In this document: positions 1-54,260 of the stretch, one piece after another
How the letters are laid out: each line of letters starts with the position of its first letter
Numbering within the stretch: position 1 is the first letter of the stretch
Assembly (NCBI GenBank): GCA_031414595.1
Contig: JANNVX010000055.1
Location: 1-54,260 of the forward strand
DNA: 54,260 bases
Direction: 5' to 3'
From: Deinococcales bacterium
Lineage (GTDB): Bacteria > Deinococcota > Deinococci > Deinococcales > JAAFIG01
Notes under the pieces: model-generated
Seen by the model: the letters and a program-made list of their open reading frames with translations, nothing else
Told to the model about the DNA's origin: nothing
Databases searched by the model: none
Position numbers and translations under genes: made by a program

Positions 1-143
1 GGTGTTCGAGTGGATTGAAGTGTTCTATAATCGGAAACGGCTACACTCCACAATTGGCTATAAATCACCTGCTGAGTTCGAGGAAAACTGGTGTAAGGCT
101 CAAGTACCGACCTTCATGTCCACGACTTCTTGACAATTCACCA
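1..143 (+). mobile_element. Right end of an IS3-family insertion sequence: transposase C-terminus (2..133) and right terminal inverted repeat
   Basis: Frame 2 reads [27 protein letters not shown]...*, the typical IS3 integrase-core C-terminus. The sequence TGTCCACGACTTCTTGACAATTCACCA overlaps its end and ends in CA, like IS3 right IRs. Confidence 0.88.
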
Positions 144-238
144 ATTTAGTTCTTTGAGTTGACTGACCAGTTTATAATGCCGTTTCATAAACAAATCTGT
201 GTTCGGAATTTGTTCGAGTTGTCTTACCCATTGCTCAG

Positions 239-1651
239 TCATGGTTTGTGCCTCTTGCCTTTGGTCTTTTTGATTGGTTCAGGTTGCTCTTGTTTCACAA
301 AACCCCAGCCGCACCAATCCCCATACTCAAACTCGAGTTCGCCACTTGCCACAGCACGGCAGCGTTCGCCCAAGCGTTTAATTCTGGGTGATGGATGACG
401 CAAAAAATACGCCACAAACCCGCCCAATCCAGTATCTCGAGAAGCACTGCCTCGAGAAGTCGAAACATGGCAGTACAAACAATGCAGTAAGTAATCCGCA
501 TCGGGCAAATTTGGGTCGGCTGCCAAGTCGGTCAGTTCATCGAGCAAATTACCCCATTGCATTACCAAATCCCAGTTCATGGCGGGTTCACTGCGTCCAG
601 CATAAGAAAACCAATCTGCCATCTCGAGGTAAGCGGGTTTGTAGGGGTCTTGGAAAAACGAGGAAATTGCTTTTGGCTCGAGAACCGTTAAGAGTTTAAT
701 TCGCCCATGTTCCCAGCCAGTGATTAAGCGGTACTGCTGCCCCTTAATTGCCGTTTGCAGCGTGTACGGGTACTCGAGTTTGGCGGCTTCAAAGACACTC
801 AGGCAATGCCGCAAAAAATCCCATGAATCCATTTCAAATTCGGTTGGGTAATCGGGGTCAAACATCATCCAATCGAGTGCCAAAGTGCAGTCCTGAATTT
901 TTGCGCCAGTCACAGTAAAATCCATGTAAGTGGCAAAGTATTCGGCAGCCAGAACCACACGGTTGAGATTTGGGTATTTTTTAAGTTGCCCGAAAATCAC
1001 CTTTGATATTTCACAGTTGATCAGTTTATGCGTCTCGAGTTTAGCTAGGATATTCTCGCGCCAGAATTGGGCTTCGCTTGGGGTAAATAATCGCCCATGA
1101 TGCTCAAAAAGTTCAACATAACGCCCTGCATCGGACTCGAGGGCATTCAGGACACTGGGCAGAAAACCAGTTTGTTTTGCCACACCAAACTCGAGTTCAT
1201 ACTGGTCTTCGGTATAAACCTCAACACCGCTTGGAAAATCGGTTCGATTATCCGCGACAAGCCTTGCCACCTCGAGCAGTTTAAGCACGGTGCTGTGCGC
1301 CATGAAGGTACTGTCCTGCATGGTTGGCACAAATTTATATCTCCAAACCTGTTCCTCGAGCGGCTGCCCTCGGGTGCGTTCAAAATCCCCGCGCATTCGG
1401 ATAAATTCGGTTGCACTGGGGTAATCCTCAATCGGGTAGTACCACAACACGGTTGTACTGCGCTCAGATTTTAATTGCTCGAGATTCTGCGCTAACTCGA
1501 GGTTCTGCACCGCACTGATAAAATAACGCAGCATTTCATGACGTTCATGGTCGTCATGCTGACGCAAATGCAGTGTTTGGTGCTGCCGCTCGAGCAGCAG
1601 CCAAAAGCCATCTATTCGCAAGTAACCTTCGGTGTTTCTTGGCAGGGTCAT
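239..1651 (-). CDS. Multi-module hypothetical protein (modules X-Y-Z), putative poly-immunity protein
   Basis: 470-aa ORF with an ATGA overlap to the upstream gene. Paralogous to 1648..3261 (IDG[FY], STVLK, FG.A..TG..PS.L, LDWM...PDYP). Distinct C-terminal DPY..W...W.L....L..LAADP..P...Y.LHCLY...DWC module. Confidence 0.7.
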   Translation of the reverse strand: MTLPRNTEGYLRIDGFWLLLERQHQTLHLRQHDDHERHEMLRYFISAVQNLELAQNLEQLKSERSTTVLWYYPIEDYPSATEFIRMRGDFERTRGQPLEEQVWRYKFVPTMQDSTFMAHSTVLKLLEVARLVADNRTDFPSGVEVYTEDQYELEFGVAKQTGFLPSVLNALESDAGRYVELFEHHGRLFTPSEAQFWRENILAKLETHKLINCEISKVIFGQLKKYPNLNRVVLAAEYFATYMDFTVTGAKIQDCTLALDWMMFDPDYPTEFEMDSWDFLRHCLSVFEAAKLEYPYTLQTAIKGQQYRLITGWEHGRIKLLTVLEPKAISSFFQDPYKPAYLEMADWFSYAGRSEPAMNWDLVMQWGNLLDELTDLAADPNLPDADYLLHCLYCHVSTSRGSASRDTGLGGFVAYFLRHPSPRIKRLGERCRAVASGELEFEYGDWCGWGFVKQEQPEPIKKTKGKRHKP

Positions 1652-3261
1652 GATTTTTTCCTAAAAAACTGGGCGGTACGGTCAATACCAGCTTGCTTAA
1701 ACATACGTTCTAAATCTTGACCTTCAGTAAGGCTTTTTGGTTTAACCCGTTCGGCATGACCCAATTTAATCATTCTGTCATCCCAAACTAAAATTAAGCG
1801 CATTGGAATGGTCAGTGACTCAAAAATGATTGGCTCGATATTCTCCCGTTTAGCCGCCAAAAAAACTTGTTCGGCGGCGGCTAAAAAGTCATATGTAAAG
1901 GCATGACCATCACTTGGATAGTCTGGTGCATGAATCATCCAATCTAGAGAAACACCTAAGTCTCGAATGTCATGTTCCTTTGGCAAACTATAATCCTCCA
2001 GCCGAGTATCCGAAATTAAGTAACCATACAAATACTCGGCGTTATCTAAACAGGTTTTTAGGTTGACACAGTTGGCGCTTTTAAGCTGGTAATACACGGC
2101 TTCGTTCTCAAATTCGCGGTTTAGCAAACCCGCTCGAGACAATTCATCCAGTAAATTTGTTCGGGCAGACTCGAGGGTTGGCAAACCAGTTTTCAAAGCC
2201 GCCAAATACTCTGTGGCACACGCCTCGAGCCTCGGCAATAAGCTCGGGCGTAAGCCTGTGCTGGCAGCCCAACCAAAACGCAAATCCCAATCATCTTCGG
2301 ACAGCACTTCAACATCCCTAAGCAACAAAATGTTCTGGGAAAGCAGAATTTCTCGAGTCAAGCGCACCATTTTTAAGACCGTGCTGTGCGTCAAACAATG
2401 AAAGTCATACTGCCAAGTCGGTTGGTAAGCCCAAACAGGCTCTTGCACATCCCCAAGGCGTTCACACAGTTCATGCAGCGCAAAAAGTTGATGGTACTCG
2501 AGAAAATCCTCTGGTTTAATCTGAAATAGTTGCGCTCGTTCAAGGTTGTACCGCCAACCTTTTTGCAAGTGCATCCAAAAATCCTCGAACCGCTCTTCGT
2601 TCTGGACTTGAGTAAGAATAAAATCAATGATTGGGACATCTTTTTCCTTAGCATTATAACTTCTGACAATGCTTTCACGACTCGAGAAAATCGGTTGACC
2701 AGACTCAAATTTTACGTCTATGGTGTACCCATCTATCAGAAGCGAAAAAGCTGCATTGGTCATGCTTTTTGTGATTTCAACACCCTCGAGTAAAACATTT
2801 GAATCAGAAAACAACAAAGACTCCACCTCAATGATTTTCTGTACACTGCTTTGCGGCATAAATTGTTTGGCATGTCGCCAATCTCCACTGTTGACACTGA
2901 CATGCCAAATTGGTTCGTTCAGGACTTGCCCAGTGCGTTTTTGGTACTGCTCGAGTTCGGTGCTAAATTCGGGGTCAGAATGATATTCACTAAATTCGGA
3001 AGGCTGAATCAAATGCCCGTAAAAAACCCCTGAAATTGCCCAGCCTGTGCCGCTTGCAAAACCTTGGTGCATGATGGAATTCACATCATCAAAACTCGAG
3101 ATATGGGGTTTAGAAACATTCAACAAAAACTCGATGATGAGTTTGTACACACCTTCGGACAGCACAATTTTTTTGTTATCCTTCTCGAGCAGCAAAAGCG
3201 GGTAGCCATCCACCAAAAGGCGTTTGGTGATGTTCCAATCGGGATAATTAGGGTGTGTCAT
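1648..3261 (-). CDS. Multi-module hypothetical protein (modules X-X-Y), putative poly-immunity protein
   Basis: Long ORF. Start placed at ATG 3261 (MTHPNY) behind AGGTGG. Internal duplication: LLVDGY.../LLIDGY..., EPIW/EPVW, SSVQK/STVLK. Confidence 0.7.
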   Translation of the reverse strand: MTHPNYPDWNITKRLLVDGYPLLLLEKDNKKIVLSEGVYKLIIEFLLNVSKPHISSFDDVNSIMHQGFASGTGWAISGVFYGHLIQPSEFSEYHSDPEFSTELEQYQKRTGQVLNEPIWHVSVNSGDWRHAKQFMPQSSVQKIIEVESLLFSDSNVLLEGVEITKSMTNAAFSLLIDGYTIDVKFESGQPIFSSRESIVRSYNAKEKDVPIIDFILTQVQNEERFEDFWMHLQKGWRYNLERAQLFQIKPEDFLEYHQLFALHELCERLGDVQEPVWAYQPTWQYDFHCLTHSTVLKMVRLTREILLSQNILLLRDVEVLSEDDWDLRFGWAASTGLRPSLLPRLEACATEYLAALKTGLPTLESARTNLLDELSRAGLLNREFENEAVYYQLKSANCVNLKTCLDNAEYLYGYLISDTRLEDYSLPKEHDIRDLGVSLDWMIHAPDYPSDGHAFTYDFLAAAEQVFLAAKRENIEPIIFESLTIPMRLILVWDDRMIKLGHAERVKPKSLTEGQDLERMFKQAGIDRTAQFFRKKS

Positions 3262-4378
3262 TTGCCACCTGCCATGCCAAAATTTTTTCCTCGAGTTGCA
3301 CGGGTGCAACCCCGATAATACTGGCTATAAAGGCGTGTTTCCACTCGAGACTGGCAGTGATGGGTAGGGCTTGCTCGAGTTGGTGCAGATTTGCTCCAGT
3401 GCGGATTAAACCAAGAATTTTTTCGTAAGGCTCGAGGAAATGCAGGACTTCAAGCAGTAAACTCGGAAGCCATGTCTGCATGGATAAGTGTTCTACACTA
3501 AAACGATGTTCGTTTTGAGTGGTTTCCATGTACAGCATGGCATTATTTTGTGTGATGTACAGTGCGCCACTGTTATAACTCCAATGCGAAATTCTTAGTA
3601 GTCCAGCGTAATCACTGGATTCGGAAGCTGGGCGTTCAGTGGTTAGCTCCTCGAGTGAATGGGCTTGTTCGGTAATTAAATCCCCAAGAAAATCTGGGAG
3701 TGGTTGCCGCCATGTTTCTTTATTGTTGTGTTGTAAGACTTCCTCAAAGCCCATCAAAGTTAAAGCACTGTGCCAGCGTCCGCCGTTGCCAATGTGCAGC
3801 AAAAAATCGGCGTAAGGTTTTGGAATCACAATGCCTGTTTGATGCTCTAGCGCCATCCAAACTTGGGATTCTATATCGCTAACAGTCCCACGAAGCGGGT
3901 AAGCCGTTAAGTCAAAATGCTGCGCTCGAGCCAGTGCGAGTGGTAAAAACTCGAGAACACTGGGCAACTGCTCGAGTGGCAAAATGGGGAAGTAATGCCG
4001 CACCACAAAAATACTTTTGTCATAAACCCAGACTTTATACAGTGGGGCAGCCGCAAATGTTTCGGTGCTGATGTGGTTTTTTAAGCCCAAAGCGGTCAGC
4101 CATTGGCGCAGAAGTAGGGCATCTCGTTCGTTTCTGAATTTAGCCGCCAACCAATCGTGGCGAATTTTACTCGAGATTAACTCCAAATAGAATTCGCAAG
4201 CAACTTCTTCGGAATCGGTTTCAAAAAGTATTTCTTGTTCCCAACCTCGCTCGCAGAAAGCAATTTTCCAAGTGTGCTTATCTTTGAATAAACAAAATTC
4301 ATCATCGCCACGCGAACCAACAAAATAACGATTAAAACCAAGCGATTGCAATTTCTGTTCGAGTTGTGCGGTGTTCAT
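3248..4378 (-). CDS. SMI1/KNR4 (SUKH) domain protein with an N-terminal Imm59-like domain
   Basis: ALEHQTGIVIPKPYADFLLHIGNGG matches the SUKH motif. The N-terminal 70 aa (W.I...ERG......F..EE.AC..YL) resemble small toxin-immunity domains. Confidence 0.75.
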   Translation of the reverse strand: MNTAQLEQKLQSLGFNRYFVGSRGDDEFCLFKDKHTWKIAFCERGWEQEILFETDSEEVACEFYLELISSKIRHDWLAAKFRNERDALLLRQWLTALGLKNHISTETFAAAPLYKVWVYDKSIFVVRHYFPILPLEQLPSVLEFLPLALARAQHFDLTAYPLRGTVSDIESQVWMALEHQTGIVIPKPYADFLLHIGNGGRWHSALTLMGFEEVLQHNNKETWRQPLPDFLGDLITEQAHSLEELTTERPASESSDYAGLLRISHWSYNSGALYITQNNAMLYMETTQNEHRFSVEHLSMQTWLPSLLLEVLHFLEPYEKILGLIRTGANLHQLEQALPITASLEWKHAFIASIIGVAPVQLEEKILAWQVANDTP

Positions 4379-4449
4379 ATTAGTATTGTGACACAGAGGT
4401 ATCTCTTAGTTATCGCATCTTGCACCAACACAATTGGCTACCCGAAAAT

Positions 4450-6141
4450 TTACTTAGGCAAATCCACCACATTGAGTCTCGAGGCGCTGACAAACACGAC
4501 ACTCGAGCCGTTAGATGAGATTTGCCAATCATCGCCAGCCACTTTGCTTTGTAAGTCCGCGAGTTTTCGTTGTTTGCCAGTTCTTAAATCCCATTCGAGC
4601 AGCAGATGGGTTTGACTGCTTTGCATGGGGATAAATACCACCCGACTTGCATCTCTAAAACGGTACGAACCAAACCACGGCAGTTTTTGTTTTTGACCTG
4701 TACGGGTATTTAAGCTAAACATTCCATTTCTGGCTTGGCTGTCAAATGCCACGTAATACAAAACATATTGCCCATTTTTGGATAGGCTGATGCCCCGAAA
4801 ATTCAGGGCGCTCGAGAAGGTTTTTAAGTTCCTTGTTTTCAAATCAAGCTGCATTAAATCACGGTCTCGAGGGCTGGCTTTTTGCTTGCCGTTTAAGAGT
4901 AAGGCTTCTTCATCTAGCCAACCGCTCAGTCCACCACCGTACAAAACTGCCACGGCTCGAGTATTGCTTAAACCCAAACGCGGCTCGAGGCGTAAGGTTG
5001 CCACATAAACAGTGGTTTGTACCGTGTCAAAACGGCTGCTCTGACTTGATACCGTCCAAGCCACTTGCCGTTCAGACGGGGAGAACAAAACACTGGTGGC
5101 GGGAATACTGACCCGTTCGCCCGTAGCTAAGCGCTCGAGTAAAGTGTTTGCACCGTTCAAAATTGCAAATCGCTCGGATGATGAAAGCCGAACCACACTC
5201 GAGAATTCTCGTTTGGCAGAAGCCGAATTCTTGGTATCAATGCCGTAAATTGCGGCTGGTTCGGCATTGGGTTTATCAATAAACAGCACACGGCTCGAGT
5301 CTTTGCTCCAAAAAGGGGCGACACAACACCCAGAACTCGAGATCGAAAATGGTACACCCACCGGGTTGCTTGAGTCATCGCTTGCACTGTTATTACTTCG
5401 GTAAATTCGGCTCGGGTAGCTCAAAGTACGGTCATTAGCAGCCACTGGGTACGGACGTGCGTAATCATTCAGCAATGCCCCGCCGCGTCTGGCACTGGGT
5501 TGATCCTCTAAAGTTTGCCATTTACGCGGATTGTTTAGGTCGCGTTGATAACCACGTCCAAAACTCCCCAGCAACGCCAAGGTATTCCAATCGGCATTGA
5601 TGTAGCCGACAGGATTGAGGAAACGTTGATGGCTTCTATCCCGAATCTCGAGATGCAAATGTGGGGCGCTATAACAAGTCAGTTGCGAATCGCCTGAAAT
5701 CCCAATTTGTTGCCCTTTGCTGACGCGCTGCCCAATTCGTAAACTCGAGCGCACTTGCAAGTGTCCGTATAAACTCGAGAGATTCCCCGCATGTTCAAGC
5801 ACCAAATTGTGCGGGTCGCTGCCGTGTGAACCATCCACTTCTGAAACCACGCCATCACCAATTGCCACCACGGGCGTACCGCACTTGGCACTAAAATCCA
5901 TACCAAAATGAATCCCCTGTCCAGAGCGATAATCTGAATTCCGCCGCCGATACGCCCCTGTGGTATTGCCGTACAACTGCCCGAGCAGCCATGTGTTGAC
6001 ACTGGGTTGTCCCGCAAAAGGCAAAGAGAATTGCTTTGATGGTGCTGCAAGCTGCGACATCGGCAAGGCTGGCGCAGAATGCGATAAAGCAACTCCAAAA
6101 AAACCCAGTCCAAACAAAACCAGCACCACTCGAGGATTCAT
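4450..6141 (-). CDS. Secreted M23 metallopeptidase with a C-terminal TolB-like beta-propeller
   Basis: Signal peptide; HFGMDF, YGHL and PHLHLE zinc motifs; repeated WSKDS/FSPSE/LSKNG/ISSNG propeller blades. Confidence 0.9.
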   Translation of the reverse strand: MNPRVVLVLFGLGFFGVALSHSAPALPMSQLAAPSKQFSLPFAGQPSVNTWLLGQLYGNTTGAYRRRNSDYRSGQGIHFGMDFSAKCGTPVVAIGDGVVSEVDGSHGSDPHNLVLEHAGNLSSLYGHLQVRSSLRIGQRVSKGQQIGISGDSQLTCYSAPHLHLEIRDRSHQRFLNPVGYINADWNTLALLGSFGRGYQRDLNNPRKWQTLEDQPSARRGGALLNDYARPYPVAANDRTLSYPSRIYRSNNSASDDSSNPVGVPFSISSSGCCVAPFWSKDSSRVLFIDKPNAEPAAIYGIDTKNSASAKREFSSVVRLSSSERFAILNGANTLLERLATGERVSIPATSVLFSPSERQVAWTVSSQSSRFDTVQTTVYVATLRLEPRLGLSNTRAVAVLYGGGLSGWLDEEALLLNGKQKASPRDRDLMQLDLKTRNLKTFSSALNFRGISLSKNGQYVLYYVAFDSQARNGMFSLNTRTGQKQKLPWFGSYRFRDASRVVFIPMQSSQTHLLLEWDLRTGKQRKLADLQSKVAGDDWQISSNGSSVVFVSASRLNVVDLPK

Positions 6142-6186
6142 GCTCTTGGTTATACGTTTTTTTTCGTCGTTCCACAGCGTTGTACC

Positions 6187-6855
6187 TTACGTTATCTTAT
6201 GGATACTCAGGAGTTTTTCTAAAACCTCGAGATACTTTTTTTCATGCACCAAACGTTCTTGGTCAGCAATCTGCAAACGCATTATGCCATCTTTCAAGTA
6301 ATCGGCTTTGATGGCACTGTAAATAACTCCTTCGCGCTGGGGTATTAAATCATAGCCTGTTCTCGAGTCTGCCCAAGCCTGCGCCAATGCAAAATCGCCA
6401 ATGCTTAAAATGGTAGCCAAGCACCATAAGGTTTCCACGCCACGCACACGATAATTCTCGAGTTCAAACACATCTGGGGTCAGGCGCACATCTATTGCGT
6501 CTGGGTTGAGCTTCTCGAGTGCCACAATCTGGTGTTGCCAACCAAGGTGCTTGGCAACACCAAGCAACAAACCCAAATACTCGCTTTCTGGAGCATGGCA
6601 TTTTCGTAATCGTCTGGCATCTGGATTGGGCAACCAGCAGTACCGCACCATGCCAGAGCGGTCGGCTCGAGAAGGATATTCGATGCCACCCCAACCAAAT
6701 TCGGCAATCCAAGATTGGCGCGTCAACGCATACCGCATCACCACCCGCAAATCCCTTCTCGAGAAAATCATGTCCAGACCACGCTCGAGGTTGATGTCTT
6801 TGGGGTCAGTGCCATAACTGCGGCGTTTCTCGAGGTTCGGGCGAAAAATAATCAT
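6187..6855 (-). CDS. Hypothetical protein with two ~110-aa repeats (CdiI-like immunity module, inferred)
   Basis: Paralog of 7614..9050: IFS..DL, G.EYP.R.DR...VR, PE..YLG.L.GV. Confidence 0.7.
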   Translation of the reverse strand: MIIFRPNLEKRRSYGTDPKDINLERGLDMIFSRRDLRVVMRYALTRQSWIAEFGWGGIEYPSRADRSGMVRYCWLPNPDARRLRKCHAPESEYLGLLLGVAKHLGWQHQIVALEKLNPDAIDVRLTPDVFELENYRVRGVETLWCLATILSIGDFALAQAWADSRTGYDLIPQREGVIYSAIKADYLKDGIMRLQIADQERLVHEKKYLEVLEKLLSIHKIT

Positions 6856-6864
6856 CGGTAAGCC

Positions 6865-7182
6865 TCACGCACCATATTCGAGGATTGATGTGACGGGCTG
6901 AATTCGCGGTTTCATTTGCCACCAGAGTAACCCAAAAATCCCACATGCCAAGCCCAAAAAGTACAAAGCAAAAAACTGGAAGCACAACATGAAAAATGCC
7001 AGTAACGCTGTAAGTATCGCCAAGCCACGCAGCAAGACTACTGTGCGACACGATACAACAAATACGATGGCGTACAAAATGCCCAGCAGCGCTCCTTGCC
7101 AGCCGAATAGCGCACAACCCAGCAAGGTGTACAATAAAAACAAGCCTCGAGCCAACCAACGTAATTTCAGTATCATCACCAC
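6865..7182 (-). CDS. Small multi-pass membrane protein
   Basis: 105 aa, about four hydrophobic segments, co-oriented and tightly packed with neighbours. Confidence 0.65.
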   Translation of the reverse strand: MVMILKLRWLARGLFLLYTLLGCALFGWQGALLGILYAIVFVVSCRTVVLLRGLAILTALLAFFMLCFQFFALYFLGLACGIFGLLWWQMKPRIQPVTSILEYGA

Positions 7183-7234
7183 AGTTTGCCGTATAGTTAT
7201 CGCCTAAGTATCGCTTAGCTAAGGGCAGTGCATC

Positions 7235-7627
7235 TCAACCCGAAAAATCAAGTTTGTGCGACCATTTAAGGTAGCCTTCTTCGCCATCAAACGTGATGCC
7301 TTTTTTCACTAGACAAAATTCAATTCTCAAGGTCAGTGAATAGTCCGTGTGTGTGATGTTGCGCTGAATAAAATCGAGCAAATCTTCGACCAAGCCATGT
7401 GTCAGGCTCGAGTGGGCTTTAATCGTACAAGAAGCCAACCACCACGGATGAGTTTCACCCGCATCACGCAGCCAAATAAAACCAAAATCTGGCGGTGTTT
7501 TGTAGGCATCGCCTCGTGGAATTTGGTGGGTGTTGGTTTCGGTTAAGCGAAATACCATATCTTTATCAGAGCCGTAACAGACAATATTTAACTGTATTTT
7601 CCCCAAGGTGTATTCAAAGGAGGTCAT
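7235..7627 (-). CDS. Hypothetical protein
   Basis: 130-aa ORF whose start overlaps the end of the upstream gene. No recognisable family. Confidence 0.65.
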   Translation of the reverse strand: MTSFEYTLGKIQLNIVCYGSDKDMVFRLTETNTHQIPRGDAYKTPPDFGFIWLRDAGETHPWWLASCTIKAHSSLTHGLVEDLLDFIQRNITHTDYSLTLRIEFCLVKKGITFDGEEGYLKWSHKLDFSG

Positions 7628-9050
7628 GAATTCCTTTCACTTGCTCGAGAATAGCTAAGTACAGGGCTTGTGCCACGATTCGGTCATTACCATTGGGCAT
7701 TTTTAGTTTCACTGTTCCGTCAGTGCGGAAAATCAAACTTAAAGTCGGGTGGTAATACCCATATGAAAAACCGCGTCTTTCTTGCGCTTCTGCCCATGTC
7801 TGCTCGATATTTTGACGACACAGAGCAATAATTAAGCAATCCCAGACCCTAGCATCAAAAGGGGTTATTCGGTAATTCTGTTGCCAGTACATATCGGGCT
7901 TGTAGTGTACTTCTATATTCTCAAGTGGCATCAATGCCCGAATGGTTTTTGATTCTTTGAGCATCCCTCGAGCTTTTGTGATGGCTGCCAGCACTGCTAA
8001 AAATAAGGCTTTGGGAATGGACTGCTTGGTTCGTTGGATTGTCGTCATCGTTACTTCATCACCCAGTATCATCACCCCAGAATCATTCTCGAGCCGAATT
8101 TGCATTCCATACGGTTGTGGGTTTAAGACCATGTTTACCCAATCTTCAAGCCGCACCCAAGCAACAATAATCTCGAGCAGTGCAACAAAAATTTCTGTTC
8201 TGGGCGCAATGTGGTAATTGGGTGCCAAATGCACTTGGGGTTCAAACCGCACAGTTGGCAGACTCAAAACATCGTTTCGCAAAGTTTCTAAGCCATGAAT
8301 AAAGAAAAGTTGCTCGAGAATATCCAAGTATAAATCTTCGGACAGCACTTGCTGGGCTGGTTCAAACTTCCCGTTAGCTTCCTTTATGTACTCCCAGACA
8401 ATATGCCCAGCCTCAAAACGTATTTCGCACCGTCTGAATTGATCTGGAACATAGGCATAAGAATTCATAAAGGCTTGGTCATCAAGGTACTCGATACTTG
8501 TTTTCAAAATTGCCATTTCACGGGTCTGCTCGAGATTCTTGGGGTATAGGGCAAGCCCTAAACACGAATGTGCCTCGTAAGAAAACGGCTCGAGCTTATA
8601 CTGCTCTAGACTGTAAATATTCGGCTTATACTGCACTTTTATTGACTCAAGAGTCTTTGACTCACGGATTTTTGCCGCTTCTTTAATATACCCGTTGCAC
8701 TCGAGAACCCCAACCAGCACACCCAAATAAACACGTTCGGGAATATGAAATTTGCGCCGAATAATTTTATGGGTCTGGTCGCGCCCTTCAGGGGCTTGTC
8801 CTTTGCGGTCGCGCCACTCCCAACGCCAAATTCGTACTTGGTCGGCACGGTCTGGGCGGGTTGGGTACTCGAGACCATGCCCATAATCGGTGTTGGCGTA
8901 CTCGCCTTTTTCTAGGGCAGCCTTGGCAATGGCAGGTAAATCCTTGTACGAAAAAATCACCCCAAGGGCTTGCTGGGCTTGCCGCGTTAAGGGATTCAAC
9001 AGGTAATTTTCTGCTGAGCGCTGTTGGGGCTTGAATAAAAGCTGAGGCAC
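7614..9050 (-). CDS. Hypothetical protein with four ~110-120-aa repeats (CdiI-like immunity module, inferred)
   Basis: Four units begin [FY][KE]P......[NQ]Y...P and end in a hydrophobic..[YF]L..L helix. Confidence 0.72.
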   Translation of the reverse strand: MPQLLFKPQQRSAENYLLNPLTRQAQQALGVIFSYKDLPAIAKAALEKGEYANTDYGHGLEYPTRPDRADQVRIWRWEWRDRKGQAPEGRDQTHKIIRRKFHIPERVYLGVLVGVLECNGYIKEAAKIRESKTLESIKVQYKPNIYSLEQYKLEPFSYEAHSCLGLALYPKNLEQTREMAILKTSIEYLDDQAFMNSYAYVPDQFRRCEIRFEAGHIVWEYIKEANGKFEPAQQVLSEDLYLDILEQLFFIHGLETLRNDVLSLPTVRFEPQVHLAPNYHIAPRTEIFVALLEIIVAWVRLEDWVNMVLNPQPYGMQIRLENDSGVMILGDEVTMTTIQRTKQSIPKALFLAVLAAITKARGMLKESKTIRALMPLENIEVHYKPDMYWQQNYRITPFDARVWDCLIIALCRQNIEQTWAEAQERRGFSYGYYHPTLSLIFRTDGTVKLKMPNGNDRIVAQALYLAILEQVKGIHDLL

Positions 9051-9243
9051 GAAAATGTATTTTAACTGATTGATTGAGTTATTTGGTTATCGGCTTATGC
9101 AAATGTCTGTCATACCGAATTAACTTAATCACTCTCATTTGACCAAAAAACGGTCAAATTGTCGTTCAAGCGTTAATTCGGTTTCGTTGTCACTCCTTTT
9201 CTTGCTCACAAGACAGCACCTGCGGGCTGTTCGCGCTTAGTCG

Positions 9244-9274
9244 GTTAATCAGTCAAAATACGCGACTGATTAAC
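9244..9274. terminator. 11-bp inverted repeat downstream of the ROK regulator (possible terminator)
   Basis: GTTAATCAGTC-N9-GACTGATTAAC, 20 bp past the stop codon. Confidence 0.45.
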
Positions 9275-9294
9275 ACAATTTGGTATCACATCTT

Positions 9295-10491
9295 TCATTT
9301 GTGTTTTAGCTCTGGCAATTCCTCAGCATTTTGCAAAATGTCGTTCCAGATATAGCCAGCCGCGCCAATGGCGCAAGCATTTGTACCAAAAGCACACGGC
9401 TGGAGGCGGATGGTTCTAAATTCATCACCAAATAAGCGTTTGTGAATTTCTTTCTCAGCTGGCTCGAGAACCGCGTGGCTGAGTTGGGCAAATGTACCGC
9501 CAACAATAATCAGTTTGGGGTCAAAGACATTGGCAAGGCTGCCCAAAAAAATCCCGAGGTACATGCCGGCTTTGTTGGTGATGCGCTGTACCGTTGGGTC
9601 TTGTTGCTCTAGTTTCTCGAGAAAGGTTTCTATGCAAATGCTTTGTTTGGTTTCTTTTTGGTAGCTGTCTAACAATGCCCATAAGCTAAAGAGGGTTTCG
9701 GCGCAGCCTTGGTTGCCGCAGGAACAGCGTGAGCCGTTGGGCAAGACCGTCATGTGTCCAATTTCGCCGGCAAAACCGTGCCTGCCTCGGTAGAGCTTGT
9801 GTCCTAGGATTAAACCGCCGCCAATTCCAGTTTCGATATAGAGGTACAGCAGGTCGGCACTTTGTTTGTTTTGTCCAAACATGTACTCGGCAAAAATAGC
9901 AAAATTTGCGTCGTTGTCTACCTGTAAATTTTTTATCTCTGGGATGCGTTCGGAAATCATCGTTTGTAAGGCAATCCGTTTCCAACCCAAGTTAGGGGCA
10001 TGTTGTACCAATCCTTGGCTGATGTCTACAGGTCCTGGGACTCCTACCCCCAAACCCAGAATCGTGCGCTTCTCGAGGCTTGGGTCTTGGCAGATGGCTT
10101 TAATCTTTTGTTCAAGGTGGTCAAGCGCATAAGAAACGTTGCGGTAATCACCATGACTTTGTTGTTGAGTAATGATTTTCCCGTAAGCATCTACCGCCAC
10201 AAGGTTGATTTCACGGACCCTGATTTCTGCGCCGAGCATCACAAAATTTTGGGTGTTTAAGCGCAATGGAATGGTCGGTCTTCCCGGTGTGGTGGTGGTG
10301 TCGCTACTTCCACTGCTCAGCCAGCCGCTTTCTTCAAGTTCGGCAACGCTTTGGGTGACGGTGCTTTTGGTAATACCGATGCGTTCCGCCACGGCGCTTC
10401 TCGAGATACCCGGTTCTGCCCAGACAAGGCGCAAGGTGGAATTGCGGTTGAGTCGTTTAAGTAAGTTTTTTTCTCCGGCGATGCCACGCAT
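9295..10491 (-). CDS. xylR: ROK-family transcriptional repressor (XylR-like)
   Basis: N-terminal HTH (ISRSAVAERIGITKSTVT), ROK motifs GIGGG and GEIGH..V.PNG..CSCGNQGC.E; divergent from the xylose ABC operon. Confidence 0.85.
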   Translation of the reverse strand: MRGIAGEKNLLKRLNRNSTLRLVWAEPGISRSAVAERIGITKSTVTQSVAELEESGWLSSGSSDTTTTPGRPTIPLRLNTQNFVMLGAEIRVREINLVAVDAYGKIITQQQSHGDYRNVSYALDHLEQKIKAICQDPSLEKRTILGLGVGVPGPVDISQGLVQHAPNLGWKRIALQTMISERIPEIKNLQVDNDANFAIFAEYMFGQNKQSADLLYLYIETGIGGGLILGHKLYRGRHGFAGEIGHMTVLPNGSRCSCGNQGCAETLFSLWALLDSYQKETKQSICIETFLEKLEQQDPTVQRITNKAGMYLGIFLGSLANVFDPKLIIVGGTFAQLSHAVLEPAEKEIHKRLFGDEFRTIRLQPCAFGTNACAIGAAGYIWNDILQNAEELPELKHK

Positions 10492-10523
10492 GAAACTCCT
10501 GAATCAAGAGGCTATTTTTTTAA

Positions 10524-10544
10524 TTAGTTCGTTGATTGAATTAA
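10524..10544. promoter_or_regulatory. Putative ROK/XylR operator 1
   Basis: TTAGTTCG-N5-TGAATTAA, an imperfect palindrome that matches a second site at 10724. Confidence 0.55.
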
Positions 10545-10657
10545 AGATACCTGATTATTTGTATTTCGGCAAGCCTCAAGCTCTAAATGCCAATTTTTGG
10601 TTTGTGCCAATTTTCTCGAGAGATACGGTCTTTTACGGTCACATTTGCACCAAGTCT

Positions 10658-10681
10658 ATTCTCGTAACCGATTACGAGAAT
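10658..10681. promoter_or_regulatory. Perfect palindrome, putative LacI-family operator
   Basis: ATTCTCGTAA-CCGA-TTACGAGAAT (10-bp arms) directly upstream of the -35 box. Confidence 0.55.
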
Positions 10682-10690
10682 CCTACCCTC

Positions 10691-10720
10691 TTGACAAAGG
10701 TTATAAGCTCGAGTTACCTT
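10691..10720 (+). promoter_or_regulatory. Putative sigma70 promoter of the xylFHG operon
   Basis: TTGACA-N18-TACCTT. Confidence 0.55.
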
Positions 10721-10723
10721 TAT

Positions 10724-10744
10724 TTTGTTCGAGAAACGAATGAA
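10724..10744. promoter_or_regulatory. Putative ROK/XylR operator 2
   Basis: TTTGTTCG-N5-CGAATGAA, overlapping the predicted +1 of the xylF promoter. Confidence 0.55.
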
Positions 10745-10895
10745 TTCATCTGTGCCATTTTTTGGGACTAACCATCAGCTTGCCTAATCGGGTATACTCG
10801 AGGTATCGCTTCCAGCAAATGAACAGCAATCCCTCTGATTGGAGGATGTTGTCGCCACGGCATGAACGAAGCGTTCCCAACCTGAGGAGGTTGTT

Positions 10896-11954
10896 ATGAA
10901 GAAATGGCAATTAGGAGCAATTGGTGCGTTATCCCTTGGTTTACTCGGTGGGGTTTACTTGGGAGCAACTGCCCAAACAATGGATAAAGTTGTGGTCGGC
11001 GTAAGCTGGTCAAACTTCCAAGAAGAACGCTGGAAGACCGACGAAGCCGCCATCAAAAGTGCATTAGCCGCAGCAGGTGCAGAATACGTCAGCACCGACG
11101 CACAATCGAGCGCCGAAAAGCAAGTCAACGATGTCAACACCCTGATTTCACGTGGTGCAAAAGCAATTATTTTGCTCGCCCAGGATAAGGATGCCATCGG
11201 ACCAGCTATCGAAGCTGCCAAAGCTGCAAAAATCCCAGTCCTCGCGTATGACCGTTTGGTCGAAGACCCATATGCTTACTACTTGACCTTCGATAACGTT
11301 GAAGTTGGGCGTATCATGGCTCGTGAAGTCCAAAAAGTTCGCCCAAGTGGTAACTACGTCTTTATTCGCGGCGACCCAGGCGATGCCAATGCTACTTTTG
11401 TTTACAATGGTCAAATCGAAGTCCTGAGCGCTGCCATCAAAGCTGGACGAATCAAGAACGTTGCCGAACAAGCTACCGAAGGCTGGAAGCCAGAAAATGC
11501 ACAACGCAACATGGAACAAATCCTGACCCGTATCAACAACAAAGTTGATGCCGTCATGAGCAGCAACGACGGTATGGCAGGTGGCGCAGTTGCAGCCCTT
11601 GCAGCCGTTAAATTGGCTGGTAAAGTGGCAGTTTCGGGTCAAGACGGCGACCTTGGTGCGCTTAACCGCGTTGCCCTCGGCACACAAACCGTTTCGGTCT
11701 GGAAAGATTCACGCGCTCTTGGTAAGTCGGCTGGCGAAATTGCTTTGGCACTGGCTAAAGGCACAGCCCCTAGCGCCATCAAAGGCACAAAAGTCTTCAA
11801 TGGTGGTCCAAAGAAAGTCGCTATGAACTCGACTTTGCTTGCACCAGTTGGTATTACCCGCAAAAACTTGAACGTTGTCCTCGATGCCAAATGGATTTCT
11901 AAAGATGTCCTTTGCAAAGGTGTAAACAAAGTTCTCGTCGCAGTTTGTAAGTAA
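10896..11954 (+). CDS. xylF: D-xylose ABC transporter substrate-binding protein
   Basis: [41 protein letters not shown]; strong RBS GAGGAGG. Confidence 0.9.
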
Positions 11955-11966
11955 GCACTTAAAGCT

Positions 11967-11997
11967 GCGGGCGGATACGCACAGCGTGTCCGCCCGT
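11967..11997 (+). other. GC-rich intercistronic hairpin after xylF (mRNA stabiliser or partial terminator)
   Basis: GCGGGCGGATACGC-ACA-GCGTGTCCGCCCGT. Confidence 0.6.
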
Positions 11998-12019
11998 TTC
12001 AATTGAATTTGAGGTTTTT

Positions 12020-13249
12020 ATGCAGAACGCACAAACAAATCGCCCCAAGTCGTTGCTCGCCAGTCTGGGTGTGGATATTCAATTGCTCACCTTGATCTTG
12101 GCATTGGTTGCGGTCTGGGTTGGCTTTCAAATTTGGAGTGGGGGTATTTTTTTATCGCCACGTAACTTATGGACACTCACCGCCCAAACTGCTGTGGTTG
12201 GCATTATGGTTGGCGGGATGGTTCTGGTCATCGTGGCTCGGCAAATTGACCTTGGTGTCGGCAGTGTGCTTGGTTTTACCGCCATGATTATGGCGGTGCT
12301 GCAAGCCTCTGCCCCGATGGGTCTTAATTTACCGTGGGTACTAGCAATGCTGGTTGGGATTGCGGTTGGCGTACTGATTGGCGCGTTTAACGGCTACTTG
12401 TCGGCGTTCTGGGGTGTTCCAGCTTTTGTGGTCACGCTGGCTGGAATGTTGGTTTTCAGGAATGGCACTTTTAGCGTCTCGAGTTTTACAATTGCTCCGC
12501 TCGACCCGACTTTTCAGATTCTCGGTGGTGGAATCAACGGTTCGATTGGCGAATTATGGACTTGGGTTTTTGGCATTGCTGCCAGTTTACTGGTGGTTTG
12601 GCAAACGATTACTGGGCGTACCAGACGACAAAAAAATGGTTTTGATGTTCGTCCAATGTGGTCTGAAGCCTTGGTGCTTGGTGTAACTGTGGCTTTAATT
12701 CTGGCTTTTGCAGCTGTCATGAACAGTTATCCAATTCCAGGTACAGGTATAGATAACATTCCGGCGGTTGCCAGTGGAATGCCAGTGCCGACTTTAATTG
12801 CTTTGGCAGTGCTTGGCTACTTAAATTGGATGACCAGGGCTACCCGCTTTGGACGCTATATCTTTGCTATCGGTGGCAATCCAGAAGCAGCCAACTTAGC
12901 CGGAATTAACGTCAAAATGATGATGGTCTACATTTTTGCTTTAATGGGTTTTTTGACCGCCATTGCGGCGGCTGTACAAGCTGCCCGTCTGAACAGTGCC
13001 ACACCAACCGTCGGACGTGATTTAGAACTGACCGTGATTGCGGGTGCAGTGATTGGCGGCACGGTCTTGTCTGGTGGAAGCGGTACAATTCTAGGGGCTG
13101 CCCTTGGAGCGCTTTTAATGTCCAGTCTCGAGAACGGCTTGGGCTTAGTTGGGGTTCGTACTGAACAACAAAAAATTTACTTGGGTATTGTGCTGCTGGT
13201 GGCGGTACTTTGGAATGTGATCAGTACCCGTCGTAAAGGAGGCAGATGA
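12020..13249 (+). CDS. xylH: Xylose ABC transporter permease
   Basis: Hydrophobic; [33 protein letters not shown] motifs. Confidence 0.9.
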
Positions 13250-13998
13250 TGACCCCGATGATTGAAATGAACAACATCTCCTTGCGTTTCGGCGGAAATC
13301 AAGCCCTCGATGATGTCTCGGTCAATTTGTACCCCGGTGAGGTTGTGGGCTTACTCGGGCATAACGGGGCTGGTAAGAGTACCTTGATTAAAGTTTTATC
13401 GGGCGCATACCAAGCCGATTCTGGTGAAATTAAAATTGAAGGCAAGCATGTTGAAATTAAAAGCCCGCAAGACTCACAACGCCACGGGGTCGAAACGATT
13501 TACCAAACGCTGGCTTTAGCCGACAACTTGGACGCAGTTGCCAATGTCTTTTTGGGACGCGAGAAGGTCAACGGGTTTGTACTGTCCGAAGACGACATGG
13601 AAGTCGAAGCCCGTAAAGTGCTTGACCGCTTGCGGGTAAAAATCCCGAGTTTACGTGTCCCCGTGCAGAACATGAGCGGTGGTCAACGCCAAACGGTCGC
13701 CATTGCCAGAGCCGTCTATTTCAAAGCCAAAGTGCTGATTATGGACGAACCAACGGCGGCGCTTGGACCCGAAGAAACCTCGAAGGTCTCGGAACTCATC
13801 GCTGCCCTAAAAGCCGAAGGGGTCGGGATTTTTTTAATCAGCCACGACCTACACGATGTTTTTGATTTAGCAGACCGTTGTACAGTCATGAAGAACGGTA
13901 AAGTTGTCGGTACAGTCAACACCAAAGATGTGACCCAAGACCAAGTTTTGGGGATGATTATCGGTGGCGTGATGCCAGACGTGCCGAACGCCACATAA
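13246..13998 (+). CDS. xylG: Sugar ABC transporter ATP-binding protein (single domain)
   Basis: [26 protein letters not shown]. Confidence 0.9.
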
Positions 13999-14017
13999 TA
14001 CTTACAGCGTAAAAACC

Positions 14018-14056
14018 AGATGCAGTGCGCCAATGCCAAATTTGCACACTGCATCT
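14018..14056. terminator. Hairpin after xylG
   Basis: AGATGCAGTG...CACTGCATCT, flanked by A-tracts. Confidence 0.45.
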
Positions 14057-14191
14057 CAAAAAAATCTGCCATACTAAAAGTCAATCAATTTTTGCAAAGC
14101 AACCCCAGCCTCATCTCGAGACCTGAATCCTTTGTTTGAAATTGAGCGCGTTGGCAATCGGCTCGAGACCACTTCAAAAGGGGTATTTACC

Positions 14192-15238
14192 ATGCGTCAT
14201 TGGAAAAAGATATTGGGAATTGGTGCTTTTGCCGCCTTTAGCAGCTTGATTGTCAGTCAAGCCCAACAGAATAAACTTATTATTGGGGTCAGTTGGAGTA
14301 ATTTCCAAGAAGAACGTTGGCGCACCGATGAAGCGGCAATGGGACAAGTGGTGGCATTTGCAAGGGGAGAACTGGTCAGTACCGATGCCCAAGCCTCGAG
14401 TGAAAAGCAACTCAATGACATTGACACCCTCATTTCTAAAAAAGTAAATGCTTTAATCATTCTAGGGGTGGACAAAGACGCTATTTTACCCGCGATTGCC
14501 AAAGCCAAAGCTGCTAAAATCCCAGTGATTGCTTATGACCGGTTAATCGAAGAAGCCAGTGTTTTTTACCTGACCTTTGATAATGTCGAAGTTGGACGGA
14601 TGCAGGCTCGAGAAGTCCTGAAAGTCAAACCCAAAGGCAATTATGTCTTTGTTAAAGGTGATCCAGGCGACCCAAACAGTGTTTTTTTACACGGCGGGCA
14701 ACTCGAGGTGCTAAACCCAAGTATTAAACGCGGTGATATTAAAGTGGTCGGTGAACAATTTACCGAAGGTTGGAAACCCGAAAATGCACAGCGCATCATG
14801 GAACAAATGCTGACCCGCAACGCCAATAAAATAGATGCCGTGGTCGCCAGTAACGATGGTATGGCAGGTGGCGCAGTGGCAGCCCTGACCAGTGTTGGTT
14901 TGGCAGGTAAAGTGGCGGTTTCTGGACAAGATGGTGATTTGGCTGCCCTGAACCGTGTGGCAAGAGGAACTCAAACCGTCTCGGTTTGGAAAGATGCCCG
15001 TTCGCTTGGCAGAAGAGCAGGTGAAGTTGCTTTACAGTTGGCTCGAGGTGTGGCGGTCGAAAAAATTCCTGGGCGTGCTATTTTTAGCAAAGGTCCAAAT
15101 AAGGTCAAAATGAACTCGATCTTCTTAAAACCGAGTCCGATTACCAAGACAAATCTTAAAGTGGTCTTGGAAGCCAAATGGATTAGTAAAGCGGTTCTTT
15201 GTGAAGGTGTGAGCAGTGCTGTACCAGAATGTAAATAA
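14192..15238 (+). CDS. xylF: Second xylose-type ABC substrate-binding protein (xylF paralog)
   Basis: Aligns over its whole length with 10896..11954. Start placed at ATG 14192 (MRHWKK signal peptide). Confidence 0.85.
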
Positions 15239-15255
15239 GTTCTAAACTAATAGCC

Positions 15256-16575
15256 ATGCTCAATTTTAAGAACAGGCAACCCGTAGACCTTGGCGCATTG
15301 GGTGAAATCCCCACCGTACCCACTTCGGTTTTTCAAAATCGCTTTAAGAACTTTTTAGCTGCCCTCGAGACCAATCATCTCGAGGCAGTTTGTGTTTACG
15401 CTGACCGTGAACATGCTGCTAATCTGCTTTGGCTAACTGGGTTTGCACCGCGTTTTGAAGAAGCCCTATTGGTTGTGGTCAAAGGCAAAAAACCAGTCTT
15501 GCTGCTCGGTAATGAAAACATCGAGTATGCAAGACTGGTCGTACAAATAGACCTCGAGATTGTGTTGTACCAAGATTTTTCTTTGCCCGACCAAGACCGC
15601 AGTCAGCACATAACACTCGAGACATTGCTGCAAAAAGCGGGTTTAGGGCGTGGCATGGTCTGTGCCACCATCGGCTGGAAACCAATGACGGCTTTGGATG
15701 TGCCGCACTGGATTATCGAGGCAATACTCAAAGTTACGGGGAATCTCCCAAACAATGCCACGCATTTGCTGATGAGTGCCGAAGCTGGTTTACGCAGTCT
15801 TCTCGAGCCAGAGATGATTTTATTTGCTGAGTACGCGGCTCGAGTTAGCAGCCAAGCGGTCTATTCGGCGCTTGGGTCGCTTAAAATCGGGGTTTCTGAA
15901 CGCGAAATCTCGAATTTTTTCTTGGCGCATGGCTTAGAACAGGCTTGTCATCCAATGGTGAATTTTGGGCAGGCTATCCCTAGTGGGTTGGGCAGTCCTC
16001 GCAACCGACAACTCTTTTCTGGCGGCTATGCACAACTGGCTTTTGGGGTGCTGGGCAGTTTAACCTGTCGGGCGGGACGCACGATGACCCATCAGCATCC
16101 AGATGCCGACGATTACCTTGGGCTGCTCGAGAATTACTTAAGCACAGTTCGGACTTGGTATGCTTGCCTGCGTGTTGGGGCGCTTGGCTCGAGTGTGCTG
16201 GCTGCCACCCAAGCGGCAATTTTACCGACTTGGCAATTGGCACTCAATCCCGGACACCTGATTTCTTATGACGAATGGCTCTCGAGTCCGTTTAAGGCTG
16301 GTGGAATGGTGCTGCGTTCTGGCATGGCAATCCAACAAGATTTAATCCCCGTGCCAAAAAACAGTCCTGCTGTGATCAATATGGAAGATGGTTTGGTACT
16401 TGCTGATGCCGACTTACGCGCTCGACTCGAGCCGAGTTTGTTAATTCGTTGCCAGAAACGCCGTGCTTGGATGGCAGACCTCGGCTATGAACTACACGAA
16501 GATGTGCTACCGCTTTCGGATATTGCGGGGATGTGCTTTCCGTTTTTACTCGAGCCAAACTGGGTGGCGGTCTAG
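15256..16575 (+). CDS. M24-family Xaa-Pro aminopeptidase-like protein (creatinase N-terminal domain)
   Basis: VYADREH.AN..WLTGF.PRFEEALL, LNPGHLISYDEW, GMAIQ.D.IP, NMEDG. Confidence 0.75.
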   Translation: MLNFKNRQPVDLGALGEIPTVPTSVFQNRFKNFLAALETNHLEAVCVYADREHAANLLWLTGFAPRFEEALLVVVKGKKPVLLLGNENIEYARLVVQIDLEIVLYQDFSLPDQDRSQHITLETLLQKAGLGRGMVCATIGWKPMTALDVPHWIIEAILKVTGNLPNNATHLLMSAEAGLRSLLEPEMILFAEYAARVSSQAVYSALGSLKIGVSEREISNFFLAHGLEQACHPMVNFGQAIPSGLGSPRNRQLFSGGYAQLAFGVLGSLTCRAGRTMTHQHPDADDYLGLLENYLSTVRTWYACLRVGALGSSVLAATQAAILPTWQLALNPGHLISYDEWLSSPFKAGGMVLRSGMAIQQDLIPVPKNSPAVINMEDGLVLADADLRARLEPSLLIRCQKRRAWMADLGYELHEDVLPLSDIAGMCFPFLLEPNWVAV

Positions 16576-16651
16576 GGTATTTGAAGCGATTCTCGAGTAA
16601 GCCGCACTGGTCTTGAGCAAATCTGAGTAGGTTTGTACTACAATCATCTTT

Positions 16652-17200
16652 ATGCCAGCCATTCTCGAACGAATAATTAGTACCGAACAATACCTCGAGT
16701 TAGAACGCTGTTCCGAGGAGCGCCATGAATACGTGGATGGTGAATTACGTTTTATGGCTGGTGAGAGCATTGACCATGAGCAAATCGTTTTGAATTTGGT
16801 GGAAAAACTGCGCCCAATTGCTCGAGCCAAAGGCTGCCGATTTTTAACCAAAACAATTAAAGCAAAGGTTAGAAACACCAAGTATCGCTATCCAGACATC
16901 ATGATTGTTTGTACGCCGCGTCTGGACAAGTATATTGAAGACTCGCCGTGTTTTCTGCTCGAGGTGGTTTCGCCAAATTCGGACAGTACCGACCGTGGCG
17001 AAAAACTCGAGGAGTATACTCGAATCGCATCAGTGCAGCGTTATGTTCTACTCGAGCAGAGCCGAATTTTTGCGACTGTGTACCGCCGAGAACACGACCA
17101 ATGGGTGGTGGATTTTCTCGAGGGCGATGATTTATTAGAAGTGCCGTGTCTCGAGACCAGTGTCAAATTAGCTGATTTATACGCCGAAGTCGAATTTTAA
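16652..17200 (+). CDS. Uma2 (DUF820) family putative endonuclease
   Basis: EYLELE..SEERHEYVDG...MAG.S..H, YPDI, LEVVSP, DRGEKL.EY. Confidence 0.92.
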   Translation: MPAILERIISTEQYLELERCSEERHEYVDGELRFMAGESIDHEQIVLNLVEKLRPIARAKGCRFLTKTIKAKVRNTKYRYPDIMIVCTPRLDKYIEDSPCFLLEVVSPNSDSTDRGEKLEEYTRIASVQRYVLLEQSRIFATVYRREHDQWVVDFLEGDDLLEVPCLETSVKLADLYAEVEF

Positions 17201-17221
17201 TAACCTTACTTTGCTACAGTT

Positions 17222-20200
17222 TTAAGTGGCTTTGTGTACATTTGTAGTAAATGGAAATCCAGCTTCTTTGGCTTCGTTTATGGTTACTATTCCCCAGTAC
17301 ATTTGCTTTTCGCTTGGCGGTTCTTTATTGGCTGCACGGATACCAAGACTAAATGCTAATTTTCGTTGAAATGGATTGAGATAATTATTTTTCTTCGCCC
17401 ATGTCGCCAATTGAAACCACGTATCTGACGATAAACTCAGTAATTCTTTTTGTTCAGCAAGAGATGGTGTCGGAAGTTGTGGCTTCAGATGTTTGGGATT
17501 ATCACTTTTTGTGGCTCTAATACGTCGAGCTTGGGGTTTGTCGGGCTGAGTAGTAGGTTCGAGTTCTGGAATCTTTTCGATGTGAATAGTTTTTATTCGA
17601 GGCAAGAATGCTGGTGTGGGCTTTTTGGCTGTGATTACAGATTTCGATACCAAAATATCAGTTACAATTGTTTCAATAAGTTTCTCACGGACAATTTCAA
17701 GCTCTAATGCCAAAGAATCGGTTGGCGTTGTTTCGACTGATAATTTAGTCTTATTGTCTAACACAGTATTTTCTATACTTTCTTCTGGTTTTATAGCCAA
17801 AGAATCGTAAACTTGAGGTTTTATCCCAGAACGCTCAAGGGTTATCCATAAATCTTCTAGTGCTGCCTTTGGGTCTCGGTAAAAGGTGCTGCCACGCACG
17901 CGCCAAAATTGATACCCTGCTCGCTCGAGGTCACGTTGACGTGCCATATCAGATGCGTATTGTTCCGCACCATGCCATCGGTCTCCATCACATTCGACAG
18001 CAAGTCTGCCATTAAGACCTTCCACAATCAGGTCTATTCGATAATTACTGACTTCAAACTGAGGCATAACGCGGAAGCCTCGGCGGGTAATCTCGAGAAA
18101 AACTGCGACTTCAAACCAACTGTCAAAAGGCTCAGGTGCATTTTCATTTTTGTGGGGGTCACGTATTTTTTCTTCTAGCTCGGCAATTGAAATTCCAGCG
18201 ATTGAAATGGTTTCTACTCGAGGATTCTGACAATATGATAAGAATTTGTGGCGCAAGCAATCAGGTTTTAACTCGTGTGGCTCTACAGAATGGAATAACC
18301 ACATTTGCTCTTTAGCACGACTTGCAGCAACGTTATATCGTCTCTCAGCTTTTGCGTCGGTTTGGGCTGTTAGGCGCTTACCAGCTTCAGGTGCTTTAAC
18401 CATTGAAATAAACATCACATCTCGCTCATCGCCTTGAAAAGCGTAAGCATCACCGCAAACAATTTGTCGTTTTTCAATTTCAGCAATACTCAAATGCTCT
18501 CTTAGGCGTTGTTCTATCAGTCGTGCTTGAGCTTCACCCAGTAAGCTGATGACTCCAAAAGTTTTGCCTAGATACTGTGGGTCTTGATTGCACTCGAGAA
18601 TTTTTTGAATCACTGCATCTATTTCGGGTTGGTTGACCACATTACCCGACAAGCCTTTGTTATAACCGTCTCTGACAAAATGTGTACCAACCACTGGATT
18701 CAAACGATTTGCACCGAATTGTTTAAGCGGAATAAGTGGATTATCGCTGTAGCAAAGATTATTAGAGAATTGAATAATTTCCGGCATACACCGAAAGTGT
18801 TCAAGTAACCGAATCCGTCCCCCAAACAAGACCTCGGCGATTTCAAAATAACTGCTGTCGGCTGAACCAATGGTTTTAGAAATTGGCAAATCGTCAATAT
18901 GCTGTTCTCTTAGCGCTTCAACATCCGTGTGGTTCAATCCAACGTTGTCTGGTTTGATTTGTTTATCATCTCCAACCACGATAATCTTTTTGGCAATATA
19001 ATTCAAAAATAAGGCTTCGGGTCCTGATTGGCTGGCTTCATCAATAATCACCACGTCAAACAAATCTGGCGCAAGCTGAAAGGACTCAGCAACTCGGTAG
19101 AGTGGCATAATCCAAGCTGGAATTGCACCCTGAGCGCTCTGCATGGCTTTTCGGGCAGTATTGCGCCACTGACCAGCATATTTTCCTGTACCTTTTCCGA
19201 CTTTAATTGTGGCTTGCTTCCATTCTAGTAATTTTTGGCGTTGTGCCTCGGTCATTCTATCCAAACAAGCAGTCCACGCTTTGAGTTCGGCAATTTTTAA
19301 CAGGGTAGTGCGAATCTCTTTACGGCAATGCTCGAGGTTATCACGTTGTTGTTTATCACGGCTTTGATTAGTTATTTGCTCAAACCATTCTTGGGCAACC
19401 CACCAATTCCAAGCTGCCTCAAAGTGATTCAAGTGTTTTTGCCAATACTCGAGTGACCCTGTTGACGCAAGTGCAATTGCCAATTTCGGGATATGGACTT
19501 GAAGGACTTTTAGTTGCTCCTGACGGCTGATATACTTTTTTTGACGCTCGGCAAAATCTTTGAGGTTTTGGTAATACATTTGATACTTGTCTGGGTTATT
19601 TTGCAAAATAGCTTCGTAGAGACGTTTTATTAGTGGATGGGCTGTCTCGAGCTTCGTTTCTTGTTCAAGCTGCTCTACTAATGTTTGAAAATGGTGTTTC
19701 TCTGAATCAAAATTATCTGCACATACCAACTGTTCCGTTTGGGCTTGCTCCAAGCGTTGACCATGATCTTTTCGGTATTTTAGTTCTGACATTATTTGTT
19801 GTTGTAGCTGCACTATTTCTTTGATGCTTTTCCAGTCGGGTATAGCGATTTGCGGCAATTCTAAAAAAATCTTTTTAACAGTCTGCAAAGGCGCTTGTAA
19901 CCCAATGATTTGTTTGAGGTGCTGATAAAACGCAGTCAATTGTATCCAACGCTGTAATGGCGTTCCGATTAGAGGTTTGGCAAAAGAACTCCAAGCTCGT
20001 TCAATTTTTTGAAGAGGTTCTTCAACTCCAATTAGGCGAATCAAATCACGCAATTTTTCTTTTGTATCACATGGTTTACCAACAATCCGAATCTCGGTAA
20101 CGTACCATGCTTTTTTCATCCAACTTGGACGAAAAAAAGCAACGCCAAAAGTTTTTCTATTTTCTAAATGGGTTAATAATGCCTTGGCATCTTCGCGGAT

Positions 20201-22228
20201 AGCTTGGATATCCATCTGTTCTAAGCCAGTCATTCGCAAATTATCGTACCAGCGTACCTCTGACTCGAGTACCGCAATGCCTTGGGTTATTTCCCATAAA
20301 GCAAACCAGAGTTGTCCTCGACTCAAAAAAATATCATTTACGGCTTTGACTGACCATTCAAAAGTATCTGTAGAAATAGTGGTGTAGACCGTAATCCAAG
20401 TACCTAATGCGTTTTGGATTCTTTCTAACTCGGTGCTGGTTGATTCTTGCCAAGCTGACTTTAGGGGTTGTTGGGCTGCCTTTAGTTTTTCTTGTGAAAC
20501 CAAAAGGTTTTTCTGACTTTCCGAAAATCTATTTAAGACCGTAAATATCGCCGTTTTTGTCGGAATCTTATCCAAATCTACAATGCTAAATTTCTCGAAA
20601 AGCTGACCTTGTAAAAGTGCAGGGTCGTACAGACTATCCAAAAGCAACAATAGAGTCGCGTTGGAAATTGGGGCTTTCTTAGAATTTTTTTGCCAAAATT
20701 CTTGCAGCCATTTGTGATTAATTTCTGCTTCAGATAAAGCTGCACCGATTTTCTGGGCTGTACCAAAATAACCTTCGCTTGGTTGAAATTGTTTTGTTTC
20801 AAGTTCACGAAAATCTTGTAAGTCCCGCAGAACAAGTGCTTCTTGGCGATATAGCTGATCAAGAGTAGTTTCGAGTTTTTGGAGGGTTTCCAAGTCTTGT
20901 TTTGCCTTGCGCTGGCTGTAACGCTGAGTGATTCCAGCCACAGAGGTCTCGAGGTCATTTCTGGCATGGCTGCCATCACCAAGATTCAAAACGCATAATG
21001 CCTCTATTTCTTTTGGAAATTTATCACGCAAAACACGCAAGGCTCGAGCAGTATGGCTGGTGACTAATATCCGATGTCCTGTTGCCAGTAAGTGCGAAAC
21101 AAGATTAACAATTGTGTGCGATTTTCCTGTACCGGGTGGTCCTTGTACAAGCACACCTTGTCTTGAATGTAATTTTTCAATAATCTCGAGCTGCTCTGAA
21201 TTAGCGGGAAGCGGAAAATAAATCTGTTCAGGTATGCCCTCGACTCCTAAGCTATTATTGTCATCAATAACCTCTACAATTCGACGTACACTTAACGGGG
21301 TCTCTGGTATATCAGCGCTTTGTTGGGCAATAAAATCAAGCATTTGTGTTAAGTCCCGTGATGGGCGTTTGCGGAGAATAATCGCAGGTGCTAAATGAAT
21401 TCGTGGTGCATTACCCACAATTTCCTGACGTTTTAGTGTTTTATCGAATACTGCTTGACTACCTTGCAAATGAATCCAACTTTGCAAAACAATTTCGATA
21501 TTGGGGTGCTGCCAATCCCCAAGTACATCTGCTAATTGTGTTTCAATATCACGTTGTGCGTCGCCTGAAATACGTTGATTCATCTCTAACATATCTTGTT
21601 CAAGCTGAACTTTTGCAGTATCAAGATTTACCCCAACAATCACATTACCTTGGGCTGCATCGAAATTCATTGCCGCAGGAATAGTTAATAAATGCCTTGC
21701 AACTCGAGCATTAGCCGCTTGCCAAGTCAAATAGCCGAGACCCAAAACTACTTCATATGTTTCACCGAGTCGCTGTTGCTTCTGGAATATTGAATATAGA
21801 ATATCAAAGACTTTTTTGGCATTTTGCCTTGCTGTACGTTGATTCCCCCAAATGTTTATTCGTTGAAAGTCATGGACAGGATTAAGCCCAAAACCAGCGC
21901 CATGACTTAAAGGAGCTTCGAGGGCTACCGCTTTAGGCAACTTGTTTTTTTGAGTCAGTGCTTGGCGACGCAAAAGCACTTGCAAACTTTTCGCTACTGG
22001 CTTGCCTTCAATTCTTTTTGGTATTTGTACTGATAACCAAGTCTCGGAATCTGACCCTGAACCCCAGTAATTTTGAATTTCGCTAACATTAGGAACATCC
22101 GCCAACCAAACCACTTCATCGTCATCAGAGAGAGTCCGCTGCGGTTTTGAACGTAATTGGGTAAATTCACTAAGAAAGCGAAACAAACGCTGTGTTCGGT
22201 CTCGAGCAAGGTCTGACGAACTCTGCAT
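17222..22228 (-). CDS. Large SF1 (Upf1/DNA2-like) helicase fused to a Vsr/MTES_1575-like PD-(D/E)xK nuclease
   Basis: VLVQGPPGTGKS, IIDEASQ, VGDDKQ, EHFRC, FQGDERD, NVAASRAK; nuclease motif FDSWFE...YRIDL...LAVECDGDRWH. Start placed at ATG 22228, 7 nt after TAGCAT. Confidence 0.9.
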   Translation of the reverse strand: MQSSSDLARDRTQRLFRFLSEFTQLRSKPQRTLSDDDEVVWLADVPNVSEIQNYWGSGSDSETWLSVQIPKRIEGKPVAKSLQVLLRRQALTQKNKLPKAVALEAPLSHGAGFGLNPVHDFQRINIWGNQRTARQNAKKVFDILYSIFQKQQRLGETYEVVLGLGYLTWQAANARVARHLLTIPAAMNFDAAQGNVIVGVNLDTAKVQLEQDMLEMNQRISGDAQRDIETQLADVLGDWQHPNIEIVLQSWIHLQGSQAVFDKTLKRQEIVGNAPRIHLAPAIILRKRPSRDLTQMLDFIAQQSADIPETPLSVRRIVEVIDDNNSLGVEGIPEQIYFPLPANSEQLEIIEKLHSRQGVLVQGPPGTGKSHTIVNLVSHLLATGHRILVTSHTARALRVLRDKFPKEIEALCVLNLGDGSHARNDLETSVAGITQRYSQRKAKQDLETLQKLETTLDQLYRQEALVLRDLQDFRELETKQFQPSEGYFGTAQKIGAALSEAEINHKWLQEFWQKNSKKAPISNATLLLLLDSLYDPALLQGQLFEKFSIVDLDKIPTKTAIFTVLNRFSESQKNLLVSQEKLKAAQQPLKSAWQESTSTELERIQNALGTWITVYTTISTDTFEWSVKAVNDIFLSRGQLWFALWEITQGIAVLESEVRWYDNLRMTGLEQMDIQAIREDAKALLTHLENRKTFGVAFFRPSWMKKAWYVTEIRIVGKPCDTKEKLRDLIRLIGVEEPLQKIERAWSSFAKPLIGTPLQRWIQLTAFYQHLKQIIGLQAPLQTVKKIFLELPQIAIPDWKSIKEIVQLQQQIMSELKYRKDHGQRLEQAQTEQLVCADNFDSEKHHFQTLVEQLEQETKLETAHPLIKRLYEAILQNNPDKYQMYYQNLKDFAERQKKYISRQEQLKVLQVHIPKLAIALASTGSLEYWQKHLNHFEAAWNWWVAQEWFEQITNQSRDKQQRDNLEHCRKEIRTTLLKIAELKAWTACLDRMTEAQRQKLLEWKQATIKVGKGTGKYAGQWRNTARKAMQSAQGAIPAWIMPLYRVAESFQLAPDLFDVVIIDEASQSGPEALFLNYIAKKIIVVGDDKQIKPDNVGLNHTDVEALREQHIDDLPISKTIGSADSSYFEIAEVLFGGRIRLLEHFRCMPEIIQFSNNLCYSDNPLIPLKQFGANRLNPVVGTHFVRDGYNKGLSGNVVNQPEIDAVIQKILECNQDPQYLGKTFGVISLLGEAQARLIEQRLREHLSIAEIEKRQIVCGDAYAFQGDERDVMFISMVKAPEAGKRLTAQTDAKAERRYNVAASRAKEQMWLFHSVEPHELKPDCLRHKFLSYCQNPRVETISIAGISIAELEEKIRDPHKNENAPEPFDSWFEVAVFLEITRRGFRVMPQFEVSNYRIDLIVEGLNGRLAVECDGDRWHGAEQYASDMARQRDLERAGYQFWRVRGSTFYRDPKAALEDLWITLERSGIKPQVYDSLAIKPEESIENTVLDNKTKLSVETTPTDSLALELEIVREKLIETIVTDILVSKSVITAKKPTPAFLPRIKTIHIEKIPELEPTTQPDKPQARRIRATKSDNPKHLKPQLPTPSLAEQKELLSLSSDTWFQLATWAKKNNYLNPFQRKLAFSLGIRAANKEPPSEKQMYWGIVTINEAKEAGFPFTTNVHKAT

Positions 22229-22296
22229 AGGCTTCATGCTACACAATAATCGAAGCTCAGGTAACTTGGAGCGTCAATACCTCTAAAATCTCGCGC

Positions 22297-22668
22297 TTAA
22301 TGGCAACTGGCACTGCCCTCGCCTTCAACGGCTGCTTTGCCATCGGTGCGGAAACTATGTCCGCAACCACAACCACTGGTGGCGTTTGGGTTTGATACCA
22401 CACTAAAACCGCCACCCATCATGTTTTCTAAATAATCCACAGTCGCGCCCTCGAGCAGGGGCAAACTCATTTTGTCTACCACCACATTGACCCCGTGGCT
22501 TTCAAAAATAGTGTCTCCGTCTAGCTGGCGGTCATCTATTGCCATACCGTAACTGTAGCCACTACAGCCGCCGCTTTTGACAAAAACACGCACGGCAGCA
22601 TTTAATTTATTGTTCTTCTCGAGAATTTCTTTGGCTTTATTTGCCCCAAATTCGGTCATGCTAATCAT
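22297..22668 (-). CDS. iscA: A-type Fe-S carrier protein (IscA/SufA/ErpA, HesB family)
   Basis: GGCSG.SY and [14 protein letters not shown]. Confidence 0.9.
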
Positions 22669-22893
22669 GGCGGTAGCGTAGCACCTTTTAACGGGGACGT
22701 AAGTGTGCTGGTTTACCAGACAATAATTGCGCCCCCTTTCGGGGGCTGGGGGAGGGATGTATGGAGGCGTTTGCTGTTGGCTATGCCTTCGTTTATTAAG
22801 GTATTCCAGCTTGATGAGAATTACCCTCGAGATGCTGTGAGAATAACAAGTGTTGTGTCTTGGAAGGGCTTTTTTGTGAGGTTTATAACGTTT

Positions 22894-25320
22894 CTACAGC
22901 GTTTCTTCTTGACGAATCGCAAAGGCACGAATGACTTTATCTTTATCTTCTATTCGCATCACTTTGACTCCTTGGCTGCTGCGCCCATATGAAGATACTT
23001 CTTCGACTCGAGTACGAATCGCTACACCGTTGGCACTTAGTACCATCAGTTCTTCGTCGCCGCCAACCCGCTCGAGACTGACCAAATGACCGGTTTTATC
23101 GGTCACTTTCAGGGTAATCACACCTTGTCCACCGCGCCCTTGAAGTGGGTACTCGTTGATCGGGGTGCGTTTACCATAACCATTTTCTGAAACTGCCAGC
23201 AATTCGCCGTTGTCGTCGGGTTGAACAATGCTCATGCTGACCACCACATCGGTGGTTTTTAAGCGAATCCCAATCACGCCTTGGGTCGCCCGACCTGTAG
23301 CCCGGACATCATCTTCACTAAAGCGGATACTCTGTCCGTCTCGAGTGGCTAAGACAACTTGTTCGTTGGTATTGACCACTGCCACTTCGATTAAATGATC
23401 GTTCTCGAGTAAGTTAATAGCAATCAGACCCGCCGAAGTGATATTGATATAATCGGCAATTTCGGTCTTTTTAATGATGCCCTGCTTGGTACAAAAAATC
23501 AGTGAGCCAGCCACACTAAAGTCTTTCAAGTCGAGGATTCCAGCCACGCTTTCGTCGTCTCGAAGCGGCAAAATGTTGCGTAAATGCACGCCCTTAGCAT
23601 CGCGTCCGGCTTCTGGAATATCAAAGATTTTCTCGCGGAAAACCCGTCCCTTATCGGTAAAGAAGAGTAGGAAATCGTGGGTACTACCAACCAGCAAATT
23701 GGTGTTTAAGTCCTCGTCGCGCAACTTGCCAGAGTTTGCGCCACGTCCCGCCCGAGCTTGAACACGGTACGCCTCGAGCGCGGTGCGTTTCATATAACCG
23801 CCTTTGGTGACGGTAATTACCATGTCTTCGACAGCGATTAAGTCCTCTTTGGTGATGTCTTCGGACAAATCAGTTATGACGGTGCGGCGTTCATCACCAA
23901 ATTTGTCACGCAAATTGGTGATTTCTTTGATGATTTCGTTCCATAAAATCGTGGTATCGCCAAGGATGCCCTCGAGAAACCCAATGACCGTCAGTAATTC
24001 GCGGTACTCATCGTTTAAGCGGTCTCGAGACAGTCCTGTCAGGGTTTGTAAGCGCATATCGAGAATGGCTTGGGATTGCGGCTCTGACAAAGCAAAACGC
24101 ACCATCAGGGCATCGCGGGCTTCTGCCCCACTTTGGGCAGCCCGAATCAGGCGAATCACTTCGTCAATGTTGTCAAGCGCAATTAACAAACCCTCTAAGA
24201 TATGGGTTCTGGCTCGGGCTTTTTTTAGGTCGTACTCGGTGCGTTTGGTGACCACGACTTTACGGTGGTCAAGGTAATGCACCATTGCATCTTTGATGGG
24301 CAGCACTTTTGGTGCGCCATTGACAATTGCTAAGTTGATAATGTTAAAGCTACTTTGCAATTGGGTGTGTTTGTACAACTGGTTCAAGACCAAATCGGGC
24401 AGTGTACCGCGTTTTAACTCGAGGACAATCCGTACAGGGTCTTTGCGGTCTGATTCGTCGCGCAGGGCGCTGATGTCTGGAATTTTGCCTTCGCGGTAGC
24501 ACAGGCTGATGGTTTTAATAAAATTTTCTTTGTTGACTTGGTACGGGATTTCAGTAATCACAATTTGCGAACGACCCTTAACCTCTTCGATACGAGATTT
24601 ACCACGTAAACGAATACTGCCCTGCCCTGTGGCGTAGGCTTCGCGGATGCCTTTTTTGCCAAGTCTGCCACCGGTTGGGAAGTCTGGTCCAGTCACAAAC
24701 TGCATCAGTTCGTCTAAAGTAATGTCTGGGTTTTTAATAATCTCGAGCAACCCATTACAAATTTCGGTCAGGTTATGCGGCGGGATATTGGTTGCCATAC
24801 CGACAGCAATGCCCACAGCACCATTGACCAGCATGTACGGGAAAGCGGCTGGCAGAACGGTTGGTTCTTCGTGCGATTCATCAAAATTAGGGCGAAAAGA
24901 CACGGTTTCTTTTTCGATGTCCTCGAGCATGGCTTCGGCGGCTTTGGTCAAACGGGCTTCGGTATAGCGGTAAGCGGCGGCAGGGTCGCCATCCAAAGAA
25001 CCGAAATTACCCTGACCATCCACTAACATGTAGCGTAAGTTCCACCACTGGGCAAGGCGCACCATCGCTTCATAAATCGGCATGTCACCGTGCGGATGGT
25101 ATTTTTTAATCACTTCGCCAACCACACCAGCGCTTTTAGAGTGCCTACGGGTGGAGAGCAAATTTAAGTCCGAGTGCATGGCATACAAAATGCGTCGCTG
25201 CACTGGTTTTAAGCCGTCACGCACATCGGGTAGAGCGCGTTCGACAATGGTTGACATGGCGTAGGTCAGGAATGAATCTTTGACTTCATCGGTGATATTG
25301 ACTGGGATAACTTCTGACAA
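22894..25320 (-). CDS. gyrA: DNA gyrase subunit A
   Basis: [22 protein letters not shown], catalytic AAYRYTE, GyrA-box-like QARAGRG, C-terminal pinwheel repeats. TTG start with GGAGG RBS. Confidence 0.97.
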
Positions 25321-25347
25321 GTGAAACCTCCGTTAGTTTAACGGGTG

Positions 25348-25386
25348 ATTATAACATAAAAAGCTGATGTTATGCAAATAACATAA
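25348..25386 (-). promoter_or_regulatory. gyrA promoter (TGnTATAAT at 25348-25356) with an RDRM (DdrO-type operator) at 25370-25386
   Basis: TTATGCAAATAACATAA fits the 17-bp Deinococcus radiation-desiccation response motif and covers the predicted -35 TTGCAT. Confidence 0.8.
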
Positions 25387-25415
25387 ATGACCAATAGCCT
25401 TTGCAAATTTGTGTT

Positions 25416-26411
25416 TCAAGGTTCAAGAAACTCAAACTCATGGATTTTACGAACATCGACTGCCACCCCGCCGTGTGTGTCCGGCACATACATACTCGAG
25501 AATTTGGCATTCCAAACCACTTCTTCGCACTTGTACGAACCGCGTGCATGAACCCTTTGAAACAACACATCATCTAAGCCATGAATGACAACAATAAATT
25601 CGGCTTGACTGGCATCCAAGTCTATTTCGGTCACACCCCAAAGCGGGCTGGCGGGGGTAATCGGATGCACCACCGTCCAAGCCAAACTAAAAAAAGCCAC
25701 GGTACTGCGTTCTAAAGGCAGATTGTAAAATTTTCGGATTCGTTTACCAGCTACTATTTCAAACCTCGAGAAACTGACCTGAGCCGCAATTTCAATAATC
25801 TCGTTTTTATACCCATTGGCAATCCGAAACATCAAGCCACTACCCGTTTGAAACGGGGCAATCAAAGCGTTCTTGCTCCATAAAATCCTCGAGTTTGGTT
25901 TGGAGAACCTCGAGAAGACCACACCTGTAATTAAAGCCGCGCCGAGTAACCCCAAGAATGCTTCGATGCTGGATAAAATATGGGCTGGTACATTATTGGG
26001 GGCGATATGACCATAGCCAATTGTGGAGAGCGTTTCGATGCTAAAGAAAAACCCGCGCCAAAATAAATCTTCGATTTGGTTTGGCGTACTCATGAACAGT
26101 GCATCCTTGCCGCATAGCACATACAGCACTGCAAAAATAAGGTTGATGCCAATAAACCCAGCCGTTAAACTCGAGAAAAACCACCACCAAGACATCGAAA
26201 TCAGGGCATAGAATGGGTTTATACTCTCGAGTTGCCCAAGTCCAACACGGTGCGAATTAAAACTGCCGTCTTTATTTAAGAAACGACTTGATTGCTCGGC
26301 TTGAACCCTGCCAATACCAAGGTCATCGGCTGGAACTTGAATAGGAGGTTCAGACGGCGACACAAAACCAGTTTCGGACGGTGATACAAAGCTAGATTCA
26401 GACGGCGACAT
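25416..26411 (-). CDS. Inward-rectifier potassium channel (KirBac)
   Basis: FFFSIETLSTIGYG filter, FSRFSKP, LMFRIAN, FFSLAWTVVHPITPASPL. Confidence 0.92.
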   Translation of the reverse strand: MSPSESSFVSPSETGFVSPSEPPIQVPADDLGIGRVQAEQSSRFLNKDGSFNSHRVGLGQLESINPFYALISMSWWWFFSSLTAGFIGINLIFAVLYVLCGKDALFMSTPNQIEDLFWRGFFFSIETLSTIGYGHIAPNNVPAHILSSIEAFLGLLGAALITGVVFSRFSKPNSRILWSKNALIAPFQTGSGLMFRIANGYKNEIIEIAAQVSFSRFEIVAGKRIRKFYNLPLERSTVAFFSLAWTVVHPITPASPLWGVTEIDLDASQAEFIVVIHGLDDVLFQRVHARGSYKCEEVVWNAKFSSMYVPDTHGGVAVDVRKIHEFEFLEP

Positions 26412-26416
26412 AAACC

Positions 26417-27169
26417 TTAAACCGAATGCAAGCCGCCATCGGCGAGGTAAACCGAACCTGTCACAAAACTGGCTTCGTCGGACAGTAAAAAGGCAATCAC
26501 GGGGGCGATTTCTGAGGGTGTACCATAGCGCCTAAGTGGAATGTTTTTCTCCAAGTTGCCTCGAACCGCTTCACTCTGACCGGGTTTTAGGCTCTCGTCG
26601 TAGCCACGCATCATGCTTGAATCGAGCGGACCCGGATTAACACTATTGACCCGAATGCCCTTGCGCCCAAATTCTGCTGAAGCCCCTCGGGTCAGACCAA
26701 CCACGGCATGTTTAGCCGCATTGTAAGCAATCATGCCCGGTGAACCAATCACCCCTGCGACACTCGAGATGTTGACCACGCTGCCACTGCGCCCCTCGAG
26801 CATCAGTTTAATACCGTGTTTTAGCCCCAAGAAAACACCCGTCACATTGACATCCAGCACTTGTTGGAATGCCTCGAGCGGATAAGAAATCACACTGCCC
26901 GGCGTGCCACCAATCCCAGCGTTATTGACCAAACCATGCAGCCCCCCAAAACGTTCCTTGGTTGCCGCCATGACCCGAATCCAATCGGTTTCTAAGGTCA
27001 CATTATGTTCAAGCAGCAACGCCTCCGCAATACCCAAACTCTCGAGGGCAGACATTTTCATGTCGGTCAGCACCAATTTTGCACCTCGAGCAGCCAGAAG
27101 TTTGGCGGTTGCCGCACCAATTTCGCCGGCTGCGCCAGTCACCAGAATCACTTTATTTTGTAAAGACAT
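26417..27169 (-). CDS. Short-chain dehydrogenase/reductase
   Basis: TGAAGEIG, NNAG, YNAAK, NPGP. Confidence 0.92.
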   Translation of the reverse strand: MSLQNKVILVTGAAGEIGAATAKLLAARGAKLVLTDMKMSALESLGIAEALLLEHNVTLETDWIRVMAATKERFGGLHGLVNNAGIGGTPGSVISYPLEAFQQVLDVNVTGVFLGLKHGIKLMLEGRSGSVVNISSVAGVIGSPGMIAYNAAKHAVVGLTRGASAEFGRKGIRVNSVNPGPLDSSMMRGYDESLKPGQSEAVRGNLEKNIPLRRYGTPSEIAPVIAFLLSDEASFVTGSVYLADGGLHSV

Positions 27170-27178
27170 GCCCTCAGT

Positions 27179-27793
27179 CTAGCCGATTTTGGGTCGTTGT
27201 TGCTCGAGACGATGAATTAAACCCCGCAACTGACCAGCTTTAAGTTTTAGTGCCGCCCGATTGACAATAAACCGAGTGCTGAGTTGCAGTAATTTTTCGC
27301 GTTCCACCAAACCGTTTTCGCTTAACGTCCGCCCTGTTTCAACAATATCCACGATTGCATCGGCTAAACCCGTCAGGGCTGCCAATTCAATTTTGCCATT
27401 GAGGGAAATCACATCGGCGGTCATGCCACGTTCACGCAAAAATCCCCGTGTTGCCCGAGGGTACTTGGTGGCTACCCGTTCAATCACTCGAGAACTTCCC
27501 GCCATGGTAATCAAGGAGAACCGATACGAATTGCCACCCAAATCCACGGGTTCAAAATTATCCCGCCCAGCCTCGAGAATCCAATCCTTACCAACCACCC
27601 CACAATCCGCCACACCGACATCCACATAGACTGGCACATCTGGGTCTTTCACCAGCAGCAGCGTGAGTTCTGGGAATTCAAAACGCAAACTGCGTGAATC
27701 ATCCAAAGCGGGAATCTCGAGACCAGCCCCGCGCAAAGCATCCAAGGCAAACTTTTTACTGCGTTCACCACTGGGAATAGCAATGGTCAGCAT
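27179..27793 (-). CDS. hisG: ATP phosphoribosyltransferase, short form
   Basis: DVPVYV..GVADCGVVGKD, VATKYP, ADAIVDIVETGRTLSENGL. Confidence 0.95.
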   Translation of the reverse strand: MLTIAIPSGERSKKFALDALRGAGLEIPALDDSRSLRFEFPELTLLLVKDPDVPVYVDVGVADCGVVGKDWILEAGRDNFEPVDLGGNSYRFSLITMAGSSRVIERVATKYPRATRGFLRERGMTADVISLNGKIELAALTGLADAIVDIVETGRTLSENGLVEREKLLQLSTRFIVNRAALKLKAGQLRGLIHRLEQQRPKIG

Positions 27794-28920
27794 ATTTCTC
27801 CCAATCCGATTTTTGCCCCATCTGATAACCGAATCACGGTATTTTCAAGAACAATATACGGCACGCCCCACGCTCGAGCTGCTTCCTCGAGTTCGGTCTG
27901 ATTGTTCGTCCAAGCTTGAATCACCCGTTTGCCCTGTTTGCGAAGGTTACGGGCGGCAACGTTTGAAGTGCTAATCGCTATCGCTGTCTCGAGACTTGGG
28001 GCTGTACCAAGAGCGGTCATCAGGCGCTCGAGTCCGATGGCAAACCCAACGGCGGGCAGGGTGGTGTTATAGCGTCCTCCACCGCAAAGTGGTTGTCCAA
28101 AATCTGGGGTATAGGCTTGGAAAATCACGCCAGTATAATAATCAAGCCCTCTAGCAATTCCAAGGTCAAATAAGAACCGTTCTGGTGGTAGTAAACTGGC
28201 AACTGAACGAACATTATCTAAGGCAGCTTTAGCCGCATCGTTAATCGCAATGTCTTCGGCTTCCTCGAGTACCCGAATATCGCCGTACAAATCTATTAAA
28301 CGCAGGACGGCTTGTTTGACTATTCCCGTAATTTTATACATCTCGAGATGGGCTTGTAACTCTGGTGCGTTCTTGCGATGAATGGCGGTGCGAAGGGTTT
28401 GGATTGCGTCTGGCTCGAGATTGGTGGCTTGTAAGACCGCCCGCACAAAACCCGGATGACCAATTTCTACGGCGGCTTTAGAAAACCCCACACTATCTAA
28501 GCACTCGAGGGCTAAGGACAGAATTTCGGTATCGGCAAGTGGGGTGTCCACCCCAAGTAATTCCGCCCCAACTTGGGTGTATTCGCGTTGTCTGCCAAGT
28601 TCGGCATCTCGAGTTCGTACCCAAAGTGTGCCACTGTAGCGCAGCCGCACGGGGTAAGTCGGCTCAGACAGGGTGCGTACCAGATTGGCGACACTGGTGG
28701 TGTACTCACCGCGCAGCATCAGCACTGTGCCATCGCGGTCTACCAACTTAAAGCCTTTGTCTGCCAGAGGATGAACTGGGTTAAAAACCTCTAAAGCTGG
28801 AGTTTGCACAGGGTCAAAGCCCCACAGGTGCAGTACCCGCTCGAGCTTAGAGCGCAAAGCCTCGCGCCAAGTTTCGTCTTTGGGAGGGTAGTACCGAGTT
28901 CCATCGGGGATTAAACGCAC
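27787..28920 (-). CDS. hisZ: ATP phosphoribosyltransferase regulatory subunit
   Basis: IPDGTR, REYTQVGAEL, LDYYTGVIF, GGGRY, AVGFAI; coupled to short hisG. Confidence 0.93.
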   Translation of the reverse strand: MRLIPDGTRYYPPKDETWREALRSKLERVLHLWGFDPVQTPALEVFNPVHPLADKGFKLVDRDGTVLMLRGEYTTSVANLVRTLSEPTYPVRLRYSGTLWVRTRDAELGRQREYTQVGAELLGVDTPLADTEILSLALECLDSVGFSKAAVEIGHPGFVRAVLQATNLEPDAIQTLRTAIHRKNAPELQAHLEMYKITGIVKQAVLRLIDLYGDIRVLEEAEDIAINDAAKAALDNVRSVASLLPPERFLFDLGIARGLDYYTGVIFQAYTPDFGQPLCGGGRYNTTLPAVGFAIGLERLMTALGTAPSLETAIAISTSNVAARNLRKQGKRVIQAWTNNQTELEEAARAWGVPYIVLENTVIRLSDGAKIGLGEIC

Positions 28921-28955
28921 ACAGGGATTCTAACTTGCTTAAGAATGGTTCTCAA

Positions 28956-29081
28956 ACTTAGTGCAGTGTCGGACAAGTCGGTAGACTTGGCGAGCTATGC
29001 GAGTACCGAAAGGTGCTTTGTCGTGGAGTCCGTAGTCTCGAGGAACGATGAGTCGAAGGACTTAAACGACAAAGCACTTAG
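28956..29081 (+). other. Highly structured intergenic element (MITE/REP-like repeat or small RNA)
   Basis: Hairpins CAAGTC-GGTA-GACTTG and AGTACC-GAAA-GGTGCT; 12-bp stem 29013-29024/29066-29077; ACTTAG at both ends. Confidence 0.5.
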
Positions 29082-30109
29082 GCACGAAACGCCTCGACTA
29101 AGCCCAGCAAGTAGGTCATGCCCAACGCTCGGTCAAATAAGCCGTAAGCTGGTCTGCCTTGCTCGTCCCAAATCATTCGCCCGTGGTCGGAGCGAATCGG
29201 TCCTGTAAAGCCAACTTCGACCAATGCCCGCATGACTTGGCGCATATTGACACTGCCGTACTGGGTTGGGTGGGCAACCTCGAGAAAACTCTTGTCGGCA
29301 GTGTGTAAAACGTTTCTGGCATGAACAAAATGAATTCGCTCGCCAAATGCCCGAATAATACTTGGTAAATCGTTGCTTGGGCTGCTGCCAAGCGAGCCAC
29401 TGCAAAAAGTCAAACCATTGTGAATACTCGGCACAGCCTTAAAAATCTGCTCGAGTTGGGCTTTACTACCCACAATCCGTGGCAGCCCAAAAATAGACCA
29501 AGGCGGGTCGTCAGGGTGAATCGCCAGCTTAACGCCAATTTTTTCGGCAACGGGTACGACTTGCTCGAGAAAATAAATCAGGTTCTCGAGCAGTTTTTCT
29601 TCGCTTACGTTTTTGTAATGGGCTAAATTCTGCTCGAGTTCGGCGCGTCCAAAACCTTTTGCCCAACCGGGTAAAGGCGCAGCCCCATCGGATAAATCTA
29701 TCGTATCAAGTTTATCTTGTTCAAAGCTCACGGTGCTGCTACCGTCGGGCAGAATATGGTTAAAGTCGGTGCGAGTCCAATCAAATATCGGCATGAAATT
29801 ATAACAAATCACTTTTACGCCTACATTTGCTGCATTTTCCATACTTTGGATATAGCGCCCAATATGGAAATCGCGCTCGGGCAGCCCAATTTTTATCGGC
29901 TCGGGAATCGGGATGCTTTCGATTACCTCGAGTTTTAATCCGTCGGCTTCGACTTGTTGGCGCAGGGTTTGGAGTTTCTCAACCCCCCAAACTTCGCCCA
30001 GTGGCACATCATATAGCGCTCCAACAATGCCAGTTACACCCGGGACTTGGCGAATGTGGCGCAAGGGAACTTGGTCGGTTGGTCCGTACCAACGCATGGT
30101 CATAATCAT
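29078..30109 (-). CDS. uxuA: Mannonate dehydratase
   Basis: MRWYG, CYNFMPIFDWTRT, AIHPDDPPW, RSDHGR.IW, GLFDRALG. Confidence 0.96.
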   Translation of the reverse strand: MIMTMRWYGPTDQVPLRHIRQVPGVTGIVGALYDVPLGEVWGVEKLQTLRQQVEADGLKLEVIESIPIPEPIKIGLPERDFHIGRYIQSMENAANVGVKVICYNFMPIFDWTRTDFNHILPDGSSTVSFEQDKLDTIDLSDGAAPLPGWAKGFGRAELEQNLAHYKNVSEEKLLENLIYFLEQVVPVAEKIGVKLAIHPDDPPWSIFGLPRIVGSKAQLEQIFKAVPSIHNGLTFCSGSLGSSPSNDLPSIIRAFGERIHFVHARNVLHTADKSFLEVAHPTQYGSVNMRQVMRALVEVGFTGPIRSDHGRMIWDEQGRPAYGLFDRALGMTYLLGLVEAFRA

Positions 30110-30152
30110 GATTTCTCCTGATAAACTCGAGTGAGGGCGGGGAGTTGTGGAT

Positions 30153-30211
30153 GGCTATAAAGCTCTGAGTCTCGAGGTGTGATGAGTAGCCCATAGCTCA
30201 AAGCCCATAGC
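30153..30211. repeat. Heptamer (CATAGC[CT]-type) short tandem repeat cluster
   Basis: CCATAGC TCAAAGC CCATAGC, with degenerate inverted copies upstream; same family as 51184-51264. Confidence 0.5.
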
Positions 30212-31574
30212 TTTTTTTCACTAAATTCTGTGCAAAATCCTCTGCCATTTCAAAAGCATCGGCTTGGTCTATGATGCCGCGCAGGGTTTGTTTAGCCAGC
30301 CAGTTACAAGTGGTGCGTCGCCAGACATCATGGCGGGCTGGAATCGAAGCAAAGGCTCTGGTGTCGTCGTTAAAACCAGCCAGATTTGCCAGCCCCGTGG
30401 TTTCGATAACGCTGTCTAAATAACGCTCGATGCCGTGAACACTGTCCATAAACCACCACGGTGGACCTAAGCGCAGGGCGGGATAATGCCCAACCAGTGG
30501 TGCGAGTTCCCTGGTGTAGCTGCTTTCGTCGAGCGTAAATAAAATCAGTCGCAGACGTGAATCATTGCCGTATTCTTGGAGCAGTGCCTCGAGTCCGTGG
30601 GTCCAATCAACGGCTACTGGAATATCTGCCCCAACATCTGTGCCAAATTGCTGCCATAAAAATCTATTATGATTGCGCCGACTACCCGCGTGTAACTGCA
30701 TCACCAAGCCGTCCTCAACCGACATCTGGGCAAACTCGAGCAGCATATGGGCGGTGAAACGGGCGGAGTCTTTTTTGGTGGATTTTTTTTCTAAGGCTCG
30801 AGTAAAAATATCTTGGGTTTCTGAGTCAGATAATCTTTGGGTGTGCGGGTATTTTACGCCGTGGTCGGTGGCGGTTGCGCCTGCTTCTTTGAAGTGTATT
30901 CGGCGCAATTTAAGGGCAGCGATAAAACTTTTGTAGTCGTCAATGGTTTGGGTCAGTGACTCGAGTTTCTGGATTTCCCCCAGCCAGTCTGTAGCCGTTA
31001 AATCAAGTAATTTATCGGGTCTAAAGGTCGGTCGGACATCAAAACCAGCTTGTTGCAATTTCAGATGCGGCTCGAGTGATGCTGTGGCAGCATCGGTGGT
31101 ACAGAGTGTGGCAATGTTAAAGCGCTTAAACAAGGCTTGGGGTAAAAATTCGGGTTGCTCGAGCAAGTTGCTGAGTTGATCAAAAAGCCTGTCAGCGTTA
31201 TCGGCATTAGGTTTTTCACTGATGCCAAAAACACTGCACAGTTCGTCACGCAACCATAAACCAGTTGGTGTACCGCGAAATAAATGAAAATGGCTACAGA
31301 ATATCCGCCAGACTTCGCGGTGGTTGGGGTTGGACTTGATTTGCTCGAGCGGCACACCTTGCGAGTACAACATCCGAAAGACATAATGGTCTGGAATCAC
31401 CAACAGTTCGGCAGGGCTGCCAAAAGGCTGGTTATTGGCTAACGAGACCACATCCACATGACCGTGCGGACAAATAAGCGGTAGGCTCGAGACCGATTGA
31501 TACAATTGCCTTGCTAAAGCCCGTTGGCTTGGCTCTGGGTCAAAACAGCGGTCTGGATTCATCACGCTGTTCAT
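30198..31574 (-). CDS. uxaC: Glucuronate (uronate) isomerase
   Basis: PHGHVD, PDHYVFRMLYSQG, GPPWWF.DS, GFNDDTRAF.SIPARHD. Confidence 0.96.
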   Translation of the reverse strand: MNSVMNPDRCFDPEPSQRALARQLYQSVSSLPLICPHGHVDVVSLANNQPFGSPAELLVIPDHYVFRMLYSQGVPLEQIKSNPNHREVWRIFCSHFHLFRGTPTGLWLRDELCSVFGISEKPNADNADRLFDQLSNLLEQPEFLPQALFKRFNIATLCTTDAATASLEPHLKLQQAGFDVRPTFRPDKLLDLTATDWLGEIQKLESLTQTIDDYKSFIAALKLRRIHFKEAGATATDHGVKYPHTQRLSDSETQDIFTRALEKKSTKKDSARFTAHMLLEFAQMSVEDGLVMQLHAGSRRNHNRFLWQQFGTDVGADIPVAVDWTHGLEALLQEYGNDSRLRLILFTLDESSYTRELAPLVGHYPALRLGPPWWFMDSVHGIERYLDSVIETTGLANLAGFNDDTRAFASIPARHDVWRRTTCNWLAKQTLRGIIDQADAFEMAEDFAQNLVKKSYGL

Positions 31575-32377
31575 ACGCCGGTAAACGCTCCAAAACCGCC
31601 ATCTACGCTAATAATCGTGCCGGTCACAAATTTGGACTCACTCGAGACCAACCATAAGAGGGCGCTTTCTAAATCCTCTGGGTTGCCAAATCTGCCTTGT
31701 GGGGTGTGATTTAAGATGCTCTGGGCGCGTTCGGTACTGCTGCCGTCGGGATTAAAAAGCAGATATTTATTTTGTTCGGTGGAAAAAAACCCCGGGGCGA
31801 TGGCATTAACCCGCACCCCAGCCCCGTACTCGAGGGCGAGGTGGGTGGCTAACCACTTGGTAAAGTTTTCAACCGCAGCTTTGGCGGCGGCATAACTGGC
31901 AACTCTGGTCATTGGGCGTTCGGCTGCCATCGAGGAGATGTTGATGATGCTACCAAGTTTGGCTTCGGCAATATCCTTGCCAAAGACCTGACTAGCCAAG
32001 ACCGTGCCATGAAAATTGAGGTTCATTACATACTGCACAGCTTCCATGTCTATTTCAAAAAAGGTTTGGTCAGGGGCGCTGCTGGCACTCGGGCGGTTGC
32101 CACCAGCCCCATTGACCAGAATACTGATTTTGCCTAAATCGTTGTGAATCGCGGCTTTGGTGGTCTCGAGCGAATCGCGGTCAAGCACATTGGCGGCATA
32201 GGGGTAAACCGTGTAGCCCTGCTCGAGTAGGCAGGCGGCGGCAGCCTTGGCACTTGGCAGGCTGCTGCCAAGCAGCGCAACTTTAGCTCCGACTCGAGCC
32301 AGCGCGGCACAAAAATGCTTGCCGAGTACGCCACTGCCACCTGTTACCACTGCGATTTCTTGACTTAAATCGGTCAT
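31571..32377 (-). CDS. SDR-type D-mannonate oxidoreductase (UxuB-like)
   Basis: TGGSGVLG, NGAGGN.P, Y.AAKAA..NFT.WLA, APGFF; lies next to uxaC. Start placed at ATG 32377. Confidence 0.85.
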   Translation of the reverse strand: MTDLSQEIAVVTGGSGVLGKHFCAALARVGAKVALLGSSLPSAKAAAACLLEQGYTVYPYAANVLDRDSLETTKAAIHNDLGKISILVNGAGGNRPSASSAPDQTFFEIDMEAVQYVMNLNFHGTVLASQVFGKDIAEAKLGSIINISSMAAERPMTRVASYAAAKAAVENFTKWLATHLALEYGAGVRVNAIAPGFFSTEQNKYLLFNPDGSSTERAQSILNHTPQGRFGNPEDLESALLWLVSSESKFVTGTIISVDGGFGAFTGV

Positions 32378-32391
32378 GCCTTGATTCCCCT

Positions 32392-33378
32392 TTATTTTTC
32401 TTCTATTCGAGTCGAAGCCCTGATACAAAGTTTTGCACGTAACACCAGGCTTGGCTCGAGAATTGTTAAGCCTTCGAGTCTTTGCATCAATAGTCTGGCG
32501 GCGATTTTGCCAATTTCTAAACTAGGAACGGTGGCTGTAGTTAGGGGCGGCGATACCAAGGCGGCAAATGGAATATCGCCAATCCCCGCCACCGCCACAT
32601 CTTCGGGAATACGGACACTTAAATCCCGTGCCACTTTCATTAAACCCATTGCCGCAAGGTCGTTGTACGCCAGAATTCCATCGGGGCGATTTGCGCCCAT
32701 AAGTAATGTTCCAGCCAGACTTTCGCCACCTTCTATATTGGGCGAAGGTAACTGATAAATCATGCTTGGTAAGCCAGCCTCGAGCAGCGCATCCAAATAA
32801 CCACGTTGGCGCTCGGAATTAACCCAGAAGGCTGGACCTGCCAAGAAAGCAATCTGTTTGCGTCCAGTCGTGATTAAATGCCGTGTCAGCTGGAATGCAA
32901 TCTCGTACTCATTTGAAACCACACTCATGACTTGCCCGCCAGGGAAACGTCCGATAGTCACAATTGGTTTTTGCAGTGCCAAAGCGCGAATATCGGTATC
33001 GGATAACCTCGAGCCAGCCAGTACCAAACCGTCTACTCGAGCCGCAAGGGTCTCTATTAAATCGCGTTCACGATTAGGGCGCTCTTCGGCATCGGCAAGC
33101 AGCACCGTATGGTTTTTTGCGTCGGCTTCGTGGCTAATACCTTTGACCACGGCGGCATAATATGGGTTAGCAATATCTAAAATAACCACGCCAAGTGCAT
33201 GGGTTTTACCTGTGCTGACCGAACGAGCATGAGGGTTCGGCTTAAATTCGAGTTTTTCTACCGCACTTTTGACCCGCAGTTCAACGGCTGTTGAAAAGCG
33301 TTTGGTGTTATTGATGATTTTAGAAACTGTTGAAACCGAAACTTCGGCTTCTCGAGCCACATCTTTAATCGTAATCAT
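32392..33378 (-). CDS. LacI-family transcriptional regulator
   Basis: TIKDVAREAEVSVSTVS HTH, IPEDVAVAG..D, PPLTT. Start placed at ATG 33378 with GAGGTAGG RBS. Confidence 0.93.
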   Translation of the reverse strand: MITIKDVAREAEVSVSTVSKIINNTKRFSTAVELRVKSAVEKLEFKPNPHARSVSTGKTHALGVVILDIANPYYAAVVKGISHEADAKNHTVLLADAEERPNRERDLIETLAARVDGLVLAGSRLSDTDIRALALQKPIVTIGRFPGGQVMSVVSNEYEIAFQLTRHLITTGRKQIAFLAGPAFWVNSERQRGYLDALLEAGLPSMIYQLPSPNIEGGESLAGTLLMGANRPDGILAYNDLAAMGLMKVARDLSVRIPEDVAVAGIGDIPFAALVSPPLTTATVPSLEIGKIAARLLMQRLEGLTILEPSLVLRAKLCIRASTRIEEK

Positions 33379-33629
33379 GCCTACCTCAGTGTATAACAAC
33401 CGCCAAGCAGATGAAGTCATGGGGAAAAACAGAAAACCGTTTTTCTTTTTCAAACTATAACAGTCTCGAGTCTAACTGTAAAGACTTTCGCAATCAGCAA
33501 CTCGAACAAGATATATCTAGGTTTTGAATAAATAGCTTTTAGAACGTACAATTTATGCAAATAATGCTTGGCTTAAACCAGTCCACACAAAATACCCAGC
33601 CAAAAGACCGCAAAAATGTAATCTAGCAA

Positions 33630-33658
33630 TTGACACCCAAACAAGCCAGTGCTATATT
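33630..33658 (+). promoter_or_regulatory. Sigma70 promoter of the oligosaccharide ABC operon
   Basis: TTGACA-N17-TATATT with an extended TG. Confidence 0.7.
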
Positions 33659-33730
33659 CATTCATGAAACCACTTTCCCAAATTTTTATCTATTTACCAT
33701 TGTCAGGCGTGTAGCAATTTCGAGGAGCTT

Positions 33731-34681
33731 TTGATGTTGACCCCAACTGCATTACCAACAGCAAAAAAATCAGTCGTCTCGAGTCTGGTCTATGCCATCT
33801 GGCAGCACCGTACCTTGTACCTGATGCTGTTTCCGGGTCTGCTGTATTTTATTGTTTTTCGTTACGGACCACTGTGGTACACGCAAATTGCTTTTAAGGA
33901 TTTCAGTCCTATCCTTGGGGTTGAAGGCAGCCCGTGGGTTGGTTTTAAGTATATTCTCGAGTTTTTTAATTCCTATTATTTCTCGCAACTGATGACCAAT
34001 ACCCTAATTATCAGTCTGGCAAAACTGATTTTTGGTTTACCATTAGCGATTATTCTAGCCATTGCTTTGGCAGAAACACGTTTGCGGTTTTTGCGAAGCT
34101 CGGTACAAACCATTACTTATTTGCCGCACTTTTTATCATGGATTGTGATGGCTGGTATCTTGCTGGCACTTTTTTCGCCGTCCGAAGGCTTGGTCAATAA
34201 AGGCATGGGCTTAGTCGGTCAAGACCCAATCGCTTTTTTAACCGACCCACGTTATTTTGTGGCTATTTTGGTTGGCTCAGATGTCTGGAAAGAAACAGGC
34301 TGGAGCGCAATTTTGTACTTAGCTGCTTTAATGTCGATAGACCCATCCTTATACGAAGCCGCCGCCATGGATGGCGCAACCCGTTGGCAACGTATTTGGC
34401 ATATTTCGCTACCTGGAATGCTGAATGTGATTGTCTTGGTTACACTACTGCGTTTGGGCGGAATTTTAGATGCTGGCTTTACTCAAGTTTTCGCGCTTTA
34501 TTCGCTGCCTGTCTACAGCGTTTCAGACATTATAGACACATGGGTTTACCGCCAAGGGATTCAAAATTTCCAACTTTCGGTGGCGGCGGCAGTCGGCTTA
34601 TTTAAGGGCGTAATTGGTTTAATTTTGGTTGTGGTAGCAAACCGCATTGCCCGTAAAGTGGCTGGAACAGGGTTGTACTAA
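33731..34681 (+). CDS. Carbohydrate ABC permease (LplB/YteP-like)
   Basis: SPWVG, YLPHFLSW, WKETGW..ILYLAAL..ID..LYEAA.MDGA. Confidence 0.92.
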   Translation: MMLTPTALPTAKKSVVSSLVYAIWQHRTLYLMLFPGLLYFIVFRYGPLWYTQIAFKDFSPILGVEGSPWVGFKYILEFFNSYYFSQLMTNTLIISLAKLIFGLPLAIILAIALAETRLRFLRSSVQTITYLPHFLSWIVMAGILLALFSPSEGLVNKGMGLVGQDPIAFLTDPRYFVAILVGSDVWKETGWSAILYLAALMSIDPSLYEAAAMDGATRWQRIWHISLPGMLNVIVLVTLLRLGGILDAGFTQVFALYSLPVYSVSDIIDTWVYRQGIQNFQLSVAAAVGLFKGVIGLILVVVANRIARKVAGTGLY

Positions 34682-34711
34682 GTTTTTTACTCGAGAAGAA
34701 GGAGGTGTAAA

Positions 34712-35575
34712 ATGGTCAAATCATTTGGGTCTCGGGGTGATAAAGTCTTTGATTTTGGACTGAATTTCTTTTTAATCTTGGTTTTAATCGTCACAATTGT
34801 GCCGTTAAGTTATGTGGTGATTGTTTCGGTCGCTCCTTTGGTGTTGCCCAATCAGCCGCGTTCACTGCTTTCTTTTGCGGCTTACGGCGAATTATTGGCT
34901 CAGCCAAGTTTCCTTAGAGCCGCTTTTAACAGTCTTGTTCTTTTGGTTGGTGGCGTGACCCTGAATATGGTTTTAACCACCCTCAGTGCTTTTGCGCTCT
35001 CGAGGAAATCCTTACCCGGACGTGGCGTTATTCTGGCATTTATTCTGTTTACATTTTTATTCAATGCTGGGTTAATTCCGCAGTTTTTGCTGATTAAAAA
35101 TCTTGGCTTACTCGATTCTCTGCCAAGCGTGGTGCTTCCTGGTGCAATCAGTGTCTACAACTTACTGATTATGATTGCCTTTTTGCAAAACCTGCCAGAA
35201 AGCCTCGGCGAAGCAGCCCGCATAGACGGAGCTTCTGAGTTCCAAGTGCTTTGGTACGTGATGCTGCCGCTTTCTAAACCAATCCTTTTAACTGTTGGAC
35301 TTTTTTATGCGGTCAATAACTGGAATGAGTTTTTCTTGCCGATTTTATTCTTATCCGACCGCGACCTGATGCCTTTACCCGTTGTGTTGCGCGATATTTT
35401 ATCGTCACTCAATTCTGCCGAGTACGTGGACGGCAACCGTCAAGCCAGTATCTCCTCGCCTGAAGCCCTAAAAATGGCGGCGGTGGTACTAACCACCCTG
35501 CCAATGTTGATGGTCTATCCGTGGATTCAAAGCCATTTTACCAAAGGTGTGCTGCTTGGAGGGGTTAAAGAATGA
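34712..35575 (+). CDS. Carbohydrate ABC permease (LplC/YtcP-like)
   Basis: FNAGLIP, EAARIDGAS, LFYAV.NWN, YPWIQ.HFTKGV..GGVKE. Confidence 0.92.
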   Translation: MVKSFGSRGDKVFDFGLNFFLILVLIVTIVPLSYVVIVSVAPLVLPNQPRSLLSFAAYGELLAQPSFLRAAFNSLVLLVGGVTLNMVLTTLSAFALSRKSLPGRGVILAFILFTFLFNAGLIPQFLLIKNLGLLDSLPSVVLPGAISVYNLLIMIAFLQNLPESLGEAARIDGASEFQVLWYVMLPLSKPILLTVGLFYAVNNWNEFFLPILFLSDRDLMPLPVVLRDILSSLNSAEYVDGNRQASISSPEALKMAAVVLTTLPMLMVYPWIQSHFTKGVLLGGVKE

Positions 35576-35704
35576 TTTTTCTTCTCGAGCCAAAAAAATA
35601 CACTTCTCGAGCTACTTTGATGACCGAACGGGGGTTTGGATGAAATGAAAGTTTTTGCAACGAATTGGCAAATTTAGAAAAACGCATCACCCAAGGAGTA
35701 GATT

Positions 35705-37261
35705 ATGAAACGTTCAAGTAAAAAAGCAGTTTTTGTCAGTGCCATCACGGCTTGTTTAGCCCTGAGTGGCTTAGCACTCTATAGCTCAGCACAAAACGCC
35801 GTGACCGATTTAACCGTCTGGTTGCCAGCCGGTTCGCCAGAAGCTGGTCCGCCACCCGCCGACTGGGAAGTCTATAAAATTGTCCGCGAGAAGCTGAACA
35901 TCAATCTAAAACTGGTGGTTGCCCCAATTGGTTCAGAAGGCGAGACCAAACTTGGTGCATTAGCCGCCGCCAACGACTTACCAGATTTATTTGAGATGCG
36001 TAACCGCAACCAGTTCTTTCAATTTGCTGCCCAGAAGCTCTTGGGTAACGCCAAATCAACCCTTAAATTTATGCCATTACGCACTTTAGAGCGTTATAAA
36101 AACGACGACCTGAATTTATTGGCAACGGTGGATGGCACAATGGTTGGCTTACAAGAACCTCAACTGCTCTACAAGCGTACATCGCTTTTAATTCGTCAGG
36201 ACTGGTTGGATAAACTTGGACTGAAAACCCCAACTACCCTAAACGAATTCATGACTGTCGCCAAAGCCTTCACCGAAAAAGACCCTGATGGCAACGGTAA
36301 AAACGATACTTACGGCTGGGGTATTAACTCCGACTGGACACCAGGCGGATTCGATGTGATTTACGGAGCTTACGGCGTTCAAGGCAACTGGAATTTAAGC
36401 AGCGCCACTAACTTTAAGCTTAATGCTCGAGAAGCCAATTACCGCAAAGCCACTGAGGTTGCTAACAGTTTCATTGATGCCAAAGTTGTAGACCCAGATT
36501 GGGCAACCCTAAAAACCAATGATTTCCGCAACCGTTGGAAGCAAGGCAAGTACGGAATTTTTGCCGAGGATTTCTGTGCCGCGATGTGCAGCTTTAACTA
36601 CGCCCCATTTGATGCCAGTAACCCAACAGGCGCACTAAAAACCTTGCAACCACCCGTCGGACCAGATGGCAAATCCTCGAGTGGTACTTTTGCGGCGGCG
36701 GGTACACTCTTAACTGCCTCGAAAAAAGCGATTGATGCTGGCAAGGGTCAAGCTATTGCTAGGTTGCTCGAGTGGGCAAATAGCGGCGAAGGGTATTACG
36801 CCTTAGCCTTTGGCAAAAAAGGCATCAATTACAACTTTGATAAGAACGCGATTATCACACTGGCTGGGATTGAACCCGCCAATGCCTATAACACGGCAGG
36901 CTTCGCAAAATTCACGCAAATGCGTAACCTTGCCTTAAATGGTCGTCCGCGTGAATTGGCTGCCCGTTACCCAATTTTCAAGACCAGCAACGGACGCACC
37001 ATCACCCCAATGGATTTCTACCGTGCTTCGTTTGCCACACCGCACACCAACATCATCAGCACTTTCTTGATTAAACCAGCCAGCAACCAAGCCGATTTAG
37101 ACAGGTACATCAACGAGAACCGTATTCAATTCCAACTTGGTCAAAAACCAATCAACGACACCACTTGGAATCAATTTGTAAACGGCTTAAATAGCCTTCG
37201 TGCCAACGAATACGAAGCTACCGCCAAGCAAACCCTGATTACGGCTGGATTTTTGAAGTAA
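35705..37261 (+). CDS. Carbohydrate ABC substrate-binding protein (LplA-like)
   Basis: Signal peptide; IRQDWLDKLGLKTPTT..EF..VAKAF..KDPDGNGKNDTYG. Confidence 0.9.
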   Translation: MKRSSKKAVFVSAITACLALSGLALYSSAQNAVTDLTVWLPAGSPEAGPPPADWEVYKIVREKLNINLKLVVAPIGSEGETKLGALAAANDLPDLFEMRNRNQFFQFAAQKLLGNAKSTLKFMPLRTLERYKNDDLNLLATVDGTMVGLQEPQLLYKRTSLLIRQDWLDKLGLKTPTTLNEFMTVAKAFTEKDPDGNGKNDTYGWGINSDWTPGGFDVIYGAYGVQGNWNLSSATNFKLNAREANYRKATEVANSFIDAKVVDPDWATLKTNDFRNRWKQGKYGIFAEDFCAAMCSFNYAPFDASNPTGALKTLQPPVGPDGKSSSGTFAAAGTLLTASKKAIDAGKGQAIARLLEWANSGEGYYALAFGKKGINYNFDKNAIITLAGIEPANAYNTAGFAKFTQMRNLALNGRPRELAARYPIFKTSNGRTITPMDFYRASFATPHTNIISTFLIKPASNQADLDRYINENRIQFQLGQKPINDTTWNQFVNGLNSLRANEYEATAKQTLITAGFLK

Positions 37262-37279
37262 ACCACAATCTCGAGTCCT

Positions 37280-37308
37280 GGGGGGCATCTATTGCCCCCT
37301 ATTTTTTT
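37280..37308 (+). terminator. Intrinsic terminator-like hairpin after the binding-protein gene
   Basis: GGGGGGCA-TCTAT-TGCCCCCT followed by a T-tract. Confidence 0.6.
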
Positions 37309-37322
37309 CTAGGAGTTAGACA

Positions 37323-38372
37323 ATGAATGCCCCTGTTCGTTTTGCAGTTATTAACATCAATCACGGTCATATTTACGGGCAGGTGGCGCATCTTGTCAAT
37401 GCAGGTGCAGAATTTGTGGCGTTTTATGCGCCCGAGCTAGAGCTTGCAACCGCCTTTGCCGCCCGTTATCCCAATGTGCGCCAAGCAGTTTCCGAAATCG
37501 AATTACTCGAGGACCAAACCGTTGATTTAATTATCACTTCGGGAATCCCCAGCACTCGAGCCGCCTTGGGTATCAAAGCTATGCGGCACGGCAAAGACTT
37601 TATGACTGATAAGCCCGGGTTTACAACTTTAGAGCAACTCGAGGAGGTGCGAAAAGTCCAAGCCCAGACCAAGCGGATTTATTCGGTCTGTTACTCGGAG
37701 CATTTTGAAGTGGCGAGCGTCATTAAAGCTGGCGAATTGGTGGCGGCTGGGGCAATCGGACGGGTTGTACAAACCCTTGGAATCGGTCCACATAAAACCA
37801 ATTTAGCCACTCGTGCGCCGTGGTTTTTTGAAAAAAGACATTATGGCGGAATTTTAGCCGATATTGGCTCGCACCAAGCCGAGCAGTACCTGTTTTTTAC
37901 AGGGGCAACCAATGCCGAAGTGGTTTCGGCGCAAGTTGCTAACTATAAGCACCCAGAGTACCCGCAACTTGAAGATTTTGGTGAGGTTTCATGGCGTGGT
38001 ACAAACCAAAGCGGCGAAACAAGCCATGCCTATGTGCGCCTTGATTGGTACACCCCAGATGGACTTGGGGTCTGGGGTGATGGGCGCTTGGTGGTTCTCG
38101 GCACAGAAGGTTACATCGAACTACGAAAATATGTAGACCCAGCCGGGCGTGAAGGCGGCGAACACCTGATTTTGGTAGACCACAAGGGGATGCAGTATAT
38201 TTCCTGTATTGGTGGCGATTTACCGTATGGGCGCGAGCTTGTCTACGACATTCTGCACCGCACCGAAACCCATATGCCACAATGGAGGTGCTTTTTGGCT
38301 GCCCAGATTTCGCTCGAGGCAGAAGAAGTCGCCATTCGCTTAGGCAACCTCGAGAAGGTAGGTAATTCATGA
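37323..38372 (+). CDS. Gfo/Idh/MocA oxidoreductase (YteT-like)
   Basis: HGHIY, DKPG.TT, YGGILADIGSHQ, DWYTPDGL..WGDGR. Confidence 0.9.
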   Translation: MNAPVRFAVININHGHIYGQVAHLVNAGAEFVAFYAPELELATAFAARYPNVRQAVSEIELLEDQTVDLIITSGIPSTRAALGIKAMRHGKDFMTDKPGFTTLEQLEEVRKVQAQTKRIYSVCYSEHFEVASVIKAGELVAAGAIGRVVQTLGIGPHKTNLATRAPWFFEKRHYGGILADIGSHQAEQYLFFTGATNAEVVSAQVANYKHPEYPQLEDFGEVSWRGTNQSGETSHAYVRLDWYTPDGLGVWGDGRLVVLGTEGYIELRKYVDPAGREGGEHLILVDHKGMQYISCIGGDLPYGRELVYDILHRTETHMPQWRCFLAAQISLEAEEVAIRLGNLEKVGNS

Positions 38373-39487
38373 CCCAGCATTTAGATGCCCATAACACCAG
38401 CCAAGTTCTGCACTTACAAAAACCCCAAAAACGCCTCAAGGTTGCAGTTATTGGTTGTGGCGTTGGTCGCGCTCATGCCCTAGCCTATAAAGCCCTACCA
38501 GACCATTTTGAAATTATCAGTATCTGCGATTTGGATACCAAAAAAGCCGAAGCGCTGGCACTCGAGGTTGGGGCGCTTGGCTTTACTGGCGATTACACGG
38601 CGCTGCTCGAGCATCCAGAACTTGATGTGGTGGATATTTGCACCCCGCCACACCTGCACGTTCCGATGGTGATACAAGCCATTCAAGCAGGCAAAGACGC
38701 GATTTGCGAAAAACCAATTGCGGCTTCGTTATCAGACGTGGACAAGTTAATCGCCCTCGAGAAGAGCAGCCCTAAGCGGATTATGCCAATTTTTCAATAC
38801 CGCTTTGGCAATGGACTACAAAAACTCGAGTACCTGAAGAGTCTTAATTTACTCGGTACGGCTCATATTGCGACAGTCGAAACCCATTGGCGGCGTGGTG
38901 CTTGGTATTACGAACCTGAGTGGCGCGGAAAATGGGCGACCGAACTTGGTGGCGGACTGCTTGGACACGCGATTCATGCCCACGATATGCTGACTAAAAT
39001 TTTTGGACAAGTCAAAACGGTCTATGCCAAAGTTGCCACTCGAGTCAACCCAATCGAAGTTGAAGATTGCGCGGCGGTGACCCTTGAAATGCACGATGGT
39101 TCGCTGGTCAGTTTATCCATGACCCTTGGCTCGAGTGCTGAAATCAGTCGGCATAGATTTGTGTTTTCTAACCTAACCGCCGAGAGCAACACCCGCCCGT
39201 ACACCAGTTCTGCCGACCCGTGGATTTTTACAGGCGACAGTCCAGACATTCAAAACAACATCAACACTGCCCTCGAGAATTTTATCGAACAACCCGACGG
39301 CTACACAGGGCAATTTCTGCGTTTTCATCAAGCCCTTGAGAATAATTCTGAGCTGCCCGTGACTTTGCAAGATGCCCGCGATTCACTCGAGCTTGTCAGT
39401 GCCATGTACCGCAGTGCCAGAACAGGTTTAGAGGTGAAATTGCCGATTCTCGAGACTGATGCGGATTACAAGAGTTGGTTGCCTTAG
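38369..39487 (+). CDS. Gfo/Idh/MocA oxidoreductase
   Basis: VIGCGVG, CTPPHLH, CEKP, WRGKWATELGG.L..HAIH. Confidence 0.92.
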   Translation: MTQHLDAHNTSQVLHLQKPQKRLKVAVIGCGVGRAHALAYKALPDHFEIISICDLDTKKAEALALEVGALGFTGDYTALLEHPELDVVDICTPPHLHVPMVIQAIQAGKDAICEKPIAASLSDVDKLIALEKSSPKRIMPIFQYRFGNGLQKLEYLKSLNLLGTAHIATVETHWRRGAWYYEPEWRGKWATELGGGLLGHAIHAHDMLTKIFGQVKTVYAKVATRVNPIEVEDCAAVTLEMHDGSLVSLSMTLGSSAEISRHRFVFSNLTAESNTRPYTSSADPWIFTGDSPDIQNNINTALENFIEQPDGYTGQFLRFHQALENNSELPVTLQDARDSLELVSAMYRSARTGLEVKLPILETDADYKSWLP

Positions 39488-39528
39488 AATATGAACCTGA
39501 ATGATGCTCGTCAAAACCCGCCGCGTCT

Positions 39529-39572
39529 CGCGATGCCCTGACACACGTCTCGAGGTGTGTCAGGGCATCGCG
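39529..39572. repeat. Perfect 18-bp inverted repeat with CTCGAG in the loop (REP-like or terminator)
   Basis: CGCGATGCCCTGACACAC-GTCTCGAG-GTGTGTCAGGGCATCGCG. Confidence 0.75.
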
Positions 39573-39614
39573 TCTCGAGCGCAACATTTATTTTTCTTGC
39601 TACCATCTAAATAG

Positions 39615-41882
39615 ATGCCTTTCTTTAGCGCCATAAAACGCTTTGTTGTTACCACTCGAGATTTTGGGCTTTTTTTGCTGGCTGTGATTTATTTACTTGG
39701 GGCGGCTCGAGCCGAAACGCTTGAAACCACCAATCTTAAAATTGTGTATGCCTCACATCTCGAGACACAAGCCCAAGAGCTTGCACAAGTTTGGCACAGC
39801 GCTCAGGCTTTGATGCTCGAAGTTTCGGGGCAGCCTTTACCGTCTTTGCTTTGTTTGCAGGTCACACCCTGCGTGGGTTTACAGCTTGACCTTGCCGACC
39901 CTAGCTTACCCAGTGGTTTGCGTGGTCTGGTGGCATGGTTGCTCGAGACGGCGGCTAGACCTCCTCCTGCTTGGTTTCTAACCGCCTTGATTCAGCATCA
40001 AGCTGGTGCAGTGCTGCCCGATGCTCGAGCCGCCGCCAGACGCAGGGCATGGCTAAGCGTCGGGGCATTCCCCAGTTTAACCAATCTCAATTTGAGGGTC
40101 AGTGCTGATGCTTTTGCCACTCGAGCCGAATTTGGCAGTGCTTTTGCGGCTTTTTTGGTTCAGCGCTTTGGGTTAGCCAAACTAAAATTGGTTCTCAAGT
40201 TTTATTACGCCAATTGGAGTTTATCGGATGCTTTTTTAGAAGTGCTTGGGGTGAGTCTCGAGTCATTATTTGCCAATTGGCACAGCTTTGAATTAGAACA
40301 AGCGGCTACAACAGCAACACAATTAAAAAACACTGCCTTGCCTGTGGGCGAGGTCATTGCCACAAATCTTGGCAAAACAGTTTGGTTATCGAACAAGGAA
40401 TTTATCACCATAAAAGGCACAAGTTTATACCGTGGTCAACAAGGAAATCCTCAACTTATGTTACTGGGGAACTTTGCTTACGCGCCCAATAACCTGAGTT
40501 TAAGTGGTGGTGCTTTGGTCTACTCGAGACCACGGGCATTTGGGGCAATTTCAGGCGAGGTTTTTCGTTTTATAAATGGTAAAGAGCAACAACTGACCTT
40601 GGGTGCAAATGCCACTGATGCCGTTGCCGATGGAGATTGTGTTGTCTACATCCAAGCCGCCTCGAGTATCTGGCGTTGGTGTGATGGCATCAACAGTTTG
40701 CTTTGGAAAGCCACAAAGGGTTGGCGGGTGCAGAATTTAGCCGTTGGATATGGAAAAATTGCTATGACGGTTATCCGAGCGGGTGGATATTGGGATATTG
40801 CCATGTTAGACAATGGTATCCTTGGTTTTATCACTTCTGACCTTAGCCATGACCAAACACCACTTTGGTTAGACACCCAAACCCTTGTGTACAGCAGTGA
40901 CCGCCTTGGCACAACCCAACTTTGGAAAGTTCGACTTGGCGAGCATACAAGCCAACAAATCACGGCGGCTCTTGGTGGGGCGTTTGATCCAAGTCTACTG
41001 CCAAATGGTACAATCTCATTCTCGAGTTTTGCTGGGCTTGGCTCAGAAACACGCTTAATGCAAATTCAAACAGGGATTCCAACCTTGCTCGAGGTGTCTG
41101 AGCCACCAATGCCACGACCCAGCACGCCGATTGCCCCAACTTTACTACCAGACTTTGGCATTGCCTTCTCGAGTGGTTTGGGCTTGGAGGCTTTGGGTAG
41201 TAACGGCGCTCTGACCTACCGCATCGCCGTGGGTTACGATTTTTTTGGCACAAACGTGATTGGCACAGATTTTTCGATGCGTTTTGCACCAGTTCAAGGC
41301 TGGCAACTAACCGCCAATGGCAACTTTAATCAAGCTCGTGGTTATCGGCTTTTGGTTCGCGCCACTTGGTACGGTACAGGCGAAGTTTTTGCTGAGCCAA
41401 TCAACCTGATTTTCTCGCCATTTATCACCTTTGAAAATGGTGTTTTAATTGGCTGGCTCGACCTTGGTTTTGGGGCTGGCTCGAGTGACGCATGGGGGTA
41501 TGTGCTGCAAAATTGGCAAGTCTCGAGTCGAATCAACACCAATATGCAGTACAGCCTAGGATTGAATCTTGCCGACATGGTGGCTGGAGCAATTCTTGAG
41601 ACCACTTTGCTGGTTTCTGGCACATATGGCAGCCCGCCTTTGCTTTTAGCGCAATTGAGTCTCCGCTCTTCATGGACAACCAAATGGCGAATCGGCGATG
41701 GAGTTCTTAGTTTTGAACGCTTGACACCGCAAGTTTTCGTTTTAGTCTCGAGCAAAGAAACCAGTGCTGGACTGCAAATTGCTCTTGATGGGGTTTTGAA
41801 TTACAACACTGTTTTTAGTCTGGGTTTTGAAGTCGCGTACTCGAGCCGCAACGCATGGGTTTTTGGGCTTATTTGGCGATGA
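39615..41882 (+). CDS. Putative outer-membrane protein: degenerate peptidase-MA-like domain, PD40/TolB propeller, C-terminal beta-barrel
   Basis: Signal peptide; P.WF...L motif without HExxH; P.W....LVYSSDR.G..QLW and GGAFDP blades; amphipathic strands ending WVFGLIWR. Confidence 0.65.
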   Translation: MPFFSAIKRFVVTTRDFGLFLLAVIYLLGAARAETLETTNLKIVYASHLETQAQELAQVWHSAQALMLEVSGQPLPSLLCLQVTPCVGLQLDLADPSLPSGLRGLVAWLLETAARPPPAWFLTALIQHQAGAVLPDARAAARRRAWLSVGAFPSLTNLNLRVSADAFATRAEFGSAFAAFLVQRFGLAKLKLVLKFYYANWSLSDAFLEVLGVSLESLFANWHSFELEQAATTATQLKNTALPVGEVIATNLGKTVWLSNKEFITIKGTSLYRGQQGNPQLMLLGNFAYAPNNLSLSGGALVYSRPRAFGAISGEVFRFINGKEQQLTLGANATDAVADGDCVVYIQAASSIWRWCDGINSLLWKATKGWRVQNLAVGYGKIAMTVIRAGGYWDIAMLDNGILGFITSDLSHDQTPLWLDTQTLVYSSDRLGTTQLWKVRLGEHTSQQITAALGGAFDPSLLPNGTISFSSFAGLGSETRLMQIQTGIPTLLEVSEPPMPRPSTPIAPTLLPDFGIAFSSGLGLEALGSNGALTYRIAVGYDFFGTNVIGTDFSMRFAPVQGWQLTANGNFNQARGYRLLVRATWYGTGEVFAEPINLIFSPFITFENGVLIGWLDLGFGAGSSDAWGYVLQNWQVSSRINTNMQYSLGLNLADMVAGAILETTLLVSGTYGSPPLLLAQLSLRSSWTTKWRIGDGVLSFERLTPQVFVLVSSKETSAGLQIALDGVLNYNTVFSLGFEVAYSSRNAWVFGLIWR

Positions 41883-42015
41883 TTAAAACTCAAGTAAGAA
41901 TTTTTGCAACACTTTGACATAATCCTCGAGTTGCCGCAGCGTGATTTGCTCTAAAGTCGTATGTGCCAAAGAATTTCTTGAAGGAAAAGAATCACAACGT
42001 ATTATAACGGCTGCA

Positions 42016-44781
42016 CTAATGTGCATCATACCAAGTGTCACCATTGCCAATACCAACACCAAGCGGCACAGACAGCAAAAACGCTTCTTCCATGACGCGC
42101 TGTACCAGACTCGAGACGACTTCTACGTGTTCAATCGGACTTTCTAAAACAAGTTCATCGTGAACTTGCAGCAGTAGCCTTGCGCCGTATGGTTCAAGTT
42201 GCGGCTCGAGGTCAATCATGGCGCGTTTGATAATCCCCGCCGATGTGCCTTGAATCGGCATGTTAATCGCGGCGCGTTCGGCGGCTTCGCGGACATTAAA
42301 GGCTTTGGAACTGATTTCGGGGATGTACCTGCGTCTGCCAAATAAATCTTGGACATAACCGTGTTCGTGACAATGGGCTTTGGTGGTCTCGAGATAATCT
42401 TTGATGCCGGGGTACGCCGCAAAATACCCTTCGATAAAGGCTTTGGCTTGGCTGTGCGAAATACCCTCATCCCTCGAGAGTCGGTGTGCGCCCATGCCAT
42501 ACAGAATGCCGTAATTGATGGCTTTTGCGCCGCGTCGTTGGTCGATACTCACGCTCTCGAGCGGGATATTGAGAATCGCGGCAGCCGTGCGACGGTGAAT
42601 GTCTTCGTTGTTTCTAAAACCTTCGATTAAATTTTCTTCTTGGGTAATGTGTGCCAGAATTCGCAATTCGATTTGTGAATAATCGGCGCTAATCAGCTTG
42701 TAACCTTGTGTAGCAACAAAACCTTTGCGGATTTCACGCCCGATTTCGGTACGAATCGGAATGTTTTGCAAGTTCGGATTGATGCTGCTAACCCGCCCTG
42801 TAGCTGTACCAAGTTGATTAAAAACCGTGTGTAAACGCCCAGTTTTGGGATTGACCATATTTGGCAGTGGCTCGAGGTATGTGCCGCGCAATTTGTTGAT
42901 TTCACGATACTCGAGAATCTGCGCCACAATCGGGTGTTCTTCGATTAAAGGTTCTAACGCCGAAACTGCGGTGCTGCGTTTACCAGTCAGTTTGGTTTTT
43001 TTACCAGAGGCGAGGTTGAGTTTATCGTATAAAATCGTCTCGAGTTGGTCTCGAGAATTAACATTAAAAACTTCTCCAGCAAGGTCATGGATAACACCCT
43101 CTATCTGCTGCATTTTACTTAAAAATTGGCTCGAGAGGGCAGCAAAAAACGGGGCATCTATGCAGATTCCAGTGGCTTCCATCCGCGCCAAGACTTTAGA
43201 AACAGGTTTCTCGAGTTCGGTATAGAGTTTTTCCAGTTCTGGTGCAAGTTCAGCGCGAATAATGCCGAGTAGCGCACGGCTTTGCGCCGCTTGGGTGGCG
43301 GTGTCTTTGCTCCAATCTTCTTGCAGATAACGGTTACAAATCGCTTGTGCATTGTTGTTGTTTGGGTCAAGCACATACGCCATCAAAAGCGGGTCGTCGC
43401 CCGGTTGGGTTTGGGTGGCGATTGCTAGGGCTTTGGCATCGGCAGCGCTAACTTCGCCGCTTGGCATGTAACCTTGCGGCGCAAGACTCGAGCCATTTTC
43501 TGTGGCATACGCCAACTGCACCAGACTCGAGCCAACAGGGTCGTTCGGATTGCCCAAGGTAAACGCCCAGACAGCTTCTTGCGGCGGGCTTGTCCACTCG
43601 AGCAGGGTAATCTCGCGCAGTTTGACTTCGGGGGCGGCTGGAACGCTTGTACCGCGAGACTCGAGCAGGGTTTGGATTTCTTTGAGGACACTGTTCATTT
43701 CAAGGTCACGCAGCAGTGGAATCAGCCGTTCGGTATCTGGCAAAAACTGATTAGCCGCCGTTAAATCCATCTCAAGCGGTAAATCAGTAATAATCCTCGA
43801 GAGTTCCATGCTCAGCACCACATTCATATGGCTGTCTTTGACTTTCTGAACTTCTTTTTTGGGTTCGGCGGTCTCGAGATTATCCAAAATATGTTGCAAT
43901 GTGCCGTTGACCTCGAGTAACTTAACTGCGCCTTTTGGTCCAATGCCTTTTGCGCCCGGAATGTTATCAGAGCTATCGCCTGTCAGCGCTCGGTAATCCG
44001 TCCATTGCTCGACCGTCACACCGTATTTGGCTTTAACCATTTCAGGGGTAATCAAGGTGTCATCCGAGCCAATCACCCGTACCTTATCGGTTAGAAGCTG
44101 GTAGGCATCACGGTCAGAGGTCAGGATATAGGCATCTATGCCTTCAGACTCGGCACGTTTGGCAATTGTGCCAATCACATCATCGGCTTCGTAACCCGCC
44201 AACTCGAGCCGCGTTAAACACATCGCATCGACAATTTCTTTGATGCGCTGAATTTGCTTTGGCAGGTCTTCGGGGGTTTCGGCACGACCTGCTTTGTATT
44301 CGCTAAACATTTCATGGCGAAAAGTCTTGACGGGCGGGTCAAAGACCACAATTACTGCCCCTTCGTTCTTCTTTAAGCCTTCGCGGAGGTGCTTCAGAAT
44401 GGTTTTGATAAATCCATAAATCGCATGGGTTGGTTCGCCTTTGGAGTTCTGTAGCCTTTCCGACCCTCGAGCCAGACCAAAATAGCTTCGGTACGCCAGA
44501 GCATGACCATCCACAATAATCACCCGTTTGGGTTTTATGCCACCACTCATCCGAGGGGCTGGCGGAAGTGGGTCATGGGCTTGTGGTGGGATACCGTGTT
44601 CGTCTGGTTCACTCGAGGTAGATTCAGGTTCTTTCTGGCTCGAGAAAGGCGCAGGGTCTTGGTGACTCGACAGGCTTTCAGGTTCTGGCTCAGGCGAGGT
44701 AAGCAGAGGCTCGGGCAAAACCCCCGTCGCTTGAAGCTCCGTCGCCCCTACGGTTTGAAAAAATAAATCATCTTGGGTCAT
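42016..44781 (-). CDS. polA: DNA polymerase I
   Basis: DGHALAYR, YEADDVIG, GDSSDNIPG, TATGRVSS.NPNLQNIP, DYSQIELR, K.INYG..YG, QVHDEL. Confidence 0.97.
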   Translation of the reverse strand: MTQDDLFFQTVGATELQATGVLPEPLLTSPEPEPESLSSHQDPAPFSSQKEPESTSSEPDEHGIPPQAHDPLPPAPRMSGGIKPKRVIIVDGHALAYRSYFGLARGSERLQNSKGEPTHAIYGFIKTILKHLREGLKKNEGAVIVVFDPPVKTFRHEMFSEYKAGRAETPEDLPKQIQRIKEIVDAMCLTRLELAGYEADDVIGTIAKRAESEGIDAYILTSDRDAYQLLTDKVRVIGSDDTLITPEMVKAKYGVTVEQWTDYRALTGDSSDNIPGAKGIGPKGAVKLLEVNGTLQHILDNLETAEPKKEVQKVKDSHMNVVLSMELSRIITDLPLEMDLTAANQFLPDTERLIPLLRDLEMNSVLKEIQTLLESRGTSVPAAPEVKLREITLLEWTSPPQEAVWAFTLGNPNDPVGSSLVQLAYATENGSSLAPQGYMPSGEVSAADAKALAIATQTQPGDDPLLMAYVLDPNNNNAQAICNRYLQEDWSKDTATQAAQSRALLGIIRAELAPELEKLYTELEKPVSKVLARMEATGICIDAPFFAALSSQFLSKMQQIEGVIHDLAGEVFNVNSRDQLETILYDKLNLASGKKTKLTGKRSTAVSALEPLIEEHPIVAQILEYREINKLRGTYLEPLPNMVNPKTGRLHTVFNQLGTATGRVSSINPNLQNIPIRTEIGREIRKGFVATQGYKLISADYSQIELRILAHITQEENLIEGFRNNEDIHRRTAAAILNIPLESVSIDQRRGAKAINYGILYGMGAHRLSRDEGISHSQAKAFIEGYFAAYPGIKDYLETTKAHCHEHGYVQDLFGRRRYIPEISSKAFNVREAAERAAINMPIQGTSAGIIKRAMIDLEPQLEPYGARLLLQVHDELVLESPIEHVEVVSSLVQRVMEEAFLLSVPLGVGIGNGDTWYDAH

Positions 44782-44840
44782 ACCTTCAGTCTACAAGATA
44801 TTCTGTCTCGAGCGAAACGACCAGATTATTCTCGAGGACT

Positions 44841-44875
44841 CCCTTAACCTTTTCACCTTTTGACCTTTTCACCCT
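44841..44875. repeat. Octamer ACCTTTT[CG] tandem repeat
   Basis: ACCTTTTC ACCTTTTG ACCTTTTC ACCCT; same family as 49271-49330. Confidence 0.6.
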
Positions 44876-44879
44876 GCCC

Positions 44880-45281
44880 TTAAACCCTTCCAAATTTCTT
44901 TTCGGGGGCTGTCCAACGAATCGCTTCCCATTCTGGAGTCAGGTTCATGCGTTGGGCTTGCTTAAACTCGAGACGGGTGGCAATGCTCCAACCCCTATCG
45001 TAATCGAGTTCGTCATTGGTTTTGGTGGCATTTGGAAATAGCGTCCAAATAAACCCTTTTTGACGTAAGGATTTAGCAGCCCTTGGGAAGTAGCCTTCGA
45101 CGTGTTCACGGCTGGTCAAGAATAAAATCACCACGTCAAATAAACCATCCAAGTGGGTTTCGACAAAAATTTCTGGAATCAGCTTAATTCGGGTCAGGAT
45201 TTCATCGGGGGCGTTGCAGACACTGACTGAACTGCCGTGACGAATCTCGAATTTATTGGTTATTGGGGCTTGCGAATTCAT
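44880..45281 (-). CDS. Hypothetical protein (DUF3052-like)
   Basis: NAP, FDVVILF, L...G.IW..FP, D.GW, W.AIRW pattern. Confidence 0.7.
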   Translation of the reverse strand: MNSQAPITNKFEIRHGSSVSVCNAPDEILTRIKLIPEIFVETHLDGLFDVVILFLTSREHVEGYFPRAAKSLRQKGFIWTLFPNATKTNDELDYDRGWSIATRLEFKQAQRMNLTPEWEAIRWTAPEKKFGRV

Positions 45282-46279
45282 ATGACCTCCAAGGCAAATA
45301 CCTTTAATGGGGCTTCTTCGATTTCTGGTACAGGGTAATCTATACCAGACTGTCCAAGCGATTTTAAGAGATTATACCCTCGTTTGGCTTGGTCGAGTCC
45401 TCGGGTTATAGCTTGTTTGAATTGTAAGCGACTGAGCTTGGCGTGGTTGCAGCACACCAGCAGTAAACCATGTGGCTCGAGCAGTTGCACCGCTTGGTAA
45501 ATAAGCTGGTCGTAATTATTAGCCGCCGAAAATCTCGAGTGCTTAGAAGTGGCAAAACTCGGTGGGTCGAGGATAATTGCCTCAAAGGTGTCATTGCGTC
45601 TGGTAAAGCGTTTGAACCATTCAAAGGTGTCGCCGCTAATAAAATCCATGTCTTGCGGTTCGAGGTTGTTTAAGCGGTAATTTTCCTGTCCCCAATCCAA
45701 TACTTTACGAGATAAATCCAGATTGACCACGCGGCTCGAGCCAGCCAGACTTGCCACCAGACCAAAACCGCAAGTATAGGAAAAGCAGTTTAATATGCGG
45801 CTTTTACCGATGTTTTGACCTAGCCAAGTTCGGGTCTCGCGCATGTCCAAAAAAATCCCGACCGATAAATCTCCACTCGGGCGAATCTGGTACTTTACGT
45901 CGCGCTCGAGAACCGTAGTTTCTGGGGTCTCTATGCCCCATGCAGCCGATTGTGGTGCAAGGTCTGGGCGGTGAGTATTGGAGACCACCCGAGCTTCTTT
46001 AGGACGGCGTTTAAGGTAAATACTTTGCGGCTTAAAAACCTTGGCAATCGCCTCGAGCAGTATACATTCTTGATTTTGACTTATGTCTTGGTACAGCGAT
46101 ACAACCAGTACATCAGCAAACCGGTCTATGGTCAGTCCCTCAATGGCATCGCCGTGACCATTGACCAACCTGTAGGCGTTGGTGTCTTGGCTTAACTGCA
46201 AAGGTTTTCGTTTGGTTCTTGCCTCGAGTAACTTCTGCTCGAGTTGTTCAAGATTTTGGATTTGGGCGCTCAAGACCAT
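45278..46279 (-). CDS. Class I SAM-dependent rRNA methyltransferase (RlmI/RlmK-like)
   Basis: YRLVNG.GD...GLTIDRF, GIFLDMRE.R, LNCFSYTCGF, ILDPPSF. Confidence 0.9.
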   Translation of the reverse strand: MVLSAQIQNLEQLEQKLLEARTKRKPLQLSQDTNAYRLVNGHGDAIEGLTIDRFADVLVVSLYQDISQNQECILLEAIAKVFKPQSIYLKRRPKEARVVSNTHRPDLAPQSAAWGIETPETTVLERDVKYQIRPSGDLSVGIFLDMRETRTWLGQNIGKSRILNCFSYTCGFGLVASLAGSSRVVNLDLSRKVLDWGQENYRLNNLEPQDMDFISGDTFEWFKRFTRRNDTFEAIILDPPSFATSKHSRFSAANNYDQLIYQAVQLLEPHGLLLVCCNHAKLSRLQFKQAITRGLDQAKRGYNLLKSLGQSGIDYPVPEIEEAPLKVFALEVI

Positions 46280-46549
46280 ATGGCACAGTCTACACGAAGC
46301 CGTCAGTAACAGTTCAAAAAGCCATATTTTCGCACAGCACAGGTTTATGTGCTACTGTGCTATTTAGCGTATTGATTCATCACGTTTGTGACAGTCTTCT
46401 CGAGAAACACGGCTTGAGTGGTGTTGTCACTGGCAGAGTATTCGGTTTTGCGCGAAGTGCATTTGCGTCTGACACAAGTCAGAGTCACCCCTAGCCCTCT
46501 TGACAAATTAGCTATTGCCGTAGCAAAGTAATGCACGGAGGTAATACAC

Positions 46550-46831
46550 ATGGCAGATCGTATGGGTAAAGCACATCTGGTTCAAGAAGTCGCAGCCAAA
46601 GCTGGCGTGACCCGCAAAGCCGCAGGAGCAGCCGTAGACGCAATGATTGGTGCAGTCTTGGCAGGTTCAAAGAAAGGGCATAGCGTTACGCTACCCGGAC
46701 TCGGTACATTCAGTGTCGTCAAGACCAAAGCTCGGACTGGTGTTAAACCAGGTACCAAAGACAAGATTAAAATCCCGAGTGGCAAACGCTTGAAGTTTAA
46801 GGCTTCCAGCACCCTCAAGGGCAAGCTCTAA
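46550..46831 (+). CDS. hup: Histone-like DNA-binding protein HU
   Basis: GLGTFSV....ARTGVKPGT..KIKIP....FKAS..LK; GGAGG RBS. Confidence 0.95.
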   Translation: MADRMGKAHLVQEVAAKAGVTRKAAGAAVDAMIGAVLAGSKKGHSVTLPGLGTFSVVKTKARTGVKPGTKDKIKIPSGKRLKFKASSTLKGKL

Positions 46832-46843
46832 AAATGGCTTCGT

Positions 46844-46873
46844 AAAAAAACGCCCAGAAAGGGCGTTTTTTTT
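46844..46873. terminator. Bidirectional intrinsic terminator
   Basis: AAAAAAACGCCC-AGAAA-GGGCGTTTTTTTT between convergent genes. Confidence 0.85.
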
Positions 46874-46934
46874 ATCTGTCCAGCGCACCAGTAGACTCAT
46901 CTGTCCAGCGCACCAGTAGGCTCATCTGTCCAGC
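46874..46934. repeat. 25-bp tandem direct repeat (2.4 copies)
   Basis: ATCTGTCCAGCGCACCAGTAG[AG]CTC x2 plus ATCTGTCCAGC, overlapping the stop codon at 46922. Confidence 0.85.
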
Positions 46935-47797
46935 ATCCATTTTTCTAAGGATTTATAATATCCGCCACCCGAGCGCCAACTTACAATCGCTTGATTTAAG
47001 AACGGCAACATATCCGAGTTTTTAGGCAGGGCAAAAACATATTGTTCTTGTACCAGCCTTCCTTCAATTCGGTCTATTGGTGTTCTGCGTCCACGATAAG
47101 CCTCAAAACTTGGGGCATCCAAAATCAGGCTCTCGATTTTACCAGCTTGTAATTCGGCAATGGCTTTTTGATTGGTTTCATAGACTTTTATTTTTGCACC
47201 CAACGGCACAAGGACACGAAAAGCCGCTAAAAAACCAATCGTATTGGCTCGAACCCCGATTTGCTTACCCGTTAAATCTGTGACTTGCTTACCATTACTC
47301 TGGAAAATAAACTTGGTTGGATTACCGCTACGCACTGCAAAAATTTGGGTGTTATCAAAAAATACTTGGCTGTACTGCACATCGGCTCGAGAAGTGACGG
47401 TTAAACCACTGCCAGCTAAATCTGCTCTGCTAACCTTAACAGCGTTGAGTAAACCATTAAAAACTGTGGTTTGCGCCTCGAGCGGCACACCAATTTGGGC
47501 AGCGATGGCTTTGGCTAAATCTACATCAAAACCCACGATTTTGCCTTTTTCGTCGCGCAGGGCAAACGGCGCAAATTGTGGGTCAAGTGCCACAATTAAA
47601 CGCCCTCTGGCGCGGATGCTCTGAATGGTTTTGGAATCTTCTAAGCGAACAGTTGGTGGGACGGCTGGCGTTACAGGCTTGGGTTGAATTGGTGGTAAAT
47701 TACTGGGTGACGTGGTTTGTGACAACCCCAAAGAACCAAGAAATAAAGTCAAACCAAACCAATAAACACGCATCAGCCGCAAGATACCCCAAGCCAA
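46922..47797 (-). CDS. Amino-acid ABC transporter substrate-binding protein (family 3)
   Basis: I.ARGRL.VA....FAPF......IVGFDVDLAKAIA..IGV. Confidence 0.88.
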   Translation of the reverse strand: MAWGILRLMRVYWFGLTLFLGSLGLSQTTSPSNLPPIQPKPVTPAVPPTVRLEDSKTIQSIRARGRLIVALDPQFAPFALRDEKGKIVGFDVDLAKAIAAQIGVPLEAQTTVFNGLLNAVKVSRADLAGSGLTVTSRADVQYSQVFFDNTQIFAVRSGNPTKFIFQSNGKQVTDLTGKQIGVRANTIGFLAAFRVLVPLGAKIKVYETNQKAIAELQAGKIESLILDAPSFEAYRGRRTPIDRIEGRLVQEQYVFALPKNSDMLPFLNQAIVSWRSGGGYYKSLEKWMLDR

Positions 47798-47868
47798 GAT
47801 GTGAAATTGGTCATTGCTCTTAAAATTTGTACTTGCCTGATTCTACACTCGAGCGGTAATCTAGTGCT

Positions 47869-48120
47869 ATGAATGATTTGTTTGACGATGCCAGCCCGAT
47901 TCCCGAAACACGGGTGCTGCGCGAACAACTCGAGACGCTGGGTAATCAATTGGTCTGGAAAATTGGTAAGGACGAAACCTCAGAACGTGTCATTGTCCGC
48001 GTGGGTTATGCCAATGCCACCCAGAGTTTTAGGGATTTACCAAAATTGCGCGGCGCAACCGACCAAGAAATTGCTGCCGCCGCCAAAGACAACGAAATAA
48101 CAGTTGAGTGGATCGAGTGA
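47869..48120 (+). CDS. DUF3248-like Deinococcus-Thermus protein
   Basis: LG..LVWKIGK.E.....IVRVGYA.AT..F..LPKLR...D.EI........VEWIE. Confidence 0.75.
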   Translation: MNDLFDDASPIPETRVLREQLETLGNQLVWKIGKDETSERVIVRVGYANATQSFRDLPKLRGATDQEIAAAAKDNEITVEWIE

Positions 48121-48590
48121 AGATAGAAACCGCAAAAAACTTTATTCTCGAGTATCCGAGTTCGCTTTCAGAAGCCATTTTGTACTTGTGTGACGTGCAG
48201 AAAAGTCTGAGTCATGTGCAATTTATTAAAGGCTTACGGCTCGAGCAGAACCATGTTTACGCCGACCTTGTGGTGGAAGTGCCTGTTTTGGGTACACAAC
48301 GCCTCGATTTTCATTCGGTTCTCGAGCCGCACAGCACTGGTGCAAACCTGATTGCCCAACCTTTGCAGGGTAGGGCATGGGCAGAAGTATCTGGGCAGGG
48401 GAGGGCTGTGCAAATTAACGAGCGAGTTGAAATTCATTATGCCTTGCAAATTATTGTGCATCTCGAGTTACCGAGTGCCGACAAATGGGGCGGACGTGCC
48501 TTTGAAAAAATGGCTCAAGCCACCGCTAAAACCGCGATTGAACGCATGACAAAAGAATTCGGGCATGGTGTGCAAATGGGAATGGGGTAA
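48117..48590 (+). CDS. DUF3809-like Deinococcus-Thermus protein
   Basis: VPVLG...L.FHS.L, WAEVSG.G, LP...KWGGRAFEKM..ATA. Follows the DUF3248-like gene; GTGA-coupled start assumed. Confidence 0.7.
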   Translation: MKIETAKNFILEYPSSLSEAILYLCDVQKSLSHVQFIKGLRLEQNHVYADLVVEVPVLGTQRLDFHSVLEPHSTGANLIAQPLQGRAWAEVSGQGRAVQINERVEIHYALQIIVHLELPSADKWGGRAFEKMAQATAKTAIERMTKEFGHGVQMGMG

Positions 48591-48604
48591 AGGTTTTCTC
48601 AACC

Positions 48605-49261
48605 TTACTTTCTCGCCACAAACCGCTTGGTGATGTCTCGAGGATTGGTGATGGCAGTCCCCACCACAACACCGCTTGCACCTAAGCTAAAAGCTCTTGC
48701 GACCTGTTCTGGTGTCCAGAACCGCCCTTCAGCAACTACAGGTACGCTTACGTTCTGGCAAATTTGCTCGAGTAGGGCAAAGTCTGGTTCGTTGGTCTTT
48801 TGGGCTTCGGTTTCTGGGGTGTAGCCTGCCATTGTGGTGCTGACCACATCTGCCCCAAGCGCGGCGGCTCGAGTTGCATCTTGCAGCGTGGCACAGTCGG
48901 CAAAGACCTTTTTACCTTGGGCGTGAATTGCCCTAAATAATTCCTCGAGTGGCACTGGACGCGGGCGGTGGGTCACATCGAGCGCAATATAATCCGCTCC
49001 TGCTGCCACAATTTCTTCAATGCTGGCAAAATCTGGGGTGATGTAGACTTCAAAACCAGCCACATCTTTTTTAAGTAGCCCAATAATCGGTTTATCGGTA
49101 ATCTGCCGAATGGCAACAATATCTGGCGCACCATTGGCGCGAATTGCATCTGCCCCACCTTGCAAAGCCGCCAATGCCATTGCCTGCATGTAAACACTAC
49201 CCGTTAAAGGGTTATCGTCTCGAGCTTGGCAGGACACAATCAAAACTGGTTTCTTAAACAT
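48605..49261 (-). CDS. nanE: N-acetylmannosamine-6-phosphate 2-epimerase
   Basis: LIVSCQA..DNPL, PIIGL.K, VYITP, TTMAGYT, AEGR, VVVGTAITNP. Confidence 0.95.
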   Translation of the reverse strand: MFKKPVLIVSCQARDDNPLTGSVYMQAMALAALQGGADAIRANGAPDIVAIRQITDKPIIGLLKKDVAGFEVYITPDFASIEEIVAAGADYIALDVTHRPRPVPLEELFRAIHAQGKKVFADCATLQDATRAAALGADVVSTTMAGYTPETEAQKTNEPDFALLEQICQNVSVPVVAEGRFWTPEQVARAFSLGASGVVVGTAITNPRDITKRFVARK

Positions 49262-49270
49262 AGGGGCTTA

Positions 49271-49330
49271 GGTTAAAGGGTAAAAGGGTGAAAAGGTTAA
49301 AGGTTAGTCTTCTTTTATCCTTTTCACCCT
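49271..49330. repeat. Octamer repeat cluster arranged as an inverted repeat
   Basis: AGGGTGAAAAGG...CCTTTTCACCCT with extra degenerate AAAGG[GT] units. Confidence 0.6.
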
Positions 49331-49871
49331 AGCTTTTAATGCTCGAGATAAACGGGATATTGCGGTCAAAGTGCGCTCGGTCTAAGCCGTAACCGTAGAC
49401 ATAGGCATCGGGGATTTCAAAACCAAGGTACTCGACTGGCACTTCGACTTTTCGTCTCGAGGGTTTGGATAATAGGGCTGCCACTTTAACACTGTTTGGT
49501 CCTCGCCCCTCGAGATAAGAAAGCAAGTAATTCATGGTTAAGCCGGTGTCCACAATGTCCTCAACCAGAATCACTTCGCGTCCAGAAAGCGGTAAGGATA
49601 AATCTTTGACCAATTTGACTTCGCCACTGGTTTTGGTTTCGACACCGTAACTCGAGACCGCCAGAAAATCCACCGTGATTGGGAGTTCGATGGCTCGAGA
49701 AAGGTCGGACATGAAGTGGTACGCGCCGTTTAAGACACAAATCAGGTGCGGTTGCTTACCCGTGTAATCCTTGGTGATTTGTGCGCCCAGTTCTTGGATA
49801 CGCTGCCTAATTTGTTCTTGGGTGATTTGAACTTCGCCGTCGCCCATGTCAAAAAAAGTTTCTTGGTTCAT
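49329..49871 (-). CDS. hpt: Hypoxanthine phosphoribosyltransferase
   Basis: VLNGA, VSSYG..T..SG.V, VILVEDIVDTGLT, YGYGLD. Start placed at ATG 49871. Confidence 0.95.
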   Translation of the reverse strand: MNQETFFDMGDGEVQITQEQIRQRIQELGAQITKDYTGKQPHLICVLNGAYHFMSDLSRAIELPITVDFLAVSSYGVETKTSGEVKLVKDLSLPLSGREVILVEDIVDTGLTMNYLLSYLEGRGPNSVKVAALLSKPSRRKVEVPVEYLGFEIPDAYVYGYGLDRAHFDRNIPFISSIKS

Positions 49872-50032
49872 TGGAATTTCTTTTTCTGAGCAAAGGTGCG
49901 TGAAAATGCGTAGATGCCAGCCGCCACAACCACCAAGCAAACCAAAGGGTACTGGATGGCTAAAAAAGGAATCATGACGCAACCAATAATCGAGGCAATC
50001 ACAAAAATCAGGATGTTCAAAGCGAGTTTCAT
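49868..50032 (-). CDS. Small two-TM membrane protein (54 aa), below the ORF-track cutoff
   Basis: MKLALNILIFVIASIIGCVMIPFLAIQYPLVCLVVVAAGIYAFSRTFAQKKKFQ; its stop overlaps the hpt start (ATGA). Confidence 0.65.
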   Translation of the reverse strand: MKLALNILIFVIASIIGCVMIPFLAIQYPLVCLVVVAAGIYAFSRTFAQKKKFQ

Positions 50033-50133
50033 CGCTTGATTGTATCAAATTCTAGGGGTTTGACCAGTGGCGTTGGTGTGACAATCCTTATGGCGTTGCT
50101 GTGACAACTCTAAATTTCGTTGTACAGTATTTC

Positions 50134-51183
50134 ATGCAAAATCAGACTTTGTTACATTCGTTACTCGAGACTCCCGGTCCGAGTGGTTTTGAATCTCGGG
50201 TTGCAGCAGTTTGGGCAGATGCCGCCAGAGATTTTGCCAGTGTGCTGCATGACCCACACGGCAATGTCTATGCCACAATTGGGCGTGACCGTGGTTTGAA
50301 AGTGATGTTGTGCGGGCATTTGGATGAAATTGGTTTGATGATTTCTCAGGTTGGCGAAAAAGGCTTTGTGCGGGTCAAAGCCCTTGGTGGTTGGGATATG
50401 CAGGTGTTGCCGGGGCAGCGAATGCGGGTTTTGGCTAAAGACGGGGATTTACTGGCGGTTGTCGGGCGTAAACCAGTTCATCTGATGAGTGGTGACGACA
50501 GTTCTAAAGCTGTAAAAATCGAGGATATTTGGCTTGATTTTGGTTTGCCACCAGAGGAATTAAAGCAAAGAGTGCGCTTGGGCGATGTGGCGGTTCTCGA
50601 GCAACCCGTCTTGCAAATTGGTGATAAGTTGGTTTCCAAAGCCCTTGATAACCGCGTCGGTGGCTTTGTGGTTCTCGAGGCACTACGGCGTTTAAGCCAA
50701 TTGGATTGTCTGCACGAGGTTTGTGCAGTTGCCACCAGCCAAGAAGAGATTGGCAGTTTTGGAGCGCGTTTTGCCGTGCAGCAACTCGAGCCGAAACTAG
50801 CCATTGCCGTGGACATGACCTTTGAAAGCAATCAGCCGGGGGTAGATTCGGCAGAAGTCGGCGATGTCCCTTTTGGCAGTGGGGTCAACATAGCGCTTGG
50901 GGCAATCATGAATCCTAAGTTAAATGCCATGCTGCTCGAGGTTGCCCAAAAGCACCAGATTAAAACCACAGTTTCGATTTATCCTAAATTAACCGCCACC
51001 GATGCCGATGCGACTGCCCTATTTGGCAAGGGGACTCCAAGCGCGACCTTGGGTGTTCCAATACGTTATATGCACTCACCCAACGAAATGGTGCAGATTT
51101 CTGATATTGAGGACTGTATCAATTTGATTGTGCGTTTTGTGCTGGGGCTGCCAAGTGATGCGGATTTCTCGAGAAGTGTTTAG
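50134..51183 (+). CDS. M42 family metallopeptidase
   Basis: PGPSGFE, GHLDEIG, KALDNR, QEEIG, AVDMT, RYMHSPNE. Confidence 0.93.
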   Translation: MQNQTLLHSLLETPGPSGFESRVAAVWADAARDFASVLHDPHGNVYATIGRDRGLKVMLCGHLDEIGLMISQVGEKGFVRVKALGGWDMQVLPGQRMRVLAKDGDLLAVVGRKPVHLMSGDDSSKAVKIEDIWLDFGLPPEELKQRVRLGDVAVLEQPVLQIGDKLVSKALDNRVGGFVVLEALRRLSQLDCLHEVCAVATSQEEIGSFGARFAVQQLEPKLAIAVDMTFESNQPGVDSAEVGDVPFGSGVNIALGAIMNPKLNAMLLEVAQKHQIKTTVSIYPKLTATDADATALFGKGTPSATLGVPIRYMHSPNEMVQISDIEDCINLIVRFVLGLPSDADFSRSV

Positions 51184-51264
51184 GCTATGAGCTATGAAGG
51201 TCTTGGTTTTCCTCATAGCTCATAGCTGTCTTTTCCTCATAGTTCATAGCTGTCTTTTCCTCAT
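51184..51264. repeat. Heptamer GCTATGA/TCATAGC inverted repeats inside a 24-bp tandem repeat
   Basis: GCTATGA x2 followed by TTTTCCTCATAG[CT]TCATAGCTGTC x2.4. Confidence 0.8.
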
Positions 51265-51316
51265 CGCCGCTTCTCACCTGACAAAACCATGACGTTTGGC
51301 GCAGAATCTAAAGGTA

Positions 51317-52003
51317 ATGGCTGTGACTGTGTTGCTGGTTGAGGATGAAATCTCGGTTCGGGAGGCTTTGCGCTTTCATCTCGAGCGTTCTGGGTACTTG
51401 GTCAAGGCATTTTCGACAGCGCTCGAGGCTTGGAACAACTTGGCTGGTTCGGATGTGGTGGTCTTAGATTGGATGTTGCCAGACGAACCGGGGATTTCAT
51501 GGCTGAGGCGTTTACGAGAATCTTCGTTTGCAAGTTTACCGGTTTTAATGCTGACCGCTCGAGCTTCGGAAATGGATCGGGTCGAGGGCTTAGATGCTGG
51601 AGCAGACGATTACCTGACCAAACCCTTTAGTGCGGCTGAACTGGCGGCAAGGGTGCGGGCGTTGTTGCGTCGCTCGAGTGGTGAACGCCCTCGAGGAGCG
51701 TTGCGGGTCGGGGTTCTTGAATTAAATCAAGATTCTGGGCAAGCCTTGTTTGCGGCTCGAGAACTGCATTTGACACGGCGCGAATTTGATTTATTGGCAT
51801 TTTTGGCGGCACACCCCGGGCGGGTCTACTCGAGACAAGAATTACTTGATAAGGTTTGGGGCGTGGACTTTATTGGTGGCGAACGCACCGTGGATCAGCA
51901 CATCACCCAATTGCGGGCGCATCTTGGTGATGAACCTTCTGAGCCAGCCTATCTCGAGACAGTACGCGGCAAGGGCTACCGCATGAGGTCAGAGCCTTTA
52001 TGA
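51317..52003 (+). CDS. phoB: OmpR/PhoB-family response regulator
   Basis: LVEDE, LDWMLP, GADDYLTKPF, winged helix RTVD.HI..LR and TVRG.GY; in an operon with a kinase and phoU. Confidence 0.85.
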   Translation: MAVTVLLVEDEISVREALRFHLERSGYLVKAFSTALEAWNNLAGSDVVVLDWMLPDEPGISWLRRLRESSFASLPVLMLTARASEMDRVEGLDAGADDYLTKPFSAAELAARVRALLRRSSGERPRGALRVGVLELNQDSGQALFAARELHLTRREFDLLAFLAAHPGRVYSRQELLDKVWGVDFIGGERTVDQHITQLRAHLGDEPSEPAYLETVRGKGYRMRSEPL

Positions 52004-52914
52004 GCCAAAGTGCTGCGCTGAACGCCTTGGAAGTGGCGGTGGTGATGCTCGAGGGCGGGCGTGTTTCTGGGCTAAATCTGGCAGCCGAAAAACTTTTTGG
52101 GACCAGCAGCGAACGCGCTAAAAACCGTTTGCCGATAGAGATTTTTCGCAATCATCGTTTAGAAAAACTGGTCTTTGATGGTGGGATTTTAGAACTTGAA
52201 CTGAACGGACGTACTTTTGTCGCAAAAGCTGTGCCAAATGCTTTGCTGCTCGAGGATGTGTCTGCCATTCGGCAACGTGAAACAGAATTGCGTGAAGTGA
52301 TGGCGGTCTTGTCGCATGAATTCAGAACCCCTGTGGCAGCCATTAAGAGTTTACTCGAGGCGCTGGCGCTTGAACCCCCTGCCGATACTCGGGCTTCTTT
52401 TGTGCAGATGGGCTTGGTCGAAGTGGAGCGTTTGGTGCGTTTGGTCGAAGATTTAACGGTTGGATTTCGTCCACAAGCCGAACGAACTTTTTTGTTACTC
52501 GAATGTGTCGAACGGGTGCAGCGTTTAACCAATGCCGAATTGTTGCGCCGTGATGTGGTTCTCGAGGTCTGTTTTTCTGATGTTTTGGTGCGTTGTGACC
52601 CTGATAAATTGGTTCAGGTGCTGCTGAATTTGGTCGAAAATGCTGCCCGTCATGCCCCAAACCCCGGACGAATCCGAATTTTTGCGACTCGAGCCGATTT
52701 GTTTTGGAAAATTGGTGTGGTAGACCAAGGGACGGTCTTGCCCAACTACGAAGTGCTGTTTGAAGCCCAACGCCGCAGTATGCAGTCTCGAGGCTCTGGG
52801 ATGGGCTTGTACATTGTGCGGAGTATTGTTCGGGCGTGGGGTGGCGAGGTTCATGGCGCACACCGCATGGACTTGGGTGGTAACGAATTTGTTTTTTCGG
52901 TGACGGCGGCATAA
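52000..52914 (+). CDS. phoR: Cytoplasmic sensor histidine kinase (PhoR-like)
   Basis: PAS-like N-terminus, SHEFRTP H-box, QVLLNLVENA, GSGMGLYIV; no TM segment. Confidence 0.8.
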   Translation: MSQSAALNALEVAVVMLEGGRVSGLNLAAEKLFGTSSERAKNRLPIEIFRNHRLEKLVFDGGILELELNGRTFVAKAVPNALLLEDVSAIRQRETELREVMAVLSHEFRTPVAAIKSLLEALALEPPADTRASFVQMGLVEVERLVRLVEDLTVGFRPQAERTFLLLECVERVQRLTNAELLRRDVVLEVCFSDVLVRCDPDKLVQVLLNLVENAARHAPNPGRIRIFATRADLFWKIGVVDQGTVLPNYEVLFEAQRRSMQSRGSGMGLYIVRSIVRAWGGEVHGAHRMDLGGNEFVFSVTAA

Positions 52915-52975
52915 GTTGCGTTTTTTGTTGGTATTATCTGGCACAAGAAAAGTACAAATTGAGGAGTATGAAACC

Positions 52976-53641
52976 ATGCGAGAAGCCCTAGAACGAGATT
53001 TAAGAACCCTGCGAGCCGATTTTATCAGAATGATTTCGCAAGTCAGTGAACAACTTAATTTGGCGGGCGGTGTGCTGCTCGAGGGTAAAATCGAAAGTGT
53101 CACCCAAGTTCATGAAATGGACAGGTCGGTGGATGAACTCGAGGTTCGTTTAGAGGGCGAGTGCTTACGGGTGATTGCGCTGCATCAGCCTGTTGCTAAG
53201 GATTTGCGCTTGGTGGCGGCTGTCCTAAAAAGTCTGTCTGACCTCGAGCGGGTTGGCGATTATGCGGTTCATGTTGCCGATGACGGGCGTTTATTGGCTG
53301 CCGAACCACCCTTAAAACGCTATGTCAATTTTGGTCTGATGCTGACCAGACTTAAAACCATGCTCGAATTGGCTTCCAGAGCTTTTACCGAACAAGATGC
53401 GGCGGTGGCTCGAGCCGTTGCCGCGATGGACTCAGAAATAGATGACTTGTACGAACAAACCCAACGCGAATTGGTTACATACATGCTCGAAGACCCGCGC
53501 ACCATCACCAAAGCCTTGGCATTATTGCGGGTTGGTCGGGCATTGCAGCGCATTGGCGACCATATCGAAAACCTAGCCGACCGCCTTGGCTATTGGCTAA
53601 CGGGCGCTCGAGTGCCGAATGACCCACCAGAAGAGGGTTAG
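52976..53641 (+). CDS. phoU: Phosphate signalling complex protein PhoU
   Basis: IALHQPVAKDLR, DLERVGD, D.EIDDLY, RIGDH.EN. Start at ATG 52976 after GAGGAG. Confidence 0.95.
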   Translation: MREALERDLRTLRADFIRMISQVSEQLNLAGGVLLEGKIESVTQVHEMDRSVDELEVRLEGECLRVIALHQPVAKDLRLVAAVLKSLSDLERVGDYAVHVADDGRLLAAEPPLKRYVNFGLMLTRLKTMLELASRAFTEQDAAVARAVAAMDSEIDDLYEQTQRELVTYMLEDPRTITKALALLRVGRALQRIGDHIENLADRLGYWLTGARVPNDPPEEG

Positions 53642-53741
53642 TTTGGCACTTGGTCGGCAAGAATAATCTATAGCTTCGAGAAACGCTTTTTGGTTCACAA
53701 CAAAACTTCTCGAACACACTTTTATGTACTACAATCTAGTC

Positions 53742-53978
53742 ATGCCGATGATTGAACTCTCCCAAGACAACCTAAGCCGCTTAGATGCGATTCGTCAAGC
53801 TCGAGGCATCAGCCTTGAAGACGCACTCGAGCAAGCCTTAGAAGCTGCTCAGTACGCCCATTTAGATGAGGCAACGCGGAATGCAATTCTGAGCGCCCCA
53901 ATCACAACTTGGGAAGAAATGATGCAAGATACTGACCCTGACGCGCCAGAGTTTGACATTCCAGAAGGTCTAATGTGA
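53742..53978 (+). CDS. Putative type II antitoxin (ribbon-helix-helix-like N-terminus, acidic tail)
   Basis: IELS......LD.I...RGIS.E..L..AL; coupled to a PIN fragment. Confidence 0.6.
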   Translation: MPMIELSQDNLSRLDAIRQARGISLEDALEQALEAAQYAHLDEATRNAILSAPITTWEEMMQDTDPDAPEFDIPEGLM

Positions 53979-54100
53979 CTCCAATTTCTGGGGCGGATGC
54001 TTGGATTGCGGCTACCGCTCTAAGCTCGGGTATACCACTTCTGACGGCTGATAAAAATGATTTTCTGGGTGTGGATGGTTTGAAACTCCTAAACGTTTAA
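53975..54100 (+). pseudogene. vapC: Truncated PIN-domain (VapC) toxin, C-terminal 41 aa only
   Basis: VTPISGADAWIAATALSSGIPLLTADKNDFLGVDGLKLLNV* has the D..IAATA and T.D..DF motifs. The N-terminal DT motif is missing. Confidence 0.75.
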
Positions 54101-54260
54101 GGTTTAGTTTTGAAGTACAGGTCGTCCTATGGAATGATTCCGCATGGGTCAAAAAACTAGGTAGAAACGGCGACAATTCCGTCTGTGAAAACAAAAAAAA
54201 GATTCACCGTCTCCGTCCGCTAGTTTAGCCTGCCCATTCACGACTTGTAAAGACTACGCA

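Follow-up and report, generated by a model that had tools for sequence, protein, structure and literature searches.

The window examined here, the whole 54,260-base stretch of DNA that was analysed, belongs to a genome (G000) of 4,488,778 bases in 120 contigs (GC 47.2%, 94% complete). It encodes Taq-exonuc and DUF3809 domains, consistent with Deinococcota. A single palindromic hexamer, CTCGAG, is spread along its entire length, and the following features are referred to below.

1..54260, no strand: CTCGAG set, 300 copies in genes and spacers; density per ORF 0 to 12.8 per kb
4450..6141, minus strand: M23 peptidase gene with 14 CTCGAG, all three codon frames used
10896..13998, plus strand: three sugar ABC-transporter genes (0, 2 and 0 CTCGAG) forming a motif-poor stretch of 0.6 per kb
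17222..22246, minus strand: helicase / MTES_1575 nuclease-domain gene, 1,674 aa; GC 41.9%; density of 2.6 per kb, half the mean of the genome
22894..25320, minus strand: gyrA with 10 CTCGAG, the basis of the cross-lineage codon alignment
24418..24423, minus strand: gyrA site of the closest relatives only; others have ATC/ATT-GAA (Ile-Glu); alignment column 897
24742..24747, minus strand: young gyrA site, CTC-GAG (Leu-Glu) in G000 and one near-identical relative only; others have CTG-GCA (Leu-Ala)
31737..31742, minus strand: position where the motif is missing in G000 (CTGCTG), with CTCGAG in G005 and G003; within ORF 31571-32428
33731..37261, plus strand: another stretch with few sites, encoding two permeases and a solute-binding protein; 2.1, 1.2 and 1.9 per kb

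Abundance of CTCGAG in the window and the genome

The initial annotation had counted about 39 CTCGAG by hand in positions 1-5000, had set this against about one predicted from base composition, and had described a high density throughout. Machine listing of the interval gave exactly 39 sites and the computed expectation was ∼ 1.1. Over the full window the observation is stronger than first claimed: there are 300 sites (5.5 per kb) compared with 7.01 ± 2.78 in 100 dinucleotide-preserving shuffles, a ∼ 43-fold excess, and none of the 100 shuffles reached 300 (largest count 14). Genome-wide we found 23,235 copies, one per 193 bases or 5,177 per Mb. The observed/expected ratio (O/E) over base composition is 23.9, which places CTCGAG first among all hexamers, and the excess extends through its whole family and to some genomes of other families in the phylum. 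Relative to G151, a motif-poor genome of similar GC that also served as baseline for neighbouring hexamers, CTCGAG is 18.9-fold enriched, the top value of 4,060 hexamers compared. Across all contigs of G000 the minimum density per contig is 2.3 sites per kb and the minimum per 5-kb window is 3 sites. Spacing is near-Poisson across the 120 contigs; counts per 5 kb are over-dispersed (sd 6.4 vs 5.1 for Poisson) and gaps between sites of less than 20 bases are scarce (728 vs 1,581 expected). The flanking bases show only a weak preference, with the exception of CCTCGAGG, which is depleted (178 sites). Our literature search found no paper on CTCGAG hyper-abundance in Deinococcota.

Genes in G000 were approximated by the 3,765 non-overlapping ORFs of at least 100 aa, without a gene caller. 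By this proxy the density is 5.15 sites per kb in coding and 5.36 in non-coding DNA; it is level around gene starts and increases slightly near stops. The three frames hold 11,888, 3,915 and 4,206 coding sites, so that 59% are read as CTC-GAG. In the M23 peptidase gene all three readings suggested earlier were recovered from the ORF end coordinate (CTC-GAG at 4984, xxC-TCG-AGx at 5336 and xCT-CGA-Gxx at 4866). When synonymous codons were permuted within each proxy gene (10 shuffles), which preserves protein, dipeptides and codon usage, 1,966.5 ± 26.5 CTCGAG were obtained (maximum 2,015) against 20,009 observed. The excess thus persists ∼ 10-fold under the very null that might have abolished it and, with equal density in non-coding DNA, the earlier argument that Leu-Glu codon bias is inadequate as an explanation holds. 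CTCGAG encodes 11,888 of the 19,811 Leu-Glu pairs in the G000 proteome, where Leu-Glu has an O/E of 2.23 vs 0.98 for Glu-Leu; in strongly enriched genomes the Leu-Glu value lies at 2.0-2.25, as against 1.05-1.36 where CTCGAG is not enriched. The excess therefore alters protein sequences, doubling Leu-Glu.

Other palindromes are strikingly rare in G000. The O/E is below 0.1 for 34 of the 64 hexamer palindromes, and its median is 0.08 for the 63 other than CTCGAG vs 0.84 for non-palindromic hexamers; GGCC occurs 152 times and CGATCG three times.

Spread across the phylum and turnover of sites

All 19 genomes of the family of G000 are CTCGAG-rich at GC contents of 42-64%. The 18 others, which come from several projects and include a single-contig 5.09-Mb chromosome, have 4.3-6.8 sites per kb, and the excess is therefore not limited to one contig or assembly. 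In another family one of two sister genomes is enriched (G150, 7 sites per kb; G151, 0.3), and two further families show a weaker, codon-corrected excess, giving four graded families in the phylum. For the other palindromes the median O/E falls to 0.15 in motif-rich G150 and stands at 0.88 in G151. G020 and G022 avoid palindromes (0.44 and 0.34) without CTCGAG enrichment, and in G032, which is enriched, the avoidance is only mild (0.64). ComEC (PF03772) was found in 12 of 13 genomes checked, enriched or not; the exception is 58% complete.

Site-level genome alignments, which span just 11-20 kb per genome, show that at ∼ 80% DNA identity CTCGAG is retained in 67-77% of cases vs 31% for all hexamers. 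Leu-Glu written as CTCGAG was retained in 43/56 and 29/39 cases, whereas Leu-Glu encoded by other codons was retained in 3/24 and 0/17, and the footprint of identity around the motif is six bases wide. Among six genomes of the genus 49 CTCGAG columns are fixed and 82 are variable. The gyrA alignment of 12 genomes contains 29 distinct CTCGAG columns; G150 contributes 15 sites, most of them private to it, while its sister G151 has one and G020 none. The young site at 24742 corresponds to column 573, where the plus strand of G005 reads TGCCAG and that of G000 CTCGAG. At 31737..31742 three adjacent bases differ, exchanging the serine codon families AGC/TCG, and the flanks are identical. Identical alternative alleles at CTCGAG positions recur in non-sister members of the six-genome comparison. 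Hexamers in which only one partner of a close pair has the motif differ by at least three bases in 7/20 and 4/14 cases vs 8% of all differing hexamers. CTCGAG sites are thus conserved, yet new ones arise lineage by lineage, partly through amino-acid changes.

The initial annotation had proposed a DNA-level process that creates or retains the hexamer. Equal coding and non-coding density, the excess over the codon shuffle, the six-base footprint and the lineage-specific gains bear this out. CTCGAG is, almost certainly, a genuine highly iterated palindrome of the HIP1 kind, on which a directional force at the DNA level creates and protects sites whatever the DNA encodes.

Candidate mechanisms

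As the likeliest mechanism we tentatively put forward a molecular drive through DNA exchange, that is by uptake or recombination, a step that we infer. Some inherited part of the uptake machinery of Deinococcota, or of their recombination and heteroduplex processing, would favour CTCGAG-bearing DNA. Motif alleles would then spread among relatives by natural transformation and homologous recombination and be lost less often, and the density in each lineage would mirror the strength of the preference. We suggest this because alternative alleles are shared by non-sister genomes, differences of three or more bases are frequent at one-sided sites, short gaps are depleted, motif-poor gene blocks exist, enrichment of the same word varies by degrees among four families within one phylum, ComEC is widespread, and recent work (10.1101/2024.09.10.611283, PMC13756078) links HIP1 to natural transformation. 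However, ComEC does not discriminate, since it is equally present in unenriched genomes, and it counts against exchange that we identified no uptake or recombination factor for CTCGAG. Allele sharing and multi-base differences are equally expected from ordinary recombination between old alleles, and the preservation of sites is equally compatible with selection or biased repair.

A broader and speculative possibility is that CTCGAG acts as a phylum-level 'self' mark. One inherited uptake, recombination or repair factor would read it with lineage-dependent strength, and a mechanistic link would couple the rise of CTCGAG to the purge of nearly all other palindromes. Such a mark might reach its extreme in one uncultured family from freshwater and glaciers and, in another family, in one member of a pair of sister lineages; several cultured genera would perhaps show it moderately, and the largest genus would lack or reverse it.

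The main rival to exchange, which we consider doubtful, is maintenance linked to methylation, along the lines of Elhai's model for HIP1. CTCGAG would be methylated without an active cognate restriction enzyme, near-sites being converted and lost sites repaired, either by methylation-directed or sequence-specific mismatch correction or through selection for a hemimethylation signal. According to PMC4390886, HIP1 and the alternate cyanobacterial HIPs accompany methyltransferases for their motifs. G000 has ∼ 25 DNA methyltransferase genes, and there are many in motif-rich G150, whereas in its sister G151 four families are unrepresented and a fifth yields one marginal match; this contrast points towards methylation and against exchange. 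In the moderately enriched genome G356 an Eco57I/TaqI_C-type methylase adjoins a gene for an XhoI-family nuclease that is interrupted by stop codons, a possible origin of an orphan CTCGAG methylase. Against these points, five motif-rich genomes (G000, G013 with a complete chromosome, G011, G150 and G032) have no methyltransferase ortholog group in common (at least 38% identity and 60% coverage) within the five Pfam families PF00145, PF01555, PF07669, PF02384 and PF02086, and G013 and G032 have zero PF01555 genes. Methylase specificity is not readable from sequence, and non-orthologous enzymes of equal specificity are compatible with this result. A MamA/CamA-like methylase of G000 recurs in only 3 of 18 family genomes. 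None of the 19 genomes of the family has an XhoI-family endonuclease (PF04555); across the phylum such nucleases, with methylases next to them, turn up in 7 of 364 genomes. The search for an XhoI-like methyltransferase gave no close G000 homolog of these linked enzymes: the best matches have 24-28% identity over most of the length, and shorter ones reach 35-50% across some 60-100 residues that make up shared motifs. Vsr (PF03852) gave no match at E ≤ 0.1 in G000, the one family genome searched (94% complete), and MutH-like genes are sporadic (3/11 genomes). Single-nucleotide neighbours of CTCGAG are mildly depleted, at 0.33-1.01 of the G151 baseline, and none is emptied, transitions included. 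The signature of very-short-patch repair is absent, with CTTGAG/CTCAAG at 0.69 and TTCGAG/CTCGAA at 1.01, within the bulk of hexamers. With no shared ortholog, no Vsr and no emptied neighbour, the orphan CTCGAG/TCGA methyltransferase coupled to repair that had been suggested at the outset finds no support, and the absence of a conserved enzyme in five families and five genomes weighs against methylation-only models.

Unlikely, in our view, is an architectural role of the type proposed for HIP1 by Xu et al. (2018; PMC5861425). A nucleoid-associated or chromosome-organizing protein would bind CTCGAG and weak selection would keep thousands of sites. The uniform density in genes and spacers, with no gene-level positioning, the conservation of sites and the depletion of pairs closer than ∼ 20 bases, as a protein footprint predicts, are consistent with this. 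However, selection per site must exceed amino-acid costs at thousands of positions, counts per 5 kb are uneven, and no candidate binding protein was found.

That the motif is a by-product of restriction, other palindromes being forbidden and the sequence drifting into the one tolerated, is very improbable. The purge in G000 and the difference between G150 and G151 would fit, but excluding words cannot by itself lift one of them 19- to 24-fold while 4,032 non-palindromic hexamers are free; moreover, G020 and G022 avoid palindromes unenriched and G032 is enriched with mild avoidance. An artefact of coding or assembly, whether from preferred Leu-Glu codons, a recurrent peptide, a family of dispersed repeats or mis-assembly, could draw on the predominance of the CTC-GAG frame but is refuted by the codon shuffle, the non-coding density, the near-Poisson spacing on 120 contigs and the 18 other assemblies, complete chromosome included.

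For three decades HIP1 has lacked an explanation and been regarded as a cyanobacterial peculiarity. CTCGAG is a second case, denser and in an unrelated phylum; it shows the HIP phenomenon to be general and provides an independent system for testing explanations. If the 'self' mark reading were true, it would be a second, independent origin of the phenomenon, testable in culturable relatives. The G150/G151 contrast and the graded enrichment of four families are material for a comparative gene screen, and, since isolates with near-complete genomes seem to exist in several moderately enriched genera, bench work should be feasible. CTCGAG density also flags recently imported genes in these genomes and could aid the binning and classification of metagenomic contigs of the clade.

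Comparison with known systems

Uptake sequences (DUS of Neisseriaceae, USS of Pasteurellaceae) are non-palindromic words of 9-12 bases at ∼ 1 per kb, for which uptake bias has been shown experimentally. CTCGAG resembles them as a genome-wide excess of a short word driven by something other than coding need; in both cases peptides are reshaped, the word is common to related species and scarce in newly acquired DNA, and competence genes are present (here the non-discriminating ComEC). In contrast to DUS and USS it is a six-base palindrome at 5-7 per kb, which counts against exchange. Dcm/Vsr very-short-patch repair in E. coli produces an excess of CCWGG with depleted T-neighbours, a small effect. 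It shows that a repair bias raising a methylated palindrome is a known route to enrichment, but the present excess is 24-fold, G000 lacks Vsr and no specific neighbour is depleted. XhoI/PaeR7I-type restriction-modification systems, among them the predicted MamA system of M. smegmatis (PMC7526240), share the identical recognition word. They differ in that the nuclease family is missing from all 19 family genomes and the linked methylases have no closely related counterpart in G000; restriction sites are, moreover, normally avoided, whereas CTCGAG is enriched here.

The closest parallel is with HIP1 (GCGATCGC) and the alternate cyanobacterial HIPs, which are likewise short GC-rich palindromes at tens of times expectation (PMC4390886, PMC5861425). 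Xu et al. (2018; PMC5861425) place the class at 15- to 300-fold over composition. HIP1 proper can be rejected, since the word is CTCGAG, CGATCG has only three sites and the phylum is Deinococcota; the 8-mer GCGATCGC of cyanobacteria is replaced by a 6-mer. CTCGAG is also denser, at 5,177 per Mb against 300-2,700 per Mb given for HIP1 in PMC4390886. The same source reports that nearly all of those cyanobacteria possess dmtA and describes CGATCG methylases as almost coextensive with HIP1, whereas CTCGAG comes without a conserved methyltransferase in the five Pfam families among the five motif-rich genomes. Unlike HIP1, its excess coincides with a near-total purge of other palindromes. Both words occupy all frames in genes as well as spacers, are conserved above background, and are clade-wide with exceptions among close relatives. 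CTCGAG thus shows three features of the HIP class: hyper-abundance, presence in genes and spacers beyond codon use, and conservation.

Abundance and context of CTCGAG

CTCGAG is an element of the highly iterated palindrome (HIP) class, created and preserved by a DNA-level force throughout the resident DNA of some Deinococcota lineages. The window (all 54,260 bases of contig C55, in the 4.49 Mb, 120-contig assembly of genome G000) carries 300 sites, compared with 7.0 ± 2.8 in 100 dinucleotide-preserving shuffles. The initial annotation had counted about 39 sites by hand in positions 1-5000 and had reported three codon frames within the M23 peptidase gene (4450-6141, minus strand). We indeed found 39 sites there, and those at 4984, 5336 and 4866 lie in three different frames. 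The 23,235 sites of G000 (one per 193 bases; observed/expected (O/E) 23.9 at a GC content of 47.2%) place CTCGAG first in abundance among the 4,096 hexamers, with at least 2.3 sites per kb in each of the 120 contigs and at least three in any 5-kb window.

As a proxy for genes, obtained without a gene caller, we took 3,765 non-overlapping ORFs with a minimum length of 100 amino acids; they cover 86.7% of G000. Site density was 5.15 per kb within these ORFs vs 5.36 outside them, and all frames were occupied (CTC-GAG, 11,888; xxC-TCG-AGx, 3,915; xCT-CGA-Gxx, 4,206). Permuting synonymous codons within each gene, which leaves the proteins and each gene's codon usage unchanged, gave 1,966.5 ± 26.5 sites compared with 20,009 observed; this null is conservative, because the motif itself inflates per-gene codon usage. 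Relative to 500 kb of G151, a motif-poor genome of similar GC content (50.1%), CTCGAG was 18.9-fold more frequent, the top ratio of 4,060 hexamers compared. The densities, frames, codon shuffle and G151 comparison therefore indicate that codon usage, dipeptides and composition do not account for the enrichment, and the earlier claim that Leu-Glu codon bias is insufficient holds genome-wide under a codon-aware null.

CTCGAG drags the composition of the proteome along with it. Leu-Glu pairs reach 2.23 times the expectation from Leu and Glu frequencies (Glu-Leu, 0.98), the motif spells 11,888 of the 19,811 Leu-Glu pairs, and CTC accounts for 65% of Leu codons preceding Glu and 8% elsewhere. Among sampled genomes, Leu-Glu O/E was 2.0-2.25 in strongly enriched ones (G150, sister of G151; G013, the family member with a complete chromosome; G032) and 1.05-1.36 otherwise (G151, G020, G022).

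Other palindromes are avoided in G000. O/E was below 0.1 for 34 and below 1 for 58 of the 64 hexamer palindromes, and the median for the 63 besides CTCGAG was 0.08, compared with 0.84 for non-palindromic hexamers. TGCGCA, CGATCG, GACGTC and GAGCTC occur 2, 3, 3 and 6 times, all four RTCGAY words are almost missing, and the 4.49 Mb contain 152 GGCC sites (O/E 0.011). The purge recurs in G150 (median O/E 0.15) but not in its sister G151 (0.88, near-normal). G020 and G022 also avoid palindromes, yet show no CTCGAG enrichment.

Spacing in G000 is near Poisson (CV 0.99), with too few gaps below 20 bases (728 vs 1,581 expected), an over-representation of gaps of 50-200 bases, and 30 gaps above 1.6 kb where 5 were expected. 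Two sites one base apart (CTCGAGNCTCGAG, start-to-start 7) occur 101 times, and spacings of 8-14 only 17-54 times each. Density is flat near gene starts (4.3-6.0 per kb) and a little higher within 60 bases of stops (5.5-7.0 per kb). Flanking bases have a minor influence, except for CCTCGAGG, which is depleted (178 sites). Within the window the following features stand out:

10896-13998, ABC-transporter block, motif-poor
33731-37261, ABC-transporter block, motif-poor
17222-22246, minus strand, helicase-nuclease gene (1,674 amino acids) carrying superfamily-1 helicase domains plus a nuclease-like domain, MTES_1575; GC 41.9%, half the usual CTCGAG density
16652-17200, plus strand, Uma2-family putative endonuclease gene, the densest in CTCGAG (12.8 per kb)

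The helicase/MTES_1575 gene is probably of defence type and probably acquired, since its GC content is low and its motif density halved. Short dispersed repeats lie at 28957-29081 and at about 44720-44752, 44844-44886 and 41879-42012. They include an element of 125 bases, of which contig C75 carries a 97% identical copy and congeneric genomes carry others, and two elements 33-43 bases long that are present many times in G000, G001, G003 and G005. Rfam gave no match to the window.

Conservation and turnover of sites

Alignments with five congeneric genomes covered 11-20 kb of the window. CTCGAG was kept at 67-77% of sites, compared with 31% for all hexamers, at about 80% identity, and at 87-94% compared with 67% at 92% identity. 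The identity peak (0.82-0.96) is confined to exactly the six bases of the motif, with flanks at about 0.62-0.89. In two comparisons, Leu-Glu spelled CTCGAG was kept in 43 of 56 and 29 of 39 cases, and other Leu-Glu codons in 3 of 24 and 0 of 17; across all in-frame dicodons the kept fractions were 32% and 31%.

Despite this preservation, turnover is high: of the CTCGAG columns covered by four or more genomes, 49 are fixed and 82 vary. In a codon alignment of gyrA from 12 genomes, CTCGAG occupies lineage-specific positions, several of which alter amino acids:

24742, gyrA site, Leu-Ala to Leu-Glu
24418, gyrA site, Ile-Glu to Leu-Glu

In close pairs, hexamers that are CTCGAG in one genome only differ at three or more bases in 7 of 20 and 4 of 14 cases; the figure for all differing hexamers is 8%. 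Some of these sites have identical flanks (at 31737, for example, a swap between two serine codon families), and non-sister genomes share the same alternative alleles at CTCGAG positions. In this small sample, the multi-base differences and the allele sharing fit a spread of alleles by recombination; ordinary recombination of old alleles predicts the same.

Distribution across Deinococcota

The scan covered 364 Deinococcota genomes, with genome sizes rounded; the totals count one unpublished genome, G325, which supports none of the results. Relatives of G000 are 'Deinococcales bacterium' genomes that several projects assembled from metagenomes. The window's family comprises 19 genomes in five genera, each with 4.3-6.8 sites per kb, and the GC content of gyrA loci across the family runs from 42% to 64%. 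In a second family, the largest genus (111 genomes) stays at or below about 0.36 per kb, and a 100-kb sample of its member G020 lies 10-fold under the codon-shuffle expectation. Three congeners elsewhere in that family, G149, G150 and G151, have 8.6, 7.0 and 0.30 sites per kb. A GyrA tree (one gene, midpoint root) joins G150 and G151 as sisters with support 100/100, apart from the window's family.

CTCGAG excess over codon shuffle in sampled regions of 38-100 kb (methylase loci are part of the G150 sample)
Genome: fold excess
G150: 9.8
G013: 5.4
G189: 4.4
G175: 3.3
G032: 3.0
G263: 2.7
G151: 1.1
G022: 0.8
G020: 0.1

From the site densities and codon-corrected excesses, CTCGAG is enriched in varying degree across four families, and the excess first noticed in the window is confined neither to that contig nor to its assembly. 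To produce this distribution, the trait must have been gained repeatedly, or else be old and have been lost several times. A number of genera with moderate enrichment consist of genomes that are 99-100% complete in few contigs, which we infer to be isolates.

Candidate determinants and mechanism

G000 holds about 25 DNA methyltransferase genes; searches of this genome for an XhoI-family nuclease and for Vsr found neither. The best a priori determinant, a 559-amino-acid Eco57I-type methylase on contig C89 (MamA/CamA/BseCI-like), was rejected: at E ≤ 1e-10, no more than 3 of 18 family genomes have it, and G013 lacks it. A conserved C5 methylase fared no better: G013 and G032 have one each, but identity between these two and with the five of G000 is only 27-33%. 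Downstream of the G013 gene, and overlapping it, lies an ORF in the same orientation that probably encodes its nuclease. N4/N6 (PF01555) methylases are lacking in both G013 and G032, and the methylase loci (PF00145, PF01555, PF07669, PF02384 and PF02086) of motif-rich G000, G013, G011, G150 and G032 gave no ortholog group common to the five. Four DNA-methylase families were unmatched in G151 (2.3 Mb), which gave a single marginal D12 match.

XhoI-family nucleases were found in 7 of the 364 genomes, none in the window's family. They adjoin PF01555 methylases or, in G356, an Eco57I/TaqI_C methylase:

G356:C1:1094188-1097598 (L332), XhoI-family nuclease gene broken by stop codons, immediately following an intact Eco57I/TaqI_C-type methylase

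The CTCGAG excess of G356 is moderate, and this methylase may be a candidate CTCGAG methylase turning orphan. Close homologs of the XhoI-linked methylases, of either type, were sought in G000 and not found. Relative to G151, one-base neighbours of CTCGAG in G000 occur at 0.33-1.01 times the baseline frequency, and none of those reached by a transition is emptied. A MutH-like nickase was rejected as determinant, being present in only 3 of 11 genomes, and its G000 copy lies beside a methylase:

G000:C1:27108-28231 (L127, L177), D12-class methylase adjoining a MutH/Sau3AI-like gene

This is a probable GATC restriction-modification pair, in agreement with the low GATC of G000 (O/E 0.14). With at most the best nine matches per genome scored, the Uma2 family (PF05685) is multi-copy in most of the phylum and does not track CTCGAG, matching all 32 unenriched genomes in genus g9 and not enriched G032. 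ComEC was uninformative as discriminator (12 of 13 genomes positive, enriched or not). A scan of viral contigs for stretches of about 80 bases with three CTCGAG gave at least 126; no phage of the clade was recognised among the matches listed, the densest of which were high-GC repeats also carrying GAGCTC.

The text of Elhai 2015 (PMC4390886) mentions neither CTCGAG nor Deinococ-. Our literature search found no publication on CTCGAG as an over-represented or highly iterated palindrome, the supplements of HIP papers, which could hold non-cyanobacterial data, lying outside it; nor any tying such over-representation to a methyltransferase, or the HIP1 palindrome of cyanobacteria to Deinococcota. 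The Meiothermus papers retrieved with CTCGAG concern cloning, and those retrieved on the Meiothermus methylome, by titles and abstract beginnings, include none on the motif.

Deinococcota are widely naturally transformable. We tentatively place first an uptake- or recombination-type drive, which would spread and keep CTCGAG, because the same word recurs across the phylum with ComEC in every near-complete genome checked, because relatives show the allele-sharing pattern, and because of the short-range spacing and the lack of a conserved methylase. This last point bears on maintenance by methylation-linked repair, which we rank second and consider rather unlikely, even with the contrast between methylase-rich and methylase-free genomes and the HIP1 precedent (PMC4390886) in its favour. 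An architectural binding site comes third and seems improbable. The uptake- or recombination-type drive is also favoured by a parallel with the cyanobacterial system, where HIP1 promotes transformation according to recent work (10.1101/2024.09.10.611283; PMC13756078).
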